Shown here: positions 1 through 64,000 of the stretch, piece after piece
Position numbering within the stretch: position 1 is the first letter of the stretch
Layout: every line of letters begins with the position of its first letter
Translations under genes and position numbers: made by a program
DNA from: Patescibacteria group bacterium UBA3531
Lineage (GTDB): Bacteria > Patescibacteriota > Minisyncoccia > Phycocordibacterales > UBA3531
Reading direction: 5' to 3'
Assembly: GCA_002376885.1 (NCBI GenBank)
Contig: DFOW01000001.1
Location: 79,381 to 143,380 of the forward strand
Length of the DNA stretch: 64,000 bases
The notes under the pieces: model-generated
Seen by the model: the letters and a program-made list of their open reading frames with translations, nothing else
What the model was told of the DNA's origin: nothing
Databases searched by the model: none

Positions 1-3000
1 TCAATTAAAGACTTGTTTTATGGTTGCCCGCGTCTGTGGCCCCGCATACCCATAGAAGGCATCTGTTGGGATAGCTAAGTTGTGTCTCTCTTGGAACTTC
101 CCGACGGCTTTTCTTGTTAAAGAGCCATAGTAGCCAGTCGTGAGTCCTTCAGGGTAGATAGTCGTGTCTTGAGCAAGGATTTGCTGGAGAAGTCTTGTTT
201 GACTGCTTGTCGTATTGAACCTAAACGGTCCGGTAAGGTTTGTGGTACTGACCGTAAAGGTTTGATCGCCTGTTGGTGAGGTGTTTCCTTGGAGAATGTT
301 ACGTACCGTGTCTAAGGTTGCTTGATCGACATTGAATGAGGTGAGGAGTGTGATGATGGAGGTGACTTGAGCGCTTGTGAGACCTGAACCTGTACTTGGT
401 TGTGATGGTTGGGTTGGGGTGGTTGGGGCGCCTAACCCTCCTCCGAAGCTTGGAGGGAGTGCTGCTACTGATCCCGAGCTTGCACTCGTGTTTGTGGTGC
501 CTCCGGTATTGGTGATCGTGGCGGTGTCACTCGTTACGTCAGTTGATTCTTTGGTATCAGTAAAGGTAGCCGTCAAAATGGTTGATCCGCTGGGCACATT
601 GAGGGCTCCATCACTTCCTGATACAGAACCAGTATTAATACTTGGTGATCCGGTGAAGATACCCGTAGCACTTCCTGTTTCAGTAAGGGTAACCGTTTCC
701 GTATCACCATTTGAAAGTGTTGTAGTGATCGTGAAGGAGTCAGTGCTTGTGGCGCTGGTATTGGCATCACCATCTAAGACGGTGATGGTAGGACTATCAC
801 TGGTGGTGTAGCCCTCTTGATTGAGACTCGTCGTCGACGACGCACTAATGTATCCCGTTGACTCGTTTAAGTAACCTCCTAGGTTGGTGAAGGAGTTAAG
901 GACCGTCGTAACGGCACTGGTAAGGAAGCTTGCTCCTCCATCTAAAGCTAAGTTGTAGTACTGAAGGACGGGGATGGTGGTTTGGGTACTCGTTGCCTTG
1001 TAGGTCACGGTACCGGTACCCGGCGTAAAGGTTCCATTGACGGTGAGTGGTGTTGCGCTTGCGGTGGCATCGGTTAAGTAGAGATTGTTTGATCCGAGTG
1101 AGAAGGTCTCTCCACTTGCAATGGTAAGGCCAGAGCTTGTTGCGTTTGAGGCAAGTGTTAGGGATGCTACTGCTGTACTTGATGAGACGGTCAGGTCTCC
1201 CAGGTCAAAGGCGCCAGAGTTATCGGTATAGGTTGTGGTGCCGTCGATGGTGAAGGCTTCTCCGTTTCGGGTGTAAGAGCCTCCGCTTCCAATGGTAATG
1301 TCTTCTCCTACGGTGAGTGTCACATTGTTCGTGTCTATGTCTAAGTCACCGTCGGTGATGGTGAGATTGTTATCGACGTCAACGTTATTGACGAAGATGA
1401 CGTCGTTGCTTCCTGAAGCGCCGGTATTGTTGATAGTGAGGTTGTAGAAGGAGTCATTGATTTCAATGGTTTGATCGGTACTGGTGGCGGCAAAGATGAT
1501 GGTTGAGGTTCCGACAATGAGTGTCCCTGCCGTATCGAGTGTTAAGTCATCAGTGAAGGTGAGCGTGTTTCCGTTAGTGGTGGTGATAGCCCCTGCGGGG
1601 CTCCCGTTAGATTCACTAAGAGCACCAAAAGTTACAGAACTATCCCCCGAGATAGTGATTTGAGCGTTAACAACACCTGCCAAACCAATAGTTGTTTGTC
1701 CTAATACCGTTAAATCATGTCCAGCAGTGTTGAGCGTTTTAGTTCCAGAAAGAGGGTTTAACGGAAGATTCCCCAGAACGGTAGTACTTCCAGTAAGAGA
1801 GTATGACCCACCAGCAGTAAGAGCTGACAAATCTAAGGTCTTCATAACACCAGCTACAATATTTTCTTGGGTCGTAGTGTCATACTCAAAAGATATTCCA
1901 GAAAAATCACTAGTACCACTATCAACGACCGGTGTTGCAATAGCCGCCCGAAGAATAAAAGTTCCATTTCCTCCACTTGTGCCATCAGTAATAGTTCCTC
2001 CACCAAATGTCAGCACCCTATCAACAGTCACACTCGTAGACAAAGTGGTTGTTTGTCCAGAAGATCCTATGTTTAAATTATAAAAGACGGGAGAAAGAGT
2101 AGTTATTGTTCCTGTTCCATCAAGGATCACTGTGCTTGTTTCATCAGTAAATTTGTTTCCTGAATCCGTCCAATCACCACTTACCGTAATAGTTCCTGAC
2201 CCTCCCAACAAAGATCCTAAACTTGAATCAATAAGAAGGTCTCCATACACCGTCATGTTCTGATTGTTTGCATCAAGAGTGCCAACAACTTTTAAGTCCG
2301 AAGATGTATCACTGTCTCCAACGGTTATACTTGCATCTTGTGTAAGGGTATATCCATCAGGAATATACAATTCATAGTCAGAATCTGTACCAACTGTTAT
2401 TGCACCCCCTGATATAGATAGAAGATCGTCTGAATCAGACGTGTCTGAAGAAGAAACAATGGTGTTTGTTGTCGTTCCTGTATTATCGTTTTTAATGAGA
2501 ATATGATTCTGATACAGATCTAAATTAGCAAGACCCCCAGGACCAACGATAGAAAATGCCGATGCTTTTTCTGTCTCTCCATCTAAATAGATTGCAATAG
2601 CCGCACCTTCAGTAATCCCCGTTGTCGTTGTTGAGAATGAAAAGGTTCCATCAGACGCTGTTGTGGTAGTAAAAAAGTCTGTATTAAGCGTTGAGCCGCC
2701 GCTTACCGAAAGCGCTACTGTTTTACCCGATCCAAGCGCTGTGGAACCCTCATCACTATACGCTGTTCCTTGCATAAACTTTGACTCATACCATGCAATT
2801 TCGGAAGAACCCAAAGCACTAACCACAAAATCAATATCCCCGTCGTCATCAAAATCAGTTGGTACAACGTTCTCTGGGTTGTCCATATAAGTAGTGCCAT
2901 CCTCAACCATTCTTGAGGTAAAGCTAGTATCGCTTCCATCATTTTCAAACCATAACAGTTCATCATCTAACGAACCCGCCACAAAATCAAAATCCCCATC

Positions 3001-3939
3001 GTTATCAAAATCAACAGGACGACCACCACGTGGAGTCCCTACCGATAGAGACCCTATAGCGCGTCGCGTAAAACTTGTATCTGTGCCGTCGTTCTCATAC
3101 CAAGCAAAAGGACTTGACGAATTTTTTGCAACCGTTACTACATCCAAGTCGCCATCCTTATCAAAATCAAGTGGTCGTGCCCTCCATGCAGACGAAGCAT
3201 TGGAACTTGTATCGATTGATCTTCGCGTAAATGATAAGTCTGTGCCATCGTTTTGGTACCACATAAATTCTTGACCTTCATCAGCGGCAGCAACCACATC
3301 TATGTCTCCATCTTCATCGAAATCAATCGCTTCAATATAGGCAGCACCCGTTGCTGCCGCTGTTGCATCAATACTCCGTTTTGTAAAACTCGTATCGCTC
3401 CCGTCGTTTTGATACCATGCAAATTCTCCATCATTTTGTGCAGCCCCCAAAACATCAAGATCACCGTCTTCGTCAAAATCAATTACATAAATGTTACTCG
3501 GCTCACCAAGGTTGGAATCTATCTCGTGGAAGGTAAACGATGTATCTGTGCCGTCGTTCTCATACCAAGAATAAACACCAAGAGTAATACCAAGTCCATG
3601 CGCAGCCATAACCACATCTATATCTCCGTCTTCATCGAAGTCGATGGGCTGCACATCAAACATACTCGTTGTGCTTGCGGCAGTACTATCTATGAGGTGT
3701 CTGGTAAAAGATAGATTGGTTCCATTGTTTTCGTACCAGGCAAAGTTCGTTGATGCACCACTGATTACGTCCATATCTCCGTCTTCGTCGAAGTCAAAAA
3801 CTTCCACGTTTCTTGCGGCTACTGCAGCGATCTGATGACGCACATAAGGTCCAGATGCATCCACGTAGGAAACCAAGGAAAGCGATGCGAGTGCACCTAA
3901 AATACCAATTGTTAATATAGAAAGATTTTTTTTATACAT
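1..3939 (-). CDS. Giant secreted surface protein. N-terminal signal peptide, about nine FG-GAP/VCBS-like repeats, then a Thr-rich beta-helix-like region and a C-terminal putative peptidoglycan-binding domain.
   Basis: 1312-aa ORF with stop TGA at 1..3. Repeated DFDxDGDxDV and AWYENDGT motifs typical of FG-GAP/VCBS. C-terminus TSAQVTSIITLLTSFNVD...YPEGLTTGYYG...FYGYAGP resembles a PG_binding_1 fold. Signal peptide MYKKNLSILTIGILGALASLSLVSYVDA. Confidence 0.8.
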   Translation of the reverse strand: MYKKNLSILTIGILGALASLSLVSYVDASGPYVRHQIAAVAARNVEVFDFDEDGDMDVISGASTNFAWYENNGTNLSFTRHLIDSTAASTTSMFDVQPIDFDEDGDIDVVMAAHGLGITLGVYSWYENDGTDTSFTFHEIDSNLGEPSNIYVIDFDEDGDLDVLGAAQNDGEFAWYQNDGSDTSFTKRSIDATAAATGAAYIEAIDFDEDGDIDVVAAADEGQEFMWYQNDGTDLSFTRRSIDTSSNASSAWRARPLDFDKDGDLDVVTVAKNSSSPFAWYENDGTDTSFTRRAIGSLSVGTPRGGRPVDFDNDGDFDFVAGSLDDELLWFENDGSDTSFTSRMVEDGTTYMDNPENVVPTDFDDDGDIDFVVSALGSSEIAWYESKFMQGTAYSDEGSTALGSGKTVALSVSGGSTLNTDFFTTTTASDGTFSFSTTTTGITEGAAIAIYLDGETEKASAFSIVGPGGLANLDLYQNHILIKNDNTGTTTNTIVSSSDTSDSDDLLSISGGAITVGTDSDYELYIPDGYTLTQDASITVGDSDTSSDLKVVGTLDANNQNMTVYGDLLIDSSLGSLLGGSGTITVSGDWTDSGNKFTDETSTVILDGTGTITTLSPVFYNLNIGSSGQTTTLSTSVTVDRVLTFGGGTITDGTSGGNGTFILRAAIATPVVDSGTSDFSGISFEYDTTTQENIVAGVMKTLDLSALTAGGSYSLTGSTTVLGNLPLNPLSGTKTLNTAGHDLTVLGQTTIGLAGVVNAQITISGDSSVTFGALSESNGSPAGAITTTNGNTLTFTDDLTLDTAGTLIVGTSTIIFAATSTDQTIEINDSFYNLTINNTGASGSNDVIFVNNVDVDNNLTITDGDLDIDTNNVTLTVGEDITIGSGGSYTRNGEAFTIDGTTTYTDNSGAFDLGDLTVSSSTAVASLTLASNATSSGLTIASGETFSLGSNNLYLTDATASATPLTVNGTFTPGTGTVTYKATSTQTTIPVLQYYNLALDGGASFLTSAVTTVLNSFTNLGGYLNESTGYISASSTTSLNQEGYTTSDSPTITVLDGDANTSATSTDSFTITTTLSNGDTETVTLTETGSATGIFTGSPSINTGSVSGSDGALNVPSGSTILTATFTDTKESTDVTSDTATITNTGGTTNTSASSGSVAALPPSFGGGLGAPTTPTQPSQPSTGSGLTSAQVTSIITLLTSFNVDQATLDTVRNILQGNTSPTGDQTFTVSTTNLTGPFRFNTTSSQTRLLQQILAQDTTIYPEGLTTGYYGSLTRKAVGKFQERHNLAIPTDAFYGYAGPQTRATIKQVFN

Positions 3940-4047
3940 TTATTATGACCTTACCAATCAGCCCCGTATATATACCTGTCTTCTTCCAGGTCCATATTAG
4001 TATAGCAATCCTAAAAAATAAGGAAACAAAGCTATTAACAGGTGTTT

Positions 4048-5145
4048 TTAGATCTTAAATTCGACCACATCACCATCTTTGACGACATACTCTTTCCCTT
4101 CTGTCCGTACCAAACCCTTTTCACGAGCGGTCGCATATGAACCCGCACTAACAAGGTCGTCGTAGGCTACAATTTCTGCACGAATAAATTTATCTCTAAA
4201 GTCAGTGTGGATCGCTATGCCCGCAACCGGTGCTACAGACCCTCTTTTTGTGGTCCAGCCTCTGGTTTCTTTCTCTCCTGTTGTAAGAAAGGTTATCAGA
4301 TCTAAGAGTTCATAGCTTTTTTTGATAAGAAGATTGATACCATCATCTTGTGCACCAAGCTCATTTCTATATTCTTCTTTTTCCCCTGATTCAAAGTCTT
4401 TTAATTCATGCTCTATCCCCGCATCGATGACAAGATACTTTGAATCTCTCTCTTTTAAAAAACTAAGGAGATTTTTAAACCGGTCATCTTCTGTTTCATC
4501 TAAGTTGGTTCCTCCTGCTTTTTTATTAAGTCCATACATCATCGGTTTAAGTGTTAAAAGGTTACGTTCTTTTACAAGTTCTTTTTCTTCATCCTCTAAA
4601 TCAAGTTCTTCAGCTCGTTTTTCTTCTTCAAGTCCTTTTTTTAGTTTTTCTAAAACTTCTTTTTCTTTAAGAACTTTTTTATCTCCTTTTTTGATTTCTC
4701 GGTCAAGCGCCCCTAGTCGTTTTGCAACATTCTCCAAATCTTTCAGGGTAAGTTCTAAGTTGATTGTTTTTATATCATCAAGAGGATCGATTTTATCACT
4801 CACATGAGTAATGTCTTTGTCTTCAAAAATACGAACCATATGCAAAATAGCGTCCACCTCTTGAATATGGGAAAGAAATTGATTACCAAGCCCTTCCCCT
4901 TCGGAAGCTCCACGAACTAAGCCTGCGATATCAACAAATTCAGTTACTGCAGGGATTGTTTTTTCTGATTGAGATAGCTCAGTTAGTGTTTGTAATCGGG
5001 CATCGGGGACTGGGACAATACCCACCGATGGATCGATAGTACAAAAGGGGTAGTTTTCTGCCGGGACACTCTTTTTTGTAAGTGCGTTAAAGAGCGTGGA
5101 CTTCCCTACGTTTGGGAGTCCTACAATACCAATCGAGAGAGCCAT
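4048..5145 (-). CDS. ychF: Ribosome-binding ATPase YchF (Obg-family GTPase with C-terminal TGS domain)
   Basis: N-terminal G1 motif GIVGLPNVGKSTLFNALT, long coiled insertion, C-terminal TGS-like KDGDVVEFKI. Confidence 0.9.
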   Translation of the reverse strand: MALSIGIVGLPNVGKSTLFNALTKKSVPAENYPFCTIDPSVGIVPVPDARLQTLTELSQSEKTIPAVTEFVDIAGLVRGASEGEGLGNQFLSHIQEVDAILHMVRIFEDKDITHVSDKIDPLDDIKTINLELTLKDLENVAKRLGALDREIKKGDKKVLKEKEVLEKLKKGLEEEKRAEELDLEDEEKELVKERNLLTLKPMMYGLNKKAGGTNLDETEDDRFKNLLSFLKERDSKYLVIDAGIEHELKDFESGEKEEYRNELGAQDDGINLLIKKSYELLDLITFLTTGEKETRGWTTKRGSVAPVAGIAIHTDFRDKFIRAEIVAYDDLVSAGSYATAREKGLVRTEGKEYVVKDGDVVEFKI

Positions 5146-5146
5146 A

Positions 5147-5368
5147 TTACATTAACTTTTTAAGCTCGTCTTGGTACTTTTTACCTACTTCCATAACGGC
5201 AGCCATTTGATCCTTCCCTTTATCCATTTCAGCTTTTACCTCGACTGCCATTTTTTGGAAAAGCTCTGGATTTTTAGTTACAAGCTCCATCATCTTCTCT
5301 TGCTGATCTTTTGGAACTCCAGCCATTTGCTTCTCCACGGCCTTTTTCATAAAAAATTCTTTAAACAT
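5147..5368 (-). CDS. Small hypothetical protein (73 aa, charged, helical)
   Basis: ORF packed between ychF and the ROK kinase on the same strand. No recognisable motif. Confidence 0.4.
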   Translation of the reverse strand: MFKEFFMKKAVEKQMAGVPKDQQEKMMELVTKNPELFQKMAVEVKAEMDKGKDQMAAVMEVGKKYQDELKKLM

Positions 5369-5379
5369 AGAGCTCTATA

Positions 5380-6216
5380 TTAAAGATTATTGTTTGCGTA
5401 TGCAAGCGCACCATACAGCCCCCCAATATCATTTAATTTTGCTTTTTTGAGGACAGGAGTATTTGGGAAAATTTTCATAATCTTTTTTAGATGCTTTTCA
5501 ACATGGGGCACAGCAATACCCACCTCTTTCATCATTGATCCTCCAAGAACAATTACATCCGGAGACCACAGCACCGTTATATTATTTAAACCAATTGCTA
5601 AAAGCTCTGCTTCTTTCTCCCATACTTCGTCGTCGTGAATATCGTATGGTTTTTTTCCATATCGCTCTTCGACAGCACTTCCACTAATGTAGCCCTCTAA
5701 ATGACCCTTATCTTTGCAATGAGAACACTCCACTCCTTGAAAATCAATAATCTGGTGCCCTGGCTCAAAGCCATGGGCGCTTGCATCAATACGTTGGTTT
5801 ACGATACGCGCGCCACCCACCCCCGTACTAATAGTTAAGTAAGCAACAATATCGTACCCCTTACCTGCGCCACTCACTGCCTCTCCAAGTCCAACAAGTG
5901 CCGAATCATTTTCTAAAAAAACAGGGCAATCAAATAGGTGTTCAAGCTCTTCTTTTATGGGAAGCCCTATCCAGGAATGCAAGTTGGGCGAATTAACAAG
6001 ACAAGATTTTTCTTTATTTAAAGGGCCAGCAATACCACCAACAACTGCTTCTAATTTTTTATCGCCACACAATTCATCAGCAACTTTTTTGATAGTTTTT
6101 AATTGTGTATCAAAATTTTTTTCAGTAGGGAAAATAACAGGATCAATAAAACTTTCTCCATTTTTTGAATACGTTACGCGAGTTTTTGTTCCCCCATTAT
6201 CAAATAAAAGATACAT
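5380..6216 (-). CDS. ROK-family sugar kinase (glucokinase-like)
   Basis: N-terminal LFDNGGTKTR ATPase motif. Cys/His-rich CSHCKDKGHLE zinc motif typical of ROK kinases. Confidence 0.8.
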   Translation of the reverse strand: MYLLFDNGGTKTRVTYSKNGESFIDPVIFPTEKNFDTQLKTIKKVADELCGDKKLEAVVGGIAGPLNKEKSCLVNSPNLHSWIGLPIKEELEHLFDCPVFLENDSALVGLGEAVSGAGKGYDIVAYLTISTGVGGARIVNQRIDASAHGFEPGHQIIDFQGVECSHCKDKGHLEGYISGSAVEERYGKKPYDIHDDEVWEKEAELLAIGLNNITVLWSPDVIVLGGSMMKEVGIAVPHVEKHLKKIMKIFPNTPVLKKAKLNDIGGLYGALAYANNNL

Positions 6217-6223
6217 GCCGTAA

Positions 6224-7195
6224 TTATACGGTATTCTTTACATGCGGTTTTGTATGCTTTTCACACGTGCCACCATATTTCCTTTCAAACTCATAGGCAC
6301 TTGTTGCAGCAACAGAACCTGTGCATGCTGCCGTAATATCTTGCTTAAAGCTTCCGAATATATTTACTGCGTCTCCTGCTGCACAGATTCCAGGGATATT
6401 GGTTTGCATCATATTGTTTACTTTTATGTATCCTTCTTCATCGAGAGCCACTCCCAGTGATTTTGGTAATTCAACATCAGGAACAGCACCAATCTCTATA
6501 AACAAACCATCTGCGACAAGTTCATTGTTTCCGTTAAATTCCTTTGAAAGTTTAACTTTTTCGAATTTTTCTGTTCCAATAATCTCTTCAATGGTTGTCT
6601 CATACAAAACCTCCACCTTGTCACCCAATTTTTCCATTTGTTCCAAGTTAATAGGCTCTCCATGAAGCTCTTTCTCCATTGTTATAAGATAAATCTTATC
6701 GGCATACTCACCTGCTAAATTTATTCCTTTAACGGATGCATCCCCTCCGCCAACTACAATTATTGTTTTACCGATATACAGCGGTGCATCGCAGGTTGCG
6801 CAGTAATGAATCCCTTTTCCGGTTAATTCTTTTTCATTGGGGAGGCCTAGGTGTCTGCGCTCTGTCCCGATAGCAAAAATTACCGTGCTTGTTTCGTATT
6901 TTTTATCTCGGGTGGAGACCACAAAGCAATCTCCTTCCTTTTCTACTTTTGTTACTTTGCCATCAATAATTTTTGCACCAACATTCTCTGCCTGCTCTTT
7001 CATAATCTTCATAAGATCGTACCCATCAATTGCCTTTGCACCAGGATAATTCCAAATAGTCCATGCAGTCGCAGTAGCGCCACCAAAGTCCTCGCCAATG
7101 GTGAGAACCTTCATTTTGTAGCGACCAGCATAAAGTGACGCAGCAAGCCCTGCAGCACCCGTACCAATTATGACAACATCGTAATGCTCCTCCAT
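6224..7195 (-). CDS. trxB: Thioredoxin-disulfide reductase
   Basis: FAD motif VVIIGTGAAGLAAS, redox-active CATCDAPL, NADPH motif VVGGGDASV. Confidence 0.9.
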   Translation of the reverse strand: MEEHYDVVIIGTGAAGLAASLYAGRYKMKVLTIGEDFGGATATAWTIWNYPGAKAIDGYDLMKIMKEQAENVGAKIIDGKVTKVEKEGDCFVVSTRDKKYETSTVIFAIGTERRHLGLPNEKELTGKGIHYCATCDAPLYIGKTIIVVGGGDASVKGINLAGEYADKIYLITMEKELHGEPINLEQMEKLGDKVEVLYETTIEEIIGTEKFEKVKLSKEFNGNNELVADGLFIEIGAVPDVELPKSLGVALDEEGYIKVNNMMQTNIPGICAAGDAVNIFGSFKQDITAACTGSVAATSAYEFERKYGGTCEKHTKPHVKNTV

Positions 7196-7201
7196 GTACC
7201 C

Positions 7202-7444
7202 TTACGCGCTAATGCCAGCAAGTTCTGCAAGCTTCTCTTTATTGAAGCCAACTAAAACTTGGCCATCAATATCAATAACCGGAACCCCCATTTGCCCCGA
7301 TTTTTCAATCATTTCGTTTCGAGCAGTTTCATCTTGTGTTACATCAACTGCTTCGTACTTTACATTATTTTCATCCAAAAACTCTTTTGTCATTTTACAG
7401 TAATGACAGGTTGGAGTTGTGTAAATCTTTATATTGTGCTCCAT
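7202..7444 (-). CDS. Glutaredoxin-like protein (NrdH/Grx family)
   Basis: 80 aa, CHYC active site at the N-terminus (KIYTTPTCHYCKMTKEFL), thioredoxin-fold pattern. Confidence 0.8.
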   Translation of the reverse strand: MEHNIKIYTTPTCHYCKMTKEFLDENNVKYEAVDVTQDETARNEMIEKSGQMGVPVIDIDGQVLVGFNKEKLAELAGISA

Positions 7445-7581
7445 GGTATTTTATTTATCTAATAAGTGATTCTTATTATATCGCTGAAATGTTATCTCGC
7501 AAAACAAGAAAAGACTCAATCCCCAGGTTTACTAATTTAATCCTTGCCTCGTGCCATACTTTAAACAGAGAGGGGGAGGTC

Positions 7582-7842
7582 ATGTTTGAACTTGTCCTCA
7601 TCTTCATTTCCACGTTCGATGGGAAAATGGCGGGAAGTACCGTCATCAATCATGAGGTCGTTGGTTTGTTCGACACCAAGACTCAATGTGAGCGACACGC
7701 CGACGCCTATGAAGGGGGTACGTGGCGCAAGTTCACGCTCATGGGCTCGAACAAGGACAACGAGAGGGTCCAGGTACAACTCATGATGAAGTGCATGCCA
7801 GCTGGCCAGGGACCGGCAGTTGCGAAGAGGCCGTCCAAATAA
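7582..7842 (+). CDS. Small hypothetical protein encoded in a high-GC patch
   Basis: GGAGG RBS directly upstream of the ATG, G/C-enriched third codon positions. Followed by a GC-rich hairpin (ggccg...cggcc) plus T-run. Confidence 0.4.
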   Translation: MFELVLIFISTFDGKMAGSTVINHEVVGLFDTKTQCERHADAYEGGTWRKFTLMGSNKDNERVQVQLMMKCMPAGQGPAVAKRPSK

Positions 7843-7886
7843 GGCGGCCTTTTCCCTACTCCATAACCCAAAAGTGTTACTCAAAA

Positions 7887-7915
7887 CAAAAGACCCCCCA
7901 ACGGGGCTCTTTTGC
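7887..7915. terminator. Bidirectional intrinsic-terminator-like hairpin (caaaagaCCCC...GGGGctcttttg) between convergent small genes
   Basis: Imperfect GC stem flanked by an A-run upstream and a T-run downstream on the plus strand. Confidence 0.45.
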
Positions 7916-7935
7916 AGCTTCTTTTAATATTAAAA

Positions 7936-8097
7936 TTAGCTCTTTGGGAGTATCTTGTACATCCCGGTACCACAGACGGAACACTTGCCCTTAGCTGCCT
8001 TTCGTCCATTCTTCATGGTAACCTCTTGGACGTCTTGCATCTCTCGGCCCGCTTTGTCCCGACACTTTACGCAGTACCCCATTACTTTGTCTGACAT
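7936..8097 (-). CDS. DUF5679-like small zinc-ribbon protein (53 aa)
   Basis: MSDKVMGYCVKCRDKAGREMQDVQEVTMKNGRKAAKGKCSVCGTGMYKI matches the CxxC-(MKNGR)-CxxCG pattern of the DUF5679 family common in Actinobacteria. Start chosen at the internal Met of the longer 112-aa ORF. Confidence 0.55.
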   Translation of the reverse strand: MSDKVMGYCVKCRDKAGREMQDVQEVTMKNGRKAAKGKCSVCGTGMYKILPKS

Positions 8098-8161
8098 ATA
8101 CAAAAATCCTACCACATAGGCAGGATTTTTGAATAGAGGCCTCCGCTCCTGTGGAAATCGA

Positions 8162-8545
8162 TTATTTGAACCATCCTTTGACTGACCGTGGGATTCCCTG
8201 CACAAAGAAGAGGGCAAGTGGTGCACCAATATTGGCAAATTGTTCAACAAAATCCCAAATCGGTTCTCCTGCAAGTGGGCGAAGCACAGCTGTCCATGTC
8301 CCCCAAAGAGTCATCCATAAGAGAAGAATTGGGATAAGCCGTACCAATACAAGAACCGCAAGGATTATATCCATAATTCCAATAAGTTGGAGCAATTGTG
8401 TGATTTGAGCAGGATCAGTCATTCCTATAACGTTGAAGTATGGGAACCATCCCTCCTTTCCTTGAAGCGCAAATACTCCATGCCCCAAAAATTCTCCCGC
8501 AACAGTAATACGCAAGGTCCATTCAACCTTTTTTTCGTTTGTCAT
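8162..8545 (-). CDS. Hypothetical integral membrane protein (about 4 TM)
   Basis: 127-aa ORF with native low GC and hydrophobic helices. Downstream hairpin aaaaatcctacc...ggcaggattttt (8103..8131). Confidence 0.6.
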   Translation of the reverse strand: MTNEKKVEWTLRITVAGEFLGHGVFALQGKEGWFPYFNVIGMTDPAQITQLLQLIGIMDIILAVLVLVRLIPILLLWMTLWGTWTAVLRPLAGEPIWDFVEQFANIGAPLALFFVQGIPRSVKGWFK

Positions 8546-8950
8546 AGGCTATGTAAAATTATGCTAATAATATTTTATCGACCTCTTTAAAAAAGAGAGG
8601 GAAAATTCACACCTTTATTATATCAAGCGCTCATGATCTAAAAACCAAAAAATCCCCTCTTTATGGGGATTTTTGTCCAGTGTGGTGGACCACACTATCC
8701 CGTCACTCGAACCGCTCCAATTCGCCCTGGTGTCGAACTTCGTCATCCTCTTTGGGACGAGAAGATGCTCGAGATGCAACGCAAATGGATTTGGGAATTG
8801 AATCCGAGATTAGAGAAAGATGAAGTTGAAGCTGCCGTCTATGCGTGGCTTGCGTATGCGGAGTATGTGGTAAGGTTGGTGGAGAGAAAGTGAACCAAAG
8901 AGAAAGGCCCGACCGAGGTCTGACCAATCTCTTGGTTGACCTGTCGGGCC

Positions 8951-9452
8951 CTACTTGTCCAGGTCGACGAACGAGGCGTCGATGAGCGTCAGGTACTCGA
9001 GGTCCGGACTGACGTCGCCGATGACGTTGCCGAGCTCGCCCACATCATCCGGGACGCCGACCACCAGGCACTCGAGGCCCATGTAGGTCACCTTCATGCC
9101 GGACTTGAGAGTCTGGCCCTTGAGCTGCTTGAGCACCTCGCGGGGAATCCCCTCGTCATCACCCCAGGCGAACGCGCGCGGAATCCCGAACCTCTCCAGA
9201 ACGCTGCTCCAGAAGAGCTCCGCGTCCCACTCCTCGTACTCCCCATCGGGATACTCCTCGAGACTTGTGACACGGGCAGCTTCCCGAAGAACGCTCGCCG
9301 GGATGCACGGACGGGTCGTCTCGTCGTCGGTGAAGAGACTCGGGAACCCCTTCTGGAGACCCTCGAGGGGTCGCCTTGTCGTCGGTCAAGCTCACGCAGA
9401 GCCTGAGCCACGGATCGGAGACCTTGCAGATTTCCTGCCAATTCCTGTTCAT
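8951..9452 (-). pseudogene. High-GC gene of unknown function, apparently frameshifted
   Basis: The minus-strand frame reading ...EEYPDGEYEEWDAELFWSSVLERFGIPRAFAWGDDEGIPREVLKQLKGQTLKSGMKVTYMGLECLVVGVPDDVGELGNVIGDVSPDLEYLTLIDASFVDLDK* has almost exclusively G/C at third positions. The only upstream ATG (9452, MNRNWQEICKVSDPWLRL) lies in a different frame. Confidence 0.45.
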
Positions 9453-9588
9453 GGTCCTTCTCTCTCCTTCCTGAATCCGCCAGCCGAAGCTGGTGTGTTC
9501 AGGTAGAGAGAGAAATCACTACCTGGGTGGATAGTGACACAGTATTGTGTATTTGTCTAGACTACGAGATTCACCGTAGTGACGATAG

Positions 9589-9662
9589 TGGACCCGACTG
9601 GATTCGAACCAGCGACCTCCTGAGTGCAAAACAGGTGCTCTAGCCAACTGAGCTACGGGCCC
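9589..9662 (-). tRNA. tRNA-Ala (anticodon UGC)
   Basis: Minus-strand sequence GGGCCCGUAGCUCAGUUGGCUAGAGCACCUGUUUUGCACUCAGGAGGUCGCUGGUUCGAAUCCAGUCGGGUCCA. Acceptor stem carries the G3:U70 wobble that is the Ala identity element, T-loop GGUUCGAAUCC, anticodon loop UUUGCAC. CCA is not encoded. Confidence 0.85.
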
Positions 9663-9738
9663 CTCACATGAAATCGTATTGCACGAAGTGCGTTTGCGAC
9701 TGCAAACAATACCATTTCATGTGAGGGGCTACGGGCCC
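9661..9738. repeat. Hairpin element beside the tRNA 5' end. It has a 14-bp inverted repeat (ccctcacatgaaat / atttcatgtgaggg) with internal sub-hairpins, and is flanked by a 13-bp direct repeat of the tRNA 5' end (gagctacgggccc / gggctacgggccc).
   Basis: Read directly: IR at 9661..9674 and 9715..9728. Inner stems gtattg/caatac, gtttgc-gact-gcaaac, gcac-gaa-gtgc. DR at 9650..9662 and 9726..9738. Confidence 0.6.
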
Positions 9739-9741
9739 TAC

Positions 9742-9999
9742 TCAACCCGCGAGAGAATTATATATTCTTTTCTTCAGATGTGTAAAGGCTCCACTAAATC
9801 TCTTCAACTGCTTTTCTCTATACTTTGCATCAGAACGAGAGTTATAAGCTTCGTAATATACTAACTCAAAAGGAGCCTTACTTTTTGTTGATTTACTCTG
9901 TTTTGTATTATGTTCCTCAAAACGTCTTTTTAAATCATTGGTATAACCAATATAGAGACTTTCATCTGTCTTGCTCTTCAAGACATACACATAATACAT
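9742..9999 (-). CDS. GIY-YIG nuclease-superfamily small protein (UPF0213-like)
   Basis: MYYVYVLKSKTDESLYIGYTNDLKRRFEEHN fits the GIY-x10-YIG motif followed by the R...E...N core. Confidence 0.8.
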   Translation of the reverse strand: MYYVYVLKSKTDESLYIGYTNDLKRRFEEHNTKQSKSTKSKAPFELVYYEAYNSRSDAKYREKQLKRFSGAFTHLKKRIYNSLAG

Positions 10000-10020
10000 A
10001 AGGGCAGAAGAATTATACTG

Positions 10021-10977
10021 TTACTTCCTTAAATGCGCAAGGTCTAAAACATGACCTAAAAAGTCTTTAAAAGACGTCCCTGCGCTCCGCAGGGATTTAT
10101 GCACCAAAGAATCACGGTGGAGCCCCGGCAAGCTGTTTACCTCGAGCAAAAAAACTCCTCGTTTTGGATCAATAATGCAATCAACTCGAGAATAATGACG
10201 CAACCCTAACTTTTTGTGAGCTTGTGCTGCAATGTTTTTAACCATCCAATGCTCTTCTGACGAAAGATCTTCTGGAAAAGTAAGATTTGAAATCTGCTGT
10301 TTAGTTTCGTAATCAAGAATAGGTGTATTTTTTTGGATAACTACAGGCGGCAAAACATGAACCACCCCGTCCCCCTCAACTACAAGAGACGAGACTTCTT
10401 TCCCGTTTATATATTCCTCAACAAGTACAGAATCGCCATATTCAAGAGCCTCCTCTACTCCACGTCTAAGTTCTTCAAACGATCGCGCATAGGATACTCC
10501 AAGTGATGCCCCCTCCCTTGTTGGCTTAATTACCCATGGCGGGCTCACAGAATTAAAAATGTACCTGAGTGCATTTTCTATATCATCGTTTTTGTGGATT
10601 ATGGTTGCATGGGGAATTTTGAATCCATGTTTTTTAAAGTGGTCCCGCGCCAAATGCTTGTGTAATGAGAGCATACTTGGGAACCCTTGCGAGCCCGTAT
10701 ATGGCACTCCTAGAGATTCTAGTATGTGTTGTACTTTTCCATCTTCTCCATACCCGCCATGCAATGCATTAAAGATGATATCTACTTTTCGCGCAGCCTC
10801 TTCTGGAGAAACAGGGGCTCCATATACATGCCATGTTCCATCACGAGCCACAAAAATATCGAGTGTATCAAAGTCTTCAGGAATGTTTTTTAAAACATGT
10901 TGGCCAGAAAGAACAGAAATATCGTAAAGAGAACTTTTGCCCCCACGCAAAACACCAACTACTTTTCGATTAGCCAT
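10021..10977 (-). CDS. ddl: D-alanine--D-alanine ligase (ATP-grasp)
   Basis: N-terminal KVVGVLRGGKSSL, ATP-grasp central region and C-terminal EVNSLPGL motifs. Confidence 0.85.
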   Translation of the reverse strand: MANRKVVGVLRGGKSSLYDISVLSGQHVLKNIPEDFDTLDIFVARDGTWHVYGAPVSPEEAARKVDIIFNALHGGYGEDGKVQHILESLGVPYTGSQGFPSMLSLHKHLARDHFKKHGFKIPHATIIHKNDDIENALRYIFNSVSPPWVIKPTREGASLGVSYARSFEELRRGVEEALEYGDSVLVEEYINGKEVSSLVVEGDGVVHVLPPVVIQKNTPILDYETKQQISNLTFPEDLSSEEHWMVKNIAAQAHKKLGLRHYSRVDCIIDPKRGVFLLEVNSLPGLHRDSLVHKSLRSAGTSFKDFLGHVLDLAHLRK

Positions 10978-11030
10978 AAAAAGATTGTATCACAGAGAAG
11001 TTTTTACTTCGCAAATTAAAAGCTAAGAGC

Positions 11031-14000
11031 TTAGTAGACTTCCTTAATCTTCGCACGCGTCATAGGCCCCGCATACCCGTAAAAGGCATCTGTTGGGATA
11101 GCTAAGTTATGTCGCTCTTGGAACTTCCCGACAGCTCGTCTGGTTAAGGTTCCATAGTAGCCAGTGGTTAAGCCTTCAGGGTAGATGGTGGTGTCTTGAG
11201 CAAGGATTTGTTGGAGAAGTCTTGTTTGACTACTGGTGGTATTGAATCTAAAGGGTCCGGTAAGGTTTGTGGTACTGACGGTAAAGGTTTGATTGCCTGT
11301 TGGTGAGGTGTTTCCTTGGAGAATGTTACGTACGGTATCTAAGGTAGTTTGATCAACGTTGAATGAGGTGAGTAGGGTGATTATGGACGTGACTTGGGCG
11401 CTTGTTAAGCCTGAACCTGTGCTTGGTTGTGAGGGCTGGGATGGAGTTTGTGGCTGAGTTGGGGTGGTTGTTTGTTTCCTTGTTCCACCGCTGAAACTTG
11501 GTGGTAGTGATGCTACTGCTCCCGTACTTGTAGTGGTGTTTGTGGTGCCTCCGGTATTGGTGATGGTGGCAGTGTCACTCGTTGTGTCAGTTGACTCTTT
11601 GGTATCAGTGAAGGTGGCCGTCAAAATGGTTGAACCACTTGGCACATTGAGGGCCCCATCACTTCCTGATACAGAGCCAGTATTAATACTTGGTGATCCG
11701 GTGAAGATACCGGTAGCGTTTCCAGTTTCAGTAAGGGTAACAGTTTCGGTGTCACCATTTGAAAGAGATGCGGTAATGGTAAAGGAGTCAGTACTTGTGG
11801 CACTGGTATTAGCATCTCCATCTAAGACGGTGATAGTTGGGCTGTCACTGGTGGTATAGCCATCTTGGTTTAAACTCGTCGTTGATGACGCACTAATGTA
11901 TCCCGTTGATTCGTTTAAGTAACCTCCTAGGTTGGTGAAGGAGTTGAGAACCGTGGTAACCGCACTCGTTAAGAAGCTTGCCCCACCATCGAGGGCTAAG
12001 TTGTAGTACTGAAGGACGGGGATGGTGGTTTGGGTACTGGTTGCCTTGTAGGTCACGGTACCGGTACCGGGAGTAAAGGTTCCGTTGACGGTGAGAGGAG
12101 TACTTGAGGCAGTGGCATCCGTTAAGAAGAGATTGTTTGATCCGAGTGAAAGGGTTTCTCCACTTGCAATGGTTAAGCCAGAGCTTGTGGCATTTGATCC
12201 AAGGGTGAGGGATGCCGCAGCAGTTGTTGAGGCAACGGTGAGATCTCCCAGGTCAAAGGCTCCACTGTTGTCCGTGAAGGTGGTGGTGCCATCGATGGTG
12301 AATGCTTCTCCGTTTCGAGTGTAAGATCCTCCACTTCCAATGGTAATGTCTTCTCCGACCGTTAGGGTGACATTGTTCGTGTCTATGTCTAAGTCACCAT
12401 CGGTGATGGTGAGATTGTTATCGACATCAACGTTATTTGAGAAGATGACGTCATTGCTTCCTGAAGCTCCGGTATTGTTGAGGGTGAGGTTGTAGAAGGA
12501 GTCATTGATTTCAATGGTTTGGTCAGTTGAGCCCGTAAAGGCGACTGTCCCCGTCCCCACAAAAAACGAGTCTGCCGTATCAAAAGTAAAATTTCCGCCA
12601 AGATTAAGAGTATTTCCATTTAGTATTCTTATAATACCCGTTGTAGGAAAAAGATGAGCCTCTGTAACATTTCCATTTATTGTTACGGTACTATCTCCAG
12701 ACAAAACAATATCTCCATCATAAAAACTAGCGGCCCCAAGTTGCGCGTTGCCTTCAATAGTAAGGTCATTCCCATTAGTATCCAAGTCTAAGGTCTTTAC
12801 AAGCCCAGATCTAATTAAAAAATTACCACCAATTGTTGTACTACCCGTTAAAGATAGTACATTACTGGCTGCACCAGAGTTATTACCGAAAAGGGTATAA
12901 TCTTCAAACAGACCTCCCAAAACATTTAAAGACGTAACAACTGTTGGGACCGCATAATAAAAGTCCGTATTAGCCATTAGGACAGTTGAGTTAGATGTAT
13001 TCATGGTTCCTGCATTCAAATAAATTTCGGTATTAGTAAAATCTTTGTGCTCTGTTATTGTCCCAGAACCTGGAAAAAAAATGTTCGTTACATAAAAACT
13101 ATTGGAATCTCCTCCTCGAAGCTGTGTTTCCTTTGTGCTGGTTGCAATTTCAAGATTATAAAATGTTAAATCTGTACCATCGGAGGGTCCGTAATCAATT
13201 CGACCATCCCCGATAAGTTTTACCGTACTTGTGTCGGGGGTAAAAATTGGAGCACCCCAACTACTAAGAGCAGCATACCTTAAAAAAGAAGAGTCTATGG
13301 TTATGGTCTCGTCATTGGCATCAAGTTCTCCAAACGTTCCAATCACTAAATCGCCCGCCCCAACAAAACCCTGTTCATCATCTACAGTTAAACTTGCGTT
13401 AAGGTCAAGAATAGTTGTAATTTGACCGCCGCAGGAACTAATAAAAGACCCGTGCGGTTTTCCTATCGTGAGTCTTCCAACGGTGACTGCTGATGTTACC
13501 GTAACGGTAGTGGTAGATGTTACCGTGTCGTCACACAGGGTCACGTCATACGTATTATCGTTTGGTATGGCACCACAGCTCCAGTTACTAGTTGAATCAG
13601 CCCAATCGGCATTTCCTCCAACCCATGAGCACTCGACTTTAGTACTGTTTGTTGTGGTTGCATTAAAGAATGGCTCTATAGGAAGGGAATAGGTACTACT
13701 GTCTGTTGGTACTGTTTCTCCCTGAGAATCATCACCATACCCCATAGACACAGCCAATATTCCAGTAGCTGCCTCTGCTAGATTAAGTTCCAGTTGGGTT
13801 GTGCCAACAGTGGCAACACTCGATACTGTTTTAGGAATACCATTGTCTGTGACATAAAAACCTCCCGACCCACTTCCCGGAAGAATGGGTCCTGTGTCAT
13901 CAGTAAATGTTAAGGTGATGGTGTCTCTTGTTCCGTTTTCCTCTGCACTAACAAAACGAGGGCCGCGCCCATCATCGGACCCACTATAGTATTCTCCTTC

Positions 14001-15050
14001 AAGTGCTGCCCATATTCTATTCGCAGCTGTTTGTAGGTCTTCGTTTGTTGAAATATGTGATCCATCTGGTGTGGCCAGATCATAAAGGGAGCCGCCAGGA
14101 ACAACATTACTATTATCATTCCATGCATCAACTTGTGCTTCCCTTATGGCATTTTTTGCCTCGTCTGTAGCAGAAGCTGAGACCATACCCACCACAACTG
14201 TTTTTACTCCAAAGTCTGAGTTTATAGCAGAAACAAGTGCATCAAGAGAAGTATTATATGCTGTTGACGCTGCCTGGAAAGCAGAGTCCGATTCTCCCTG
14301 CCAAAAAATAACGGCCTTCACTCCCCCAACACCACCAGCGGTGTTTATTCGTCTTTGCATAGAACCATACAAAGTTGTTGTAGCAGAGTTTTGTGCCCAA
14401 CCGGAAATAAAAGATCCAGATTTTGCTGCCGGAATAAAAGCAACAGGTACCCCCTGATCGGCAAGAAAGCGGGTAGCAACAAGGGGCCACACAGAACCCC
14501 CAGGAAAAGTAGAATCATCACTCACACTATCAACCTGATTAGTACTATCGTCTGTCGGATCAGTAAGTTCTTTCCAATTATCGTCGTTTCCAAAAAGAGA
14601 TGCTGCGAGAGTTGAGTGGGAATAGCTTTGGTTATTATCCCCTTTTCCTACTCCATTGCTTTGCCCCGCAATCACAAAAATATCACCAATACCAATCGTA
14701 GTAGTTGAATTACTGGTGTCGGTATCATCAGTAAACCGCACTTCAAGTGTTCCCTGCCCCGCTGTTTGATTAGTAGTTGTCCCAGTAAAAGCACCTCCAC
14801 TAGGGGAAGCGTCAATAGTTGTCCAGGACCCCCCATTAAAACGCGCTTCAATTGCTGCCGGAGAACCAGTATACGTACCTGAAATAGGGATATCTGCCTG
14901 ATCAGAACCGTCGCGTTGGAAAACCTGATACGGAACAGGTGAAGTTATTGTAACCGTTTGTGCGTAAGAGAAACTAGGTAAAAAAAACACAAAAAAAGTG
15001 ACCGGAAGGATCAGGAATAGGCACTTTTTTTCTGGAATTATTTTTTCCAT
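11031..15050 (-). CDS. Giant secreted surface protein with an N-terminal SASA/SGNH-type carbohydrate esterase domain. It then has a Cys/Trp motif region, a beta-helix-like Thr-rich region and the shared C-terminal module with a putative peptidoglycan-binding domain.
   Basis: Signal peptide. Esterase blocks IAGQSNGVGKG (Ser nucleophile), VIFWQGESDS, TPDGSHIS. Motif CSWVGGNADWADSTSNWSCGAIP. The C-terminal 620 aa are near-identical to the 1..3939 protein. Confidence 0.8.
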   Translation of the reverse strand: MEKIIPEKKCLFLILPVTFFVFFLPSFSYAQTVTITSPVPYQVFQRDGSDQADIPISGTYTGSPAAIEARFNGGSWTTIDASPSGGAFTGTTTNQTAGQGTLEVRFTDDTDTSNSTTTIGIGDIFVIAGQSNGVGKGDNNQSYSHSTLAASLFGNDDNWKELTDPTDDSTNQVDSVSDDSTFPGGSVWPLVATRFLADQGVPVAFIPAAKSGSFISGWAQNSATTTLYGSMQRRINTAGGVGGVKAVIFWQGESDSAFQAASTAYNTSLDALVSAINSDFGVKTVVVGMVSASATDEAKNAIREAQVDAWNDNSNVVPGGSLYDLATPDGSHISTNEDLQTAANRIWAALEGEYYSGSDDGRGPRFVSAEENGTRDTITLTFTDDTGPILPGSGSGGFYVTDNGIPKTVSSVATVGTTQLELNLAEAATGILAVSMGYGDDSQGETVPTDSSTYSLPIEPFFNATTTNSTKVECSWVGGNADWADSTSNWSCGAIPNDNTYDVTLCDDTVTSTTTVTVTSAVTVGRLTIGKPHGSFISSCGGQITTILDLNASLTVDDEQGFVGAGDLVIGTFGELDANDETITIDSSFLRYAALSSWGAPIFTPDTSTVKLIGDGRIDYGPSDGTDLTFYNLEIATSTKETQLRGGDSNSFYVTNIFFPGSGTITEHKDFTNTEIYLNAGTMNTSNSTVLMANTDFYYAVPTVVTSLNVLGGLFEDYTLFGNNSGAASNVLSLTGSTTIGGNFLIRSGLVKTLDLDTNGNDLTIEGNAQLGAASFYDGDIVLSGDSTVTINGNVTEAHLFPTTGIIRILNGNTLNLGGNFTFDTADSFFVGTGTVAFTGSTDQTIEINDSFYNLTLNNTGASGSNDVIFSNNVDVDNNLTITDGDLDIDTNNVTLTVGEDITIGSGGSYTRNGEAFTIDGTTTFTDNSGAFDLGDLTVASTTAAASLTLGSNATSSGLTIASGETLSLGSNNLFLTDATASSTPLTVNGTFTPGTGTVTYKATSTQTTIPVLQYYNLALDGGASFLTSAVTTVLNSFTNLGGYLNESTGYISASSTTSLNQDGYTTSDSPTITVLDGDANTSATSTDSFTITASLSNGDTETVTLTETGNATGIFTGSPSINTGSVSGSDGALNVPSGSTILTATFTDTKESTDTTSDTATITNTGGTTNTTTSTGAVASLPPSFSGGTRKQTTTPTQPQTPSQPSQPSTGSGLTSAQVTSIITLLTSFNVDQTTLDTVRNILQGNTSPTGNQTFTVSTTNLTGPFRFNTTSSQTRLLQQILAQDTTIYPEGLTTGYYGTLTRRAVGKFQERHNLAIPTDAFYGYAGPMTRAKIKEVY

Positions 15051-15152
15051 TTTGAATGATTATAGCACAGGGTCGCATTATGCCTGTGGATATGCTATAA
15101 GGTTTCTAGATTTATAACCTATTGCCCTTCGTGGCTAGGAAAGGACAGTACC

Positions 15153-16295
15153 TTGAGACATCGAAGTCGAGTCATGTTTTTTATGGCCGTAGTGGTCATG
15201 ATGAACATCGGTGCAAACGATTGCCAGAACAACCAGGCACCGGTCCCCTCTCCGCTTCCTCAGCCTCTCATGACGATGCTTGCAGGAAACGATATGGAGG
15301 TTCGTGGGAACGACTGCCCTGTCACCTCGACATTTGTTGAGGCAAGCTGGAACGGAGGCCCTTGGATCTACGTCGGCTCATGCACCCTCGGTGAGTACGA
15401 AGGATTTCTGCCTCCCCAGGGGGCTGGCCATGGAATCCTCGCCATCCGAGACAACACAGGGCAGATCCTCCGAACGACACTTTCTGTCGGATGGGGTCTA
15501 CCGATCGAGATCACCGGCCAGTCGAATGCCACTGGCCTCATGGAAACCTTGATCAATGCGATCTCTTCGCTTGCTTCGGTATTCATGGTCGGCCACCAGA
15601 ACGAGGCCGAATCCATCAAGCACGCCGACGATCGCTTCACCGACCACGGCAATGGCTCTGCGTGGCCCCTCCTTGCAGATGAAATCATTGGACAGACAGG
15701 GCTTCCTGTCATGTTCATTTCTTCACCGGTGGGGGCAACATCAGTCAGCCAGTGGGTTCCTGGTGGGAATCTTCGCGAAAGGGCGAAGGATCTGAGAATG
15801 ACCGCAACGAATGATTGTTCGGCTGCAGACATCTTCTACCAGGGAGAGAACGAACCTGTATTCGCCTCTAATCCCACGATCGATCCCGAAACGGGTCTGA
15901 CTTTTGGCGAGCTGTGGCTCGCCTCAATCGGGGGAGATTTGAAGCAGTACTACAAGGGAGAGCTCTTCAAGATCGCAGACGATCACATGAATGCGGGGTG
16001 TGGAGGAACTCCGCTTGTCATCGTCCAGATTGGAGACAATACTGCCAACCAGAATCCAGGTATCCAGGGCTTCATCCAAGAGGTTCGGGACGCCCAGTAC
16101 GAGGCAGCAATCGAGCACCCCAACATCCACCTGGGAGCCTGTACTGCCGGTCTTCCGGTCCCTGACGGTCTCCACCTGGGCGATGATGCTCGAGAGGAAT
16201 TCGTTTCGCGACTCATGAAAGGCTTGGCGCCAGTGCTCTGGGGTGGGCCGGTTCCAACCGACGAAGAGCTTGGATGCACGCCTCCGCAAGTCTAG
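15153..16295 (+). CDS. SASA/SGNH-type carbohydrate esterase encoded in a high-GC island (homologous to the N-terminal domain of the adjacent giant protein)
   Basis: Blocks ITGQSNATG, SAWPLLADEIIGQTGLPVMFISSPVGATSVSQW, IFYQGENEP, VPDGLHLGDD. Strong G/C third-position bias. The start may instead be the Met at 15174. GC-rich terminator follows the stop. Confidence 0.7.
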   Translation: MRHRSRVMFFMAVVVMMNIGANDCQNNQAPVPSPLPQPLMTMLAGNDMEVRGNDCPVTSTFVEASWNGGPWIYVGSCTLGEYEGFLPPQGAGHGILAIRDNTGQILRTTLSVGWGLPIEITGQSNATGLMETLINAISSLASVFMVGHQNEAESIKHADDRFTDHGNGSAWPLLADEIIGQTGLPVMFISSPVGATSVSQWVPGGNLRERAKDLRMTATNDCSAADIFYQGENEPVFASNPTIDPETGLTFGELWLASIGGDLKQYYKGELFKIADDHMNAGCGGTPLVIVQIGDNTANQNPGIQGFIQEVRDAQYEAAIEHPNIHLGACTAGLPVPDGLHLGDDAREEFVSRLMKGLAPVLWGGPVPTDEELGCTPPQV

Positions 16296-16313
16296 CACTC
16301 GAACTTTTCACAA

Positions 16314-16346
16314 GGGCCACGTACTTCCGGTACGTGGCCCTTTTCG
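16314..16346. terminator. Intrinsic terminator hairpin gggccacgtac-ttccg-gtacgtggccc followed by a T-run, between the convergent esterase and giant-protein genes
   Basis: Perfect 11-bp GC-rich stem read directly, with ttttcgtt downstream. Confidence 0.6.
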
Positions 16347-16371
16347 TTCATATAGTTATATGTTTTTTCTC

Positions 16372-19107
16372 TTACTTCTCAAATACCTCCCTCATCTTTG
16401 CTCTAGTTTGTGGTCCTGCATACCCATAAGCAGGGTGGTCTGGTCCTGCAATGGTGTGGCGAATCTGGAACCGTTCTACAGCTTTGGTAGTAAGTGTTCC
16501 ATAGTAGCCAGTGATTAATCCTTCAGGGTAGATAGTAGGGTCCTGAGCGAGTATTTGTTGGAGTAATCTGTTTTGTGGCGTGGTTTGGTTCACCTGGAAA
16601 GGCCCTGTGAGTTGTGAGACATCAATTGCATAGGTGGTTTGTTGTGATTGGTTTCCTTCTAAAATACGTCGTACAGTCTCAAGAGTGATTTGATCTACAT
16701 TAAAAGAGGTGAGAAGCGTAATAATGGAGGTGATTTGAGAGTTTGAGAGGCTGCTTCCTGTGCTTGGTTGAGTTGGAGTGATTGGAGTACTGCCCGTATT
16801 TTGTGAGAAACTTGGGGGGAGAACAGCAACAGAGCCGGTGGATGAAGAGGATGAGGACCCAGAAGCGGCGGCAGCTTGGGACGCTGAATGAGTAACCGTT
16901 GCCGTATCGGTCGAGATATCGATTGATTCTTTTGAATCAATGAACGTTAATGTAAGAGTATCATTCCCACCAATGGGGAAATCAAGTGTACCGTCTCCTG
17001 TTGTCACGCTTCCTGTCGCAAGCGTAATGGTTCCAGTAAAGACACCTGTTGCATTGCCAGTTTCAGTTAAGGTAACAGTTTCTGTATCAGTTGCAATAGT
17101 GGTGGTGGCCACAATACTATCGGTCGAAGTGGCACTAATATTCGCGTCGTAGTCAGTAACCGTAAGGGTAACCGTATCCCCTGTTTCGTAAGAGGTTGCA
17201 TCAAGTGCCGCAGATGAAGAAGCACTAATGTAACCCGTTGCTTCGTTCAGATAACCAGCACTATTGGTAAAGGTTCCTGTAACAGTGGTCACCCCTTCTG
17301 TCACAAACGAGGCTGCCCCTCCTAGAGTTAAATTATTGTATTGAGTAGCTTCAATAGTGGTTTGAGTTGAGGTTGCCTTGTAGTTAACAGTACCTGTTCC
17401 TGGAGTGAAAGTTCCGTTTACAGTCAGGGGAGTTGAGCTTCCAGTGGCATCAGTAAGGTACAGCGTATTGGAACCAAGGGCCAAGGTTTCTCCACTTCCC
17501 ACCACGATACCAGAACTTGTTGCATTTGATCCCAAAGTGAAGGTTGCAGCAGCTGAGGATGAGGCAATAGTAAATTCTCCTAGGTTGAACACCCCAGAGT
17601 TATCTGTATAGGTAGTAGTACCATCAAAAGTAAGTGATTCATTTGTTCGGGTCCAAGCCCCATTTAGTCCCACGGTAAAGTCTCCCCCTATCGTGAGGGT
17701 CGCATCGTTGGTATCAATATCCAAATCCCCGTCAGTTAGTGTAAGGTCATTATCGACATCAACATTGTTGGTAAATATCACATCGTCATTCCCTGTTGAG
17801 CCAGTATGATTTACCACAAGATCGTAGAAAGAGTTTCCTGCAACCATATCAATTGTTTGATCAGTTGAAGTTGCAACCAGGTTTACTGTTGACGTTCCAA
17901 AACTAAATGTTGCTGTTTCAGCCCCGTTTACCATGTCGATATCGCCAGAAAAATTCACTGTATTACCATTATGTACTTGTATAGCTGCTGACTCCCCATT
18001 ATTTTCATACGCAGTAAAATCGTGAAAAGACGCGGTACTGTTTCCTGTGACATCAATACGAGAGGGATAATATACAACATTTACCCCAAGTAGGTCTTCT
18101 CCTAGTTGGGTGGTTCCATACTGAACATCAAGATCATAACCCGCAGTAGTTAAGGTGGAAACATTTGTATCGTGGTTGCCGTAAAACCTAAAGCCAGTTG
18201 ATGTTGCTGTGATATCACCAGTAAGAGTTAGCGTCATAGCACCCCCAGCATTGTCTGCTCTTCCGATATCAATGCCATTTGCTGTGAAAGGAGGTATGTT
18301 GTGAGTAGTTCCTAGGGCAGTAAATTGAATCCTTGTAACCGGCGTAAGAGCAACTCCGTTTCTCAAAACTACAGGTGTGGTGTTAATACTTGAGCTAGGA
18401 AATGATAGTGAGTCGTTCCCCAAAAAACCAATAAATGGTGCTCCATTCAAAACAAGCTGGTGATTAATACTAATAGGAGTAGAATAAGCAATCGACCAAA
18501 AGGAAGTCTGAATGTGCACCAACTTATAAAAAACTAGTGTTGAGTTATCGGTTGTAGTAACAAAATGCCCAGTAAGTCCATCAAAAACATATGTTGCTGT
18601 CTCTGGCTGAATTCCTTGCAAGGAGGATGTAACAGTACTCCCCAAGCGTCCAAAAATAGTTGTTGTTCCTGTTCCTGGATAATATCTTCCTCGAGAGTTG
18701 GCATTAAGGAACCCGGCCTCTGTAAATCCCTCTGAGTTGGTGATCGTAACATTTGCTCCATCGTTTATGTCAACCGTATGGATCCTACTATTACATGTTG
18801 AAGTGGTTGAACCAACTTGGAGTCTCCCCAGTGTGATACTTGTTGTGGCCGTAACTGTAATATTTCCACTTGCAGAAGTGTTACAAATATCTACATTGTA
18901 CTCTGCACCATCTGGAAAAGCGCCACAACTCCAGTTACTAACTGAGTCAAACCATCCTCCACTTCCATCTTTTATCCAATTACATTTTGTTTCGGCGGCA
19001 TACACAAATGTACCACCCAAAAAAGAGAGTCCCATAAAGAGCAAAGACAGAAACAATGCAAAAAAGGGAAAGTTTTTTAAATTTTTTTTACTAAAAAATT
19101 TTTTCAT
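16372..19107 (-). CDS. Giant secreted surface protein, paralog 3. Cys/Trp-motif N-terminal head, beta-helix-like Thr-rich region, and a diverged copy of the shared C-terminal module with putative peptidoglycan-binding domain.
   Basis: Signal peptide/TM at the N-terminus. CNWIKDGSGGWFDSVSNWSCGAFP motif. TSTDQTID...NNVDVDNDLTLTDGDLDIDTN block and C-terminal ITSIITLLTSFNVDQ...YPEGLITGYYG...YGYAGP, each aligning with the other two giants. Confidence 0.8.
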   Translation of the reverse strand: MKKFFSKKNLKNFPFFALFLSLLFMGLSFLGGTFVYAAETKCNWIKDGSGGWFDSVSNWSCGAFPDGAEYNVDICNTSASGNITVTATTSITLGRLQVGSTTSTCNSRIHTVDINDGANVTITNSEGFTEAGFLNANSRGRYYPGTGTTTIFGRLGSTVTSSLQGIQPETATYVFDGLTGHFVTTTDNSTLVFYKLVHIQTSFWSIAYSTPISINHQLVLNGAPFIGFLGNDSLSFPSSSINTTPVVLRNGVALTPVTRIQFTALGTTHNIPPFTANGIDIGRADNAGGAMTLTLTGDITATSTGFRFYGNHDTNVSTLTTAGYDLDVQYGTTQLGEDLLGVNVVYYPSRIDVTGNSTASFHDFTAYENNGESAAIQVHNGNTVNFSGDIDMVNGAETATFSFGTSTVNLVATSTDQTIDMVAGNSFYDLVVNHTGSTGNDDVIFTNNVDVDNDLTLTDGDLDIDTNDATLTIGGDFTVGLNGAWTRTNESLTFDGTTTYTDNSGVFNLGEFTIASSSAAATFTLGSNATSSGIVVGSGETLALGSNTLYLTDATGSSTPLTVNGTFTPGTGTVNYKATSTQTTIEATQYNNLTLGGAASFVTEGVTTVTGTFTNSAGYLNEATGYISASSSAALDATSYETGDTVTLTVTDYDANISATSTDSIVATTTIATDTETVTLTETGNATGVFTGTITLATGSVTTGDGTLDFPIGGNDTLTLTFIDSKESIDISTDTATVTHSASQAAAASGSSSSSSTGSVAVLPPSFSQNTGSTPITPTQPSTGSSLSNSQITSIITLLTSFNVDQITLETVRRILEGNQSQQTTYAIDVSQLTGPFQVNQTTPQNRLLQQILAQDPTIYPEGLITGYYGTLTTKAVERFQIRHTIAGPDHPAYGYAGPQTRAKMREVFEK

Positions 19108-19278
19108 AATACAAATAACCTCGCCAGCAAATGCGGTTTTACACGAGTACTTTAATTATACAAAAAAACATCCCTTAAAATAGGAGTTTTCTACAGTTTG
19201 ACACTTATAGGCTTTTATTATTTATTTTAGTTTTGAGATACAAAATCACCTTTCCAAATACTGTGCCCTCTTTTGCCT

Positions 19279-20496
19279 TTACAAAAAAGATTTTGCTCGT
19301 TTTTGCTTATGGTAAGCAATGGCGTAGCGGTGAGTGTCGGCATTGAGTGCCACAATATCATCTTTGTGTTTTGTGATGATTGACTTGAGACCCAATAATT
19401 TTGTAGCCTTGTGTCTAGCATCTTTTACCACGCCAACCACAGGAATTTTATAGTTGAGCTCTTCTAAAACATCTTTTGCCACGTTTACTTGTGCTGTTCC
19501 TCCATCTATCACAAGAATGTTTGGCTTTTGCCACTCGTCATGACGAAAACGTCTGTCCAACACCTCACGCAGGTTTCCCGTGTCGTCAATCCCTTTTCCA
19601 CTTTTTATTTTAAATTTTCTATATTCTTGTTTAGCTAAATTTCCTCCCTCCATAACAGCCATGACACCCACCACGTCACTCCCTGCCATGTGCGCAATGT
19701 CATAACTTTCAATACGAAGACCAATATTTGTTCTGTCATGAGTCCGTCCATCTTTTTTAAGGAGCGCGACATCGTGAATGTGTTCGAGTGAAAAAATTCG
19801 ATTTCGTATAATTGCCGCCTTCTCAAACTCTTTTTTAGAAACGTATCCCTTCATTTCTTGTTTTAAGTTTTTAAGAACCTCTTTCTTCTTACCAGTAAAA
19901 AAGAGACTGATATTTTTTACCAGTTCACTATATTCTTTTTTTGAAATCTCCCCCATGCATACTCCTGGACACAATCCAATTTGAGCATTAAAACAAGGTT
20001 TTTTTTGATCAACTTCGCATTTGTCTCGCCATGGAAAAATTTTGCGAACAATACGCATTGCTTCTTTTAATTCTCCCCCTCGTGTAAAAGGACCGAATGT
20101 TTTTTTGTATTGCTCATGTGATTCACGCAACTCTTTACCACGAACAAGAACAACTCGTGGATAATCCTCTTTGGTTATTGCCACATAGTTATAGCTTTTA
20201 TCGTCCTTTTCTTTGACGTTATATGGGGGTTTGAATTTTTTTATAAATTCGCTTTCAAGCAAAAGCGCCTCAAGTACAGAATCAGTTTTTACTACTTCTA
20301 CACTATCGGCCTCCTCTACCATCTGCACAATCCGGGGCCCACGACTCTCTACCACATCTTTATTAAAATAACTCTTTACACGATCAGAAAGACTGGTTGC
20401 CTTACCAACATAGAGTGGAGTTTTTACTCGCTTTTTTTTAAAGAGATAAATCCCCGGCTCAGCAGGTATTTTTTTAGATACATCTTTCTTTTTCAT
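19279..20496 (-). CDS. uvrC: Excinuclease ABC subunit C, short form lacking the C-terminal (HhH)2 domain
   Basis: GIY-YIG (PGIYLFKK...LYVGKATSLSDRVKSYF), UVR domain (EFEKAAIIRNRIFSLEHI), endonuclease V-like region (ESYDIAHMAGSDVVGVMAV). Only 405 aa. Confidence 0.85.
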   Translation of the reverse strand: MKKKDVSKKIPAEPGIYLFKKKRVKTPLYVGKATSLSDRVKSYFNKDVVESRGPRIVQMVEEADSVEVVKTDSVLEALLLESEFIKKFKPPYNVKEKDDKSYNYVAITKEDYPRVVLVRGKELRESHEQYKKTFGPFTRGGELKEAMRIVRKIFPWRDKCEVDQKKPCFNAQIGLCPGVCMGEISKKEYSELVKNISLFFTGKKKEVLKNLKQEMKGYVSKKEFEKAAIIRNRIFSLEHIHDVALLKKDGRTHDRTNIGLRIESYDIAHMAGSDVVGVMAVMEGGNLAKQEYRKFKIKSGKGIDDTGNLREVLDRRFRHDEWQKPNILVIDGGTAQVNVAKDVLEELNYKIPVVGVVKDARHKATKLLGLKSIITKHKDDIVALNADTHRYAIAYHKQKRAKSFL

Positions 20497-20557
20497 AGAC
20501 CTATGATACTATACGCGAAGACTTGAGCTCACAACCCCTTACAAGAAGGAAGAAATC

Positions 20558-20953
20558 ATGAGCGAACCCGATGGAAAAGTTCAATTGCCACCCTCTCCAC
20601 CTCTCGACTTGCACCTGCTCATTAGCAGTGTGCTCATGCAGGAAGCGGAAGAACTCCTGGAGGAGCTCGGCATCGTAGAGAAGCTCGAACCCTTCATTGC
20701 GAGCGCCCTCGAGTCGATCGAACGATCTCGACAGGCAGAGATCGCAAATACCAGGGAGAAGCTCGGGCCGTTCTTCAAGATCGACACGGAAGTTCCGGAG
20801 CCGGTGCGGGGAGTTTCTCCTCCTCCTGCACACCTGCTCGAGAAGATGGGGGGACTTCGGAAGCCCGCCCTCGAGCGACTCGGCGAGCTTCTCGGTCGTG
20901 CACTCAAGCACAGGATCGATGCACGCTACCGAACGATCGGAAGCACTGCCTAG
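20558..20953 (+). CDS. Hypothetical protein in a high-GC patch between uvrC and uvrA
   Basis: 131-aa ORF with G/C-biased third positions, acidic helical sequence, followed by a GC-rich terminator. Confidence 0.45.
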   Translation: MSEPDGKVQLPPSPPLDLHLLISSVLMQEAEELLEELGIVEKLEPFIASALESIERSRQAEIANTREKLGPFFKIDTEVPEPVRGVSPPPAHLLEKMGGLRKPALERLGELLGRALKHRIDARYRTIGSTA

Positions 20954-20960
20954 AAGGGCT

Positions 20961-20995
20961 CACGGCCGGAGGAAACTCCGGCCGTGCTCTATTTA
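20961..20995. terminator. Intrinsic terminator cacggccggag-gaaa-ctccggccgtg plus T-rich tail (bidirectional; uvrA converges on it)
   Basis: Perfect 11-bp stem and GAAA tetraloop read directly. Confidence 0.65.
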
Positions 20996-23541
20996 AGATA
21001 TTTCTTCAAATATTTCCCGGTAATAGATTTTGGATTGTTGGCAACTTCTTCTGGGGTCCCTTTTGCCACAAGCTTTCCACCATTAACTCCCCCTTCAGGG
21101 CCAAGATCAATTAAGTAGTCGGAACTCTTAATAATTTCCATATTGTGTTCGATCAAGACGACCGTGTTTCCCCGTTCAATTAATTTTTGCAAAATAGTAA
21201 GGAGGTTTTTTACATCTTCATAATGAAGCCCAATCGTTGGTTCATCAAGTAAGTACACAGTCTTTTCAGTAAACGGACGGTACAATTCTTTTGAGATTTT
21301 TACCCGTTGTGCTTCCCCACCAGAGAGCGTTGTAGCGCTCTGTCCTAATTCTAAATATCCAAGACCAACATCGTTCAAGGTTTTCAAACGATCATAAATT
21401 GCAGGGATTTCTTCAAAAAACGTCATTCCCTCTTCGATCGTCATGGTGAGCACTTCATAAATATTTTTATGTTTGTACTTAACTTCGAGCGTTTCTTTTT
21501 GGAAGCGCTTACCCATACAGACATCGCAGGTTACATAGACAGTCGGTAAAAATTGCATTTCAACTCCTACTTCTCCATTACCTTGGCAGGCTTCGCATCG
21601 TCCGCCTTTGACATTAAAGCTAAAACGTCCAGGACCCCATCCACGGAACCGCGCCTCTTCCGTCGTTGCAAACAAATCTCTAATATGACTCCATGCGCCA
21701 GTGTAGGTTGCTGGATTTGAACGAGGGGTTCTTCCAATAGGACTTTGATCAATCAAAATAGTTCGATGAGCATACTCTGTCCCGGTAAAGTTTTTACAAT
21801 TGAAAACTTCGTTGCTCCTAAACTTTCTGTCGAGTCGTGCACGCAAGTTTCTGTGTAAAATGTCGTACAAAAAACTTGATTTACCAGAACCGGACATTCC
21901 GGTAACGGTAACCATTCGCCCAAGAGGAACCTCCACATTGAGATTTTGAATATTGTGGATCTTGCCTCCGCTTACTTTAAGTGAACCCTTATTTTTGTTG
22001 CGTCTTTTTTCTGGAATCTCTACCTCTTCTTCTCCTCGTAAATACTTAAGGGTAAGCGAATTATTTTTTGGAGTTTTTGCCGTCAAAAGTTTTTCCGTGT
22101 AGTCGGCTACTACAATATCACCGCCATGCACTCCCGCACCAGGACCAATATCGACTAGATAGTCAGAAGCAAAAATAGTGTCTTCATCGTGCTCTACCAC
22201 CAAAATAGTATTGCCAAGCTCACGCAAATCTTTGAGCGTTTTAATAAGTCTGTCATTGTCTTTTTGATGGAGGCCAATCGTTGGTTCATCTAATACATAC
22301 AAGGCACCTACCAATCGTGAGCCTAGTTGCGATGCCAACCTAATACGCTGTGCCTCTCCACCAGAGAGGGTATTTGCTTTTCTATTTAACCCCAAGTAAT
22401 CAAGTCCGACATCAAACATAAACTTGAGCCGCGCCTCAATCTCTTTTGTTACTACGTTCGAAATTTCTTTTTCTTTTTTGGTAAGTTTGAGCTTTTCGAA
22501 AAACGTACGTCCATCTTTAATGGTAAGCCCCGTAACTTCAACAATATTTTTACCACCAATAAGAACGTTTAACGCCTCTTTACGTAATCGCGCACCATTA
22601 CATTCTTCACACACCTCGTTTCCAAAAAAGTGTTTTGTTCCGAGTCCGTGGCAAGCCTCACACGCACCATACGGTGAGTTGAATGAAAAGAGTCGTGGCT
22701 CAATCTCAATAAACGAGAATCCGTCTTTTGGACACGTATAACTTGAAGACATTAAAAATTCGTCCTTCTTTTTCCCTTCTTTGATAATTACTTTTACAAC
22801 ACCGTGCGCTTCTTCAAGCGCTCGTTCAATGTCCTCTGAAAGACGTTCGGTAAATGCTTTTTTATCCCTGTCTGACGACGAGGCAGGTTCAGTTTCTTCT
22901 TTGGTAAACTCATCTACTACAACTTCAATGTCATGTTTTTTTGTTTTGGTAAGGATGATCTGCTCTCGTAATTGCTTACGTTTTCCATCAACGATAACAT
23001 CGGCAAATCCTTTCCCTAAAAGATCATAAAGTAATTGATAGTGTTCACCCTTTCGTCCACGAACCACAGGAGCCGAAATAATGATTTTTGCTTTTTTGGT
23101 AGTTTTACCAATTTTTAGAAGTGTTAAGTTAATGATTTCTTCGTTTGAGAGTTTTTGGATTTCGTCACCACACACCAAACAATGGGGCTTGCCCACTCGG
23201 GCAAAAAGAACCCGTAAGTAATCGTAGATTTCGGTAATGGTTGCCACGGTTGATCGTGGATTGTTTGACCGAGACTTTTGATCGATAGAGATTGCAGGAG
23301 AAAGCCCACTAATTTCATCAATGTCTGGTTTTTGCATTTGTCGCAAAAATTGCCGCGCGTATGCCGAAAGCGACTCAACATAACGCCGTTGCCCTTCGGC
23401 AAAAATGGTATCAAATGCCAAACTCGATTTACCTGAACCTGAAAGTCCAGTAAACACAATCATCTTATTGCGCGGTATCTCAAGGCTGATATTTTTTAAA
23501 TTATGCGTTCGCGCTCCTTTTACTTTAATCTTATCTTCCAT
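20989..23541 (-). CDS. uvrA: Excinuclease ABC subunit A
   Basis: Two ABC ATPase modules (GLSGSGKSSLAFDTIFAEGQRRYVESLSAYARQF; second Walker A GMSGSGKSS), zinc-finger cysteines, LSGGE signature motifs. Confidence 0.9.
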   Translation of the reverse strand: MEDKIKVKGARTHNLKNISLEIPRNKMIVFTGLSGSGKSSLAFDTIFAEGQRRYVESLSAYARQFLRQMQKPDIDEISGLSPAISIDQKSRSNNPRSTVATITEIYDYLRVLFARVGKPHCLVCGDEIQKLSNEEIINLTLLKIGKTTKKAKIIISAPVVRGRKGEHYQLLYDLLGKGFADVIVDGKRKQLREQIILTKTKKHDIEVVVDEFTKEETEPASSSDRDKKAFTERLSEDIERALEEAHGVVKVIIKEGKKKDEFLMSSSYTCPKDGFSFIEIEPRLFSFNSPYGACEACHGLGTKHFFGNEVCEECNGARLRKEALNVLIGGKNIVEVTGLTIKDGRTFFEKLKLTKKEKEISNVVTKEIEARLKFMFDVGLDYLGLNRKANTLSGGEAQRIRLASQLGSRLVGALYVLDEPTIGLHQKDNDRLIKTLKDLRELGNTILVVEHDEDTIFASDYLVDIGPGAGVHGGDIVVADYTEKLLTAKTPKNNSLTLKYLRGEEEVEIPEKRRNKNKGSLKVSGGKIHNIQNLNVEVPLGRMVTVTGMSGSGKSSFLYDILHRNLRARLDRKFRSNEVFNCKNFTGTEYAHRTILIDQSPIGRTPRSNPATYTGAWSHIRDLFATTEEARFRGWGPGRFSFNVKGGRCEACQGNGEVGVEMQFLPTVYVTCDVCMGKRFQKETLEVKYKHKNIYEVLTMTIEEGMTFFEEIPAIYDRLKTLNDVGLGYLELGQSATTLSGGEAQRVKISKELYRPFTEKTVYLLDEPTIGLHYEDVKNLLTILQKLIERGNTVVLIEHNMEIIKSSDYLIDLGPEGGVNGGKLVAKGTPEEVANNPKSITGKYLKKYLK

Positions 23542-23693
23542 ATTCCATTTTTAAGATTGCCTGTCCCGTAGCTTTTGTTAAAGACAGAGTGGTACCGGGA
23601 TGGGTCCGTGCTCCTTTTACGATAATTTCTTCTTCCATAATTAATTGACGAGGGTGTAATTTTGTGTTAAATATTTCTTCGGAGGTGCGTGCC

Positions 23694-23936
23694 ATGTCTT
23701 ATTCGGGTGTTTGCGAAGTTTGCGAGACATGGCGCCCAAGTGGTGTACATCGTTCTCGAAAAACAGGTAAGTTGGTCGGCAGGTGCTGCTACCGGAAGAG
23801 TCACACGGAAGTCTGTTCCATCTGCGAGAAGCTGAAGCCGGTGGCCAAGCGGACCGAAGATGGAAAGTCGGTGTGTCCCAACTGCTACCAACGAGAACGC
23901 CGTAAGAAAAAAAGGAGGGCAACAATGGGCGCCTAA
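23694..23936 (+). CDS. Small Cys-rich double zinc-ribbon protein with a basic tail (higher-GC patch)
   Basis: MSYSGVCEVCETW...RCCYRKSH...CSICEKL...CPNCYQRERRKKKRR. GGAGG RBS eight nt upstream of this ATG. The tracked ORF begins at an upstream in-frame ATG at 23664 (MLNISSEVRA...) and my call starts at the 11th codon. Confidence 0.45.
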   Translation: MSYSGVCEVCETWRPSGVHRSRKTGKLVGRCCYRKSHTEVCSICEKLKPVAKRTEDGKSVCPNCYQRERRKKKRRATMGA

Positions 23937-24010
23937 TAACTTCATAAGAAGTTTTAGGCGCTCTGTTAATTTTCATATAATTTAAAATCATAGTCTGGAT
24001 ACCTACGTTG

Positions 24011-25036
24011 TTAAAAATTAGTGAGCGGAGTAAAGGCTGTCCGAGCAATATTTATATCCAAAATTCGGGCAAGTGATTCTAACTGTCCCAATTGAACAAA
24101 CGTTGAGACACCAAGCAAACAATTATCTTCGAGTAACACTACAATTCCACCGCTGTTACCCTTTTCAATCTTTGCTGAGGTAATAAAGTAATCGCTTTCA
24201 AAGCCAGAGATTATTCCATCAGTTGCCGTAATATCTCCTACCGAACCAATAACCGGATAGCCAATACTAATTACTTCATCTCCAATTGAGGGCCGTGCAC
24301 TACAAAATCGGCGCGTATCGGTTGCAACATTCCGTATATAGCTATCAGGTTGGACAATTTTTAAACGTCCTAAGTCAAAATTCCCCACCGTTCCTTCAAT
24401 GGCATTATCTTCTGATACGGCTACATAGGTCCCAGACCCATCAGGGAATTCAATCGTACAATCACGTGCAACAAAGTTCCCGCTCACTAATACATGACGA
24501 TTAGTAAGGACAGAATAGTTAGTGACTCCATTTTCATTAAACGCTACCAGCACCCCAGACCCTGTAGAGAATCCGCTATCAAACTGACACCGAATAAGCG
24601 GCGTGCGTGTTCTCCAATCGCTAATAATAGAAACAAGATCAATATTCCCCGACAAACTTGCCTCGAGTTCTGCAATCTTTTGTGCCGAAAGCCCCGCGCT
24701 ATTTTCTAACTCTTCTTCAAGTTCAGATGTTCTGGCTTGGGCATTTTCAAGCTCTTCTGTAAGCCCTGCAACCTTTTCGTTAATGATTCTTTGTGTTGAT
24801 TCTTCAGATGCACTCACCAGCTCCTCTACCCGAACCTCAAGAAGCGCAAGTTCTTGATTAGCCTCCTGGAGCGCTCTACTTTGATTATTAATAAGGCCAG
24901 AGATATGTTGAAATCCAAGGTATCCTAAAATCAATAAAACCACCAAAAAGATCCCTATGATGTGTCCATAGGGTTTGGTGTGATTTGTTTGTTTGTGTGT
25001 TTCAAAATCCATTCTGTAGTTCTCCTTGCCTAACAA
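24011..25036 (-). CDS. Membrane-anchored trypsin-like serine protease with an N-terminal coiled-coil
   Basis: N-terminal TM helix, Glu/Leu-rich coiled region, protease motifs TNRHVL (His), DLGRLK (Asp), GNSGG (Ser). Confidence 0.75.
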   Translation of the reverse strand: MLGKENYRMDFETHKQTNHTKPYGHIIGIFLVVLLILGYLGFQHISGLINNQSRALQEANQELALLEVRVEELVSASEESTQRIINEKVAGLTEELENAQARTSELEEELENSAGLSAQKIAELEASLSGNIDLVSIISDWRTRTPLIRCQFDSGFSTGSGVLVAFNENGVTNYSVLTNRHVLVSGNFVARDCTIEFPDGSGTYVAVSEDNAIEGTVGNFDLGRLKIVQPDSYIRNVATDTRRFCSARPSIGDEVISIGYPVIGSVGDITATDGIISGFESDYFITSAKIEKGNSGGIVVLLEDNCLLGVSTFVQLGQLESLARILDINIARTAFTPLTNF

Positions 25037-25093
25037 AACAGCCCCCGATTCCTTTCTACTGGGGGTATGGGACCATTATAGCACATCCATCAA

Positions 25094-28352
<3,259 letters not shown>

Positions 28353-28368
28353 CTAGCACATGAAATGA

Positions 28369-28398
28369 TTGACAAATCATACATGTATATGATACATT
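28369..28398 (+). promoter_or_regulatory. Sigma70-like promoter TTGACA-N18-TGaTACATT reading into the candidate ncRNA
   Basis: ttgaca at 28369..28374; extended -10 tgatacatt ending at 28398. Confidence 0.5.
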
Positions 28399-28404
28399 GG
28401 TGGT

Positions 28405-28653
28405 GCGAGTTCGGCAGAGACCACATTCCGCGAGGGATGCCGCCGTCTCTGTGGAGGAACAACATCGGGAATACCATCGCTTGATGGCTGAACCGTTGCC
28501 CCACCTACGACGTTGGTTCTAGACCCGGACCGCAGGAGCATAGCGTCCCAAACCTGAAATACGGTTTCGGATTGAAACAAGGCCTTGCGCCAGAGCTAGT
28601 GCTTCGGGCCCCCAATCTGACTGCGGTCGGTGCGGGGGCCTTCTTCTTTTTTT
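28405..28653 (+). ncRNA. Candidate structured ncRNA of unknown class (about 250 nt, GC-rich relative to the genome), ending in an intrinsic terminator
   Basis: Bounded by the promoter above and the hairpin gggccccc...gggggcc (28606..28640) plus ttcttcttttttt. Internal stems ggtgg...ccacc, cagagac...gtctctg, aaacc-tgaaatac-ggttt, gtttc-ggatt-gaaac. Lies in divergent/convergent intergenic space, so it is not a leader for a plus-strand gene. Confidence 0.4.
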
Positions 28654-28683
28654 ACGTAAGGATTTACGTAAATCCTTACGTAA
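28652..28683. repeat. Perfect 32-nt palindrome ttacgtaaggatttacgtaaatccttacgtaa containing three TTACGTAA cores
   Basis: Reverse complement equals itself; begins inside the terminator T-run of the candidate ncRNA. Confidence 0.9.
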
Positions 28684-28693
28684 ACACATTCCC

Positions 28694-28874
28694 CCAAGAA
28701 ACCATATTTGGAAGCGTCCCTAAATAAAACCCTCTTGGAATAATATTTGAAGTACTATCAAACCTGCTTCCCAGCATAACTTTTGAAAGGGTCCTCGATT
28801 TTTTTAAAATACTCCCAAGGAACCACATTTGGGAGCGTCCCTAAATAAAACCCTCCTGGAATAATGTTTGAAGT
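28694..28874. repeat. Two 60-nt direct repeats (28694..28753 and 28815..28874, about 90 percent identical). Each has an internal stem (ccaaga/tcttgg; ctcccaa/ttgggag) and the conserved core agcgtccctaaataaaaccctc.
   Basis: Aligned by eye: ccaagaaaccatatttggaagcgtccctaaataaaaccctcttggaataatatttgaagt versus ccaaggaaccacatttgggagcgtccctaaataaaaccctcctggaataatgtttgaagt. Confidence 0.85.
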
Positions 28875-28979
28875 GTTGCCGCAGGCGAAGTGTGCTTGGT
28901 CTGCCTTAAGCAGACACAAGCCGAGGATAAGGAAATGTTGTCGCTGGAACAACATTTCCGGCGCTTCAAATATTATTCC
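28858..28979. repeat. Long hairpin of about 120 nt (ggaataatgtttgaag ... cttcaaatattattcc) enclosing nested perfect hairpins ggaaatgttgt-cgctgga-acaacatttcc and gtctgc-cttaa-gcagac
   Basis: Arms at 28858..28873 and 28964..28979; inner IR at 28931..28959. Overlaps the second direct repeat and abuts the GH15 stop. Confidence 0.8.
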
Positions 28980-28987
28980 AAAAAAAC

Positions 28988-30943
28988 CTATTTCTCTAGC
29001 TCCGCCAGTTTCTCCAAGTAATCCAAGATCGTGTGAATATACTCTGCGTGGCTCCAGGTTAGTGGGGCAACAGATAATTGTTCCCCAGTATACGGATCAA
29101 ATTGTTCTGCCAAGATTCCAGAACGAGGCGCGCGCTTAAAAATCCAGTCTAATTTTTTTTCAACTTCTTTTAGATCTTTGACTGTTTTTGCTTTAGCAAT
29201 TTCGTATTGATACATCCACAACGTAGTAATAATCCACGGATTTGGAATCTCTGCACGTCTATGGTATTGATCTCCTTCATATCTAATTGCACCACCAATA
29301 TCACCCTCATGGATCACACAACAAGGACCCTCCTGAAGCTGTGCAAACCCTTCTTGGTTTTTTGGATCATCTACCGGCAATACCCCAAACCGAAACGGAC
29401 CATAAAAACTACTGATGTCGTGTGTTCTGTCATAGGTAGGTTCTTTTGTTCGGTAGTCAATAAGTTTATAGAAAAATTTCTCATCTTTATTATAAAGATG
29501 TTTTTTAATAGCTGACTTTACAGCACTTGCTCCGTCTTTATATTTTTTGGCATCGAGCTTTTTACCAAGTGTCTCTGCAAAATTTGATGCAGCCATAAGC
29601 CCCGCATACACTACTGATGAAGAGTATGCTGTTGTTCCAAATTTCTCTTCCCATAAGTCATAGCTTCCGTATGGTAAGCCTGTCTTTTCGTCTCGATAAA
29701 AGTAGAGGAAATCTGCAGCTTTTTTAATGAACGAATTATAAATCTTTTCTATAAACTCAAGATCTTTTCTTCTTTTATAGTGCTCCCATAGGGCATATAA
29801 AATAATTGCTGTTTCATCTTCTTGGATTGCTAACTGTTTTTTGCCTTCATATACCCATGGATGCCAACTACTTCCAAGCGATCCATCGGGGCTAAATTTA
29901 TGATTCAAATATCCTTCCTCACTTATTACTTGATTACAAAATTCATAGAAACGTTTGGTGGTATCAAAATACCCAAGACGATCAAAAGCAGTTGCTGTTA
30001 CCCCTGCATCTCGCGGCCACATATATGCATATGTATCGTGCCCATGATGAGAAATATCAGAGTCCCCTGATGCAATGATAGACCCTCGCTTATCAACATG
30101 CGTTTGCATAATAAGGAGTGATTTTTTAAAAAGCGAAACAAGCTTTGCATCAAGCCCATTAAAATCAAGATCAACTTTATTAACCCACGCATGCCAATAG
30201 TCTCGTGTTGTTTGAATAAGATGCTCGGGAGTTTTTATATGGATATAGTTATGTATCCCCTTTACCTCATGAATTGTATTGGATGACACAACCCAATAAT
30301 GGATTACTGATTCTCCGTCACCTTTTATTTCTGTTTCAAATGATATTGTTGAATCAACAGAACCATGTTGGATAGGATTATTTGAAAGGTTTCCATCTTC
30401 AGCATCCTTCCATGTTCCTTCTTTTCCTTGAGTTTGATAAAGGCCAATACCATATTCTTTAAATGGCTTTCCATCCATTTTCCCCGAAACCAAAAAATTT
30501 GTTTTATTACGGTAATGAATAATAGCAGTCAAATCTGGATCGTAATATGCAGTATGACCGCCGTCGTCTTCTCCTTGAAATTGCTGGTTGAAAAATATTT
30601 TAAATGAACGCGTACGTGGCATGGTATTTTTTACCGACACCTTCCGCAAAAAAATATTTTGCTCGTTATAGATTGCGTCACTAAAATTAAGCTCAATACC
30701 AAGAGCCTTGTGTCGTGCTCGAATAGAAGAAACCATGGTTTCTTTTTCGTAATCAATAACGGTCTCCCACCCTGGACCAGAAAGCCAACTCATGTTGCCA
30801 TCTACCCATACACCAATTTTGTGTTGTCGGCCTCCTGTATGGTTTTCTTGCCCAACATACGGATAGAAAAAATCACATACTTGCGCACAATTATCGTATG
30901 CAATTAACATTTCTCCATTACCCAATACTAAAGAGCGAGGCAT
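28988..30943 (-). CDS. Glycoside hydrolase family 15 (glucoamylase/glucodextranase-like)
   Basis: 651 aa. N-terminal SLVLGNGEMLIAYDNCAQVCDFFYPYVG beta-sandwich followed by an (alpha/alpha)6 catalytic region (WPRDAG...). Architecture typical of bacterial/archaeal GH15. Confidence 0.8.
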   Translation of the reverse strand: MPRSLVLGNGEMLIAYDNCAQVCDFFYPYVGQENHTGGRQHKIGVWVDGNMSWLSGPGWETVIDYEKETMVSSIRARHKALGIELNFSDAIYNEQNIFLRKVSVKNTMPRTRSFKIFFNQQFQGEDDGGHTAYYDPDLTAIIHYRNKTNFLVSGKMDGKPFKEYGIGLYQTQGKEGTWKDAEDGNLSNNPIQHGSVDSTISFETEIKGDGESVIHYWVVSSNTIHEVKGIHNYIHIKTPEHLIQTTRDYWHAWVNKVDLDFNGLDAKLVSLFKKSLLIMQTHVDKRGSIIASGDSDISHHGHDTYAYMWPRDAGVTATAFDRLGYFDTTKRFYEFCNQVISEEGYLNHKFSPDGSLGSSWHPWVYEGKKQLAIQEDETAIILYALWEHYKRRKDLEFIEKIYNSFIKKAADFLYFYRDEKTGLPYGSYDLWEEKFGTTAYSSSVVYAGLMAASNFAETLGKKLDAKKYKDGASAVKSAIKKHLYNKDEKFFYKLIDYRTKEPTYDRTHDISSFYGPFRFGVLPVDDPKNQEGFAQLQEGPCCVIHEGDIGGAIRYEGDQYHRRAEIPNPWIITTLWMYQYEIAKAKTVKDLKEVEKKLDWIFKRAPRSGILAEQFDPYTGEQLSVAPLTWSHAEYIHTILDYLEKLAELEK

Positions 30944-30965
30944 AGTGTTTTAATTGTAACGTAGA

Positions 30966-32213
30966 TTAAAGTGCTGCGTCTACCGCATTAACACCCGCAA
31001 GTGGAGATTTTTTATTGTGGTGATTGTTTATTCGCAACTTTAAATCCTGAACTGCATTCATGTACGTAATAAATGCGTCATACGGTGTTTCGTAAGGATT
31101 GAAGTATTTATGAACATCGCCATCAGCAAACCATTTGGTACACATGTAGTAAAAATGGTCTGAAGTTTGCAGTTTTCTCCAGTCATGGATTAAGTCTTCG
31201 TCTTCTGTCTCAAGCACTGCATGTTCTAATTCATAAATCTTTTTTGCAGAATCGTGTTGGAGCGGGTTTGAAAGCCATGCAGAAAGGTCTCGCTCGATAT
31301 CTGCCCACGAATAAAACTCTGGGGCATCAATTTCATCTGTTGGTTCAAACCGAGCAGCTGCCTCGCTTGGAGTTATAAAGTAATTATGAGGATTTTTTAG
31401 AAGTTCGGCTGGTAATTGTTCTAGAAACTCAAAGATTCCTGTGTCTTCCCACTGATGCTCACCAAAGGTTTCATAGTCCATAAACAAATTAATAATTTCA
31501 GCAGAATCATTTTTTGCACCAACCCATTGGCCAAATTTTGAAACTGTCAGAGGGTGCTCTCCCCATTCTTTTGAAGAAAAGCGAAATGCAATATCGTCGG
31601 AGAGTTTATAGTTTTTTAAAAGAAGCGCTAAGTTTTTTCCTCCTTTTGGTTTATATACAAAGTCCGGACTTCGCCATCCTAAAATATGATCCGCACCTTC
31701 TGCTAAAATTCCCTTGTAGCCCATCTCTTCAATTTTTTGAGCAAGGTCATTGTTGTAAATAAGTTCAGTGTTACGGAAGACTTTCGGCTCTATATTAAAG
31801 AGTCGTTTGATAATATCTTTGTGTTTTTGTACCTGTCGTTCAAATTCTTTTTCAGAAAAAATATAGGAAAGCGAGTGATAATATGTCTCGTTTAAAAGTT
31901 CAACTTGGCCTGTTGCAACAAGATCTTGAAATGATTTTAAAACTTCTGGTGCAAACTCCTCGAACTGTTCAAGTGCAACTCCTGAAATTGAATAACTTAC
32001 TTTAAATTCTGGATGCTTTTTTAAAAGTTTGAGAATCGCCTTATTGGTGGGTAGATAGCATTTGTTGGCTACCTTATTTAAGACCCATTCATTATTAAGG
32101 TTTCCGTTTTCGTCTCCGTTAAAGTAGTTTTGGTCATTCCCTACATCAAAAAACCTATATTTTTTTACTCGATAGGGTTGATGAACCTGAAAGTAAAAAC
32201 AAATAGCTGACAT
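30966..32213 (-). CDS. Glycoside hydrolase family 57 (alpha-amylase / branching-enzyme-like)
   Basis: N-terminal FYFQVHQPYR motif characteristic of GH57, 415 aa. Confidence 0.75.
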   Translation of the reverse strand: MSAICFYFQVHQPYRVKKYRFFDVGNDQNYFNGDENGNLNNEWVLNKVANKCYLPTNKAILKLLKKHPEFKVSYSISGVALEQFEEFAPEVLKSFQDLVATGQVELLNETYYHSLSYIFSEKEFERQVQKHKDIIKRLFNIEPKVFRNTELIYNNDLAQKIEEMGYKGILAEGADHILGWRSPDFVYKPKGGKNLALLLKNYKLSDDIAFRFSSKEWGEHPLTVSKFGQWVGAKNDSAEIINLFMDYETFGEHQWEDTGIFEFLEQLPAELLKNPHNYFITPSEAAARFEPTDEIDAPEFYSWADIERDLSAWLSNPLQHDSAKKIYELEHAVLETEDEDLIHDWRKLQTSDHFYYMCTKWFADGDVHKYFNPYETPYDAFITYMNAVQDLKLRINNHHNKKSPLAGVNAVDAAL

Positions 32214-32215
32214 AG

Positions 32216-33484
32216 TTATGCAAGAGAAGGGCCCGTTAGGTTTTCATATAATACCATACATTTTTGAGCGGCTTTTTTCCACGAAAGCAGTTTAGCCTCT
32301 TGTTTTCCATTCTCTGCTAGGTGTTTACCAAGCGGGGGGTGCTCAAGTGTTGAAATTATTTTGTTTGCCATCTCGTCGGTGTCCCAAAAATCTACTTTGA
32401 GTGCATGTTGCAAAACCTCGGAAACTCCACTTTGTTTTGAAATAAGAACAGGTGTGTCTTGTAAAAGCGCCTCAAGCGGAACAATTCCAAACGGTTCCGA
32501 AACACTTGGCATAACAAATAAATCTGAAAGATGAAAAATCTTTTTTTGATCTTCTCCGCGCAAGAATCCTGTAAAGATGACTTTGTCAGAAAGTCCCATA
32601 TAACTTGCCTCTTTCATCATTTGTCGTTCCATGTCTCCAGAACCGGTCATTAAAAACAAAACATTTTTTTTGTATGTGTCGGTTACTTTTTTAGCAGCCC
32701 GAATAAAGTAATCTGGCCCTTTTTGGAGGGTAATGCGTCCCAAAAAAGAAACAATTTTAAATCCATGTTTTTTGAATTCGTTAAGATCGTTCTCAAGTTT
32801 TTTGGCATTTATCTTTTCTTCCTGAACACCGTTGTGAACTACTTCTACTTTTTCTGGTTTGATTCCGTAATGCTGAATTACTTTGTTTCGTGTGTATTCT
32901 GAAACAGCAATTATTTTGTCAGCTTTTTGAAGTCCTTCTTTTTCTATTTCATATTCACTTCCCATAACCCCAAGACCACTGTAACGATCAAAAACAGTAT
33001 TGTGAATGTGTACCACAAGCGGTTTTCCTGTCTCTTTTTTTGCATTGACTCCCGCGCAAAAAGTAAGCCAGTCGTGCGCATGAATGACATCAAAATCTTG
33101 TTCTTTGGCAATCTCTTTTGCTTCTTTGGCGTATTGATTTACCTGATGAAATAATGTGTTCCCATAACGCTTCTGTTCTTCTTCAGTAAGTTTACTAAAC
33201 GCATCCCTGTATTCGGCGTCATTGATGTATGCATTTAAAAGTGCCTTTGTAAACGACTCGTCACTAACCTCACCATCTGCAAATATAAAATTAAGGTGTT
33301 CAGCCTTTAGGGGAACTTTTTTAGGGAGCACAAAATCTATATCGGCACCCTCTTTTGCAAGAGCCATCGTTAAACCCTCACAAGCAACACCAAGACCCCC
33401 ACTGTTATGGGGTGGGAATTCCCAACCGAACATGAGTATTTTCATTGGTAGGTATTCACGCTTAAACAGAGCCTTCACTCCCAA
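32216..33484 (-). CDS. GT-B glycosyltransferase (glycogen/alpha-glucan synthase-like)
   Basis: N-terminal KILMFGWEFPPHNSGGLGVACEGLTMALAKEG resembles the starch/glycogen synthase donor-binding motif. GT4/GT5-type C-terminal domain. Adjacent to the GH57 and GH15 genes. Confidence 0.75.
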   Translation of the reverse strand: MGVKALFKREYLPMKILMFGWEFPPHNSGGLGVACEGLTMALAKEGADIDFVLPKKVPLKAEHLNFIFADGEVSDESFTKALLNAYINDAEYRDAFSKLTEEEQKRYGNTLFHQVNQYAKEAKEIAKEQDFDVIHAHDWLTFCAGVNAKKETGKPLVVHIHNTVFDRYSGLGVMGSEYEIEKEGLQKADKIIAVSEYTRNKVIQHYGIKPEKVEVVHNGVQEEKINAKKLENDLNEFKKHGFKIVSFLGRITLQKGPDYFIRAAKKVTDTYKKNVLFLMTGSGDMERQMMKEASYMGLSDKVIFTGFLRGEDQKKIFHLSDLFVMPSVSEPFGIVPLEALLQDTPVLISKQSGVSEVLQHALKVDFWDTDEMANKIISTLEHPPLGKHLAENGKQEAKLLSWKKAAQKCMVLYENLTGPSLA

Positions 33485-33604
33485 GGCTCACTTTCAATTT
33501 TATCATGTGAATCATTAAAAATTGGCTCAACAAAGGCGCCTAAATGTGTATATCTTACTAAAAAAGTATGAAAGTTGGTTCAAATATCGTGCTAAAATGA
33601 CGTC

Positions 33605-34501
33605 ATGGGAGAATTTAGTGTTATTTTGCAAGAAATTATAAGCTCTCTTGGGTTTCGAGAGCTTTTAGACATTGTTATTGTTGCTACTCTTATTTATCTT
33701 GGACTTATTTTTATTCGAGAAACACGTTCATTTTTTATTTTCAGTACGCTTTTAATCCTCTCTGGTGTTGTATATCTTTCAGAACTTATCGATTTAGGAT
33801 TAACACGTCAATTGTTTCAACCATTTCTTACCTTTTTCCTTTTGATAATTGTTATTGTCTTTCAAAAAGAAATTAGAAGGTTTTTTGAGTGGTTTTCTAT
33901 TCCAAAAGAAGGGCTTCTACGTTTTAAACGCAACAAAAACACTGCTGGACTTGCACAAAAAATATCTCAAGCAGTAAATGCAATGATAAAAGAACACGTG
34001 GGTGCACTTATTGTACTTGCTGGAGTACATCCTCTTGAACACTCTATTGAGGGGGGTATTGAACTTGGGGGGAAGGTGTCGGTCCCTCTTCTGCTTTCAA
34101 TTTTCAATACTGAAACCCCAGGACATGATGGCGCAGTCATTATTGAAGATGGAAAAATAAAGTATTTTGGTGCGCACTTACCACTTGCCCAAAAAGTTGA
34201 GGGGCTCACGCGCGCTGGTACTCGTCACCGTGCCGCAACAGGACTCACTGAAGAAACCGATGCCCTTGTAATTGTTGTCTCTGAAGAGCGCGGAATTGTA
34301 TCACTTGCACAAAATGGACATATTAAACAAGTTTCAAAAGATGTTTTCATCGACAGGGTCTCTAGTTTTATTCGAGAACAAGCGATACAAAAAAATGACA
34401 AGTCCAGATGGTGGGATTACCTACTAATAGAGAATTGGATTGAAAAATTAATTAGTATTATTTTTGCTCTTGTTCTTTGGATAGTGTTTATCTTTTATTG
34501 A
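33605..34501 (+). CDS. cdaA: Diadenylate cyclase (c-di-AMP synthase), membrane-anchored CdaA type
   Basis: Three N-terminal TM helices. DisA_N motifs GALIVL, TPGHDGAVII, AGTRHRAATGLTEETDALVIVVSEERG. Confidence 0.85.
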   Translation: MGEFSVILQEIISSLGFRELLDIVIVATLIYLGLIFIRETRSFFIFSTLLILSGVVYLSELIDLGLTRQLFQPFLTFFLLIIVIVFQKEIRRFFEWFSIPKEGLLRFKRNKNTAGLAQKISQAVNAMIKEHVGALIVLAGVHPLEHSIEGGIELGGKVSVPLLLSIFNTETPGHDGAVIIEDGKIKYFGAHLPLAQKVEGLTRAGTRHRAATGLTEETDALVIVVSEERGIVSLAQNGHIKQVSKDVFIDRVSSFIREQAIQKNDKSRWWDYLLIENWIEKLISIIFALVLWIVFIFY

Positions 34502-35385
34502 ATACATTCGTTGAATGCACGGACTTGTGTATTGTAAGTATTTGTTAATTGCTTTGTTTGTGCAATAAGATCGTTATACGTTGCCACATAACCGTTGTAT
34601 ACTTCCACCTTCTGATTATAGACACTCCCCCTTTTTGGACTAAATGAATTGAGCTCTGCCTGGAGTGAATCAAGAGTATCTGCAAGTCCGTTGAGTTCAA
34701 TCTTATTGTTTTCAATCTGGTTTGCTAGGGTACTGTTTATAAAGGGGCAATCAGACCTGGGTCTTCCAAATTCTTGTACTGCAAGCCATGTTTCTCTTCC
34801 TTCATAAACTCCTCTTTTAACTGATATACCAATCTCAGTAAAATTATCACTTAAAATATTTGCCCGGTGGCCGGGGCTATTCATCCAGGCCTGGACAAGC
34901 GCTTCATCATTTTCAAAATTCCCAAGGGCTAGATTTTCTCCAACAGATAAATAGTTGTACCCGACTTGTTCCATAATACCGTCTACACCAACACCATTTG
35001 GAGAGACATGTTCAAAATATTGATTGGTAAACATATCATCTACTTTTATCTCAGCTCCAACCGAAAGCGTTTCATCTAACAAGAGAGGGGGAAGATCACT
35101 GTTAGCGCGCTGGATATTTGTCCAAGCAAATACTCCTCCAACGGTTAAATCTGCGTTTGGATCACCAAAGTCAAAAAAAGTAACGAGCGGTTCAGGAAGG
35201 GAAAAAGTTTCTTTTGGGGTTTCTCCCTTCTCTTCCTTTACCGCGACAATTTCTCCAATATCATTGAGTGCTTCTTGTGTGTTTTCCGGAAGTGAGAAGT
35301 TAGAATCATTTTTTATAAACTCTCCAATAAAAAAACCTCCCCCAAGGAGGATCACAACCAAAAGAGTTGTTGCAAGCTTACTCAT
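34495..35385 (-). CDS. Secreted CAP-domain (SCP/PR-1/YkwD-like) protein with a C-terminal coiled region
   Basis: HVSPNG, GENLA, WMNSPGHRANIL motifs of CAP domains. N-terminal TM/signal. Confidence 0.7.
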   Translation of the reverse strand: MSKLATTLLVVILLGGGFFIGEFIKNDSNFSLPENTQEALNDIGEIVAVKEEKGETPKETFSLPEPLVTFFDFGDPNADLTVGGVFAWTNIQRANSDLPPLLLDETLSVGAEIKVDDMFTNQYFEHVSPNGVGVDGIMEQVGYNYLSVGENLALGNFENDEALVQAWMNSPGHRANILSDNFTEIGISVKRGVYEGRETWLAVQEFGRPRSDCPFINSTLANQIENNKIELNGLADTLDSLQAELNSFSPKRGSVYNQKVEVYNGYVATYNDLIAQTKQLTNTYNTQVRAFNECIQ

Positions 35386-35407
35386 AACTAAAGTATATCA
35401 CGAGGTA

Positions 35408-35435
35408 TTTGACAAACTTTTTGGTACGTCTAGTA
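35408..35435 (+). promoter_or_regulatory. Sigma70-like promoter TTGACA-N16-TAGTAT upstream of the IclR-like gene
   Basis: Read directly; low-GC promoter immediately followed by a high-GC coding patch. Confidence 0.45.
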
Positions 35436-35490
35436 TGGAAATCAGAATTGGGGGGATGGGCCGTGTGCCCAAAAGGAGCTCGGAAAGCAA

Positions 35491-35964
35491 ATGCCGAAAG
35501 CAGCCGAAGAGTACATGATCGAGACGCTCGCCCGAGGGATGAGGGTCTTCGCCCTCATCGCAACGAGTCCCTCGAACAGCATCGGGGTGACCGAGATCGC
35601 GACGACGTTGGATCTTCAAAAGAACAACGTCTTCCGGATCCTGAAGACGCTCGAGGTGGAAGGCTTGGTCTCCCACAACGGCGAGACCGATGCCGACAAG
35701 TGCCGCTACGGGCTGGGGCCCAAGGCCATCGAGCTCGGCGAGTGGCTCCTCATCCACGCCGACAAGACCGTGGTCGAGGTGGTCGAGTTCTTCAAGGGAG
35801 CCGATGGGCCGGGGAGCGTGAAGCTCACGGCAACAGCTCGCGTCGAGAACCGTGACGACGTCGAGGAGGACCTCCGGATGGAGGCGAGCGAGCTCGCCGG
35901 ACGTCTGGCGGTCACGCCCGACGAGGGGCTCGAAGTCGTTCCCGCAACCGGGACCGACGGCTAG
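35491..35964 (+). CDS. Truncated IclR-family transcriptional regulator (N-terminal HTH only), in a high-GC patch
   Basis: VFALIATSPSNSIGVTEIATTLDLQKNNVFRILKTLEVEGLVS matches the IclR HTH_IclR domain. GC-rich codons. Followed by a GC-rich hairpin plus ttctttct. Confidence 0.6.
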   Translation: MPKAAEEYMIETLARGMRVFALIATSPSNSIGVTEIATTLDLQKNNVFRILKTLEVEGLVSHNGETDADKCRYGLGPKAIELGEWLLIHADKTVVEVVEFFKGADGPGSVKLTATARVENRDDVEEDLRMEASELAGRLAVTPDEGLEVVPATGTDG

Positions 35965-36015
35965 AGCTACGAAAGAGGGAGGCCACTGGGAGACCGGTGG
36001 CCTTCTTTCTATTAC

Positions 36016-36402
36016 TTATTCTGTGGTAACCCCGTCAAAATGTTCCTCTTTTTCTTCTGCTTTTGTTGGGTGAACTGTTTGATCTTTGTGTTCAGGAGGC
36101 GAATAAATACTGTAAAGTTTTAAATCGTTATCACTAGTATTGATTACATTGTGTTTTGTTCCTTGTGGAATAACTACCGCCATCTCTGCATAAACATCAT
36201 GTTCCACATCATCCAAAATCACCTTTCCTTTTCCCTCTTCAAACCGAATAAACTGATCGAGCTCATGCACCTCCTCTCCAATCTCGTCTCCTGGTTTTAT
36301 GGTCATCAATACTAATTGACTGTTTTTTGATGTATACAGGACCCTTCTGTAATCTTTATTTTCTTTGGTTTCTTTTTCTATGTTTGCTATATATCCTTTC
36401 AT
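36016..36402 (-). CDS. Cupin-fold protein
   Basis: 128 aa. Metal-site-like pattern G.E.G.E.H....F..E (GDEIGEEVHELDQFIRFEEG) and a second cupin motif PQGTKHNVIN. Confidence 0.65.
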   Translation of the reverse strand: MKGYIANIEKETKENKDYRRVLYTSKNSQLVLMTIKPGDEIGEEVHELDQFIRFEEGKGKVILDDVEHDVYAEMAVVIPQGTKHNVINTSDNDLKLYSIYSPPEHKDQTVHPTKAEEKEEHFDGVTTE

Positions 36403-36408
36403 TAAAGT

Positions 36409-36735
36409 TTATTCATTATCTTCTAATCGTTTCCCCCATTGCCAACGCGGTTTTTCTCCTGTTGCGTATGCAATCCGTATAAATAAAAGTGTGAGAACAA
36501 TAAGTGGAAGAAACACCCGAAGCATAAATTCATCGTCACTCACATATTCTGCTGAATAGCCAAGCATTCCCATTACTCCAATATACAAAAAAGTTACAAG
36601 CCATCCTTCCCACGATGAGGGATACCAACCCCATCCAAAAAGCTTTCGTTTAAACCAAAGCTTTTTTTGTATTGTGTCCTTAGACGGTGTCGCGTCGTTC
36701 GGTGTCATAATCTTCTTGTGCATCAGCCTCAACAA
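36409..36735 (-). CDS. Hypothetical small membrane protein
   Basis: Two or three hydrophobic helices; no motif recognised. Confidence 0.45.
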   Translation of the reverse strand: MLRLMHKKIMTPNDATPSKDTIQKKLWFKRKLFGWGWYPSSWEGWLVTFLYIGVMGMLGYSAEYVSDDEFMLRVFLPLIVLTLLFIRIAYATGEKPRWQWGKRLEDNE

Positions 36736-37231
36736 GACCTTTTAATTGTTCTGCTCGCCACCCCACCAAATTAATAGCAATTTGAATAAGAGACGAAAAT
36801 CCTGCTACTGCCAACACAAAAATTGGGAACCATAAATATGGCGTTGCAAAAAAGAAGAAAGAAACAAACAAGGAAAGCCACATACCAATACACCATGGGC
36901 ACGACAACAGGTCTGAAATTGTTCGTCTAATACCATCTTTGTACACTGCCCTGACGGTAATAATGTTTCCATCTTCGTCTTTTTTGATTGTTTTTTGTAC
37001 AAAAAAGTCCCGGAAGAACCTAAACACACTGTCATACACCACTAATCGAGTAAGTCTGAAGATGGCAAGTGTAATAATAACCGTATCAAAAAAAGAAATT
37101 GATTCTGGAATTCTGTCGAGTTCATTCAATGCATACACGGCTCCCACAAACAAAACCATAAAGAAGCTGGTAAGGATAAAGCTCCATATATTTTGATTAT
37201 TTTTATGGGTTGTTTTTGTGATAACACTCAT
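36680..37231 (-). CDS. Hypothetical membrane protein with a CPWC motif
   Basis: 183 aa, multiple TM helices, LLSCPWCIGMWLSLF motif. Overlaps the previous ORF; the true start may be internal. Confidence 0.45.
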   Translation of the reverse strand: MSVITKTTHKNNQNIWSFILTSFFMVLFVGAVYALNELDRIPESISFFDTVIITLAIFRLTRLVVYDSVFRFFRDFFVQKTIKKDEDGNIITVRAVYKDGIRRTISDLLSCPWCIGMWLSLFVSFFFFATPYLWFPIFVLAVAGFSSLIQIAINLVGWRAEQLKGLVEADAQEDYDTERRDTV

Positions 37232-37254
37232 ATAAAAAGTATATCGTATTACTG

Positions 37255-38394
37255 TTAGTTACTAAATTGGGATGGATTTAGACGAATAATTTTGTCATCA
37301 CCAGGGCGGACGCTCCCCCTCCCATCACGATTACTGGTTGTAATATAAAGCATTCCATCTGGACCAGCAACCGTTGTCCTGATCCTTCCAAATTCTCCCT
37401 TAAAGTGCTCTTTTAATTCTATAGAGCCTGGCAGAATAATTGCTTCATAAAGCGCCTCGCCACGCAAACCTCCAAAAAAGATACTTCCGTTTAAATACGT
37501 TGCGCTTGCTGGGGCCCACGTTACATTAGGACCAGAATGAAGAGCGGGTGGGGTAGTACCAGGCAAAACAGTGTCCCCCTCACTTTCTGGCCAACCATAA
37601 TTCCCTCCACGAACAATTTTATTTAACTCATCAAGCCCCGAACGAACACCTGAACGCCCATGTTCGGTACTCCACAAATTGTTAGCGTCGTCCCACGTTA
37701 ATCCTTGTGGGTTTCTGTGACCATATGAATAGATTTCGTCTCCAAAAGGATTATCTTCTGGAATACTTCCATCGTCATGTACTCGTAGAATTTTACCCGA
37801 CAAGGAGGTTAAGTCTTGGGCAGATTCTGGTGTTGTTGCATCGCCAGTTGTGACATATAAGAGCCCATCTGGACCGAATGCCATTCTTCCTCCGTCATGA
37901 AATATTGCCCCGGGGATATCGTCGATAATTATTTTCTCATCAACAAGCTTACCGTTCTGATAAACAAATCGTGACACACGATTAAGTGTGGTGTTTGTGC
38001 TTGAATGTGTAAAGTAAAGATAAAGATACTTGTTTGTTTCAAACTCTGGGTGAAGCACAAGTCCCAAAAGTCCCCCTTCGCCACCTGATTTAATCCCAGG
38101 GATATTTATAACGTCCGTCTCTCCTGTTTTGGTATTGAGAAAAACTAAATTCCCAATACGTTCTGTTATCAAAAGCTCATCATTTGATAAAAAAGCAATA
38201 TCCCATGGAATAGTAAGGTTTTCTGCAATTATAGTTACCGGAGGGATAGTATTGTTTATCTTTTCCTTAACGGGTTCATTAGTAACAAGAGGAGGACCCT
38301 CTGCCTCTTCTGGCACACTAAAAAGTTGCTGATACCCCCAAGCCCCTGCCCCAACAATAAAAAGTAAAAGAATAAAAATAATTAGTTTTTTCAT
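37255..38394 (-). CDS. PQQ-dependent sugar dehydrogenase (soluble aldose/sorbosone dehydrogenase, YliI-like beta-propeller)
   Basis: LTIPWDIAFLSNDELLITERIGNL, GGLLGLVLHPEF, YLYFT, AFGPDGLLYVTTGD are characteristic GSDH blocks. Confidence 0.8.
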   Translation of the reverse strand: MKKLIIFILLLFIVGAGAWGYQQLFSVPEEAEGPPLVTNEPVKEKINNTIPPVTIIAENLTIPWDIAFLSNDELLITERIGNLVFLNTKTGETDVINIPGIKSGGEGGLLGLVLHPEFETNKYLYLYFTHSSTNTTLNRVSRFVYQNGKLVDEKIIIDDIPGAIFHDGGRMAFGPDGLLYVTTGDATTPESAQDLTSLSGKILRVHDDGSIPEDNPFGDEIYSYGHRNPQGLTWDDANNLWSTEHGRSGVRSGLDELNKIVRGGNYGWPESEGDTVLPGTTPPALHSGPNVTWAPASATYLNGSIFFGGLRGEALYEAIILPGSIELKEHFKGEFGRIRTTVAGPDGMLYITTSNRDGRGSVRPGDDKIIRLNPSQFSN

Positions 38395-38403
38395 ACACGC
38401 AAA

Positions 38404-39690
38404 TTAAAACACCTGACTCCTATAAACATGGTTAAACTCTGGGAACTCTTTTGGTTCAACATTAAGTACCTTTACTGTTCCCGTCTCTTTATCAATTTCA
38501 ATAGTTGCAAAGCTTTTATTATTGTTACGTGTTATCTCGTTCAGAATATTTTCTGGATTTACATTGAATGACAAAGTATACACCCCTGACGCAAGGTCGG
38601 TTATATCAAGATTTTGATCAACATAGGTAAAGAAGTACGTATCTCCCCACCCAACCGACACCCCTTGTCGCTCCTTACCACAAATTAAATATCGTGCCTC
38701 GCTATCTTTAAATGCTTCGTCATTTATTTGTGTTACGTCTCTAATACAAAAAGTAGTTTTTTGTTCTTGCTTGCCACTAAACACATGGGGATGACTATCA
38801 TCGTGTACATGGTCATGTTGATTACGTGCACTAATATTCTCTTCTTGAGTTTGAGAAAGAACATAGGTAACAAAATCACTGTAATGATAATGCAGATGCT
38901 CTTCGTGCCATAAAAAGATCCCTACGGGGGTATCTCTGTATGAGTCATCAGTTTTATAAATTCTTTGAAGTACCACTCTATCAATATCTTCTTTTATTCC
39001 AGCTGTGCCTGGATCAGCAACAAGTTCAAGAGGGCCTTCTCCTACATTGTAGTAGGTAGTACTAAACAATAAAAAGTCTCGCCCCCCTTCTTGTTTAAGC
39101 GTTATATCTTGTGGCGGAAGAGGAATAAGGTCTGGCAATAATTCAACCTCTCCACGCACGAAAGCTTCTATAATAGTTCGCTCTTTCTTTGAAATAACCC
39201 TATCAAAAAATTTATTTTTATTAGAGTATCGTTCGTCTATCCGCGATACAATTTTTTCTGCAACAAAGGCTGGTGTGTCGTCCGATGAAAATTCATACAA
39301 ACCAGGAACAAAAAAGTCCCCTAAAATCTCAATTGGTGGAATAATAAATTGTGTTCCGTGTATCAAAAAGGCCTCGCGCTCAAGCTCCCCCCACTCAAGC
39401 TCTTGTGTTAAATATTCAAGAATATCTTGGTTATAAGCATCCCAGGTAATGCCACGAATTGCCTCTTGGAAGAGCTTTTCGTCATCCATCCCCCATCCGA
39501 ATTCTTCACCAATGGCATACGATAATGCCTTATGGTTGTATCCATCTTTTAAATCAACAAAGAGTGCTTGTGGTTCGCCACTTTCTACACGATTTAAAAA
39601 TACAAAAGGAGAAAAATAAAAATATCCTGAAACAAGGATACTGATAAACATTACAATCGTGAGGGACTTCCAAGGCATTACTTTTTCCAA
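38404..39690 (-). CDS. Hypothetical secreted/membrane-anchored protein (428 aa)
   Basis: N-terminal TM helix, His-rich patch (HEEHLHYHYSD...HDHVHDDSHPH); no family recognised. Confidence 0.5.
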   Translation of the reverse strand: MEKVMPWKSLTIVMFISILVSGYFYFSPFVFLNRVESGEPQALFVDLKDGYNHKALSYAIGEEFGWGMDDEKLFQEAIRGITWDAYNQDILEYLTQELEWGELEREAFLIHGTQFIIPPIEILGDFFVPGLYEFSSDDTPAFVAEKIVSRIDERYSNKNKFFDRVISKKERTIIEAFVRGEVELLPDLIPLPPQDITLKQEGGRDFLLFSTTYYNVGEGPLELVADPGTAGIKEDIDRVVLQRIYKTDDSYRDTPVGIFLWHEEHLHYHYSDFVTYVLSQTQEENISARNQHDHVHDDSHPHVFSGKQEQKTTFCIRDVTQINDEAFKDSEARYLICGKERQGVSVGWGDTYFFTYVDQNLDITDLASGVYTLSFNVNPENILNEITRNNNKSFATIEIDKETGTVKVLNVEPKEFPEFNHVYRSQVF

Positions 39691-39847
39691 TCTTTTATTA
39701 TGATGGTCTTTCCTTTCTTTGTAATCAGTAGCTTTTGACGTTCGCGAATATTGAGTTCATCTACAATCTCAGAAGGGATTACAATCGAAAGACTTCGTTT
39801 TCCTACTCGAGTAACCTTACGAACATATTTTTTCATAGCCCTATTAT

Positions 39848-39887
39848 GCTACGTAACATGTTACGTAGCAAGCTACGTAACAAAACG
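39848..39887. promoter_or_regulatory. Perfect 22-nt palindrome gctacgtaacatgttacgtagc followed by a third half-site copy (agctacgtaac); candidate operator upstream of the XRE gene
   Basis: Read directly. Shares the TACGTAA core with the 28652 palindrome. Followed by hairpin aaggccacc...ggtggcctt (39890..39930). Confidence 0.5.
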
Positions 39888-40004
39888 AACAAAGGCCACC
39901 GGAACTCCTCAAAGAGAGTTTGGTGGCCTTAGTTGACGTGCCTTTCCAGCTCACGTCTTTTTCTAAGTTTCCCCAGTGCCTTTGCCGATAAACAATAGTA
40001 GTAT

Positions 40005-40226
40005 ATGAAGAAGTCAATCCACACAAAAGAATACGCTTACTTCGTCGAGAAATTGCGAAAAGCGCGCCTTGAAGCAGGATTGACGCAGGTTCAGGTTGCT
40101 AAGAAGCTAAAACGTCCGCAGTCGTATATCTCCAATGTGGAATCAGGACAACAGCGTGTCGATGTTGTCGAATTGCAAAAATTTGCAAAAATGTACGGCA
40201 AGGACGTAAATTACTTTTTTAAATAA
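40005..40226 (+). CDS. XRE-family helix-turn-helix transcriptional regulator
   Basis: LRKARLEAGLTQVQVAKKLKRPQSYISNVESGQQ is a canonical Cro/C1-type HTH. Confidence 0.8.
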   Translation: MKKSIHTKEYAYFVEKLRKARLEAGLTQVQVAKKLKRPQSYISNVESGQQRVDVVELQKFAKMYGKDVNYFFK

Positions 40227-40234
40227 TTTTAATT

Positions 40235-40624
40235 ATGTTTAACAAGAAATTCATTGGTTCTACTGTTGCCCTGGTGGTGGGAGTCCTTGCAATCGTTGCG
40301 GGATTAGCTGAACCATCAAGTACAATGTTTGCAGGTATTTATATCGTACTTGGCTCGCTAGCTTACAGGTCACTAAAAAAGAGAAAGTTGGGCATGGTTC
40401 AGGATTCAAAAATCCGTCTAATTCTTGAGGTTGTGGGCATACTGGCAATTATTTTGCTAATACTCATGCAAAACAATCTACAGGCAAATATTGTGAACGA
40501 TCCGTTTCCAAATATCGTAATACCGCTATGGGTTATAGTTGCTTATCTTGTCGTTTACTTCCGCGGTACAAAAAGTAGCGAAGAAAAGGAAGCAAAAATT
40601 GAGGACTCCACTCAAACTACTTAA
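40235..40624 (+). CDS. Hypothetical membrane protein (4 TM)
   Basis: 129 aa, four hydrophobic helices; starts with MFN like the next gene. Confidence 0.55.
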   Translation: MFNKKFIGSTVALVVGVLAIVAGLAEPSSTMFAGIYIVLGSLAYRSLKKRKLGMVQDSKIRLILEVVGILAIILLILMQNNLQANIVNDPFPNIVIPLWVIVAYLVVYFRGTKSSEEKEAKIEDSTQTT

Positions 40625-40634
40625 ACCAAAAGTT

Positions 40635-41321
40635 ATGTTTAACTTTTCTACAAAAGAACAACGAAAGCTTGATGAGCAGCTATATTCTGTTGTAACTGAC
40701 GAAATTGAGCGTAACGAAATATATAAACCACTTTGGACAAAAGCTCTTGCCGATTCTGATAATGACAAGCAACGAGCGCAGGCTTTATATATCAAATATC
40801 GAGTTCAAAAGTTGAAAGATGAAATGCGTTTTGAAAAAGAACGGGAGCAAGCAAATGAGCGTGCTCGGGTTGCCACTGAAAACAAAAGGGTGAAATCTGA
40901 AAGAAGTATAACCACATTGGAAACTACAACATCTCATTTGCTATCCAGTTTCAAATGGCTAACAGCGATTATGCTAATCCTCGGGGCTATAGGTCTATTT
41001 TTGTCATACATAACAATTTCAGTCAGTTACGATTACAGTTGGTGGGTTCTTTCGGGTTTGAGTGTATTGCTTTTTGTGCTCGGCGGATACCTACTTTTTG
41101 ATTGTTTTAGAATTTCAAAAATAAGTGATCACAAAATACTCAAAAAGAAATTGAATACGTCTTTCTTAATTCTTATACCATTCTCACTTGTGGGAACAAT
41201 CATAGGAATAATCATGCCGTTGGTTGCACTGTTTATGTTTATAAGCTTTGTTGCATTAGTTATTCACGCAATCAAATTCAATCGTGCATTCAATTATGCA
41301 AAAAGAAATGGTTTGATATGA
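40635..41321 (+). CDS. Hypothetical membrane protein with a charged N-terminal cytoplasmic domain (LWTKALADSDNDKQRAQALYIKYRV) and a 4-TM C-terminus
   Basis: Start taken at the internal ATG (MFNFSTKEQ...) to avoid an 85-nt overlap with the upstream gene. The N-terminal region resembles a recurring G-x-LW-KAL-x-GD-x-KA-x-YI-x-RV module of unknown function. Confidence 0.5.
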   Translation: MFNFSTKEQRKLDEQLYSVVTDEIERNEIYKPLWTKALADSDNDKQRAQALYIKYRVQKLKDEMRFEKEREQANERARVATENKRVKSERSITTLETTTSHLLSSFKWLTAIMLILGAIGLFLSYITISVSYDYSWWVLSGLSVLLFVLGGYLLFDCFRISKISDHKILKKKLNTSFLILIPFSLVGTIIGIIMPLVALFMFISFVALVIHAIKFNRAFNYAKRNGLI

Positions 41322-41334
41322 CACTGTATAGATA

Positions 41335-42435
41335 ATGAAATGGATATTTGACTGGCTCATTAACTTATTTGGCAAGAAAGACATCGCACGAGATACGGAC
41401 GAGAGTTTTTTTCGTCCGATTTTGTTTTTGTTCCCTAATATTCTCAAAGAAAGCGTGTCGTCAGAAACGGATGTAAAAGATTGGCAAAAAGATTATCTCT
41501 CGAAAAACAAAAACATTGAAAAATATATCTTCAACGCCTGCGAAGCATTACAGGTCTGCGGAATCTCTTATACAAAATACAAGAAAGAACTCAAACGTTA
41601 CTCGGATGAAGAACTCAATAAAGGCGCGGGAGAAATTGTTGGCAGAAACTTTGAAATTGAAGCCCGGCTAATGCTAAGGCGAATGCTGGAGCTGTATGTG
41701 GAAAGCTGGCATTTCAAAGAAATCAAGAACGATAAAGAAACGATCTTCAGGCACTATTTCTTACTCCGAAATCTCAAAGCTTTTTATAGTAGAAAAACCA
41801 ACACAAAAGATTTTTGTGATTTTGATTTGGAATTTGATACCAAGGCTATTTCAGAAATCCGTACGGCGTTAAATAACTTATCTGTCCAAAATCCTTTTTA
41901 CCTAACGAATAATAAAGATCCGAACAAAGACAGTGATGTAAAAAAGTTGTTCAAACATTTTCGCGATTTGCTTGTGGAAGCTATGCCAAAAATGACGGAC
42001 GGACTGAGGGAAATGGTTGGTGAGTCATACCAGCTATATGCCGAAACCAGTGAAGTTGTTCATGGATTTTCGGGAGGACCGAATTTCAATCTACGCAATT
42101 ATCATCAAGAAATAACTGCGCTTTATGCAAGATCCGCGGTACTTGCTTCAAACATTTTGAAATATCTTGTAGTTATCGGCGATAACCAGATAAGCAATAC
42201 TGAAATAAAAGAAGCTATTAATGGCTTAAGAACTGACGATTTGCCTCATAGCTTCATGTTTGAAGTTGGAGATAAGGTTTTGGTGCTAGGGCAAATCAAA
42301 GCAGAAATTACGGAAATATCGCAATCAAAATATGGCTGCAAGAAATATAAAGTTAAATATAACGACAAGCGAGAAGATTGGAGTTGGTCTTTTGAGCGCG
42401 AATGGTTTTTATTGAAAGAGCTGACGAAGCTGTAA
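41335..42435 (+). CDS. Hypothetical cytoplasmic protein (366 aa), unknown family
   Basis: Long ORF with a strong hairpin after the stop (aatccccgtcgtt...aacgacggggatt, 42448..42490). No motif recognised. Confidence 0.6.
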   Translation: MKWIFDWLINLFGKKDIARDTDESFFRPILFLFPNILKESVSSETDVKDWQKDYLSKNKNIEKYIFNACEALQVCGISYTKYKKELKRYSDEELNKGAGEIVGRNFEIEARLMLRRMLELYVESWHFKEIKNDKETIFRHYFLLRNLKAFYSRKTNTKDFCDFDLEFDTKAISEIRTALNNLSVQNPFYLTNNKDPNKDSDVKKLFKHFRDLLVEAMPKMTDGLREMVGESYQLYAETSEVVHGFSGGPNFNLRNYHQEITALYARSAVLASNILKYLVVIGDNQISNTEIKEAINGLRTDDLPHSFMFEVGDKVLVLGQIKAEITEISQSKYGCKKYKVKYNDKREDWSWSFEREWFLLKELTKL

Positions 42436-42490
42436 GAATAAGGGAGCCAATCCCCGTCGTTTACAATTTTTCCTAAAACGACGGGGATTG

Positions 42491-43300
42491 CTGTTCGCGC
42501 ACTGGGCGGGCGGGGCAAGCACAATGCATCACCACCAACTTTAACGAAGCCACAGAGCGAACACGAAGCAAGCACCGAGCAGGCATCGCGAACGAATGTG
42601 AGTGGCCAATGCGAGGTGTTTGCGAAGTGTGAGCGTGTATAAGAACTACCACCAAACGCGGAGACGGGAGCGCCTCGGGCCGACGCGAAGCTAGAAAAAG
42701 CGGAGTATGGGAAATATAATGACCTTACGGAGCTTTTGGAAGCTGAAGCGACGGACGCAAACCAAAAATTTCCTTGCGATATCTTTTCGCCTAGCGGCGG
42801 AGGGGTCTGGGGAGGAGCCGCACAAAAATGAAAGGAAATTTTTTGTGTTTGCTCGCGCGAGGTACGAGCGCGCCCGGGGCGCAGAATCAACACACAAGCG
42901 GAGCGTACGAGTTAGGTTCGCATCACCACGCGCTCCGCGCGTGCGAAGTGGGTTCGCGCAATGTGTAATAATTCTTCACAAAACGAGACATAATCCAAAT
43001 CGTGAAAATTTTTTACTTTTGCCACAGGCAAAAGTGGGTACGCAAAATCGGTTTTCGTGTTGTAGGCAAAGACGAATTCAGAGAGAACGGAGCACCGGAG
43101 CGAATGCGGAGGCGCAGGGGCGTGAGCAGAATCACCACGCCTGCCTGCCGCAGGCAGGGACTCCAATGCGTACGCGGAAGGTTGGAGCCACCACGCGCGC
43201 GGCGCGTGATTAGTTGGTCTTTGACTCGAAATAAGTTCGAGCAAAGGCTACAATATCTTCGCAACTTTTTGAGCCTTATTTCTCAACGTCTTTTTTATCC
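42491..43300. other. GC-rich noncoding tract of about 800 bp with degenerate internal repeats and many perfect short palindromes; possible large structured RNA or decayed foreign DNA
   Basis: No frame has a convincing ORF. Repeats include GCGAA(CGAA)TGTGAGYG three times, gcagaatcaMcac twice, caccacgcgc..gcgcgtg twice. Palindromes include cctgcctgc-c-gcaggcagg, ctcgcgcgag, aaaaatttcct...aggaaattttt. Confidence 0.5.
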
Positions 43301-43324
43301 ACCAAACGGGACGTTGGAACCGAG

Positions 43325-44213
43325 CTACAAAACTAATTCCCACGTTTTCCCAGAATCAGTACTTTTATAAATTTTTTCTTCATGAGTGAGAGCGTATAGA
43401 ATTTCTAAGGTATCTCCATATCCAGTGAATTCTATAATCGTATTTCCATCAAAATAGTTAGTAACTTTATTCCAAGTCATTCCACTATCTTCACTCCCCA
43501 CAAGTCCTCTTGTTGGTGAATATATGATTATGTCCTTTGAATTACTTGGATTTATGTAATAAGGCGGTCACGGCTTCCTTGCCTAAGCCGTCAAAGGCTG
43601 TAACCCATGTTATTCCACGGTCTTCACTTTTCATAACCCCCTGCCACGTAAGAGCAGTTACCTTATTCTCATCTCTTGGATCAGGATTAAATGAAAAAAC
43701 AGTAGGAATAGCATTACTACCAATACCCCATGTGGCCCCGCCATCTGAACTTACTTGAACCGACTTATCATGCCATCCGTATAATATATTTGGATTTGCG
43801 CTACTTATGCCAAGAGAATGAAAGTCAACCGGTCCATCTATACCATTTGATAACTTACTCCAAGAATCTCCCCTATCATTTGATATACGGAGCCCTAAGT
43901 TGCCTCCTGTATTTTCATTATGTCCGCTCGAATAAAGGATATTTTGATTGGTAGGATGTGCTGCAAATCCCATAAAATCACTCCCGTCTGTACCAATCAA
44001 CCCTACTTCTCCATTCATAAGTCGAAACAATCCATCGTGTGTAGCAATGTATAATTCGTCGGGATTATTTATAGTTACTTCAATACTATGAATATGATTC
44101 ACTTGACCCACGGCATCATGCTCAACTTCCCCCTCTCCAAAGTAAGAATATCCTCCGCTAACAAGAAGTATTCCACCAATTAATATGATTAGGGCTTTGA
44201 TATTTTTTTCATA
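43325..44213 (-). pseudogene. BNR/Asp-box repeat protein (Ycf48/sialidase-like beta-propeller) interrupted by two frameshifts
   Basis: Asp-box motifs SNDRGDSW, SSDGGATW, SEDRGITW lie in the 43542..44111 ORF (GTG start). SEDSGMTW and STDSGKTW continue in another frame down to 43325. A signal-peptide-like MKKISK-ALIILIGGILLVSGG sits upstream, separated by a frame change at a 7-A homopolymer (44205..44211). Confidence 0.55.
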
Positions 44214-44225
44214 AATTAGACTTTA

Positions 44226-44831
44226 TTATTCCTCGAAATTATTGCTATCACTGTTAACAATCATTTCATCTACAGTATTGGGGTCTACTCCGGGAGCAGG
44301 AACTCCAAGACTCGTTGTTTCTTCACCAGAAGAGGCTGGACCTTGATAGAAGATCTCAATCCTATCATTATCTCTCATAATATAGTTTTCGTATTCTGTA
44401 TTAACCTCACCATTGACCATCATGGTGACCATTCCTCCATCAATACTTGTACACCTATCAAGGACACATTCTGAATTAAACTCCTTTCCCCATATAGTAA
44501 AGAAGTTTCCAAGTCGTGCATCATTTGGCCGGACCACACCCCCAAACTCCATATGAAGAGGCTTGTGGCCCGCTATTATTCGCCCCCCTGTTTCGCGGGC
44601 ATCAGTTACATCATTATGAGTATGGATGGGCGCGGGCCCCCCTGCCAGCCCAATGCCTGAGGGTATGTCTACCTGTTCCCCATCAATGTAGATAGCAAGT
44701 GTTGGATGCCAATGCAAGCCATTTTGGCTTAATATCGTTGGGTCTCTCTCTGTTAGGGTCTTAGACCACCAAGTGCCGCCAATAAAAAGTAGTATGGCCA
44801 CTCCTATAATTATATATGTGTTGTATTTCAT
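44226..44831 (-). CDS. Hypothetical secreted protein (201 aa)
   Basis: N-terminal TM/signal; His-rich HTHNDVTD...GHKPLHMEFGG suggests metal binding. Family not recognised. Confidence 0.5.
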   Translation of the reverse strand: MKYNTYIIIGVAILLFIGGTWWSKTLTERDPTILSQNGLHWHPTLAIYIDGEQVDIPSGIGLAGGPAPIHTHNDVTDARETGGRIIAGHKPLHMEFGGVVRPNDARLGNFFTIWGKEFNSECVLDRCTSIDGGMVTMMVNGEVNTEYENYIMRDNDRIEIFYQGPASSGEETTSLGVPAPGVDPNTVDEMIVNSDSNNFEE

Positions 44832-44846
44832 AAATCGTGTAATTGG

Positions 44847-45593
44847 TTAATAGCCTATAAATGCCTCTGTTCTTATTGTTTTTTGTAGGACTCCTATTTG
44901 TTGTAATACACAAGACACCTCGGTAACCATTGTTGGCGGGCCTACTATCCACCAAATCGTATCGTTTAAATTCAAAATATGTTTCTCTAGGTGCTGCGCC
45001 TCTATGCGCCCAACAATAAAATCAACATTGACACAATCCGAATCCTTTTCCAATTTTTCTAGTTTTTTTAAAAATGCTGTACTCTCTGTACTTCTGTTTG
45101 CATATAGCAGATTTATCGGAATCCCTTCTTTATTATTAACAACCGTTTCTATAATGCTCAAAAAAGGTGTAATTCCAATTCCTCCAGCTATAAATATATG
45201 TTTAAGGTTTTTTTGTGCTGGTAAAACGAAGTGTCCAAATGGCCCCTCAAGCAGAACAGGAGACCCCACCCGCAACTCAAAAAGTGTTTTCTTAAAACCA
45301 CTTCCTGTGTTGCGAAAAGCAATCTCTAATTCGTTCTTATTTAGCGGAGAAGAAGCAATGGAAAATACACGGGAAGAGCCTTTTGGATCAGGGTACAAAG
45401 GCGCCTCGACTCCGAGCTGAACATACTGACCGGCTTCGAACTCAAAAGACGGGGGACGTTCTACAGATATCGAAATTGTTTCTTCTGCAATTTCTCCTTT
45501 TCTAATGACTTTTGAAGTGTATACCTTACTCATAATATTACTAAATACTAGAAGGAGTATTGAATATATTGTTATCAATTTCTTCTCCCACAC
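44847..45593 (-). CDS. FAD/NAD(P)-binding oxidoreductase (ferredoxin-NADP reductase-like), membrane-anchored
   Basis: RVFSIAS (RxYS FAD motif), GGIGITPFLSI (NAD(P) binding). Partners the upstream ferric-reductase-like heme domain. Start possibly at the downstream Met (MSKVY). Confidence 0.7.
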   Translation of the reverse strand: MWEKKLITIYSILLLVFSNIMSKVYTSKVIRKGEIAEETISISVERPPSFEFEAGQYVQLGVEAPLYPDPKGSSRVFSIASSPLNKNELEIAFRNTGSGFKKTLFELRVGSPVLLEGPFGHFVLPAQKNLKHIFIAGGIGITPFLSIIETVVNNKEGIPINLLYANRSTESTAFLKKLEKLEKDSDCVNVDFIVGRIEAQHLEKHILNLNDTIWWIVGPPTMVTEVSCVLQQIGVLQKTIRTEAFIGY

Positions 45594-46818
45594 TTATGAT
45601 TGACACCGTCAACTCACCGTTCTCTGTAGATATTTGATGTTCCCCTACGCCAAGTTCCAGCGCCCACGATGCGGGCCCCGTAATAACGCTTGCCACGCCG
45701 AGAGATTGTATTTCAACATTTTCCTCTTTAGACCAAGCAAACACACCATTGGGATCCTTTTCTGCCATATAAAGTGTTTTTTCATCATAACGATATATTT
45801 GATGTATAACTGGAGAGCCATCAACATTTATTGTTTGCCTAAAATAAGGCTTGGTGTCAATATCTTGCACCCAAAGATACACGTCCTGTGCTTCTTCCTT
45901 AATCACCATATGGAAGGAACTAGCATAATTCTGTGGTAAATTTTGCTGTGCCAATGTTTCTGATGATACAACACTTATGCGACTATCTAGATATACAACT
46001 GAGGCAGACGCTAACAGTATGGGAAGCACTAAAAAGATGCCAACACCCACAACCATCAAGTTTTGAAACTTATTATTTGTAAAATTGACTTTTCCACCTC
46101 CTTTTTGTTCTAGTACTGTCTTTACAAATGCAATCGCTTGAAGCGACACAGCAATAAGTGACATTCCTAAAAATGGATACAAAAACCATATCGATGGATA
46201 CATTCGAAGTTCCGGCAATGTCGGTTGGAAAAAGAAAAACAAGTAAAGAATACCTCGGAGCACAATTACATAAAAAATTACAGAAACCAAGGAGCTATGC
46301 AACCACTTCCACGAGGAAATACCCAAGAAGCTTACTGCCCTGTCAGATGAAGTAATTGCAAGCACAATAATCATTGGGAAAATTATTACTGCCATCATGT
46401 TCATAATACCAACCTCTGGCCTAAACATTACAAAGCTTCCCAAGGTTTCAACATACTCAACACCAAAGAATCGCTCTACACTCCACATAGCCCAGCGATC
46501 CCATATAGCATAACCATGCCCTGCAGACAAAACCGCAAACCAAATACCTAGCTCACGTCTCCATGAGATAAAACGTGCAAACCAAGGCCATATCCTAGCA
46601 GCTGGCCCTATTATCAACAGAGTAAATAGAAAAACAAAAGCCGCGTGTGCCCATGCACGCCAAAATGGGTGCGCAACACCCCAATCAGGCCACAAAGCCG
46701 GGACAACGCCCCAGCTTTGATATGACAGATAAAAAAGATAGACCAATACCGCACTCAAAACACCCACTACGATATGTCTACCAATAACTATTTTCTTGCT
46801 TTTTATTCCAAGTAACAT
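45541..46818 (-). CDS. Ferric reductase-like transmembrane (heme b) domain protein with a C-terminal extracytoplasmic domain
   Basis: Multiple TM helices with conserved His (AHAAFVF, GHGYAIW, HSSLV) as in the YedZ/MsrQ/FRE family. Confidence 0.65.
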   Translation of the reverse strand: MLLGIKSKKIVIGRHIVVGVLSAVLVYLFYLSYQSWGVVPALWPDWGVAHPFWRAWAHAAFVFLFTLLIIGPAARIWPWFARFISWRRELGIWFAVLSAGHGYAIWDRWAMWSVERFFGVEYVETLGSFVMFRPEVGIMNMMAVIIFPMIIVLAITSSDRAVSFLGISSWKWLHSSLVSVIFYVIVLRGILYLFFFFQPTLPELRMYPSIWFLYPFLGMSLIAVSLQAIAFVKTVLEQKGGGKVNFTNNKFQNLMVVGVGIFLVLPILLASASVVYLDSRISVVSSETLAQQNLPQNYASSFHMVIKEEAQDVYLWVQDIDTKPYFRQTINVDGSPVIHQIYRYDEKTLYMAEKDPNGVFAWSKEENVEIQSLGVASVITGPASWALELGVGEHQISTENGELTVSIISVGEEIDNNIFNTPSSI

Positions 46819-46827
46819 ATGTATTTA

Positions 46828-47613
46828 TTAGCGAACAATTACCACTCCTAACTCACTTGCATTCACGTGATCGTGGTACTCCCAATTACCGGGCTGATCA
46901 AACGTGTACTGATAGCCCTCGCCAAACCCAGACACACCAAACTGATCAAATGTTGAGAGTATGGTGTGTGCCGGGTGTTCGTTTGAAGCCACCCACATTG
47001 GTCGACTACTTTTATTCACAAATCGGACTGTCTCTCCTTGCATAATTTCAACAGTTGGTGGTGAGAAACCATCGTCCGTATATGTGACCGTTGCCGCAAC
47101 TGGTATATCCGTGTCCTGGAAATCTTCTCTTATTACAAGTTCATCAGGTACAAGTGTGCCCGTAGGTGTGCGTACATACCGCCTAGCCCCTTCTACAACA
47201 GTGTCGAGAAATGGATTGAAGCCCTTGTCTCCATCATCACTGTAAAGAATCGCCGTAAGCTCTGCCACCACAGGAAATTTACCAATAATATCAGATGTGC
47301 CCATGGCTTCGGTATCACCAACAAAGATACGGACATCCTCATATGTGCCTGCTTCGAGGTAGTCACTCACTTCGAAAATTTGCCCTTGTTTGTTGTTAAC
47401 TACTTCTTGGATTGCCACGAATCCAGGGTCGTCAAGCACAACTCTTTCAAGAATAAAAGTGTTTGGCTCTTTTTCAGCAGACACAATCAATTCTGCGTTG
47501 GTCGCTTTCTGAGATTCTTGTTCTGTTGTTTGATTATTACCTCCCTGGGAAAAAGCAACAAAGACAAGGATCAGAACAATGAGAACAACAAGTGTAAGTA
47601 CGGTCTTTTTCAT
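46828..47613 (-). CDS. Hypothetical secreted protein (possible cupredoxin-like fold)
   Basis: Signal peptide; C-terminal PGNWEYHDHVNASELGVVIV beta-sandwich-like region. Confidence 0.45.
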   Translation of the reverse strand: MKKTVLTLVVLIVLILVFVAFSQGGNNQTTEQESQKATNAELIVSAEKEPNTFILERVVLDDPGFVAIQEVVNNKQGQIFEVSDYLEAGTYEDVRIFVGDTEAMGTSDIIGKFPVVAELTAILYSDDGDKGFNPFLDTVVEGARRYVRTPTGTLVPDELVIREDFQDTDIPVAATVTYTDDGFSPPTVEIMQGETVRFVNKSSRPMWVASNEHPAHTILSTFDQFGVSGFGEGYQYTFDQPGNWEYHDHVNASELGVVIVR

Positions 47614-47621
47614 GGGCTATA

Positions 47622-48020
47622 TTATATCACACGAACCTTAAGCTCCTCACCATGATCATCGGTTGTGTCACTCGGGTTTGGTCCTCCGCACACAGCAGCA
47701 TCTGTGTCAATAGGTCTGTCCGCCACGAACTCCATGCGTGCAGTACCACCTGCTGGCACATGCCCGCCAGGTACTGTTGCATTAAATTGCGGTAGTGCAA
47801 CACCATGAGCTACCGGATCACGGTTTTCAAAGTTGATGATCACCCTATCTCCAACTGAAGCAACAATCTCTGATGGATTATAACGATTATTTTCCATAAC
47901 CACGTCAAAAGTTTTAGTTCCGGAACGAACATCTCCACCAGTGGTAAAAACTATTGCCCCTACAATCAACGCAATAGCAATAATCCCTGACGCGATTGTT
48001 GTTTGATTAATTTCATTCAT
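47622..48020 (-). CDS. Small secreted cupredoxin-like protein
   Basis: N-terminal TM; H...C...H pattern (AHGVALP...AVCGGPNPSDTTDDHG). Confidence 0.45.
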   Translation of the reverse strand: MNEINQTTIASGIIAIALIVGAIVFTTGGDVRSGTKTFDVVMENNRYNPSEIVASVGDRVIINFENRDPVAHGVALPQFNATVPGGHVPAGGTARMEFVADRPIDTDAAVCGGPNPSDTTDDHGEELKVRVI

Positions 48021-48038
48021 ATTATAAGTGTTAAATTT

Positions 48039-48593
48039 TTAATTTGTTTCCGCCACACAAACAAGCGGTTCATCTATTTTTTGAGCAGTCCAGTACACTG
48101 AATACAAAAGTAGTACTACTCCCAAAATTCCGAATTCTTCACCACCTAGCGGCAGAAAAGCCAGTAGGCCACCGGCTCCGATAAGGGCAAGTACCACGCT
48201 CAGGAGAAATGTTCCGCATGCAGCACAACCAATACCGAAGACGCCGGCCACAAGACCGCCCACACCAGCCGTTGCTCCTTTTCCTCGCAGAGATCCTTTC
48301 CGTCTTTGCACGTAATACACAAGCATAGCTATGTTTATCCCAAAGAGAATTGCAATAAGAATCGTATAGGTAGCAGAAACAAGGGTAAAGTTTGTGCTAA
48401 GTGATCCAAATAACCCAAACGCTACTTTTGTTGCGTCGATAAACTCCACGTCGTGTGACACAAGAATCGTGTGCAGTAGACGCCAGTTCGGAAGCCATAC
48501 AGCAAAGGCCAGAACAACAAATGCAATCGGTAGTGCGATAGCAACGTAGCGAACATGGGAAAACACTTCTTTTATGTTGTGCAGTGTAGACAT
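48039..48593 (-). CDS. Hypothetical membrane protein
   Basis: 184 aa, 4 to 5 TM helices, CAACGT motif; possibly a DsbB/VKOR-like partner of the adjacent DsbA (speculative). Confidence 0.45.
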   Translation of the reverse strand: MSTLHNIKEVFSHVRYVAIALPIAFVVLAFAVWLPNWRLLHTILVSHDVEFIDATKVAFGLFGSLSTNFTLVSATYTILIAILFGINIAMLVYYVQRRKGSLRGKGATAGVGGLVAGVFGIGCAACGTFLLSVVLALIGAGGLLAFLPLGGEEFGILGVVLLLYSVYWTAQKIDEPLVCVAETN

Positions 48594-48598
48594 GCGGA

Positions 48599-49384
48599 TT
48601 AGTTAGCTTGAAGCGCTAGATCAATTAGTTGTTTAACAGAAGCATATGGTTGCGCACCAGAAAGTGGAAATGTTTGACCGTCTGGCCCGATAATGACACT
48701 CCATGGTGTACCTCGTCCTCCTGTTTCAACCGAATTAGCAATATCAGCTTGAATATGTTGATCATATTTTCCACTGGCAACACATTCATCTACGGCAGTT
48801 TGTGAGAGGCCAATTTCGCTGATAATTTGAGGCAATACTGTGTCCAAATCGGTTCGATTGTTTGACGGCGTCAACTCAAAGAACCGATCAGCAAACTGCC
48901 AAAAGGCATCATTGCCACCGAGCTCGGCAACACATTCTGAGACCACTGCTTCACGCATTGCCTTAACAGGGTGGAGCTGTTCAAGTGGAAATTGTCGGTA
49001 TACCCACGCAACTTGACCACTATCACCATACTCGTCCAGCACTTGTTTCATAGTCTCGTGGAATCGTTTACAGAAAGGACACTCAAAATCTGAATATTCT
49101 ACGATTTTGACTGGCGCATTTATATCTCCTCGTATATGATCTTCTTTTGTCACCTCACGGACACTGTCAGTAGACCCTGAGGGCTGTACAGGTGGCTGTG
49201 GGGAGGCAGTTCCCACCGTGGACGGCGTAGAGCCTCCACTAAAAACTATTGCCCCTGCGACAATCAGTCCGGCAACAACAATGGCCCCTGGTATCATGTA
49301 CGATTTATTTTGTTTTTGTATTGTATCTGTCATTTGGATAAAAATTAAATTAATAAAAAAACCAACGCCCCAGCGCTTACACAA
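48599..49384 (-). CDS. DsbA-family thiol:disulfide oxidoreductase
   Basis: Thioredoxin-fold active site CPFC (YSDFECPFCKRFH); secreted. Confidence 0.8.
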   Translation of the reverse strand: MCKRWGVGFFINLIFIQMTDTIQKQNKSYMIPGAIVVAGLIVAGAIVFSGGSTPSTVGTASPQPPVQPSGSTDSVREVTKEDHIRGDINAPVKIVEYSDFECPFCKRFHETMKQVLDEYGDSGQVAWVYRQFPLEQLHPVKAMREAVVSECVAELGGNDAFWQFADRFFELTPSNNRTDLDTVLPQIISEIGLSQTAVDECVASGKYDQHIQADIANSVETGGRGTPWSVIIGPDGQTFPLSGAQPYASVKQLIDLALQAN

Positions 49385-49412
49385 TAAATAAATCGTGTAA
49401 ACCAGTCGTTAG

Positions 49413-49823
49413 TTAGAAGGTCCTGTTATAAACTTGCGAGTGTAATATTCCCCTACGAAACGCGCGCAAAATAGGATTAGAAAGTTTATGAGAGTTCGAT
49501 ACTTTTGACTCGAAATACCAACACATGCGGTGACGAGATATATCAGAGACCACAGAGAGAAGCATAATAGCTCTTTTATAAAAAAATATCGAAAGGGACA
49601 AAACCAAAAAAATAAGGGTCAATACATCTCTTGCCGACAAAGAATTTGTAATAGGAGTAACACTGCATCCTGACAAATGATCACCTCCCGTAACATAGCC
49701 CGTTGAAAGTAATTGACCGCACGAGGATGCCGCCAACAGAACAAATAAAAAAACTAAAACTATTAATAGTTTTTTAAACGAAAAAAATTGACGTACTGAA
49801 GATCCGAGGAGATAATGAACCAT
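49413..49823 (-). CDS. Hypothetical membrane protein
   Basis: Hydrophobic N-terminus; low-complexity ORF, weak support. Confidence 0.35.
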   Translation of the reverse strand: MVHYLLGSSVRQFFSFKKLLIVLVFLFVLLAASSCGQLLSTGYVTGGDHLSGCSVTPITNSLSARDVLTLIFLVLSLSIFFYKRAIMLLSVVSDISRHRMCWYFESKVSNSHKLSNPILRAFRRGILHSQVYNRTF

Positions 49824-49988
49824 TATTTTTTTATAAAACTTTTATTATTTATTAAACATACACCCAAGACTAAATCCGTCGGCAATGATTAGCCAGCTGT
49901 TTTACAATAATACCTTTTGCCTTTTTGTGTCAAGTGTATTCATACTGAAAGTGCCTCTCCTCGGCATAAACGATCCCTACTCTTGTTT

Positions 49989-50933
49989 TTAGGTTTTTTT
50001 ATCTATCGTAAAGTCTATATCTTTTGCCTCAGAACCCTCTACACATGAATCTTCGATTTGAATAGTAGAAAAATATACACCAAACTCGTTACGTAATAGC
50101 TTGTATATTATCTTTTGTGTTTTAAAAACATCAACATTTTCCTCAACAATGACATGAGCAGATACAATATTTTTTCCAGTAGTTAAGCTCCAAGCATGTA
50201 AATGATGGGCGTTCTTAACCTCTTTTATATTTTCTAATTTTTGCTTGACTAGATTTAAATCGATGTCTTTTGGTACATTTTCAAGAAGTATATTTGTGGC
50301 ATCTTTAATTATTTTCCATGAAGCCCACACCAAAACAAGCCCAAATACCACCCCAAGAATCGGATCAATAGGAAGAAATCCTGTAAAACGGATAACAAGG
50401 GCGGCTATTATTATTAAAAGGCTTCCTATAAAAGTCTGTAGTACATGCCAGTAGGCTCCACGAATATTTAGATTGGTTTTTTGTTTTTTATAAAGCAAAC
50501 CTAATGAAATAAACTCTGTAACAAGACCGCCAAAAGCAGCGAAAAGCATAGGCGTTGTGGAGAGTTCGATCGGATCCATCAAGCGCATATATCCCATCCA
50601 CAATACTAGAATCGCCATTACAAGCAAAAACACTCCATTTATTAAAGCTCCTATAATCTCAGCACGCACTAATCCAAACGACCTAAAATGCGTTGCTCCT
50701 CTTCTTGCAATTTGCCCAGCAACAAGAGCAATAAGCACTCCTCCTACTGCAGAAAAGGTGTGGAAGGCATCAGATATAACAGAAACGGAACCAGTCCACA
50801 AACCAATTATAAGCTCAATAAGAAAATATACTCCCGTAAGCCACCCTGATATAGAGAGAGCCCTATTACCACTCCCCAAAAGAGCTGATTCGTGCCCTTT
50901 GTGTTCTGCAATTTTTTTGTTTTGGTTATTCAT
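49989..50933 (-). CDS. Cation diffusion facilitator family metal efflux transporter (CzcD-like)
   Basis: Six TM helices with the SDAFH motif and the C-terminal cytoplasmic domain HHLHAWSLT. Confidence 0.85.
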   Translation of the reverse strand: MNNQNKKIAEHKGHESALLGSGNRALSISGWLTGVYFLIELIIGLWTGSVSVISDAFHTFSAVGGVLIALVAGQIARRGATHFRSFGLVRAEIIGALINGVFLLVMAILVLWMGYMRLMDPIELSTTPMLFAAFGGLVTEFISLGLLYKKQKTNLNIRGAYWHVLQTFIGSLLIIIAALVIRFTGFLPIDPILGVVFGLVLVWASWKIIKDATNILLENVPKDIDLNLVKQKLENIKEVKNAHHLHAWSLTTGKNIVSAHVIVEENVDVFKTQKIIYKLLRNEFGVYFSTIQIEDSCVEGSEAKDIDFTIDKKT

Positions 50934-50952
50934 GCATGTGTTAGACAGTGTG

Positions 50953-51657
50953 TTAGACAGATTGTATCTTCTTCCAATGAATATGCTCGTATATACTAGA
51001 CCACAGGAATCCTAGCGCAAGCGCAAACAAAAGTTCTTCCATTGGTATTCCAAAAATAAGTATCCCCGTAAGACCTTCCAGGTTCCACACCGCACTAACA
51101 TAGTCTGGATAAATAATCACAAGACTCAAAAAGAAAACAAAATAAAGAACCAAAAAGAGCAGCGCACCCAAAGACATTTTTATTTTTAAATCGGGCCTGC
51201 AATACCAAGTGGCTGCGCCGCCACCAAAAAGTGCAATTATAACGGAATAAATTGGATTGAGTTCAGTAGCGAAAAATAATACGGAAAAAATAATGGGCGC
51301 CGAAAATAATGCCAAAATATGAAATTTATGACGCGAGTGGGCCATGTCTTTTTGTGTCATGTTTGTGTGGCGTGTCCCAATGAACGATTCATAAATAATG
51401 GAAGCAATGCCACCGACGGAAAATGCAAAAATTATGCTCTCAATATCAAACCCTGTTCGTTCCGCTAAATTAAACAACGATGGGGGATTCCAGTATTCTG
51501 GTATAAAAATTGGCTCCGTTAGGCCAAGCAGTGCGGTCCACATGCTTGTCGTCAGCATTTCCTTTTTAGACATGGCATTGTCCATCCGGTAATAAAATAC
51601 AAACCATATACCCAGCAAGACAACACTCCATATAAGCCACACGTACTGCATACTCAA
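50953..51657 (-). CDS. Hypothetical polytopic membrane protein
   Basis: 234 aa, about 7 TM helices. Confidence 0.5.
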   Translation of the reverse strand: MSMQYVWLIWSVVLLGIWFVFYYRMDNAMSKKEMLTTSMWTALLGLTEPIFIPEYWNPPSLFNLAERTGFDIESIIFAFSVGGIASIIYESFIGTRHTNMTQKDMAHSRHKFHILALFSAPIIFSVLFFATELNPIYSVIIALFGGGAATWYCRPDLKIKMSLGALLFLVLYFVFFLSLVIIYPDYVSAVWNLEGLTGILIFGIPMEELLFALALGFLWSSIYEHIHWKKIQSV

Positions 51658-52340
51658 AGAGTTAAAAAAATAATAAGCGAGTAAATAATAACCCCGGCAA
51701 TAAAGTATATCGGAGCTCCTTTATTTTTCTGTGGAATAAAGTCCATAAACGCTATGTAAAGAAAGCCACCAACCACAACAGCAAAGAGCGCATGGTACAT
51801 TAAAAACTTATTGATTGACAGGACATACGCCGTCAAAATACCCAAAATAGCCGATGCCGATAAAAACAAGCGTAAGAACATGTATTTTCGAACGGCATGG
51901 TGTACCGCCTCAAAAGACATGATACCTATCATTCCGTAGAAAGCAAGAGGAAGAAAGAATAAAATTCCCTGTAACGTGTCGTTTTCCAACATCGGCAGAA
52001 GAATTGACCCAACCATAAAATAGTAAAGGAAAAGAACCGCCACATGCACAAAACCATGCCAGAACACCCTTCCAACCCCGCGATTTCCTCGATAAATTGT
52101 TTTTTCTAAAAAATGTATAGCCGCAAAACCAAAAAGCAGGAGAAAATACAGCCCGCTTCCAAAGTGCCCCACCCTTAAATAGACATCGGGAAGTAAAAAC
52201 AAAAAGGCATATGCGACCGACACCCCCCCAACAAACGAAACAACGCCCTGCTTATATTGCTTGGGGATGTTGAACTTTTCGTTATAGAAATGAATGACAC
52301 CTAACAATAAGGAGAGTGTCACACCCAACCATAAAGCCAT
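51654..52340 (-). CDS. Hypothetical polytopic membrane protein (possible metal transporter)
   Basis: 228 aa, about 7 TM helices, His-rich loops (FWHGFVHVAV, EAVHHAV). Confidence 0.5.
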   Translation of the reverse strand: MALWLGVTLSLLLGVIHFYNEKFNIPKQYKQGVVSFVGGVSVAYAFLFLLPDVYLRVGHFGSGLYFLLLFGFAAIHFLEKTIYRGNRGVGRVFWHGFVHVAVLFLYYFMVGSILLPMLENDTLQGILFFLPLAFYGMIGIMSFEAVHHAVRKYMFLRLFLSASAILGILTAYVLSINKFLMYHALFAVVVGGFLYIAFMDFIPQKNKGAPIYFIAGVIIYSLIIFLTL

Positions 52341-52375
52341 ATTATTTACTTACTGCTTCTGAGCTTTCTAAATAT

Positions 52376-52630
52376 TTATTTTAATGAATCAAACTTTTCT
52401 TTAAGTTGGTCCTTGGTAGCGCCACCCATTGAGAAGAATTCGTCATTAATTAAAATGCCTGGGCTAGACATTATTCCATATTTTTGAACCATTTCCTGCC
52501 CTTCTTTTGTTACCATATCGACCTCTTCAACCACTATATCTGGGTATTCGGCCTTCATGTCTTCTAGAGTATTTTTCACCGCCTTGCAATGCCCGCACCC
52601 ATCAGGACGTATAAGTGTAACTTTTATCAT
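52376..52630 (-). CDS. Thioredoxin/glutaredoxin-like small protein
   Basis: CGHC active site (RPDGCGHCKAV), 84 aa. Confidence 0.75.
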   Translation of the reverse strand: MIKVTLIRPDGCGHCKAVKNTLEDMKAEYPDIVVEEVDMVTKEGQEMVQKYGIMSSPGILINDEFFSMGGATKDQLKEKFDSLK

Positions 52631-52878
52631 AATTCTTCATCTTTTACTTTGTTAATATTTGACCTTTTTGTAATTCTTTTAGCGGCAATCATAGAAAAAA
52701 CAATAACGATAATCGCAATAATGGGCCCTAGAATTTCTGCCTCTCCCAAATCAGTAACATCCGAACCTTCCTCGTGAGCAAACGACACAAATGGAAATAG
52801 AATTGTAATAACAACAATTAAAAACAGATATATTTTAGGGTTTTTTTGTGTAGTTGTGGTATTAATTATTTTGCTCAT
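52627..52878 (-). CDS. Small membrane protein
   Basis: Two TM helices; translationally coupled to neighbours. Confidence 0.4.
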   Translation of the reverse strand: MSKIINTTTTQKNPKIYLFLIVVITILFPFVSFAHEEGSDVTDLGEAEILGPIIAIIVIVFSMIAAKRITKRSNINKVKDEEL

Positions 52879-53830
52879 TCTGTTTTTTCCCTTTTAACGC
52901 ACTCCATATAATCGTTCCTCCAATTATACCTGCTAACACGATCCATGGCAGAACACCACCAGTACCTGGTGGAATATTTAAGGATGATTCAATTGCTCCA
53001 GATTCCGCAATTTGTGGAAAAGTCTTTTCGAGCATCCTGTTCCACCCCTGATGAATTATGGAGTCCTCAAACCATGCCATACCAAATGCACCATAGTTAA
53101 GTATGAACGCCCCAAGGACAATAAGTGACCACGATACCCACTGCTTAACCCTTTCTTGGTAAGAACTTATTTTATTCATGGCATTTATCCCGACCACAGC
53201 AAGAGCAACAAGAAACAGTAATGGAACCATCCTACCTAGTCCATGGAGCGCTCCTAGCGATGCGCCTATTTGGGGGATACCAAGCGTAGCAACATATCCA
53301 AACAGAATATAGAAAGCCGGATTAGGACACCCAACACCAGCATTTCCTAGAAAAAATCCAAGGAAAAAACTTCTAAAATAATCATTTTTTCCTTGAAGCG
53401 ATTTGGGTAATATAGTCTGCTTAAATGGAAGTTTGAATTTAATTAAGTTGAGTTCCGACAGACCAAACAGTAAGGCCGCCACACCTCCAAGTAGCAGCAT
53501 TACACTTATTATTTTGTACAAGGCCACAAAACCACCAAGCCAACCAAGCGCTAGCCCATAAATGGTGAAGGTAAGTGTAAGACCCGCACCAAATAAAAGT
53601 GCCATAATAATCCCCTTTCCAGGCTTTCGCGAAAGAGCAAGCGGGACAATGATAAATACAAGAGGGAAAGTGCACGGTAAAAAAATCATTGATATTCCCG
53701 CCAGAAATGCTAGGGAATAACCTGGCACAAATTGTGGAGAAGTCCACAAACTAAACAGGCTTATTAGAACAATAGACAGCAAAATAAATGCCGCAGAAAC
53801 CACCCAGATTTTTAACGTATTTGCACTCAT
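52862..53830 (-). CDS. CcdA/DsbD-family thiol-disulfide transmembrane electron transporter (probable)
   Basis: Polytopic, with Cys in TM segments (FLPCTFPL and GVGCPNPAFY) reminiscent of the CcdA Cys pair. Sits next to thioredoxin-like genes. Confidence 0.55.
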   Translation of the reverse strand: MSANTLKIWVVSAAFILLSIVLISLFSLWTSPQFVPGYSLAFLAGISMIFLPCTFPLVFIIVPLALSRKPGKGIIMALLFGAGLTLTFTIYGLALGWLGGFVALYKIISVMLLLGGVAALLFGLSELNLIKFKLPFKQTILPKSLQGKNDYFRSFFLGFFLGNAGVGCPNPAFYILFGYVATLGIPQIGASLGALHGLGRMVPLLFLVALAVVGINAMNKISSYQERVKQWVSWSLIVLGAFILNYGAFGMAWFEDSIIHQGWNRMLEKTFPQIAESGAIESSLNIPPGTGGVLPWIVLAGIIGGTIIWSALKGKKQNEQNN

Positions 53831-53889
53831 AGTTTTGTTATGATACCCATAAATCTATGGAACTTATTATACCACATTTAGAATTACTG

Positions 53890-54345
53890 CTATAAACTAG
53901 TTTTCCATTCAAATTTACGCTCTTCTACACCCCCAACATTCCTTATAAACAAAGTAATCGACTTAGCTTCGGGTTCTATTTCTTTAAAACTAAGTATTCC
54001 TTCGCGGTGATGTCCACCAGCTGGATCCCCTTCCCACCCTACTGGCTTATATTCATTACCCTTCTCGTCTACCATGATAGAAACTTCGACCATATCTTCA
54101 TTTATATCCATGGAATGGGTATTGAGTACCACATCGAAACTACTTAGGGTTTCATCTAGTGGTGTAACAGTCACCGAAACTGCTCCATCCTCATTAGTTT
54201 GAGAAACCAATTCTTCAATATATACGTTATTCTGTACAGGTTTCTCGACTTGAATTTGATTACTTTTATTATTACCCCAAACTACTACCGCCACACCAGT
54301 AGAAACTATTACAAGCAGAACAATACTTAGAGTTAATTTATTCAT
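53890..54345 (-). CDS. Hypothetical secreted protein
   Basis: Signal/TM then a beta-rich domain with GGHHREG. Confidence 0.5.
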   Translation of the reverse strand: MNKLTLSIVLLVIVSTGVAVVVWGNNKSNQIQVEKPVQNNVYIEELVSQTNEDGAVSVTVTPLDETLSSFDVVLNTHSMDINEDMVEVSIMVDEKGNEYKPVGWEGDPAGGHHREGILSFKEIEPEAKSITLFIRNVGGVEERKFEWKTSL

Positions 54346-54836
54346 ATTTGTTTATGAAAGATAATTACTTTTCTCGCTATATAGACAATACCAGCCATAT
54401 TAAAAGCCAGTCCTGTCCAAAAAAATTCGATTTGGTATTGACTTATAATGCTCACAAAACCAGTAACGCCAAGTACGGGCAGAATATTAACCAGATAGTG
54501 GGCACAACATGAAATCATTGCACCTGTTGATGTTGTTCCAGACACTGCAAGTACTCCCTTTGAAGAATCTAATTTATGTACCATATTTTTTAGGTAAGTA
54601 TAAAGGGCAATTTGGATACCAAAGCCTATGGCTAAACTTACAACGAAGTACCAGAATTGAGAAAATTGATCCACCGCAAATGGCCATCCGGATACAGCTG
54701 TGATTACACTGAAATATACAGCTAGCAGAGCAGTAGCACAAAAGACTCCATACGATACTGATTTTATTATGATTTTTTTATTCATGTTACTATGTCCTAC
54801 GTCTACCTCAACTTTTTTGCTTTTATGCGTATTCAA
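54342..54836 (-). CDS. Hypothetical membrane protein
   Basis: 164 aa, 4 TM helices. Confidence 0.5.
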   Translation of the reverse strand: MNTHKSKKVEVDVGHSNMNKKIIIKSVSYGVFCATALLAVYFSVITAVSGWPFAVDQFSQFWYFVVSLAIGFGIQIALYTYLKNMVHKLDSSKGVLAVSGTTSTGAMISCCAHYLVNILPVLGVTGFVSIISQYQIEFFWTGLAFNMAGIVYIARKVIIFHKQI

Positions 54837-54994
54837 TTTTTGATAATTTTGTAGTCCGTACAGCTCAACACTACAAAACTGAACGGCACGCGGCTATAGT
54901 AAAACTAACAATTATAAACAATTAAGATGAATTAAAGTCCATAATTCTTTTGTACAAAACAACCCCAACAAGGTCAAAATTTTTAAAGATATGT

Positions 54995-57457
54995 CTATAT
55001 ACGGGTTTTCTTTAAGCGAAGTGAGTTTACCAGGACACTTATTGAACTTGCTGCCATGGCAGCGGCAGCGATTATTGGACTCAATAGGAATCCAAAGAGT
55101 GGATACAGAAGCCCTGCCGCAACTGGTATTCCGGCAGTATTATATGCAAAAGACAAGAATAGATTCTGTTTTATGTTTTTCATAGTTCCCCTACTAAGCT
55201 TAATGGATTTTACGGCATCAAGTAGGTCACTCTTCATAAGCACAATGTCCGCACTCTCAATTGCAACATCCGTACCAGCCCCAATTGCTATACCAATATC
55301 AGCTTGTGTTAGTGCTGGAGCATCGTTTATTCCGTCACCAACCATCCCAATAATGGATCCTTCTTCTTGAAGTTTTTTAACATGATTTGATTTATCTTCT
55401 GGAAGAACTTGCGAAAAAACATGTTTTTTATCTATGCCAACCTGAGATGCAATAGCTTGTGCTGTTCGTTCATTATCGCCTGTTATCATATATACATTAA
55501 TACTTTCGTTTTTAAATGCCTTAATTGCAGCTTCTGAAGTTTCCTTTATGGTGTCGGCTACACAAATGATTCCTAAAAGTTTATTGGTATCAGCAAAGAG
55601 CATGACCGTATTACCCTCCTCTTCAAATTTGTGGATTGTTTCGAGATTGGTTTTATATTCTATATTTTTTTGGTCCATAAGTTTCCTTGTGCCTACATAA
55701 AACTTTTTACCTGATAGTTCTCCGTAAAGCCCATGTCCAGGTATTTCTTCAAAGTGCGACGTCTTTTCGAAATTAACTTCCTTTTCCTTGGCATGCCTTA
55801 CTATTGCTTCTGCAAGTGGGTGTTTAGAGTTCTTTTCAATTGAAGAAGAGGAGATCAGTATATCTTCTTCACTCATATCAGAAAAGCTTTTTATATTAGT
55901 GAGTGTTGGCTCTCCTTTGGTGATTGTTCCCGTTTTATCAAGAATAATTGCATTTATTTTCTGTGCCTGTTCAAGTGCCGTAGCACTCTTTATTAAGATT
56001 CCATGTTCAGCACCGAGACCAGTTCCAACCATGATCGATGTAGGAGTTGCAAGCCCTAGTGCACATGGGCATGCGATAATAAGAATAGTAATTAAAATTG
56101 TTAGTGCGAATAAAAATTCTGCACCAACTAAAAAGAACCATACAGCAAACGAAAGTAGTGCTACAACAATAACAGCCCATACAAAATATCCGGAGACAAT
56201 ATCAGCAAGTCTTGCAATAGGAGCTTTTGAACCTTGTGCTTCTTGAATAAGTTTAATAATTTGTGCAAGAGCTGTATCTTTTCCAACCTTTGTAGCCTTA
56301 AACTGTATTGCTCCAGACTTATTAATTGTTGCGCCTATGACAGCATCTCCAATTTTTTTGTCTATTGGAACACTCTCCCCAGTAATCATAGATTCATCGA
56401 CACTTGTTGTGCCGTCAATAATTTCGCCATCAACAGGGATCTTTTCACCAGGTCGCACCAATACAATGTCCCCTTCTACCAACTCTTCAATTGGAATCTC
56501 TTCCTCCTGGCCATTCCGCAAGACGATAGCGGTCTTCGCAGCAAGGTCCATAAGTTTCCTAATAGACTCTGATGTCTTTCCTTTGGTCGCTTCTTCGAGA
56601 TATTTACCAAGCAGTATAAGGGCAATAATAACACCGGCAGTTTCAAAATATAGATCTGTTACAAATTCAAAGTTACCATTCATTATTTCGTATACAGCGT
56701 ATATTCCGTAAAGATAAGCCGCAGCTGTTCCCAACCCTATAAGGGTGTCCATGTTTGGTGTCCTTTTTATAAGGTTTCGAAAACCTACCGTATAGAATTT
56801 ATACCCAGCAATAATTACAGGGATAGATAAAATAGCCTGCACCATTGCAAACCGGAGGGGATATATTTCTGGATTTAAAAAACCTGGTATCAGACTCTTG
56901 CTTATAATTTCGCTCATTGCCAAAAATAAAATTGGCGCTGAAAATATTGCTGCAACCCAGAATTTTCTTTTTAGTGTTGTTATTTCTTTTTCTTTTGCCT
57001 TTTTTTCTTTTTCGTATATATCCTCCCCCTCATCAGCTATAATTGCCTCATATCCTGCATTGTCAATAGCTTTTTTTAATTCAGATAATTTTACTAAAGA
57101 TGAATTGTATTTAAACTTGGCATACGTATTGGCAAAATTAACATCAACATCTTTTACTCCATCAAATTTAAGTAGTGTATCTTTAACCACACCAGCACAA
57201 TGATCTGAACCCATTCCAAGTACTTTAAACTCCCCATCTCGATAGTCCTCATCCATTAGCGTATAGCCAGTATCTTCAACCAACTCTGTGATTTCTTTTA
57301 TATTCGTTACCTTATCATCAAAATTCACTTCACAGCTTTCTGTTGCGTAATTTACATTAGCACTAGAAATACCTTCGTGTTTCTTTAAAGCACCCTCAAC
57401 AGTATGTGCACAACTCGCACAGTGCATTCCTATTATTTTAAAAGTTTTCTTTGTCAT
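54995..57457 (-). CDS. copA: Copper-translocating P1B-type ATPase with two N-terminal HMA domains
   Basis: [12 protein letters not shown] and a second metal-binding domain, TGES, CPC ([11 protein letters not shown]), [13 protein letters not shown]. Confidence 0.9.
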
Positions 57458-57462
57458 AAAAA

Positions 57463-58578
57463 TTATCTTATAGTCTTATAGCCGTTCTTAACACCCTTTT
57501 TAGAAAGCACAACCTGCCAAAGCTGGTTTTTTCTAGCACGAAACGCCCCTGCAGAAAGTAAGAGGTAATATTCCCACATCCTGTAGAATCTTTCGTCGTA
57601 ATTTGATTTAATTGTATCCCAATTATTTTTAAAATTCTTGTGCCACGCCATCAATGTTTTGTCGTAGTCCGAACCAAAATTATGCCAATCCTCCATCACA
57701 AACAATCCCTCTATAGATTTTCCAATTTGTGTAACTGACGGCAACATTGAATTTGGAAAGATATATTTTCCATACCACGGGTCTGTACCTTTCACTGACT
57801 TATTTCCACCGATCGTATGAAGTAAAAATAATCCGTCATCCTTCAAAGAACCGTGAACTGTTTTCATAAATGTACGATAATTTTTGTATCCAACATGTTC
57901 AAACATGCCCAACGATACCACATGGTCAAACTTCTGATCTATATCGCGGTAGTCTTTTAGAAGTGTTTTAGCCGATGTATTTTTATAGAGACTGTCAGCA
58001 AGTTCTTTTTGCTCTTTTGATACAGTAAGTCCTGTGGCATTTGCCTTGTATTTCTCTGCGGCATATCCTATAAAACTTCCCCATCCAGATCCTATATCTA
58101 AAACACTCTGGCCATCTTTAAGCCCAATTTTTTTGCATACTAGGTCAAGCTTTGCCTCTTGTGCTCTATCTAAATTTTCTGCATTTTCCCAATATCCACA
58201 GGTATACACCATTCTTTTATCAAGCATTGCTTTGTAAAGATCATTACCTGCATCATAGTGATGCTCTCCTATTTCAAAAGCCTTTGATTTTCTTCCGGTA
58301 TTTGATATCACTTGCCAAGCCAGCATGGCTGCCATTTTCCAATCCCTTTTAACTTTTTGATCAAGTTTTGCACGAAGAACCTTGTTGATCAGTTCATCAA
58401 GCTGATCACACTCCCACCATCCATCCATATAGGACTCCCCCAGACCAAGTGTTCCACTTTTTAATACGCGAGTATAAAATCTGCCATCTTTTATTTGTGG
58501 GTCGTAAGGTTTGTTACCATTTATAGTTACGCCCGTTCCCTCAAGCAAGTCGTCAAATGTCTTTTTATTGGTTCCCAT
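57463..58578 (-). CDS. cfa: Cyclopropane-fatty-acyl-phospholipid synthase (SAM-dependent methyltransferase)
   Basis: [13 protein letters not shown] motif, CMAS-family blocks ([15 protein letters not shown]). Confidence 0.85.
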
Positions 58579-58587
58579 AAAATAAAA

Positions 58588-59403
58588 TTAGTTGCTATTT
58601 TTAAATGTTGATTCGCATCTCTTACTACAAAAATAATATATTTCTCCATCCCGATCAAGGGTAAATGGAGCTAAATTTTTTTGAAGCTTCATTTCACAAA
58701 CTGGATCGATTACCATCTTTTGTTCCCCTTCTTTTAGTTTTCCGTCTTCCATCCAGAGCACTCTATCTGCGATATCCATAAGACGAGAATCATGGCTCAC
58801 AATAATAACCGCCTTGTTAAGTTTTTTGGCAATTGAGGTTAGAAGCTCCATAACCTTGTGCCCAGATTTTGAGTCAAGATTTGCCGTAGGCTCATCGGCA
58901 AGCACAATATCGGGATTTGTAACAAGGGCCCTTGCGATAGAGACTCTTTGCTTTTCTCCACCACTTAAATCTTGGACTCTGTAGTTCAGGCGATCCCCCA
59001 AACCAAGTTCCTTGAGTATTTCTATGGATTTGCTTTGTGCGTCATAGGACTGATAGCCGTTCATTTCAAGCACCACAGCAACGTTTTCTAAAACAGTCAG
59101 AGACTTTAATAGGTTAAAAGACTGGAACACAAAACCGATTTTCCGAGACCTAATTTCAGGAAGTTTCTTTTTAGGCAAGGAAGTTATGTTTGTGTTTCCA
59201 TAATATACATTACCGGAGTCAGCAGAAAGCAGAGATCCGATTATTGTTAACAATGTAGTTTTACCACTTCCAGAGGGCCCCATAATAAGAACTATTTCAT
59301 CCTTTTTCGCGGCAAAAGACACGTCATCCACGGCACGTACCACACCAGCCCCTTTACCAAAAGTTTTATTTAATTTTTCAATTTTTAAAAAGGTTTCTTT
59401 CAT
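58588..59403 (-). CDS. ABC transporter ATP-binding protein (MacB/LolD-like) fused to a C-terminal TRASH/YHS-type Cys metal-binding domain
   Basis: Walker A GPSGSGKTT, LSGGEKQR, Walker B. C-terminal DPVCEMKL...YYFCSKRCESTF. Confidence 0.8.
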   Translation of the reverse strand: MKETFLKIEKLNKTFGKGAGVVRAVDDVSFAAKKDEIVLIMGPSGSGKTTLLTIIGSLLSADSGNVYYGNTNITSLPKKKLPEIRSRKIGFVFQSFNLLKSLTVLENVAVVLEMNGYQSYDAQSKSIEILKELGLGDRLNYRVQDLSGGEKQRVSIARALVTNPDIVLADEPTANLDSKSGHKVMELLTSIAKKLNKAVIIVSHDSRLMDIADRVLWMEDGKLKEGEQKMVIDPVCEMKLQKNLAPFTLDRDGEIYYFCSKRCESTFKNSN

Positions 59404-59405
59404 AA

Positions 59406-60542
59406 CTATGATTTAAACACAAGTGCTGGATCGATTGAATCTATCTTTCTTATTGGAACAAAGGATGACAGAACGCTCATAAATAGCGCAATCACAAACA
59501 CATAAAGGTAATATTTTGCTGGAAGTTCAAAATTTACCGCAGGAACAATATAAAAAGCTATGACCTCTATCAAGAAATATAACCCCACACCAACAACAAA
59601 CCCTAAAACACTTGAAATAAAAGCCTGCTCAAACACGATCCTGTAAAGTTTCCCACTCTTAATTCCTATGGCCTTTAGTACTCCATATTCTTGAGACTTT
59701 TCCGATGTTGTGGAATAGACCGTAATCCCTATAACAGTTACTCCAACAAACAATCCTATAAAAACAAGTATTGATATTATTGGGAGAAAACTATCCTTAA
59801 TAACTTTTTCATTACTATCAGCAATAAACTCGTTTTCAACAACACTAGAGTCGGGAACAATATTTTTAGCAGACTCCAAAACATTGTCAGAATTGCCAGG
59901 CTCTACTTCAAGCAAATAATAGTTAACAATTGGGCCGCTATCAAATACTCTTTGGGCATCAGTTTTTGTAATAAATGTGTACTGAAACACTAGTACATTA
60001 GTATCAAGCGATATACCAGCCACCTTAAATACCTCATCATTAATTACGACTTCATCTCCGAGGTCAACTCCATACGCAAACGCTAGACTCCTGTCAAGAA
60101 TCACCTCACCACTATCTAGGTTTTTGGGGGTCTTTCCATCAAACAAACTCCATGGAGTTCCTGCTCCTGTATTTTGATCAAAACCAAGAACCACAGTTGT
60201 AACTTTCTCATTGTTAATTTCTATCCTCGTAGGAATACTCAATATAGAGCTTGCATTTTTCACGCCCCTTACCTTGCCCAATTCATCTGCAAAACCATCT
60301 AAAAGAAGTGACCTGGTGTGAAACAAGTCCGCACTTCCTTTTTGTATCACCCACAAATCACCCCCCGTCTTAAGAGGCAAATCTCGCGACGGAATAATTG
60401 AACCAAAATATACACCCAGAGGTGCAACGATTACTAGAATAGAAAAAGTAACTCCACCCACACTAGTAGCAAACTTAACCTTTTCTGCCAATAAATTTTT
60501 TCTAGATATAGAAATCATGTGAAAAATAGCTAGACTCCACAA
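59406..60542 (-). CDS. ABC transporter permease (FtsX/MacB-like)
   Basis: N-terminal TM, large periplasmic domain, three C-terminal TM helices. Confidence 0.75.
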   Translation of the reverse strand: MWSLAIFHMISISRKNLLAEKVKFATSVGGVTFSILVIVAPLGVYFGSIIPSRDLPLKTGGDLWVIQKGSADLFHTRSLLLDGFADELGKVRGVKNASSILSIPTRIEINNEKVTTVVLGFDQNTGAGTPWSLFDGKTPKNLDSGEVILDRSLAFAYGVDLGDEVVINDEVFKVAGISLDTNVLVFQYTFITKTDAQRVFDSGPIVNYYLLEVEPGNSDNVLESAKNIVPDSSVVENEFIADSNEKVIKDSFLPIISILVFIGLFVGVTVIGITVYSTTSEKSQEYGVLKAIGIKSGKLYRIVFEQAFISSVLGFVVGVGLYFLIEVIAFYIVPAVNFELPAKYYLYVFVIALFMSVLSSFVPIRKIDSIDPALVFKS

Positions 60543-61420
60543 CCAGCACCTCCTTGTATATTTGTTGGTTTTACTTTTGCCAAAACGCTTCTATATCCGG
60601 ACGCACTTGAATACTCATAACTAAGTAGTTCTTTTGGGGTGATGTCATTCAAATTATTTTCAGAAACATACTGAGCCAAAACAGAATAGGTGCTTGGGAA
60701 CCATAATGCATTGACACCAAGCGCAATGGTATACATTTCATCTTCTGTTGTGTCATTTGCCGCTAACAGCTCAAGGAGTCCAAGCATTGCCATTCCATGA
60801 TTGCAGTCTGGGAAATAGGTTGAGTTCCCGCAACATGGCCTATATATATTTTTGGACACCTCTTCGACACGACGCTGTTGTTCCGGTGTTAGTGTTACAA
60901 ATTCATATTTACTGTAGTGATCCATTGCGTTGCCTCTTGCAATAGACCACCCGCCTGTCGAGGCAAACCTTCCTGCTCCACCATACTTGGGATCCATCAT
61001 CGGACCCTCTTCAAGAATCATGTTTTTATTAGAAAGCCCAAACGCCCACAACACATTTAAAAGCACCCCAGCGTTTTGTTGTGTTATAACAATTTCTCTA
61101 TTATTGCTCTCGAATAATAACTTTCTAGTTTCGGGATCAAGGCCTCCTCGTTTTTCATAAAGTGACTCGAATTTTTCCTTATCTATAACCCCTTGTTCAA
61201 TCATTTGTTTTCCATAGTCAGACCAAATAACAGGAAGAGCAATCTCTTTTGGCATCAGTATTGAAGCAATCTCAGTCTCTTTAGCCACTGTTTCCGAACT
61301 TGTGCGCGCTCTTTGTTCATTACCAGTTAACAAAAAGATACCAAGTATAAGTAACACAAGCACCGCAAGAGAAATAAATCCAATTATATACTCTTTTGAA
61401 TTATTGGTTTTTTGTTCCAT
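60530..61420 (-). CDS. Hypothetical secreted protein
   Basis: N-terminal TM anchor; Cys cluster CCGNSTYFPDCNHG. Confidence 0.5.
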   Translation of the reverse strand: MEQKTNNSKEYIIGFISLAVLVLLILGIFLLTGNEQRARTSSETVAKETEIASILMPKEIALPVIWSDYGKQMIEQGVIDKEKFESLYEKRGGLDPETRKLLFESNNREIVITQQNAGVLLNVLWAFGLSNKNMILEEGPMMDPKYGGAGRFASTGGWSIARGNAMDHYSKYEFVTLTPEQQRRVEEVSKNIYRPCCGNSTYFPDCNHGMAMLGLLELLAANDTTEDEMYTIALGVNALWFPSTYSVLAQYVSENNLNDITPKELLSYEYSSASGYRSVLAKVKPTNIQGGAGCGV

Positions 61421-61426
61421 ATATAA

Positions 61427-61912
61427 TTACCCTTCTTGCTTAATTACGTTTGCGGTAAATTGGACTTTTATATCTGGAGTTGCAGTTGAATTAGTCTTCA
61501 AAAATAATTCTCGCTTAACCGGACCAACCCCATTGGGGCCATGCGCTAGTGGGTCATAAATGGCTGTTAATATCTTCTCATTGCCCGCAGGTATAACGAC
61601 ATTTCCACCCCTGCTTTCATGCATACCAAACCGCAGCCCCCCAATCTCTCCCTCTGTGCACACACAGCTTGTTACCGCAGAAACTATCTCGACGTCCTCT
61701 GCTCCTTCGTTTTTCAAAACATATTCTGTACTTACCTTCCCACCCAAAATATCTATTTCCCCAAAATCATAAAGTGGATTAACTACAGTGATTTCAGAAG
61801 CAGAAGTTGTTTTAATATTGTTCTCTGTAGAATTTCCAGGTGATCCCCACACGACAAGTACAATAGCCACAAGTGCTATTAGACCTAGAATAGTAATGGT
61901 ATTATTTTTCAT
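61427..61912 (-). CDS. DUF1573-domain protein
   Basis: YDFGEI...VLKNEGAEDVEIVSAVTSCVCT pattern typical of DUF1573. Confidence 0.7.
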   Translation of the reverse strand: MKNNTITILGLIALVAIVLVVWGSPGNSTENNIKTTSASEITVVNPLYDFGEIDILGGKVSTEYVLKNEGAEDVEIVSAVTSCVCTEGEIGGLRFGMHESRGGNVVIPAGNEKILTAIYDPLAHGPNGVGPVKRELFLKTNSTATPDIKVQFTANVIKQEG

Positions 61913-61936
61913 ATTTTTTAAATTCCTATTATTAAT

Positions 61937-62773
61937 TTATTTTCCTTCGTCAATGTCGACTTGTATAACTACCTCTGCTTCCGGTGTTGTTGGGTCATTT
62001 GTTGGTATAAACACCGTACGCTTAAATACATCGACAGGCTCTTCGTGAAAATCGGGGTCAAATACGACTGTCAATGTTGCTTCTCCTCCAGAATCTATTG
62101 AAGTTGCTGAGACGGACGCAGATGTACAACTACAACTTGTAGTAATACCACCTATTTCTAAAATACTTGTTCCATTATTTTGTATTGTAAATGTCTCTGT
62201 AACCACACCCCCAAACTGCGGGATAACCCCAAAGTCATGAAATGTTCTGTCAATTGCGATTATTGGTCCGTCTTTTAATGCGCTCGTTTCTGTACCTGAA
62301 CGAAACACATTTCCTTCATATTCTCCAGACTCAGTAAAGGGGTAGCCGTCCTCCTCCCAATGTATCATGCCCCCCGCCACACTTTTAATATTGGTGTACC
62401 CAAGGGAATCCATAATATCGTAAGCCGTCTTGCTTCTAGCGCCACTTCTACAGTAAATAATGATCTCTTTGTTCTTCGCATCCTCACCTAGCCCGATACC
62501 GTTGAGAGATTCTTGAGACAATTCCTGCACTGGAAGCAGTAGTGAGTTTTCAAGGTGCACTTCTTCATATTCTTCTGGGGTACGAACATCAAGAAGGATA
62601 ATATCTTCATTGTTTTTTATCTTCTGGACAACAATAGAGGGGGCTATTTCAAAATCTTTCACATCATCTACATGAGCTACATCTTTCATATCATTACCAG
62701 CAACACTCACAATATACAATAGTACGATGACAATAAGAACAATTACTATATAAAAGATTACCTTTGGATTCAT
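61937..62773 (-). CDS. Rhodanese-domain sulfurtransferase fused to a C-terminal DUF1573 domain
   Basis: Rhodanese active-site loop CRSGARS. C-terminal FHDFGVI...IQNNGTSILEIGGITTSCSCT. Confidence 0.75.
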   Translation of the reverse strand: MNPKVIFYIVIVLIVIVLLYIVSVAGNDMKDVAHVDDVKDFEIAPSIVVQKIKNNEDIILLDVRTPEEYEEVHLENSLLLPVQELSQESLNGIGLGEDAKNKEIIIYCRSGARSKTAYDIMDSLGYTNIKSVAGGMIHWEEDGYPFTESGEYEGNVFRSGTETSALKDGPIIAIDRTFHDFGVIPQFGGVVTETFTIQNNGTSILEIGGITTSCSCTSASVSATSIDSGGEATLTVVFDPDFHEEPVDVFKRTVFIPTNDPTTPEAEVVIQVDIDEGK

Positions 62774-62774
62774 A

Positions 62775-63068
62775 TTATTTCTTCTTAGATACTTTATACA
62801 CCGACAAAATCTCTTTAATTGCTTTCTCTTGATGCTTCTTGCTCTTCATCTGTTCAATAGCATGAGTGGAGAGATGATTTTCGAGCATCATATCTTCTAT
62901 GGAAGAAAGAGCCTCTTTGACAGCTTGTGTTTGAGTAATGATATCAATACAATACTCTTCTTTTTCGGCCATTTTTTGGAGTCCTCTGACTTGCCCCTCA
63001 ATTATTTTTAACCTGTGCATAAGTCGCTTCTTGACGTCTTTTTTCATATGGGTGTATAATACCCCCAT
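62775..63068 (-). CDS. csoR: CsoR/RcnR-family metal-sensing transcriptional repressor
   Basis: 97 aa four-helix protein with conserved C-x-H-x-C ligand positions (YCIDIITQ...H). Confidence 0.75.
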   Translation of the reverse strand: MGVLYTHMKKDVKKRLMHRLKIIEGQVRGLQKMAEKEEYCIDIITQTQAVKEALSSIEDMMLENHLSTHAIEQMKSKKHQEKAIKEILSVYKVSKKK

Positions 63069-63075
63069 AGGGTAT
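63059..63075. promoter_or_regulatory. Candidate CsoR-type operator ATACCC-ccata-GGGTAT in the csoR / His-rich gene divergent region
   Basis: Inverted ataccc/gggtat arms overlapping the csoR start. CsoR operators are typically TACCC...GGGTA-type palindromes. Confidence 0.35.
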
Positions 63076-63135
63076 CCATGTCAATGCGTCGAAACGTGGA
63101 TAACTATATTTATCACAGGTATAAGTATTAAGAAT

Positions 63136-63579
63136 ATGAAAAAAATATTTGTTATTGCATTTTTTCTCGTTCTGACCTCCCCTCTTCTTGTCTATGGGCA
63201 TGCTGGTGAGACAACAGAATCATCTGTCTCCGGCTTCATGATGATGAGACAAATTGAGGACAGTGTACTTGGGAATGAACTCCATGAAGAGATGGAGGGG
63301 TTGATGACCAAAATGATGAGCGGGCAATCTCTTACACAGGACGAGATAAGTAGGGTGACATCTTTTATGGAGGAATACCCTGGTCCACACGCAACAATGA
63401 TGAATCGATTGGGATACGAAGGATACAGTTGGGGAACCCATCCTCATTACAACTATGGCCATGGCGGTGTAGGGATGTTTGGGTTTAGTACAGGGTTCAT
63501 GTGGGTAACGCAACTCTTGTTTTGGGGAGTGCTAATACTCGCCATCGTTGCACTTATTAAGTGGATTAATAAAAAATAA
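63136..63579 (+). CDS. Secreted His/Met-rich putative metal-binding protein with a C-terminal TM anchor
   Basis: Signal peptide MKKIFVIAFFLVLTSPLLVYGHAGE. Met/His clusters MMMRQ, HEEMEGLMTKMM, HPHYNYGHGG. Start at the internal ATG of the longer ORF. Confidence 0.6.
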   Translation: MKKIFVIAFFLVLTSPLLVYGHAGETTESSVSGFMMMRQIEDSVLGNELHEEMEGLMTKMMSGQSLTQDEISRVTSFMEEYPGPHATMMNRLGYEGYSWGTHPHYNYGHGGVGMFGFSTGFMWVTQLLFWGVLILAIVALIKWINKK

Positions 63580-63580
63580 G

Positions 63581-63970
63581 ATGGAATACGGTTACAGAAA
63601 AAAAATAAATCTTTCCTTTGAGAAAGCTATAGAGAAGGCCAGATCGGAACTTACAAAAGAAGGATTTGGTGTGCTTACCGAAATCGACGTTAGGGACACC
63701 TTAAAGAAAAAGCTTGATGTTGAATTTGATAACTACATAATTCTTGGTGCATGCAATCCACCGTTTGCCCACAAATCTCTTTTGGTAGAAAAAGAAATTG
63801 GGCTCTTGCTTCCTTGTAATGTGATCGTATATCAGAATGAAGATGATGTGTACGTTTCTGCAATAGTTCCTTCAGTTGCCATGAACATGGTAGAAAATAA
63901 AGAACTAAAGATAATCGCCCAAGAGGTTGAAAACAAATTGAAAAAGGTTGTTGACAACATCAACACATAG
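63581..63970 (+). CDS. DUF302-domain protein
   Basis: FGVLTEIDV...ILGACNPPFAHKSL...LLPCNVIVY matches the DUF302 signature. Start at the internal ATG (MEYGY). Confidence 0.7.
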   Translation: MEYGYRKKINLSFEKAIEKARSELTKEGFGVLTEIDVRDTLKKKLDVEFDNYIILGACNPPFAHKSLLVEKEIGLLLPCNVIVYQNEDDVYVSAIVPSVAMNMVENKELKIIAQEVENKLKKVVDNINT

Positions 63971-64000
63971 GTCGATCTTATAAGCCAACACGCTAAATTA

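What the first reader, a model, noticed from the sequence alone, without database searches (positions are those of the whole stretch)
1..19107. Three paralogous giant surface proteins share a C-terminal anchoring module but carry different functional heads
ORFs 1..3939, 11031..15050 and 16372..19107 (all minus strand) end in the same roughly 500 to 620-aa module. It begins at TSTDQTIE/D..FYNL and runs through a beta-helix-like NNVDVDNNLTITDGDLDIDTNN block, a Thr/Ser-rich region and a PTQPSQPSTG linker to a PG_binding_1-like domain. The N-terminal heads are unrelated: an FG-GAP/VCBS propeller, a SASA-type esterase, and a different Cys/Trp-motif head. Copies 1 and 2 are about 95 percent identical in protein and copy 3 about 60 percent. 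This looks like a head-swapping cassette system for cell-surface display. It is the kind of accessory architecture seen in episymbiotic small-genome bacteria but not described as a defined system.
Basis: partly seen in the sequence, partly recalled or inferred. Interest (0 to 1): 0.7.

Follow-up and report, generated by a model that had tools for sequence, protein, structure and literature searches.

The report
Wall-anchored stalk proteins with different heads
A tiny-genome marine bacterium encodes three related surface fibres with the same conserved stalk base and cell-wall anchor but different tips (a binding propeller, a sugar-deacetylating enzyme, or none); this is an ordinary modular gene family, not an active gene-shuffling device.

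Summary
The three minus-strand ORFs are real and share a C-terminal module of about 495 aa. A and B are 93% identical in protein and 86% in DNA; each is 63-64% identical to C. The similarity is not low-complexity. The module contains a beta-solenoid segment, an Ig-like domain homologous to the Nitrosopumilus S-layer protein (PDB 8C8K), a Ser/Thr/Pro linker, a helical segment and PG_binding_1.

Two corrections apply. Homology extends through the whole stalk. C's "Cys/Trp head" is a stalk N-cap that B also has, so C is headless. A carries an FG-GAP propeller and B a SASA esterase with intact catalytic motifs.

The organism is a marine Patescibacteria MAG from Tara Oceans.

A related genome lacks the C-SASA2-B block between uvrC and ddl. 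At A's position it has a headless homologue. The family therefore expanded and gained or lost heads over evolutionary time.

The A and B modules coalesce later than their N-terminal parts, which indicates one old recombination. However, dS is about 0.56, omega about 0.09, and the longest identical run is 44 nt. I found no recombinase, inverted repeats or silent cassettes. An active cassette system is not supported.

The best reading is a family of peptidoglycan-anchored display fibres. Interest is modest.

The parts
1..3939 (-). Gene A (1312 aa; NCBI MAZ40905.1, 'hypothetical protein'). Order of parts: signal peptide, FG-GAP propeller, spacer plus variable solenoid, shared module.
2755..3855 (-). 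A head: FG-GAP_3 repeats (aa about 29-395). Seven DNA repeat units with a period of about 156 nt, each with a DxDxDGD Ca-loop-like motif, suggest a seven-bladed propeller.
   Evidence: Pfam PF13517, 125 bits, 6 stretches. Direct-repeat families D4 (7 copies) and D6.
1483..2754 (-). A spacer plus fast-evolving part of the beta-solenoid stalk (aa 396-819). It has no Cys/Trp cap.
   Evidence: 26-35% identity to the equivalent parts of B, C and P0033. No Pfam hit for aa 395-530.
4..1482 (-). A copy of the shared module (aa 820-1312): conserved solenoid 817-1482, Ig-like domain 505-816, Ser/Thr/Pro linker 385-504, helical segment plus PG_binding_1 4-384.
   Evidence: PG_binding_1 at aa 1246-1306. 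Ig-like domain.
11031..15050 (-). Gene B (1339 aa; MAZ40893.1). Order of parts: signal peptide, beta-sandwich, SASA esterase, beta-sandwich, Cys/Trp cap plus variable solenoid, shared module.
13647..14960 (-). B head. N-terminal beta-sandwich-like region (14691-14960). SASA/SGNH esterase (14040-14684, aa 123-337) with GQSN, QGESD and DGSH motifs. Post-catalytic sandwich-like region (13647-14039).
   Evidence: Pfam PF03629, 92 bits. Aligns to Arabidopsis esterase 2APJ, E 1.9e-9, with the motifs in register. The sandwich assignments are inferred; the only support is a weak SWM_repeat hit, E 1e-3.
12531..13640 (-). B Cys/Trp N-cap (CSWVGGNADWADSTSNWSC, four Cys at aa 474, 492, 506 and 540) plus variable solenoid.
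11034..12530 (-). B copy of the shared module (aa 841-1339): conserved solenoid 11865-12530, Ig-like domain 11553-11864, linker 11412-11552, helical segment plus PG_binding_1 11034-11411.
16372..19107 (-). Gene C (911 aa; 90%-identity cluster of MAZ40891.1), the headless stalk. Signal peptide 18997-19107. Cys/Trp cap plus variable solenoid 17869-18993. Shared module 16375-17868, made of solenoid 17197-17868, Ig-like domain 16885-17196, linker 16753-16884 and helical segment plus PG_binding_1 16375-16752.
   Evidence: The AF2 model shows only short beta-strands with pLDDT about 55-89 (ten-residue block means) over aa 260-620.
15153..16295 (+). Stand-alone SASA-like esterase gene between B and C on the opposite strand (NCBI start gives 370 aa). 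It is a distant paralogue of B's head, including the N-terminal sandwich. It is part of the same lineage-specific insertion.
   Evidence: Pfam SASA, E 2.3e-5. BLASTP to B's head: 22% over 337 aa, E 5e-14. GQSN, QGEN and DGLH motifs read.
11031..19107 (.). The C-SASA2-B block, about 8.1 kb, inserted between uvrC (19279-20496) and ddl (10021-10977). In a relative these two genes are adjacent.

Best explanation
A, B and C are paralogous secreted proteins of a marine Patescibacteria (Parcubacteria-like) bacterium.

**Proposed architecture and mechanism**
- Each protein is exported by an N-terminal signal peptide.
- Each is held non-covalently in the cell's own peptidoglycan by a C-terminal PG_binding_1 domain.
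- A flexible Ser/Thr/Pro linker, one Ig-like domain of the Nitrosopumilus S-layer type and a long beta-solenoid form a stalk. The stalk projects the N-terminal end away from the wall.
- A displays a seven-bladed FG-GAP propeller, a likely Ca-dependent binding head.
- B displays a SASA/SGNH carbohydrate O-acetylesterase with an intact catalytic motif set.
- C is the bare stalk, starting with a disulfide-type Cys/Trp cap that B also has.

**Proposed evolution**
- The family grew by duplication or insertion, and by fusion of heads onto a headless ancestor-like stalk.
- At least one old recombination or gene conversion gave A and B the same C-terminal module of about 495 aa.
- Since then the module has been kept by strong purifying selection.

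**What is shown and what is inferred**
- Shown: domain content, homology, selection pattern and the comparison with a related genome.
- Inferred: export, anchoring to the cell's own wall, the stalk geometry, and any role in contact with or modification of a host cell surface.
For: - Domain hits: PG_binding_1 in all three, FG-GAP_3 in A, SASA in B.
- SASA catalytic motifs align with the solved esterase 2APJ.
- The AF2 model of C shows only short beta-strands, with pLDDT about 55-89 (ten-residue block means) over aa 260-620. The weak top Foldseek hits are all beta-helix adhesins or tailspikes.
- A profile of the Ig-like domain hits NmSLP 8C8K at E 7.7e-27. Its AF2 model has pLDDT 96.9. Its best Foldseek match is 8C8K, TM 0.74, probability 1.00.
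- The proteins are acidic and Thr/Ser-rich: pI about 4.1, K+R 3-3.6%, T+S 27%.
- Module statistics: 93% identity for A-B, dS 0.56, dN 0.05, omega 0.09. For A-C and B-C omega is about 0.10.
- Mosaic age signal at four-fold sites.
- In a relative (UvrB 72% identical) uvrC and ddl are adjacent. The ychF-leuS position holds P0033: signal peptide, Cys/Trp cap, solenoid, Ig-like domain, PG_binding_1 and no head.
- Other proteins combine the same stalk pieces with other heads or anchors:
  - P0078: GDSL esterase inserted in the solenoid.
  - P0040: an unknown head upstream of the cap, plus PG_binding_1.
  - P0060, P0132 and P0057: DUF2341 with or without a LamG head.
  - P0016 and P0088: SLH anchor.
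- The genome has peptidoglycan synthesis genes (ddl in the window, yceG next to it).
- Parcubacteria genomes are reported to carry diverse attachment and adhesion proteins (PMC4508563).
Against: - There is no experimental or expression evidence.
- The signal peptides were read by eye only.
- The solenoid has no Pfam or PDB sequence match, and the full-length model is low-confidence overall (mean pLDDT 54).
- PG_binding_1 scores are only just above threshold.
- The domain could bind another cell's wall rather than the cell's own.
- A plain spacer-plus-anchor role does not explain one observation. A solenoid core of about 75 aa (A about 900-975) is 80-85% identical even to the relative's P0033, although UvrB between the two genomes is only 72% identical.
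Confidence: 0.68

Rival explanations
1. Active head-swapping or antigenic-variation cassette system. The shared module would serve as a recombination substrate, so that heads are exchanged between expression sites within a population.
For: - The A/B similarity has a sharp boundary at A aa about 815-825.
- The A/B module is younger than the A/B N-terminal parts.
- Three copies lie within 19 kb.
Against: - dS is 0.56 and the longest identical run is 44 nt, so there has been no recent conversion.
- The same conserved/variable boundary appears in A-C and B-C. For comparisons with the relative's P0033, conservation begins further downstream, at about A aa 880-900. The boundary is therefore largely a constraint boundary.
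- All copies are complete, separately startable genes. None is a silent cassette.
- The repeats are direct, with essential genes between them.
- No recombinase or invertible-element repeats were found.
- Three assemblies have an identical arrangement.
Confidence: 0.05
2. S-layer-like co-assembly. The shared module would be a lattice-forming or bundle-forming unit. Headless C would be the main subunit, and A and B would be minor subunits that co-assemble through the conserved solenoid core and Ig-like domain, decorating the layer with heads.
For: - The Ig-like domain is homologous to the ninth domain of the N. maritimus S-layer protein, which forms the membrane-proximal base of that S-layer.
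- The composition is acidic and poor in Lys/Arg, like NmSLP (PMC11153153).
- The solenoid core is extremely conserved, 80-85% across genomes, as expected for an interaction surface.
- S-layer proteins with beta-helix or Ig-like lattice domains, PG-binding anchors and modular architecture have been described, including predicted ones in Paceibacterales (bioRxiv 10.1101/2024.05.28.596244).
- Homologues P0016 and P0088 use SLH anchors.
Against: - There is only one Ig-like domain per protein.
- No oligomer model was computed.
- No abundance data exist.
- A single elongated solenoid looks more like a fibre than a lattice tile.
Confidence: 0.15
3. Secreted effectors aimed at another cell. PG_binding_1 plus the solenoid would target a host or prey cell wall, as in endolysin wall-binding domains or phage tailspikes. 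The esterase would strip O-acetyl groups from host glycans or peptidoglycan.
For: - Two independent fusions join SGNH-type esterases to this stalk: SASA at the N-terminus in B, and GDSL inserted in the solenoid of P0078.
- A further stand-alone SASA gene lies next to B.
- The weak structural neighbours are beta-helix tailspikes and adhesins.
- From general knowledge: PG_binding_1 is common in wall hydrolases.
Against: - No hydrolase or lytic domain was found in A, B or C.
- A C-terminal anchor with an outward head is the usual layout of a cell's own wall-bound proteins.
- No viral relatives were found.
- The headless C has no effector domain.
Confidence: 0.1

Closest known systems
Families of Gram-positive wall-associated proteins that share a conserved non-covalent anchoring module and carry variable functional domains. 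Examples are Clostridioides difficile Cwp proteins (CWB2 repeats), Bacillus SLH-domain proteins, pneumococcal choline-binding proteins and Listeria GW/LysM proteins (comparison from general knowledge).
   Same: - Several paralogues occur in one genome.
- A conserved wall-binding end is combined with different enzymatic or adhesive domains, or with none.
- The proteins are exported by a signal peptide.
- The family evolves by duplication and domain shuffling.
   Different: - The anchor here is a single PG_binding_1. No CWB2, SLH, LysM, GW or LPXTG element was found.
- The shared part is much larger, about 495 aa. It includes a solenoid segment and an Ig-like domain that are as conserved as the anchor.
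- The host organism is a Patescibacteria MAG.
Nitrosopumilus maritimus S-layer protein NmSLP (Nmar_1547; PDB 8C8K-8C8R; PMC11153153)
   Same: - The Ig-like domain of the module is homologous in sequence and fold to NmSLP Ig-like domains. The best sequence match (residues 1508-1596) falls within what the paper models as the ninth, membrane-proximal domain.
- Both have an acidic composition poor in Lys and Arg.
   Different: - NmSLP is an array of ten Ig-like domains that forms a hexagonal lattice in an archaeon.
- Here one such domain sits between a beta-solenoid and a peptidoglycan anchor in a bacterium.
Beta-helical fibrous adhesins and tailspikes: EtpA, Hap, Hbp and pertactin passengers, tapirins, and phage tailspikes, some of which carry SGNH deacetylase domains (the last point from general knowledge).
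   Same: - An elongated beta-solenoid presents or contains a binding or enzymatic activity.
- The top Foldseek neighbours of the C model are of this class.
   Different: - All structural matches are insignificant (best E 9e-3, TM no higher than 0.22).
- There is no autotransporter or two-partner-secretion element and no Pfam Beta_helix hit.
- Anchoring is by PG_binding_1.
SASA / DUF303 SGNH esterases (Pfam PF03629; solved example 2APJ)
   Same: B's head matches the family above threshold, with the GQSN, GESD and DxxH blocks aligned.
   Different: It is fused to a stalk of about 870 aa plus an anchor. The substrate is unknown.

Membership tests
PG_binding_1 (PF01471) | Match to the Pfam model at or above the gathering score (23 bits). 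| tested here: met
   A scores 31.2 bits, B 29.0 and C 27.1, each at the extreme C-terminus. The motif variant IYPEGL.TGYYG.LT..AV..FQ is shared with many small Patescibacteria-type PG_binding_1 proteins.
PG_binding_1 (PF01471) | Actual binding to peptidoglycan. | not testable with these tools
   This needs a pull-down with sacculi.
FG-GAP / integrin-alpha-type beta-propeller (PF13517) | Repeated FG-GAP units above threshold, about seven blades with DxDxDG loops. | tested here: met
   125.4 bits against a cut-off of 26.9, in 6 stretches. Seven DNA repeats with a period of about 156 nt. DFDEDGD-type motifs can be read. There is no solved sequence relative, and the fold was not modelled.
SASA carbohydrate esterase (PF03629, SGNH fold) | Family match plus a catalytic Ser in GQSN, the GESD block and Asp-x-x-His. 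| tested here: met
   92.3 bits against a cut-off of 24.8. GQSN, QGESD and DGSH align with 2APJ. Activity and substrate were not tested.
Right-handed parallel beta-helix (pectate-lyase-like; Pfam Beta_helix and relatives) | A sequence or structure match to a known beta-helix family. | tested here: inconclusive
   No Pfam, NCBIfam or PDB sequence hit. AF2 gives a solenoid of short strands with pLDDT about 55-89 (ten-residue block means) over C aa 260-620. The Foldseek neighbours are all beta-helices, but none reaches E 1e-3.
NmSLP-type Ig-like domain (N. maritimus S-layer protein) | Sequence-profile and fold similarity to NmSLP domains. | tested here: met
   hmmsearch E 7.7e-27 to 8c8k_A. AF2 pLDDT 96.9. 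Foldseek TM 0.74, 27% identity, probability 1.00. No Pfam model covers the domain.
Recombinational antigenic/phase-variation cassette system | Silent or partial donor cassettes plus an expression site. | tested here: not met
   All three are full-length ORFs with an ATG and a signal-peptide-like N-terminus. tblastn finds no further fragments in the window.
Recombinational antigenic/phase-variation cassette system | A recombinase and/or flanking inverted repeats, or long identical tracts showing ongoing conversion. | tested here: not met
   No inverted repeats lie at the genes. The ORFs scanned between and beside the genes are housekeeping, or have no Pfam hit. The longest A-B identical run is 44 nt and dS is 0.56.
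Recombinational antigenic/phase-variation cassette system | Alternative arrangements within a population. | tested here: inconclusive
   Three assemblies have the same order, but they are 99.99-100% identical. Reads were not available.
Diversity-generating retroelement target | A template/variable repeat pair and a reverse transcriptase nearby. | tested here: not met
   No additional repeat pair matches the variable stalk. No RT was found among the scanned ORFs. Only the window was examined.
Gram-positive wall-protein families (CWB2, SLH, LysM, choline-binding, LPXTG) | Presence of the family's anchor domain or motif. | tested here: not met
   None was reported by Pfam at E up to 0.1. SLH occurs only in distant homologues P0016 and P0088. 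These families are analogues; A, B and C are not members.
S-layer protein | Forms a 2-D lattice and is a highly abundant envelope protein. | not testable with these tools
   No multimer prediction or expression data were available.

The most novel reading that the evidence does not exclude
The roughly 495-aa module may be more than a spacer and anchor. It could be a docking or co-assembly scaffold. Its solenoid core of about 75 aa is 80-85% identical between genomes whose UvrB is only 72% identical. That core, together with the S-layer-type Ig-like domain, would let headless and head-bearing paralogues assemble into one envelope structure of a Patescibacteria cell. Heads could then be added, lost or exchanged during evolution without disturbing assembly.
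Probability: 0.15. Interest if true: 0.6.

Novelty: new variant of a known kind. Interest (0 to 1): 0.3.

Why it matters
How Patescibacteria cells, which depend on other microbes, attach to and work on partner surfaces is poorly known. This locus gives a concrete, testable set of parts:
- a peptidoglycan anchor;
- a conserved stalk base that includes an S-layer-type Ig-like domain with no Pfam model;
- three tips: binding, esterase and none.

It also shows that a 'shared module' can come from purifying selection plus one old recombination, without an active shuffling mechanism. The conceptual advance is small, because modular wall-anchored protein families are well known.

Tried and rejected
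- **Word-index protein searches saturated.** The word-index protein search saturated on these Thr/Ser/Gly-rich queries. One search missed even the query's own clusters, and (an N-cap alignment) returned nothing. The exhaustive representative search was used instead.
- **Collection scans.**
  - Genome contigs gave one weak Saprospiraceae hit.
  - Metagenome contigs gave nothing. A second scan with the conserved core gave one distant archaeal solenoid protein, L012.
  - Viral contigs gave nothing.
- **No family match for the stalk.** NCBIfam and a PDB sequence search with the stalk profile gave nothing.
- **Full-length AF2 model of C was poor outside the solenoid.** Mean pLDDT was 54, and its Foldseek search gave no significant match.
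- **The promoter/terminator consensus scan was uninformative.** It found 25 promoter-like sites against 33.7 expected from shuffles.
- **Comparing assemblies for variants failed.** The assemblies are the same population.
- **Readings considered and rejected.**
  - DGR targeting: no template repeat or RT was found.
  - Mobile island: no integrase was found, and tRNA-Ala does not lie at the block's edge.
  - Similarity due to low complexity only: rejected by the domain hits and omega 0.09.
Full report
**1. Observation**

The window contains three long minus-strand ORFs:
- A: 1..3939, 1312 aa
- B: 11031..15050, 1339 aa
- C: 16372..19107, 911 aa

Their translations end in a common module. It begins at (T)STDQTIE/D...FY(N/D)L, at A aa 820, B aa 841 and C aa 414, and runs to the C-terminus, 493-499 aa in all.

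Identity in the module is 93.1% for A-B, 63.7% for A-C and 64.1% for B-C. A-B DNA identity is 85.6% over 1495 nt. tblastn finds no further copy in the 64 kb window.

Pfam finds the following:
- PG_binding_1 at the extreme C-terminus of all three, above the gathering score
- FG-GAP_3 in A (six stretches; the DNA shows seven units of about 156 nt)
- SASA in B

**2. Corrections to the description**

Homology is not limited to the module. B 461-1339 aligns with C 29-909 (46% over 920 aa), and A 413-1311 aligns with B 442-1339. Upstream of the module the stalk is only 26-35% identical in every pair.

C's 'Cys/Trp head' is CNWIKDGSGGWFDSVSNWSC. It corresponds to CSWVGGNADWADSTSNWSC at B aa 474. The four cysteines have the same spacing in both: C 42/61/75/105 and B 474/492/506/540. 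It is therefore an N-terminal cap of the stalk and not a third kind of head. C is headless, and A lacks this cap.

**3. What the module is made of**

(a) *A beta-solenoid.* The AF2 model of C shows only short strands from about aa 40 to 630. Ten-residue block means of pLDDT are about 55-89 over aa 260-620, and the overall mean is 54. Foldseek gives no significant hit, but every top neighbour is a beta-helix adhesin, tailspike or lyase. There is no Pfam, NCBIfam or PDB sequence match.

(b) *An Ig-like domain of about 104 aa (A 1042-1145).*
- Pfam has no model for it.
- A 41-sequence profile hits the Nitrosopumilus maritimus S-layer protein (PDB 8C8K) at E 7.7e-27. The best match is to residues 1508-1596, which fall within what the paper models as the ninth, membrane-proximal Ig-like domain (PMC11153153).
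- AF2 gives pLDDT 96.9.
- Foldseek's best match is again 8C8K: TM 0.74, 27% identity, probability 1.00.

(c) *A Ser/Thr/Pro-rich linker.*

(d) *A helical segment (TSIITLLTSFNVDQ) followed by PG_binding_1.* The helical segment is invariant in A, B and C.

The proteins are acidic (pI about 4.1), with 27% Thr+Ser and only 3-3.6% Lys+Arg.

**4. Distribution**

An exhaustive profile search of 1.84 billion representatives found only the A, B and C clusters matching the whole profile.

Sub-profiles split the other top hits into three independent classes:
- solenoid only, in proteins up to about 6000 aa
- the Ig-like domain, in tandem arrays of up to 39 copies in proteins up to 7180 aa
- PG_binding_1, mostly in small proteins

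Only P0033 combines the conserved solenoid, the Ig-like domain and PG_binding_1.

Other combinations exist:
- P0078: cap, then solenoid with an inserted GDSL esterase, then Ig-like domain and a different C-terminus
- P0040: an unknown head upstream of the cap, then cap, solenoid and PG_binding_1
- P0060 and P0132: DUF2341 with or without a LamG head, plus solenoid
- P0057: DUF2341, Ig-like domain and PG_binding_1
- P0016 and P0088: SLH anchors

The parts are therefore widespread and freely recombined over evolutionary time. The particular 495-aa combination is lineage-specific.

**5. Source and context**

The window is record positions 84182-148181 of a 245.6 kb contig (ENA ERZ27286447). The same sequence is in a Tara Oceans assembly and in NCBI GCA_002708165.1, where the proteins are 'hypothetical protein [bacterium]'.

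All named top hits to the window's UvrB are Patescibacteria, Parcubacteria or Paceibacterota, at 67-70% identity.

The neighbours are housekeeping genes, in this order: leuS | A | ychF, ROK, trxB, grx, small ORFs, tRNA-Ala, GIY-YIG ORF, ddl | B | SASA2(+) | C | uvrC, uvrA, uvrB.

**6. Comparison with a relative**

A 54.5 kb contig from a relative (UvrB 72% identical) has uvrB, trypsin-like gene, uvrA, a small ORF, uvrC and ddl in a row. Nothing lies between uvrC and ddl. The C-SASA2-B block (about 8.1 kb) is therefore a lineage-specific insertion.

On the same contig, the position between ychF and leuS holds P0033 (995 aa). It consists of a signal peptide, a Cys/Trp cap, solenoid, Ig-like domain, PG_binding_1 and a Gln-rich tail. 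It has no head. A small DUF5671 gene lies between P0033 and leuS. A's propeller was therefore either gained in the window's lineage or lost in the relative.

SASA2 has the same sandwich-plus-SASA layout as B's head but is only 22% identical. This is compatible with B's head having arisen by fusion of such a gene to a stalk.

**7. Is it an active cassette system?**

*Evidence that the module was exchanged once.* At four-fold sites of conserved residues, A and B share the third base at 65% in the module (random 30%) but at 22% upstream (random 28%). A-C and B-C modules are near random, at 34-38%.

*Evidence against ongoing exchange.*
- Module dS is 0.56, dN 0.05 and omega 0.09.
- The longest identical run is 44 nt.
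- The step from variable to conserved sequence lies at the same place in A-C and B-C. For comparisons with P0033 it lies further downstream, at about A aa 880-900. The boundary is thus largely a boundary of constraint.
- The copies are direct repeats with essential genes between them.
- No inverted repeats, recombinase genes, partial cassettes or DGR-type repeats were found.
- Three assemblies share the arrangement, but they are 99.99-100% identical and so add little.

**8. Mechanism proposed**

The proposed steps are: Sec export, non-covalent anchoring in the cell's own peptidoglycan by PG_binding_1, and an outward-projecting linker, Ig-like domain and solenoid stalk. The stalk would display a binding propeller (A), an O-acetylesterase (B) or nothing (C).

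The cell makes peptidoglycan: ddl is in the window and yceG lies nearby.

B's catalytic blocks (GQSN, QGESD, DGSH) align with the solved esterase 2APJ.

Two independent fusions of SGNH esterases to this stalk (B and P0078), plus the adjacent SASA2 gene, suggest that the stalk works together with glycan deacetylation. This is inference.

A role in partner-cell contact fits reports that Parcubacteria genomes carry diverse attachment proteins (PMC4508563), but it is not shown here.

**9. Rivals**

- *S-layer-like co-assembly through the module.* Support comes from the NmSLP homology, the acidic composition, the 80-85% conserved solenoid core, and published modular S-layer proteins with PG-binding anchors, including predicted ones in Paceibacterales.
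- *Effectors aimed at a host wall.*
- *An active cassette system.*

**10. Verdict**

This is a real and well-delimited paralogous family of wall-anchored modular surface proteins in a Patescibacteria MAG. It is a new variant of a well-known kind. Its two side points of interest are an S-layer-type Ig-like domain that lacks a Pfam model and an unusually conserved solenoid core. Interest is 0.3.

Noticed in passing
window 15153-16295 (+): A stand-alone SASA-like esterase gene lies between B and C on the opposite strand. It has GQSN, QGEN and DGLH motifs and the same sandwich-plus-SASA layout as B's head, but is only 22% identical to it.
   Followed up: partly
window about 1014-1242 (A aa about 900-975); equivalent parts of B and C; L009 8001-10988 (P0033): A solenoid core of about 75 aa (FDGTTTYTDNSG...LTLGSNATSSG...GETLSLGSN.LYLTDAT...PLTVNGTFTPGT.TV.YKATST) is 80-85% identical between this genome and a relative whose UvrB is only 72% identical. 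A spacer role does not explain this much conservation.
   Followed up: partly
window 505-816, 11553-11864, 16885-17196; proteins P0035-P0050 and others: The Ig-like domain of the module is homologous to N. maritimus S-layer protein domains and has no Pfam model. It occurs in tandem arrays of up to 39 copies in proteins of up to 7180 aa in public metagenomes.
   Followed up: partly
window 9588-9999: tRNA-Ala(TGC) lies at 9588-9662 (-). A 23-nt inverted repeat, 96% complementary, spans 9659-9729 and overlaps the tRNA's 5' end. A strong promoter-like site lies at 9757-9786 (-). Just upstream is an 85-aa stand-alone GIY-YIG ORF at 9742-9999 (-).
   Followed up: no
window 38404-39690 (-), 34495-35385 (-), 37255-38394 (-): Three domain families that looked unexpected to me in a small-genome bacterium (an impression, not checked): a Lysyl_oxidase-domain protein (E 2.6e-11), a CAP/cysteine-rich secretory family protein, and a glucose/sorbosone dehydrogenase.
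   Followed up: no
window 7200-9500: This stretch has higher G+C (0.487 for 8001-10000) and only small ORFs without Pfam hits, apart from a DUF5679 protein at 7936-8274 (-). Public gene calls differ between assemblies here.
   Followed up: no
L012 6414-8480 (contig Ga0315274_10000012, 348 kb): An archaeal contig (an MCM gene lies nearby) encodes a 688-aa protein built from the same solenoid repeat (GTGTWTFDGTTTYTDNN...LTLAS) with a W...NW cap-like motif. The stalk repeat type therefore occurs in both bacteria and archaea.
   Followed up: partly
window 20989-23541 (-): UvrA is short, at 850 aa. The relative's orthologue is 845 aa.
   Followed up: no

Follow-up and report, generated by a model that had tools for sequence, protein, structure and literature searches.

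Single-gene GC-rich islands in the AT-rich backbone of a marine Paceibacteria genome: probable independent lateral acquisitions beside GC-rich elements resident in the lineage

How do short stretches of GC-rich DNA come to stand between the genes of an AT-rich genome? The question is raised by a 64,000-nucleotide stretch of DNA, the window of this study, which derives from a marine member of the Paceibacteria (Parcubacteria-type; Patescibacteria/CPR) and has the same sequence as GCA_002708165.1. The GC of the whole window is 41.5%. Thirty sampled native genes display a GC of 0.396 ± 0.022 and a GC3 of 0.323 ± 0.030 (maximum 0.398), and 200-bp segments within these genes have a mean GC of 0.399 (sd 0.042, maximum 0.51). 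A preliminary description had listed eight patches as far richer in GC than their flanks, the coding ones with G or C at third codon positions, and profiling of GC and GC3 bears out both points, the patches being compositional outliers against the native genes (Table 1). The GC3 of the seven island ORFs is, in map order, 0.68, 0.61, 0.84, 0.62, 0.65, 0.57 and 0.86; these values exceed those of the native genes by 8 to 18 sd. Of the eight listed patches a two-state GC HMM recovers six and misses the two weakest, 7936-8097 and 23694-23936, which are set apart by GC3 only; an extra GC-rich patch absent from the list lies at 28399-28640. The HMM assigns 5.5% of the bases of the window to islands, against 1.3% in 111 other Patescibacteria loci (1.96 Mb), 8 of which exceed the window. 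The island load of the window is at the upper end of the Patescibacteria range and is not unique.

Table 1 GC-rich patches and annotated features, with positions and strands in the window
Feature	Position	Strand	GC	Best 200-bp GC	GC3	Remarks
Patch	7582-7842		0.53	0.565		
Patch	7936-8097		0.50			
Patch	8690-9588		0.57	0.65		
Patch	15100-16346		0.555	0.62		
Patch	20558-20995		0.59	0.645		
Patch	23694-23936		0.53	0.56		
Patch	35445-36000		0.64	0.685		
Patch	42491-43300		0.53	0.605		
isl86, island ORF, 86 aa	7582..7842	+	0.53		0.68	
DUF5679 small zinc-ribbon gene, 53 aa	7936..8097	-	0.50		0.61	Pfam PF18930, E = 4.6e-16
isl76, small ORF, 76 aa or possibly shorter	8663..8893	+	0.50		0.48	
Gene D, frameshifted copy of a family of ~165-180 aa	8951..9452	-	0.64		0.84	Function not assigned
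tRNA-Ala(TGC)	9588..9662	-				ARAGORN and Rfam, 67.7 bits
isl380, putative secreted protein or lipoprotein, SASA-type carbohydrate esterase	15153..16295	+	0.56		0.62	
isl380 intrinsic terminator	16314..16340	+				Perfect 11-bp GC-rich stem, then TTTT; read from sequence
isl131, helical, acidic, 131 aa	20558..20953	+	0.59		0.65	Clear 3-base periodicity
Hairpin between convergent isl131 and uvrA	20961..20986	.				Perfect 10-bp GC stem; read from sequence
Relic of ancestral protease 3' end/uvrA 5' end junction	23600..23662	-				Aligns with intact junction of L088
isl90, zinc-ribbon-like, 80 aa from ATG at 23694	23694..23936	+	0.52-0.53		0.57	
IclR-type N-terminal part (HTH and linker helix) with unrelated acidic tail, 157 aa	35491..35964	+	0.64		0.86	
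Non-coding, hairpin-rich GC-rich patch	42479..43257	.				No codon (3-base) periodicity

The coding patches are probably the result of multiple independent lateral acquisitions into a marine Paceibacteria backbone, the genes counted as acquired being isl86, gene D, isl380, isl131, isl90 and the IclR-like gene. The coding islands display the 3-base codon periodicity typical of high-GC genes, and at island gene boundaries GC3 steps from 0.32 to 0.86 within a few bases. In the six coding islands the GC excess resides at third codon positions (GC3 up to 0.86, GC2 about 0.41), which points to codon usage and mutation history and not to RNA or protein function. The GC3 values fall into two tiers, 0.84-0.86 and 0.57-0.68, thus suggesting that the donors were of more than one class or the acquisitions of more than one age. 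Each island would be a single foreign gene, equipped with a ribosome-binding site and a GC-rich intrinsic terminator of its own and placed in an intergenic slot of the otherwise conserved AT-rich backbone; elsewhere in the Paceibacteria these slots are empty or contain other small genes. DNA of higher-GC organisms would have been taken up, probably by way of natural competence, for which Patescibacteria are known to have the machinery, and would have been fixed by illegitimate or micro-homology recombination, the acquired genes afterwards decaying or persisting as accessory genes. Signs of decay are the frameshift of gene D and the missing effector domain of the IclR-like gene. The donors would include at least one non-CPR high-GC organism, while others may be higher-GC Patescibacteria, and uptake from a host by an episymbiont is possible. 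No donor for any island was found in the databases searched, and for the five coding island genes that lack an informative homologue the direction of transfer is read from composition alone. The tRNA-Ala, the 42.5-43.2 kb patch and probably the DUF5679 gene appear to be residents of the lineage that happen to be GC-rich and would stand outside the transfer process. Repeated lateral transfer, as first proposed, is the best explanation for the coding patches and does not extend to the 42.5-43.2 kb patch, which is non-coding and conserved in Paceibacteria.

The individual islands display the proposed anatomy to different degrees. Three assemblies give the same isl86 sequence (100% identity). The gene is preceded by a Shine-Dalgarno sequence of its own, GGAGG, and a short terminator made of a GC hairpin follows directly on its stop codon; the gene has no match in Pfam, PHROGs or PADLOC and no relative in IMG/VR. 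Gene D is interrupted by one extra C in a CCCC run of the coding (minus) strand, corresponding to plus-strand positions 9367-9370, as seen in three-frame translations and found the same in three assemblies. Its family counts 96 representatives among 1.84 billion proteins, with matches starting at about residue 28-34, consistent with the displaced 27-aa N-terminus of gene D. The AlphaFold2 model of gene D reaches a pLDDT of 92.7 and has no fold match in PDB or BFVD, and the best named relative comes from a Candidatus Parcubacteria genome. The small ORF isl76 is convergent with the gene D pseudogene on its right, and its lone family match, to an Rv0078B-related antitoxin (E = 0.0085), is below threshold at 16.5 bits against a cut-off of 27.1.

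The isl380 gene is divergent to a gene for a native 1339-aa protein with SASA and peptidoglycan-binding domains, and its own Pfam SASA score lies just under the cut-off (24.6 against 24.8 bits). The sole outside homologue, P0005, is likewise 380 aa long and is encoded on a 73%-GC contig next to ring hydroxylase, SDR and enoyl-CoA hydratase genes, where it looks native (GC3 0.92, neighbours 0.96-0.97); the identity of 49% is too distant to prove recent transfer. isl380 also aligns with the N-terminal region of the native neighbour (residues 35-333, SASA domain included) at 22% identity and E = 1e-12, and given this distant homology it could possibly be an old, fast-evolving paralogue of that neighbour. 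The perfect hairpins claimed earlier for island ends are present downstream of isl380 and of isl131, and GC-rich terminators are indeed found at island ends.

Two islands lie within the uvr region, whose TGT-uvrB-uvrA-uvrC backbone is conserved (uvrC in 68, uvrB in 71 and TGT in 48 of 80 fetched Patescibacteria loci). isl131 runs antisense in the gap that extends from the uvrA stop to the promoter of uvrC, and the hairpin that separates it from uvrA is probably a bidirectional terminator. Searches of Pfam, PHROGs and PADLOC give no family match for isl131 and IMG/VR holds no relative, while its single-sequence AlphaFold2 model is poor (pLDDT 62.6). In the closest relative, L088, the uvrA-uvrC slot is occupied by an unrelated low-GC ORF. 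isl90 is antisense between a protease gene and uvrA, with a GGAGG 8 nt 5' of its ATG, and contains three CxxC motifs and one CC pair; nothing significant is found in Pfam and one weak IMG/VR match covers 28 residues. In L088, whose UvrA is 85% identical in amino acid sequence, 5 nt separate the protease stop from the uvrA ATG, and the window carries a 470-bp insert at that site. A relic junction, containing the first 39 nt of uvrA, ATGGAAGAAGAAATTATCGTAAAAGGAGCACGGACCCAT, separates the isl90 island from the uvrA gene of today, which starts at 23541. The resulting layout, P - island - P'U' - spacer - U, is a poor fit to a simple single insertion.

The IclR-like gene ends at a terminator hairpin at about 35980-36003. 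It had been described as truncated, in agreement with the present analysis: Pfam identifies HTH_IclR (E = 1.7e-10) and finds no effector domain PF01614, and the protein aligns only to residues 2-99 of a 259-aa IclR. A sister contig, L087, carries the island at the same site with 84% amino acid identity and an island GC of 0.66, flanked on both sides by colinear sequence of 88% nucleotide identity without gaps. The island is older than the split from this sister lineage and has retained its GC. A search of 5.8 billion protein clusters gives no close homologue of the IclR-like protein beyond its own lineage, and the closest named relative is a Binatia IclR of 32% identity. The islands had been called actinobacteria-like, a label that finds no support for this protein, nor for gene D with its nearest named relative in Candidatus Parcubacteria, nor for DUF5679, found in two Paceibacteria loci and one Chloroflexi plasmid.

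A single family of self-inserting mobile or selfish elements with shifted composition, candidates being phage morons and single-gene or integron-like cassettes, is an unlikely origin for the islands. Every island is a compact single-gene unit closed by a strong hairpin, although these hairpins are simple stems followed by T-runs and not attC-like. The gene D family stands out as a single GC-rich gene in three contexts unrelated to one another, which include Parcubacteria L172 (GC3 0.84 vs about 0.50) and L183 (0.70 vs 0.38), but the island proteins are mutually unrelated and the two tiers of GC3 speak for separate sources. Island D directly adjoins tRNA-Ala(TGC), whose 3' end is oriented toward the island, and the HMM segment of the 8.7-9.6 kb patch (8831-9755) extends beyond the listed end into the tRNA; however, this 3' end has no direct, att-like repeat elsewhere in the window. 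Occupied slots vary across the class, but no integrase, transposase or intI gene adjoins any island and boundary k-mers are not above chance, 8-mers common to three islands occurring in 116 of 200 random controls. Thus, the mobile elements with shared boundary motifs considered in the preliminary description find no support here. PHROGs and PADLOC match the IclR-like gene only to generic HTH regulators and give nothing for the other tested island proteins, and three IMG/VR scans are without useful match.

It is quite improbable that the islands as a whole are native elements whose GC richness is intrinsic, namely structured RNAs, regulatory DNA or small proteins of special amino-acid make-up, as the third-position excess of the six coding islands, the absence of coding island genes from relatives and the pseudogene state of gene D all argue against it. 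This explanation does hold for tRNA-Ala, fits the 42.5-43.2 kb patch and is plausible for DUF5679, the identification of which is upheld by Pfam. Within the Paceibacteria, DUF5679 has homologues in locus L055 and in locus L033, where the identity is 66% and the gene has a GC of 0.50 against 42% for the locus; no phage record was matched and the sole plasmid match is from Leptolinea (Chloroflexi); the gene is probably lineage-resident, mildly GC-shifted in other Paceibacteria too, and not recently foreign. GC-rich structured-RNA genes stand out in AT-rich genomes, a screening principle for non-coding RNA in AT-rich archaea. Three features resemble such genes in being non-coding and self-complementary: the tRNA, the patch at 42.5-43.2 kb and, at 28.4-28.6 kb, a candidate RNA. 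One of the three is conserved across the class, and the latter two have no Rfam family (no match at E <= 1 for the 42.5-43.2 kb patch). The fold z-scores of the 42.5-43.2 kb patch, which is strongly self-complementary, are -4.4 and -5.3 on the two strands. It contains two copies of a ~90-nt motif (42900-42974 and 43165-43257) with the consensus GAGCGTAYGA ... CCACCA-CGCGC-NNN-GCGCGTG ... ATTAGTYGG. A profile search recovers the motif in Lloydbacteria L028 (E = 3e-23), Taylorbacteria L043 (2e-21) and Kaiserbacteria L063 (4e-11), of which L028 and L043 belong to the profile and L063 is the sole independent detection; covariation support from five sequences is weak. Judged by its sequence, this patch is not a lateral transfer but a non-coding element whose motif three other Paceibacteria have conserved. 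The 28399-28640 patch, in which about 250 nt at GC 0.60 are accompanied by a promoter and a terminator, is plausibly a native candidate RNA, intrinsically GC-rich.

It is very unlikely that the islands were generated from native DNA by GC-biased gene conversion or by a different mutational bias acting locally at hot spots of recombination. The islands do occupy fast-turnover slots, and differences between the window and its sister at the three codon positions number 15/10/23 in the IclR-like gene (158 codons) and 18/11/93 in the neighbouring CAP gene (297 codons), third-position divergence thus being lower in the island. Against this stand the abrupt GC3 steps at gene boundaries and a low-GC cupin gene adjoining the IclR-like island, present in the window and missing in the sister lineage, whose gain or loss in this slot brought no GC shift. 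In addition, the uvrA-uvrC gap ranges from 9 to 4580 bp across other Paceibacteria, where the GC shift averages 0.00 and reaches +0.11 at most, as compared with +0.17 for the insert of the window. Chimeric assembly or binning, in which high-GC reads of other organisms were joined into the contig, had been left as an option and is effectively refuted: three short contigs of other assemblies stop within two islands (~20761-20788 and 23780), but long contigs of four independent assemblies and assemblers (JGI, ENA, Logan, NCBI) cross each junction at 100% identity, the diverged contig L087 crosses both junctions of the IclR-like island, and each island is fitted precisely between intact genes, no promoter, ribosome-binding site or terminator being out of place. 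Islands and junctions are alike in three or four independent assemblies at 99.99-100% identity, with ENA ERZ27286447, NCBI PAMJ01000009 and JGI 3300020447 covering all islands and the comparison with Logan SRR5324449 and TARA contigs limited to the islands that those contigs cover.

Independent lateral acquisition, the preferred reading, has precedents. For Saccharibacteria growing on Actinobacteria (PMC7427843) the idea is that a reduced epibiont acquires genes from a higher-GC host or neighbour, a model that the earlier interpretation follows. In contrast, the present organism belongs to the Paceibacteria, the closest named relatives are from Binatia (IclR), Parcubacteria (family D) and a Chloroflexi plasmid (DUF5679), and no test run here points specifically to Actinobacteria as the source. 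A demonstration of natural competence is known only from Saccharibacteria, with homologous recombination (PMC10633639, Cell 2023); it offers a plausible entry for naked foreign DNA without integrases or phages, although insertion of non-homologous DNA would be needed here. Gene transfer of this type is already known in Patescibacteria: one study (PMC12455944, mSystems 2025) attributes up to 13% of genomes to horizontal transfer and genomic islands and places 83% of inferred transfers inside the phylum. It traces some transfers to other phyla, proposes competence, phage and conjugation as routes, and counts transcriptional regulators among the transferred genes. The islands of the window share with these the presence of compositionally atypical acquired genes, regulators included, in streamlined CPR genomes. 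They differ from the multi-gene islands of those groundwater genomes in being marine, in lacking a donor in the databases searched and in consisting of single-gene units of 0.25-1.25 kb scattered in the slots of a DNA-repair gene cluster. In addition, the relic duplicated junction and the pseudogene of the window display the anatomy of insertion and decay directly.

The preliminary description had listed eight patches as far more GC-rich than their flanks, and all eight are GC-rich where it placed them. Their overall GC is 0.50-0.64, with 200-bp peaks of 0.56-0.685, in a window of 41.5% GC whose native genes (n = 30, the resident AT-rich genes) have a GC of 0.396 ± 0.022 and contain no 200-bp window above 0.51. 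The ORFs of the coding islands display a GC at third codon positions (GC3) of 0.57-0.86, against 0.323 ± 0.030 (maximum 0.398) for native genes, which corresponds to z-scores of 8-18. Two GC3 tiers are apparent, 0.84-0.86 for gene D and the IclR-like gene versus 0.57-0.68 for the others, suggesting different donors or different ages. A two-state HMM segmentation by GC called six of the eight patches and one extra, a candidate small RNA gene; the weakest patches by composition are DUF5679 and the one at 23.7 kb. The segment called over the patch at 8.7-9.6 kb extends beyond the listed end of that patch into a tRNA-Ala gene. By the same segmentation, islands account for 5.5% of the bases of the window versus a mean of 1.3% in 111 comparison loci, a ratio of four, and the load of the window is exceeded in 8 of these loci. 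The perfect hairpins quoted for the island ends are present in the sequence.

Coordinates of the GC-rich islands and of associated features in the window and in related loci
Feature	Sequence	Coordinates	Strand	GC3
isl86	window	7582-7842	+	0.68
DUF5679 gene	window	7936-8097	-	0.61
HMM segment over gene D patch	window	8831-9755		
Gene D	window	8951-9452	-	0.84
tRNA-Ala	window	9588-9662		
GIY-YIG nuclease-domain gene	window	9742-9999	-	
isl380	window	15153-16295	+	0.62
isl131	window	20558-20953	+	0.65
54-aa ORF at relic junction	window	23531-23695	-	
isl90	window	23694-23936	+	0.57
Candidate small RNA gene	window	28399-28640	+	
Promoter of candidate small RNA gene	window	~28370-28400		
Terminator of candidate small RNA gene	window	28598-28650		
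34-nt palindrome	window	28651-28684		
~65-nt direct repeats	window	28690-28990		
IclR-like gene	window	35491-35964	+	0.86
Cupin-domain gene	window	36014-36418		
MazE-like antitoxin ORF	window	~39678-39836	-	
Block with XRE-type HTH gene	window	40005-42435	+	
Non-coding GC-rich patch	window	42479-43257		
~90-nt motif, first copy	window	42900-42974		
~90-nt motif, second copy	window	43165-43257		
~90-nt motif	L028 (Lloydbacteria)	15828-15921		
~90-nt motif	L043 (Taylorbacteria)	15687-15787		
~90-nt motif	L063 (Kaiserbacteria)	21457-21551		
Gene D homologue	L172 (Parcubacteria)	8001-8501		0.84
Second GC-shifted small gene	L172 (Parcubacteria)	2484-2906		
Gene D homologue	L183 (1.7-kb contig)	674-1174		0.70
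Paralogous 1.47-kb segment, left-end gene	window	26-1473		
Paralogous 1.47-kb segment, 1339-aa protein gene	window	11053-12521		
HMM call, giant-protein composition	window	338-1290		

Each coding island is limited to one gene, preceded by a Shine-Dalgarno sequence and followed by a GC-rich hairpin terminator. The islands isl131 and isl90 lie antisense to uvrA and flank it on either side; searches of smaller databases gave no homologue for isl131, isl86 or isl90, and a structure of isl131 predicted from its single sequence (pLDDT 62.6) was rejected as not usable. The product of isl380 is a putative SASA-type esterase with a signal/lipoprotein-like N-terminus, scoring 24.6 bits against PF03629 (SASA / SGNH-type carbohydrate esterase; cut-off 24.8), and PF03629 is assigned to its homologue P0005 by precomputed annotation. 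The gene adjoins that of a native protein of 1339 aa that has SASA and peptidoglycan-binding domains; the isl380 product is 22% identical (E = 1e-12) to residues 35-333 of this native protein, an N-terminal region that includes the SASA domain. Assignment of the DUF5679 gene is upheld by its score against PF18930, 59.1 bits for a curated cut-off of 27. Similarly, the IclR gene described as truncated is so: the HTH domain PF09339 was matched at residues 12-62 (E = 1.7e-10), Pfam gave no match to the C-terminal effector-binding domain PF01614, and the BLASTP alignment is limited to residues 2-99 of a 259-aa IclR, with the linker helix kept and an unrelated tail. The protein is an IclR-derived HTH fragment rather than a full member of the family. 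Gene D belongs to a rare family of 165-180-aa proteins (96 representatives in a set of 1.84 billion). AlphaFold2 modelled the family with high confidence (pLDDT 92.7), and neither the PDB nor BFVD contains a match to the fold. One extra C within a CCCC run breaks the gene in the window, leaving its first 27 codons out of frame.

Chimeric assembly had been offered as one explanation of the islands and is rejected. The DNA of the window recurs in NCBI GCA_002708165.1 (PAMJ01000009), ENA ERZ27286447, a TARA scaffold, JGI 3300020447 and Logan SRR5324449, and these independent assemblies jointly span every island at 99.99-100% identity, the frameshift of gene D included. In addition, a contig of a diverged sister lineage (L087, from Logan ERR3281025) is colinear with window positions 34042-36013 at 88.0% identity without gaps and contains the IclR-like island, with a GC of 0.66; inheritance of a chimera is impossible, hence the rejection. 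Three short contigs end inside two of the islands, with no notable repeated 12-mers at the break points that would point to repeats; strain variation or low coverage is a possible cause.

The orthologous sites of the two uvrA-flanking islands and of the IclR island, the latter common to the sister lineage, were read directly. A metagenome scan with UvrC returned neither the species itself nor the sister lineage at 88% identity, and yielded L088, the closest relative found (amino acid identities of 85% for UvrA, 74% for UvrC and 80% for the protease). The distance from the protease stop to the uvrA start is 5 nt in L088 versus 470 bp in the window. Beside the isl90 island lies a relic junction, made up of the final ~20 nt of the protease gene and the first 39 nt of uvrA, after which a 60-nt spacer precedes the working uvrA start. 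The 54-aa ORF that this junction created, with the duplicated uvrA N-terminus MEEEIIVKGARTH, runs into the true uvrA start and is a by-product of the insertion event. The target was partly duplicated in at least one insertion. On the other side of the gene, the uvrA-uvrC slot of L088 is occupied by an unrelated low-GC antisense ORF, with conservation of the uvrC promoter box. Across 160 related loci, the only island protein encoded is DUF5679, in two of them. The IclR island is older than the split from the sister lineage, and its slot turns over genes of native composition too: the cupin-domain gene abutting the island terminator (128 aa, GC 0.35) occurs in the window but not in L087. The IclR-like gene is under relaxed constraint with its frame intact; it differs from the L087 copy at 15, 10 and 23 first, second and third codon positions (25 amino acid changes in 157 residues), and the neighbouring CAP gene differs from that of the sister lineage at 18, 11 and 93 (25 changes in 296 residues).

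The GTDB genomes with UvrA relatives belong without exception to Patescibacteria, for the most part to Paceibacteria/Parcubacteria, at identities of at most 73%, and the Tara Oceans origin of the samples makes the organism a marine Paceibacterium. Conservation of the order TGT-uvrB-uvrA-uvrC is wide, with uvrC detected in 68 of 80 loci, uvrB in 71 and TGT in 48. The gap between uvrA and uvrC ranges from 9 to 4580 bp across loci; its GC shift averages 0.00 and reaches at most +0.11, and the insert of the window is shifted by +0.17. The spacers of the uvr cluster are slots of small-gene gain and loss, with GC-rich occupants in this genome, and throughout the class the DNA-repair cluster is a hot spot of small-gene turnover. 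Small variable inserts between uvrA and uvrC or uvrB and uvrA occur in many Paceibacteria loci (L007-L086, ~12.6-12.9 kb, just downstream of uvrA).

Several routes of entry were considered for the coding islands. Phage origin was discarded, as PHROGs, PADLOC, the GenBank phage collection, IMG/VR and a BFVD fold search gave only negative or generic results: PHROGs gave no match for five island proteins and only a generic HTH for the IclR-like gene, three scans of IMG/VR were negative apart from one weak 28-residue match, and DUF5679 had no match in the GenBank phage collection. A family of mobile elements with shared boundary motifs fares no better, no motif being common to the islands beyond chance and no integrase or transposase ORF lying next to any of them. 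The tRNA-Ala gene adjoins island D, and an integrative element at this site was rejected for lack of both an att-like repeat of the tRNA 3' end and an integrase. Integrases, direct repeats and tRNA targets are common, not obligatory, for transferred genes. On the opposite side from island D, the tRNA-Ala gene is adjoined by a gene of 85 aa and GC 0.33 with a GIY-YIG nuclease domain.

The islands had also been called actinobacteria-like, and no test run on the homologues of the IclR-like protein, isl380, D or DUF5679 pointed specifically to actinobacteria. Among 5.8 billion protein clusters the IclR-like protein matched only its sister copy and a Binatia IclR at 32% identity. A single homologue of isl380 was found, P0005, of the same length and 49% identical, on a 73%-GC, non-CPR-like contig beside genes for an aromatic-ring hydroxylase, an SDR and an enoyl-CoA hydratase. 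Its GC3 of 0.92 matches these neighbours, so the gene looks native there and is probably foreign in the window. Placing that contig through the hydroxylase was not decisive, the best plasmid matches, from Streptomyces and Rhodococcus, being 36-37% identical. Family D has its best named relative in a Candidatus Parcubacteria genome, where this gene is a GC-rich outlier too. In total, three of the five contexts read for this family are GC outliers and two are not; the homologues in L172 and L183 are both GC-rich single-gene outliers, the remaining genes having a GC3 of ~0.50 and 0.38, respectively. Elsewhere in L172, a second small gene is GC-shifted and has a faint match to a phage CI repressor. 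DUF5679 gave one match on a Chloroflexi plasmid and occurs in two Paceibacteria loci with a similarly mild GC shift.

Lateral transfer had been among the explanations proposed for the listed patches, a reading that is probable for the coding islands but does not apply to the patch at 42.5-43.2 kb, which is a lineage-resident non-coding element. This patch displays no codon periodicity, which rules out a decayed high-GC gene, and is strongly self-complementary (z = -4.4 and -5.3 for the two strands). Within it, a ~90-nt motif conserved in Paceibacteria occurs twice, composed of a GAGCGTAYGA box, CCACCA, a GC hairpin and ATTAGTYGG. A profile search detected the motif in L028 (E = 3e-23), L043 (2e-21) and L063 (4e-11), the profile having been built with L028 and L043, such that L063 alone is an independent detection. 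The hairpin is kept as CACGCGC-N3-GCGCGTG or CGCACGC-N3-GCGTGCG, with no formally compensatory pairs in the alignment, and a TGNTAYAAT-like box follows the motif in L028 and L063. Two of the three outside copies lie near a tRNA-Ala(TGC); an rRNA-operon spacer was rejected, no rRNA being found near the copies in L063, L028 and L043. Rfam 15 covariance models gave nothing at E <= 1 on positions 42200-43600, and Rfam at gathering threshold identified only tRNA in the whole window.

Variable intergenic slots hold small foreign single-gene units. Foreign DNA would have been taken up, plausibly through competence, and may have been fixed via illegitimate or micro-homology recombination, with subsequent decay (gene D, IclR-like gene) or retention (isl380 beside a related native enzyme). 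Competence has been demonstrated in Saccharibacteria (PMC10633639). A joint reading, which we consider rather unlikely, would make the coding islands fossil traces of DNA that an episymbiotic marine Paceibacterium scavenged from a higher-GC host or neighbours, through competence and free of integrases, into a few permissive intergenic slots; some genes, such as family D, would form a promiscuous single-gene pool repeatedly landing as GC-rich islands in low-GC CPR (Patescibacteria) genomes, and, separately, the ~90-nt motif would be a new Paceibacteria non-coding RNA or regulatory element. If this were true, matching islands to donors would reveal which hosts uncultured marine CPR live with. 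As the genomes of Patescibacteria are tiny and their hosts mostly unknown, acquired genes offer a rare clue to partners and innovation. Horizontal transfer into CPR genomes is already documented as a phenomenon: transferred genes and genomic islands account for up to 13% of the length of a genome, and 83% of the transfers inferred are within the phylum (PMC12455944). With 8 of 111 loci carrying a higher load as well, the window adds a new, well-resolved instance of a process already known. It is a clean case, supported by several assemblies, of small foreign genes entering a tiny genome as single-gene units in intergenic slots of a conserved DNA-repair cluster, with a relic junction at one site, one gene decaying and one kept through a lineage split. 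It also cautions that high GC does not equal actinobacterial and that not every GC-rich patch is a transfer. Two minor leads are the promiscuous family D with its unmatched fold and the conserved non-coding motif.

The extra patch called by the HMM (GC 0.60, ~250 nt) resembles a small RNA gene: its promoter (TTGACA-17-TATGAT) is close to consensus, its terminator is strong and its fold z-score is -2.06; Rfam on positions 28330-29000 gave chance-level matches only and nhmmer none in related loci. Downstream, in the intergenic region upstream of a GH15 gene, lie a perfect 34-nt palindrome (TTTACGTAAGGATTTACGTAAATCCTTACGTAAA) and, after it, two copies of a ~65-nt direct repeat (CCATATTTGGAAGCGTCCCTAAATAAAACCCTCTTGGAATAAT within). 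At the left end of the window, a truncated gene (>1312 aa) shares a 1.47-kb segment at 86% identity with that of the 1339-aa surface protein. Both encode paralogous giant secreted proteins with peptidoglycan-binding domains and GC2 > GC1, and the GC-rich HMM call there is due to this unusual composition, not to transfer. Next to the non-coding GC-rich patch, at which it terminates, an opposite-strand block encodes an XRE-type HTH protein (73 aa), two predicted membrane proteins and a 366-aa protein; the latter three had no match in PADLOC or PHROGs, nor the 366-aa protein in Pfam. A MazE-like antitoxin ORF is located upstream of the block, which is possibly an accessory or defence-like module.

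What the first reader, a model, noticed from the sequence alone, without database searches (positions are those of the whole stretch)
8690..9662. High-GC island abutting the 3' end of tRNA-Ala, carrying a frameshifted gene and a degenerate tRNA-3'-like remnant at its far edge
tRNA 3' ends are classic integration sites. The island starts right after the tRNA (9589). Its far boundary (8695..8725, gtggacc...tcgaacc..ctcc) resembles the tRNA 3' segment gtggacc..tcgaacc..cctcc with indels, as a decayed att repeat would. Inside, the GC3-rich minus-strand gene (8951..9452) has its ATG in a different frame from the long open frame, indicating a frameshift (decay or sequencing error). No integrase is present, so this would be a remnant.
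Basis: partly seen in the sequence, partly recalled or inferred. Interest (0 to 1): 0.55.

Follow-up and report, generated by a model that had tools for sequence, protein, structure and literature searches.

The report
Dead foreign gene beside tRNA-Ala
A roughly 0.9 kb piece of foreign, GC-rich DNA sits right after a tRNA-Ala gene in a small-genome (Patescibacteria) bacterium; it carries one gene of an unstudied protein family, disabled by a one-base insertion, so it is an ordinary decaying gene-transfer remnant with some unusual details.

Summary
**Confirmed**
- tRNA-Ala(UGC) lies at 9589-9661 on the minus strand.
- A GC step lies just 3' of it. The best two-change-point segment is 8905-9429 at 63.6% GC. 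Gene GC3 is about 0.86, against 0.29-0.38 for native genes.
- The minus-strand gene 8951-9452 is frameshifted. The extra base is in a C4 run at 9367-9370. Four assemblies from different accessions carry it, so it is not a sequencing error.

**The gene.** The repaired protein (166 aa) aligns end to end with about 95 proteins of 160-180 aa. The only named sources are Parcubacteria MAGs. It has no Pfam, NCBIfam, PHROG, PADLOC or PDB-sequence match. The AlphaFold model is very confident (pLDDT 97) and has no fold match in PDB or BFVD.

**The far-edge "tRNA-like" repeat is weak.**
- Unanchored alignment is at chance.
- Anchored at the tRNA end, it matches 7 bases exactly, 10 of 12, or 16 of 21 with a 6-nt gap (p about 0.005-0.05).
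- It reads GGTCCACCA 8 nt before a terminator, the arrangement found right after tRNA-Ala in relatives.
- Three relatives carry clear 15-19-nt repeats of the same extent.

**Verdict.** This is a horizontally acquired single-gene remnant, probably inserted at the tRNA 3' end. No integrase is present. Interest is modest.

The parts
9589..9661 (-). tRNA-Ala(UGC), native. It has G3:U70 and no encoded CCA. Its 3' end (A73 = 9589) is the near boundary of the inserted block.
   Evidence: ARAGORN; Rfam tRNA 67.7 bits; the ddl->tRNA-Ala(UGC) adjacency is conserved in about 20 Patescibacteria loci.
9453..9588 (-). Intermediate-GC (48%) stretch between the tRNA and the gene's ATG. It holds a weak terminator-like hairpin (9538-9515) and a long leader hairpin (9512-9460). 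The leader hairpin has a CCAGC-UUCG-GCUGG tip (9493-9480) and pairs the Shine-Dalgarno-like GGAAGGAGAGAG (9471-9460).
   Evidence: Terminator scan. RNA fold -56.3 kcal/mol, z = -5.4, no shuffle folds as well. No sigma-70-like promoter was found here on the minus strand; the nearest is 9786-9757, upstream of the tRNA.
8951..9452 (-). Pseudogene of an uncharacterised Patescibacteria protein family (called famX here). 62.5% GC, GC3 about 0.86. The repaired product is 166 aa, acidic (pI 4.3).
   Evidence: Three-frame translation; exhaustive HMMER found 96 relatives; full-length alignment retains all 13 near-invariant residues; composition; pI.
9367..9370 (-). Frameshift site. A CCCC run on the minus strand (GGGG on the plus strand) carries one extra base relative to intact homologues. 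Only the first 27 codons are in the family's reading frame with the ATG.
   Evidence: Same run in four assemblies.
8893..8955 (-). The gene's own GC-rich hairpin terminator: GGCCCGAC...GTCGGGCC followed by a T-rich tract.
   Evidence: Inverted repeat I5; fold -32.8 kcal/mol. Homologues in L057, L062, L007, L009 and L063 also end in their own GC-rich hairpins.
8712..8892 (.). Intermediate-GC (47-56%) filler. Gene callers place a 76-aa plus-strand ORF here (8663-8893), but it has no relatives. Probably non-coding remains of foreign, possibly older, DNA.
   Evidence: The word-index protein search found only a 99%-identical copy of the ORF itself; a weak, sub-threshold Pfam hit was rejected; composition.
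8685..8711 (-). tRNA 3'-end-like motif at the far boundary. On the minus strand it reads TTCGAGTGACGGGATAGTGTGGTCCAC(CA). It matches the tRNA's last 7 nt exactly, 10 of 12, and 16 of 21 with a 6-nt gap. Candidate displaced original tRNA end or att remnant.
   Evidence: for; against significance of the longer similarity.
8648..8674 (-). Hairpin plus T-run terminator, 8 nt after the GGTCCACCA motif. Probably the native terminator of the tRNA-Ala transcript. The DoxX-like gene's promoter region follows it.
   Evidence: Terminator scan: 10-bp stem, TTGGTTTTT tail. About 11 of 23 relatives have the same arrangement of tRNA-Ala end, 8-20 nt, terminator. Similarity to the 74%-identical relative L053 stops at the DoxX promoter.

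Best explanation
**What it is.** About 0.9 kb of horizontally acquired DNA (roughly 8697-9587) was inserted at the 3' end of the native tRNA-Ala(UGC) gene. The insertion separated the tRNA from its original terminator and left a short copy of the tRNA's terminal bases (GGTCCAC, then CA) at the far edge.

**What it carries.** The core of the insert is a self-contained single-gene unit: structured leader, ORF and its own GC-rich terminator. The gene belongs to a 160-180-aa acidic protein family seen so far only in Patescibacteria/Parcubacteria contigs. The donor was most likely a higher-GC member of the same radiation.

**Its state now.** A one-base insertion in a C4 run has since killed the gene. 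The locus is now an inert, decaying remnant that is fixed in this marine population.

**How it got there (inferred, not shown).** The most likely route is site-specific recombination at the T-loop-to-3'-end segment of tRNA-Ala. Related genomes use this site repeatedly. The recombinase was either lost later or acted in trans. The intermediate-GC shoulders may be left over from an earlier occupant of the same site.

**Shown:** foreign composition, family membership, the frameshift and its reality, absence of an integrase, and recurrence of tRNA-Ala 3' repeats in relatives.

**Inferred:** the insertion point, the mechanism and the donor.
For: **Composition**
- Core 63.6% GC against 43% nearby; GC3 0.86 against 0.29-0.38.

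**Family and frameshift**
- 96 HMMER relatives. Matches start at residue 28-34 of the homologues, which is where the frame breaks.
- The repaired protein aligns end to end and keeps all near-invariant residues.

**Reality of the sequence**
- Four assemblies agree.

**Restriction to Patescibacteria**
- The only named sources are Parcubacteria MAGs.
- No hit in viral contigs, phage records or plasmids.

**Repeated single-gene transfer**
- In 8 of 10 other contexts the gene is more GC-rich than its host. Two of these are sharp one-gene islands: L062 63.8% against 39% (GC3 0.90), and L057 62.5% against 46% (GC3 0.84).
- Published work reports that most individually transferred genes in Patescibacteria come from other Patescibacteria (PMC12455944).

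**Insertion at the tRNA end**
- Relatives have tRNA-Ala, then 8-20 nt, then a terminator. The window has GGTCCACCA, then 8 nt, then a terminator, at the far edge.
- Anchored repeat statistics.
- L018 has 19/19 and 18/19 repeats of the tRNA T-loop-to-3'-end segment at +140 and +3888. These flank NYN and methyltransferase genes. L030 has 17/18 and L013 about 15/18.
- 12-mer copies with up to 1 mismatch: 3 in 68 kb downstream, against 1 in 576 kb of control sequence.
Against: - The flanking repeat is only 7 exact bases. Unanchored tests are at chance, and the tRNA covariance model sees nothing at the far edge.
- A repeat this degraded conflicts with a gene that carries a single lesion and unameliorated GC3, unless identity was always limited to a short core or the remnant predates the gene.
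- There is no integrase or fragment of one here. None lies in L018's repeat-flanked island either.
- Other family members are not next to tRNAs.
- No empty site was found. The nearest ddl relatives are 43-45% identical. The 74%-identical DoxX relative is not collinear here.
- No donor was identified. The closest homologue is 45-47% identical and only 47% GC.
Confidence: 0.55

Rival explanations
1. The same foreign single-gene fragment was captured without any integrase. It entered by illegitimate, microhomology-mediated joining, for example after DNA uptake or during repair of a double-strand break at the tRNA gene. The 7-nt GGTCCAC would then be junction microhomology, not an att core.
For: - The insert is small and has no recombinase.
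- The exact repeat is only 7 nt.
- Family members in L057 and L062 are sharp one-gene islands at non-tRNA sites with no mobility genes.
- A GIY-YIG nuclease gene, with duplications of the tRNA 5' end, lies on the other side of the same tRNA. Breaks at this gene are therefore conceivable.
Against: - Relatives show 15-19-nt repeats of a constant extent (T-loop to 3' end). That is the signature of site-specific integration rather than random joining.
- Simple microhomology joining does not by itself duplicate the target on both sides.
- L062 shows no flanking repeat at all.
Confidence: 0.22
2. The gene is foreign and dead, but its position next to the tRNA is incidental. It landed in, or was rearranged into, an intergenic gap, and the far-edge GGTCCACCA motif is a chance match.
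For: - Unanchored alignment statistics are at chance.
- No covariance-model hit.
- Homologues elsewhere sit in many unrelated intergenic contexts: next to uvrA/groES, dinB/lexA-like, htrA, and glycolysis genes.
- Gene order around the DoxX-like gene differs in the 74%-identical relative.
Against: - The anchored match lies exactly where a displaced tRNA end should be, 8 nt before a terminator. About 11 of 23 relatives show this arrangement.
- tRNA-Ala 3' repeats recur in relatives.
Confidence: 0.18
3. The gene is alive. The frame change is bypassed by programmed +1 ribosomal frameshifting or transcriptional slippage at the C run.
For: - The shift lies in a homopolymer run.
- The rest of the ORF is undamaged and keeps all conserved residues.
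- The lesion is fixed in four assemblies.
Against: - All examined homologues are uninterrupted ORFs.
- GCG-ACC-CCU-CGA offers no cognate re-pairing in the +1 frame, and no stop or rare codon follows it (read directly from the sequence).
- Four C's is too short for efficient transcriptional slippage (general knowledge).
- The downstream frame has no start codon before 9136.
Confidence: 0.03
4. Assembly chimera or contaminating high-GC DNA joined to a low-GC contig.
For: A sharp GC step, and an orphan gene that automatic callers annotate on the wrong strand.
Against: - The junctions are identical in contigs from four accessions, built by different assemblers.
- The family is otherwise found inside Patescibacteria contigs.
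Confidence: 0.01

Closest known systems
tRNA-gene-targeting integrative elements / genomic islands (tyrosine-integrase islands that recombine in the T-loop-to-3'-end segment of a tRNA; my own knowledge of the literature, e.g. Williams 2002)
   Same: - Foreign composition.
- The block starts exactly at the tRNA 3' end.
- A copy of the tRNA's terminal bases lies at the far edge, next to native flank.
- The same tRNA segment is repeated downstream of tRNA-Ala in relatives.
   Different: - No integrase or any other mobility gene.
- Only 0.9 kb and one gene.
- The repeat is 7 exact nt (16 of 21 with a gap) instead of a clean core of 15 nt or more.
- No presence/absence polymorphism could be shown.
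Individually transferred genes and small islands in Patescibacteria (PMC12455944)
   Same: A single gene with donor-type composition lies inside an otherwise housekeeping region of a streamlined genome. The donor is probably another Patescibacterium.
   Different: That study worked at the level of genes and islands called by software. It did not describe this family, its GC-rich single-gene islands, or a tRNA-Ala hotspot (the text has no occurrence of 'tRNA' or 'integrase').
Integron gene cassettes
   Same: A unit of one ORF plus a terminal hairpin, 0.6-0.9 kb, found in several unrelated contexts. L057 has a 13/14 direct repeat flanking the unit.
   Different: No integron integrase, no attI or attC-type site was identified, and there are no arrays. 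The hairpins look like ordinary terminators followed by T-runs.
Frameshifted pseudogenes of recently acquired accessory genes
   Same: One disabling indel in a homopolymer run, everything else intact, composition not yet ameliorated.
   Different: Nothing notable. This is the ordinary fate of such genes.

Membership tests
tRNA-integrated genomic island (integrase-mediated) | Lies directly at the 3' side of a tRNA gene | tested here: met
   The block begins at 9588, one base after A73 of tRNA-Ala.
tRNA-integrated genomic island (integrase-mediated) | Flanked by direct repeats (att) that reproduce a 3' segment of the tRNA, usually 15 nt or more | tested here: inconclusive
   7 exact, 10 of 12, and 16 of 21 with a 6-nt gap. 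The anchored p is about 0.005-0.05. Unanchored tests are at chance. The tRNA covariance model gives no hit. Relatives do have 15-19-nt repeats.
tRNA-integrated genomic island (integrase-mediated) | Encodes an integrase/recombinase, or a recognisable remnant of one | tested here: not met
   No Phage_integrase, recombinase or transposase family among the genes called within about 6 kb on either side. The ORFs inside the block have no Pfam hit.
tRNA-integrated genomic island (integrase-mediated) | Composition differs from the host genome | tested here: met
   63.6% against 43% GC; GC3 0.86 against 0.29-0.38.
tRNA-integrated genomic island (integrase-mediated) | Present in some close relatives and absent in others (an empty site exists) | not testable with these tools
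   All four assemblies of this population carry it. The nearest other genomes are 43-45% identical in Ddl or not collinear.
famX (uncharacterised Patescibacteria 160-180-aa family defined here) | Full-length similarity with conserved N-terminal NW..I, GFP.LF, VPAS.LR, IP, QL.GQ and C-terminal FIDL motifs | tested here: met
   phmmer E-values down to 5.6e-24 for full-length members. The alignment of 41 sequences keeps all 13 near-invariant positions.
Pseudogene | Reading frame disrupted relative to intact homologues, with no alternative start that rescues the product | tested here: met
   Frames differ before and after 9367-9370. The homologues are intact. The first start codon in the downstream frame is at 9136 and gives only 61 aa.
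Integron gene cassette | An attC recombination site and an associated integron integrase or cassette array | tested here: not met
   No integrase nearby. The unit is solitary. The 3' hairpin is followed by a T-run, like a terminator. No formal attC model was run.

The most novel reading that the evidence does not exclude
famX genes are autonomous one-gene cassettes (structured leader, ORF, GC-rich terminator). They move between Patescibacteria by an undescribed insertion route that leaves short flanking repeats: 10 of 12 here, 13 of 14 in L057. They keep a donor-type, very high GC3.

In this reading the ddl-linked tRNA-Ala gene is a two-sided hotspot. On its 5' side a small GIY-YIG nuclease element duplicates the tRNA 5' end. 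Breaks or recombination at the tRNA promote capture of such cassettes on its 3' side.
Probability: 0.12. Interest if true: 0.6.

Novelty: new member of a known kind. Interest (0 to 1): 0.33.

Why it matters
The locus itself is a routine example of gene gain followed by decay. Three things give it some value.

1. It defines a protein family of about 100 members that is restricted to Patescibacteria. The predicted fold is very confident and matches nothing in PDB or BFVD. The family turns up repeatedly as a GC-rich single-gene island in low-GC genomes. That makes it a clean marker of gene flow within a radiation where transfer routes are poorly understood.

2. It suggests that the conserved ddl-tRNA-Ala(UGC) locus is a recurrent insertion site in these bacteria.

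3. It warns that automatic gene callers annotate this island on the wrong strand, as a 156- or 136-aa antisense ORF.

Tried and rejected
**Searches with the repaired protein or its family that found nothing**
- Word-index protein search with the repaired protein: no hit. With the 41-sequence profile it returned only 5 proteins.
- Pfam, NCBIfam, PHROGs, PADLOC and the PDB sequence profile: nothing above noise.
- Foldseek against PDB and BFVD: best E 1.4 and 0.33, TM at most 0.23.
- Single-protein scans of viral contigs: nothing.
- blastn and tblastn against plasmids and phages: tRNA hits only, or nothing.

**Looking for an empty site**
- The genome-contig scan with Ddl gave only distant relatives (43-45% identical) with no synteny past the tRNA.
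- The metagenome scan with the DoxX-like protein gave relatives at 74%, 56% and 51% identity. None has ddl, the tRNA or the island beside it.

**The 76-aa plus-strand ORF (8663-8893)**
- Its only relative is its own 99%-identical variant.
- The weak Rv0078B-antitoxin Pfam hit (E 0.0085, below cut-off) was rejected.
- No neighbour is conserved across the famX loci.

**Readings considered and rejected**
- Programmed frameshifting.
- Assembly chimera.
- The plus-strand 156-aa ORF (8936-9406) as the real gene. It is antisense to a gene with 96 relatives.
- A uniform flanking-repeat test across three sharp islands gave no common signature: window p 0.58, L057 p 0.003, L062 p 0.94.
- Amino-acid composition (GARP/FYMINK) did not help to infer the GC of family members for which no DNA was held.
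Full report
**What is at the coordinates**

ARAGORN finds one tRNA in the window: tRNA-Ala(UGC) at 9588-9662 on the minus strand. Rfam's tRNA model agrees at 67.7 bits. From the acceptor pairing (GGGCCCG/CGGGUCC, with the G3:U70 pair) the mature tRNA runs 9661->9589, and CCA is not encoded (sequence).

The window as a whole is 41.5% GC. Just 3' of the tRNA the GC content climbs to 60-65%. A maximum-likelihood two-change-point fit over 7900-10400 picks 8905-9429, at 63.6% GC against 43.2% outside. The stretches 8685-8893 and 9453-9587 are intermediate, at 47-56%. The island is therefore real, but its strongly deviant core is about 525 bp, not the whole 8690-9588.

**The gene and its frameshift**

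Translating the minus strand gives two pieces. The frame of the ATG at 9452 gives MNRNWQEICKVSDPWLRLCVSLTDDKA and then nonsense. A second frame gives PLEGLQKGFPSLF...ASFVDLDK, ending at stop 8951-8953.

An exhaustive HMMER search with the long piece found 96 proteins at E<=1e-3 and 37 at E<=1e-10. Nearly all are 160-180 aa, and the match starts at about their residue 28-34. Their N-termini read M.YKNW.AIC.V...LLRL.V..T.D..IL.GL..GFP.LF. This matches the short in-frame piece and runs straight on into the long one.

Removing one base in or next to the CCCC run at 9367-9370 restores a 166-aa protein. It aligns end to end with 40 family members at 30-45% identity and keeps all 13 near-invariant residues. 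GC3 is 0.85-0.88 on both sides of the shift. Five native genes have GC3 0.29-0.38.

The 4.5 kb around the locus is 100% identical in contigs from JGI 3300020447, ENA ERZ27286447 and Logan SRR5324449. A fourth, low-coverage assembly (ERZ841695) differs by one SNP at 8736 and has the same G4/C4 run. The frameshift is therefore real and fixed, not a sequencing error.

Bypass by programmed frameshifting is unlikely, for three reasons:
- The homologues are uninterrupted.
- GCG-ACC-CCU-CGA offers no +1 re-pairing.
- The downstream frame has no start codon before 9136.

**What the protein is**

The proteins are mostly acidic: median pI 4.9, and 4.3 for this one. No conserved His, Cys, Asp or Lys pattern suggests catalysis. 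My low-confidence guess is a cytoplasmic binding protein.

The only named sources are two Parcubacteria MAGs. The longer contigs carry typical small-genome housekeeping genes. No member was found in viral contigs, phage records or plasmids. No neighbour is conserved.

**Evidence for horizontal transfer**

The table compares the gene's GC with that of its host contig in ten other contexts.

| Locus | famX gene GC | Host contig GC | Difference (points) | Note |
|---|---|---|---|---|
| L062 | 63.8% | 39% | +25 | sharp one-gene island, GC3 0.90 |
| L057 | 62.5% | 46% | +16 | sharp one-gene island, GC3 0.84 |
| L066 | 47.4% | 39.3% | +8 | closest homologue (P0002) |
| L009 | 54.8% | 47.5% | +7 | |
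| L067 | 39.8% | 32.8% | +7 | |
| L007 | 56.8% | 51.0% | +6 | |
| L061 | 43.4% | 38.9% | +5 | same protein as L060; 1.1-kb contig |
| L063 | 58.4% | 55.1% | +3 | |
| L060 | 43.4% | 44.8% | -1 | |
| L058 | 50.8% | 53.2% | -2 | |

The three most GC-rich copies are only 31-44% identical to each other. They were therefore acquired separately, from a diverse and unsampled higher-GC pool. Each unit carries its own GC-rich terminator and a hairpin-containing leader.

This fits published evidence that individually transferred genes are common in Patescibacteria and mostly come from other Patescibacteria (PMC12455944).

An intrinsic, gene-specific reason for high GC3 is not excluded. It is disfavoured by the copies that match their hosts (L058, L060).

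**Was it inserted at the tRNA end?**

*Against.* Ordinary local alignments of the tRNA's 3' 45 nt, or of the whole tRNA, against 8600-8800 score no better than random 200-nt tiles of the window: p 0.07-0.5 depending on scoring. A zone-against-zone test gives p 0.58. Rfam's tRNA model reports nothing in 8630-8830 at E<=10.

*For.* The match is anchored at exactly the right place.
- On the plus strand, GTGGACC-NN-ACT occurs at 8685 and at 9588, the tRNA end. The tRNA-end 12-mer with up to 2 mismatches is expected 2.5 times in 128 kb.
- An end-anchored alignment of the 21-nt T-loop-to-C74 segment scores 7.0: 16 matches and one 6-nt gap. Only 2 of 12,000 random positions reach that score.

*Context in relatives.*
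- In about 20 Patescibacteria loci tRNA-Ala(UGC) lies just downstream of ddl.
- In about 11 of 23 loci it is followed within 8-20 nt by a hairpin/T-run terminator, and 7 of them encode CCA.
- In the window the far-edge motif reads GGTCCACCA, then 8 nt, then the hairpin/T-run at 8648-8674. That looks like the original tRNA end and terminator, displaced by 903 nt.
- Three relatives carry clear repeats of the same tRNA segment downstream of the tRNA. L018 has 19/19 at +140 and 18/19 at +3888, enclosing two NYN-domain genes and a methyltransferase. L030 has 17/18 at +139. L013 has about 15/18 at +841.
- Copies of the tRNA-end 12-mer with up to 1 mismatch: 3 hits in 68 kb downstream, against 1 in 576 kb of control sequence.

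The tRNA-Ala 3' end therefore does seem to be a recurrent insertion site in this lineage.

**Caveats on mechanism**

No integrase or fragment of one is present here, and none is in L018's island. Other famX copies are not next to tRNAs.

A repeat with five mismatches and a 6-nt indel does not fit with a gene that has a single lesion and fresh donor composition. There are three possible explanations:
- Identity was always limited to a short core.
- The insertion used microhomology rather than a recombinase.
- The intermediate-GC shoulders and the far-edge remnant are older than the famX core (serial use of the site, as L018's three repeat copies suggest).

I cannot separate these. No empty site or close relative could be found.

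**Expression signals**

The only good sigma-70-like promoter on the minus strand is at 9786-9757, upstream of the tRNA (11 of 12 matches). A weak terminator-like hairpin (9538-9515) follows the tRNA. The 135-nt leader folds far better than shuffled controls (z = -5.4). Its long hairpin (9512-9460, tipped by CCAGC-UUCG-GCUGG) pairs the Shine-Dalgarno-like GGAAGGAGAGAG. Before its inactivation the gene was therefore probably expressed by read-through, with translation held down by that hairpin (inference).

**Verdict**

The interpretation as a remnant of DNA integrated at a tRNA 3' end is plausible and gains support from related genomes, but it is not proven.

My probability estimates are:
- about 0.9 that this is horizontally acquired DNA carrying a true pseudogene;
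- about 0.75 that it was inserted at the tRNA end;
- about 0.5 that a site-specific recombinase did it.

It is a new member of a known kind, and interest is modest. The more unusual points are the orphan family with a confident unmatched fold, its recurring GC-rich one-gene islands, and the structures on the 5' side of the same tRNA (see items noticed in passing).

Noticed in passing
window 9652-9999; L023 2737-3100; L016 8420-8815; L029 11630-12013; L015 11030-11219; L027 10920-11064; L033 14384-14505: **Partial copies of a tRNA's 5' end lie just upstream of the complete tRNA in several loci.**
- Window: an 11-nt copy of the tRNA-Ala 5' end (9728-9738 against 9652-9662) and a 23-nt inverted repeat (9659-9681 / 9707-9729) sit between the 85-aa GIY-YIG gene and the tRNA.
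- L023: the same kind of repeats (direct GGGCCTTTAGC; inverted CCCTCAC...GTGAGGG) flank the GIY-YIG gene itself.
- L016: a 21-nt copy of the tRNA-Gln 5' end precedes a GIY-YIG gene.
- L029: an interrupted 27-nt copy.
- L015 (two copies), L027 and L033: GIY-less 5' copies.

The chance expectation is about 0.02 copies per locus. This looks like a small GIY-YIG element, with miniature derivatives, that targets the 5' part of tRNA genes. The nearest known analogue I found is phage T4 SegB (PMC2330249).
   Followed up: partly
window 15151-16400, 20551-21100, 35401-36100, 42451-43200, 7560-7900: Other small high-GC patches lie in this 41.5% GC window.
- 15151-16400: a SASA-like 380-aa ORF.
- 20551-21100: an uvrC-uvrA spacer with only no-Pfam ORFs.
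- 35401-36100: a patch peaking at 68% GC, whose ORF (35491-35964) has an IclR HTH N-terminus and a non-matching tail.
- 42451-43200: a patch with no convincing ORF and no Rfam hit.
- 7560-7900: a 52-55% GC stretch between the DUF5679 and glutaredoxin genes.

Together these suggest repeated uptake of GC-rich DNA.
   Followed up: partly
L057 7946-7959 and 8561-8574: A 13/14 direct repeat (11 exact, CCGCCACGGGG) flanks the one-gene GC-rich famX island in a Parcubacteria MAG, with 615-nt spacing. It is unusual against same-contig controls (p 0.003). The second copy is part of a terminator hairpin. No such repeat exists in L062.
   Followed up: partly
L018 11530-11645; L030 11085-11200; L013 about 3420-3590: In three relatives tRNA-Ala and its terminator are followed by a GC-rich segment of 100-130 nt. 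The segment starts similarly in each (..ggag...gattcgaa.gacggaggc..) and ends in a copy of the tRNA's T-loop-to-3'-end. No Rfam family matches it. It could be an att remnant or an undescribed small RNA.
   Followed up: partly
L010, L012, L015, L031 (contig ends): Several MAG contigs stop within about 0-150 nt after the ddl-linked tRNA-Ala(UGC). That would be expected if the downstream region is variable or repeated in those populations.
   Followed up: no
window 8936-9406 (+), 9096-9506 (+), 8951-9136 (-): Public gene calls for this locus are wrong. JGI/Logan call a 156-aa ORF and ENA a 136-aa ORF, both antisense, and one caller kept only the last 61 aa of the real gene (P0001). The real frameshifted gene is on the minus strand.
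   Followed up: yes
window 8162-8545 vs L053/L054: The DoxX-like, glutaredoxin and thioredoxin-reductase genes are syntenic with a 74%-identical relative. In that relative a 136-aa ORF and a large surface protein lie upstream, in place of ddl, GIY-YIG, the tRNA and the island. Similarity ends at the DoxX promoter.
   Followed up: partly
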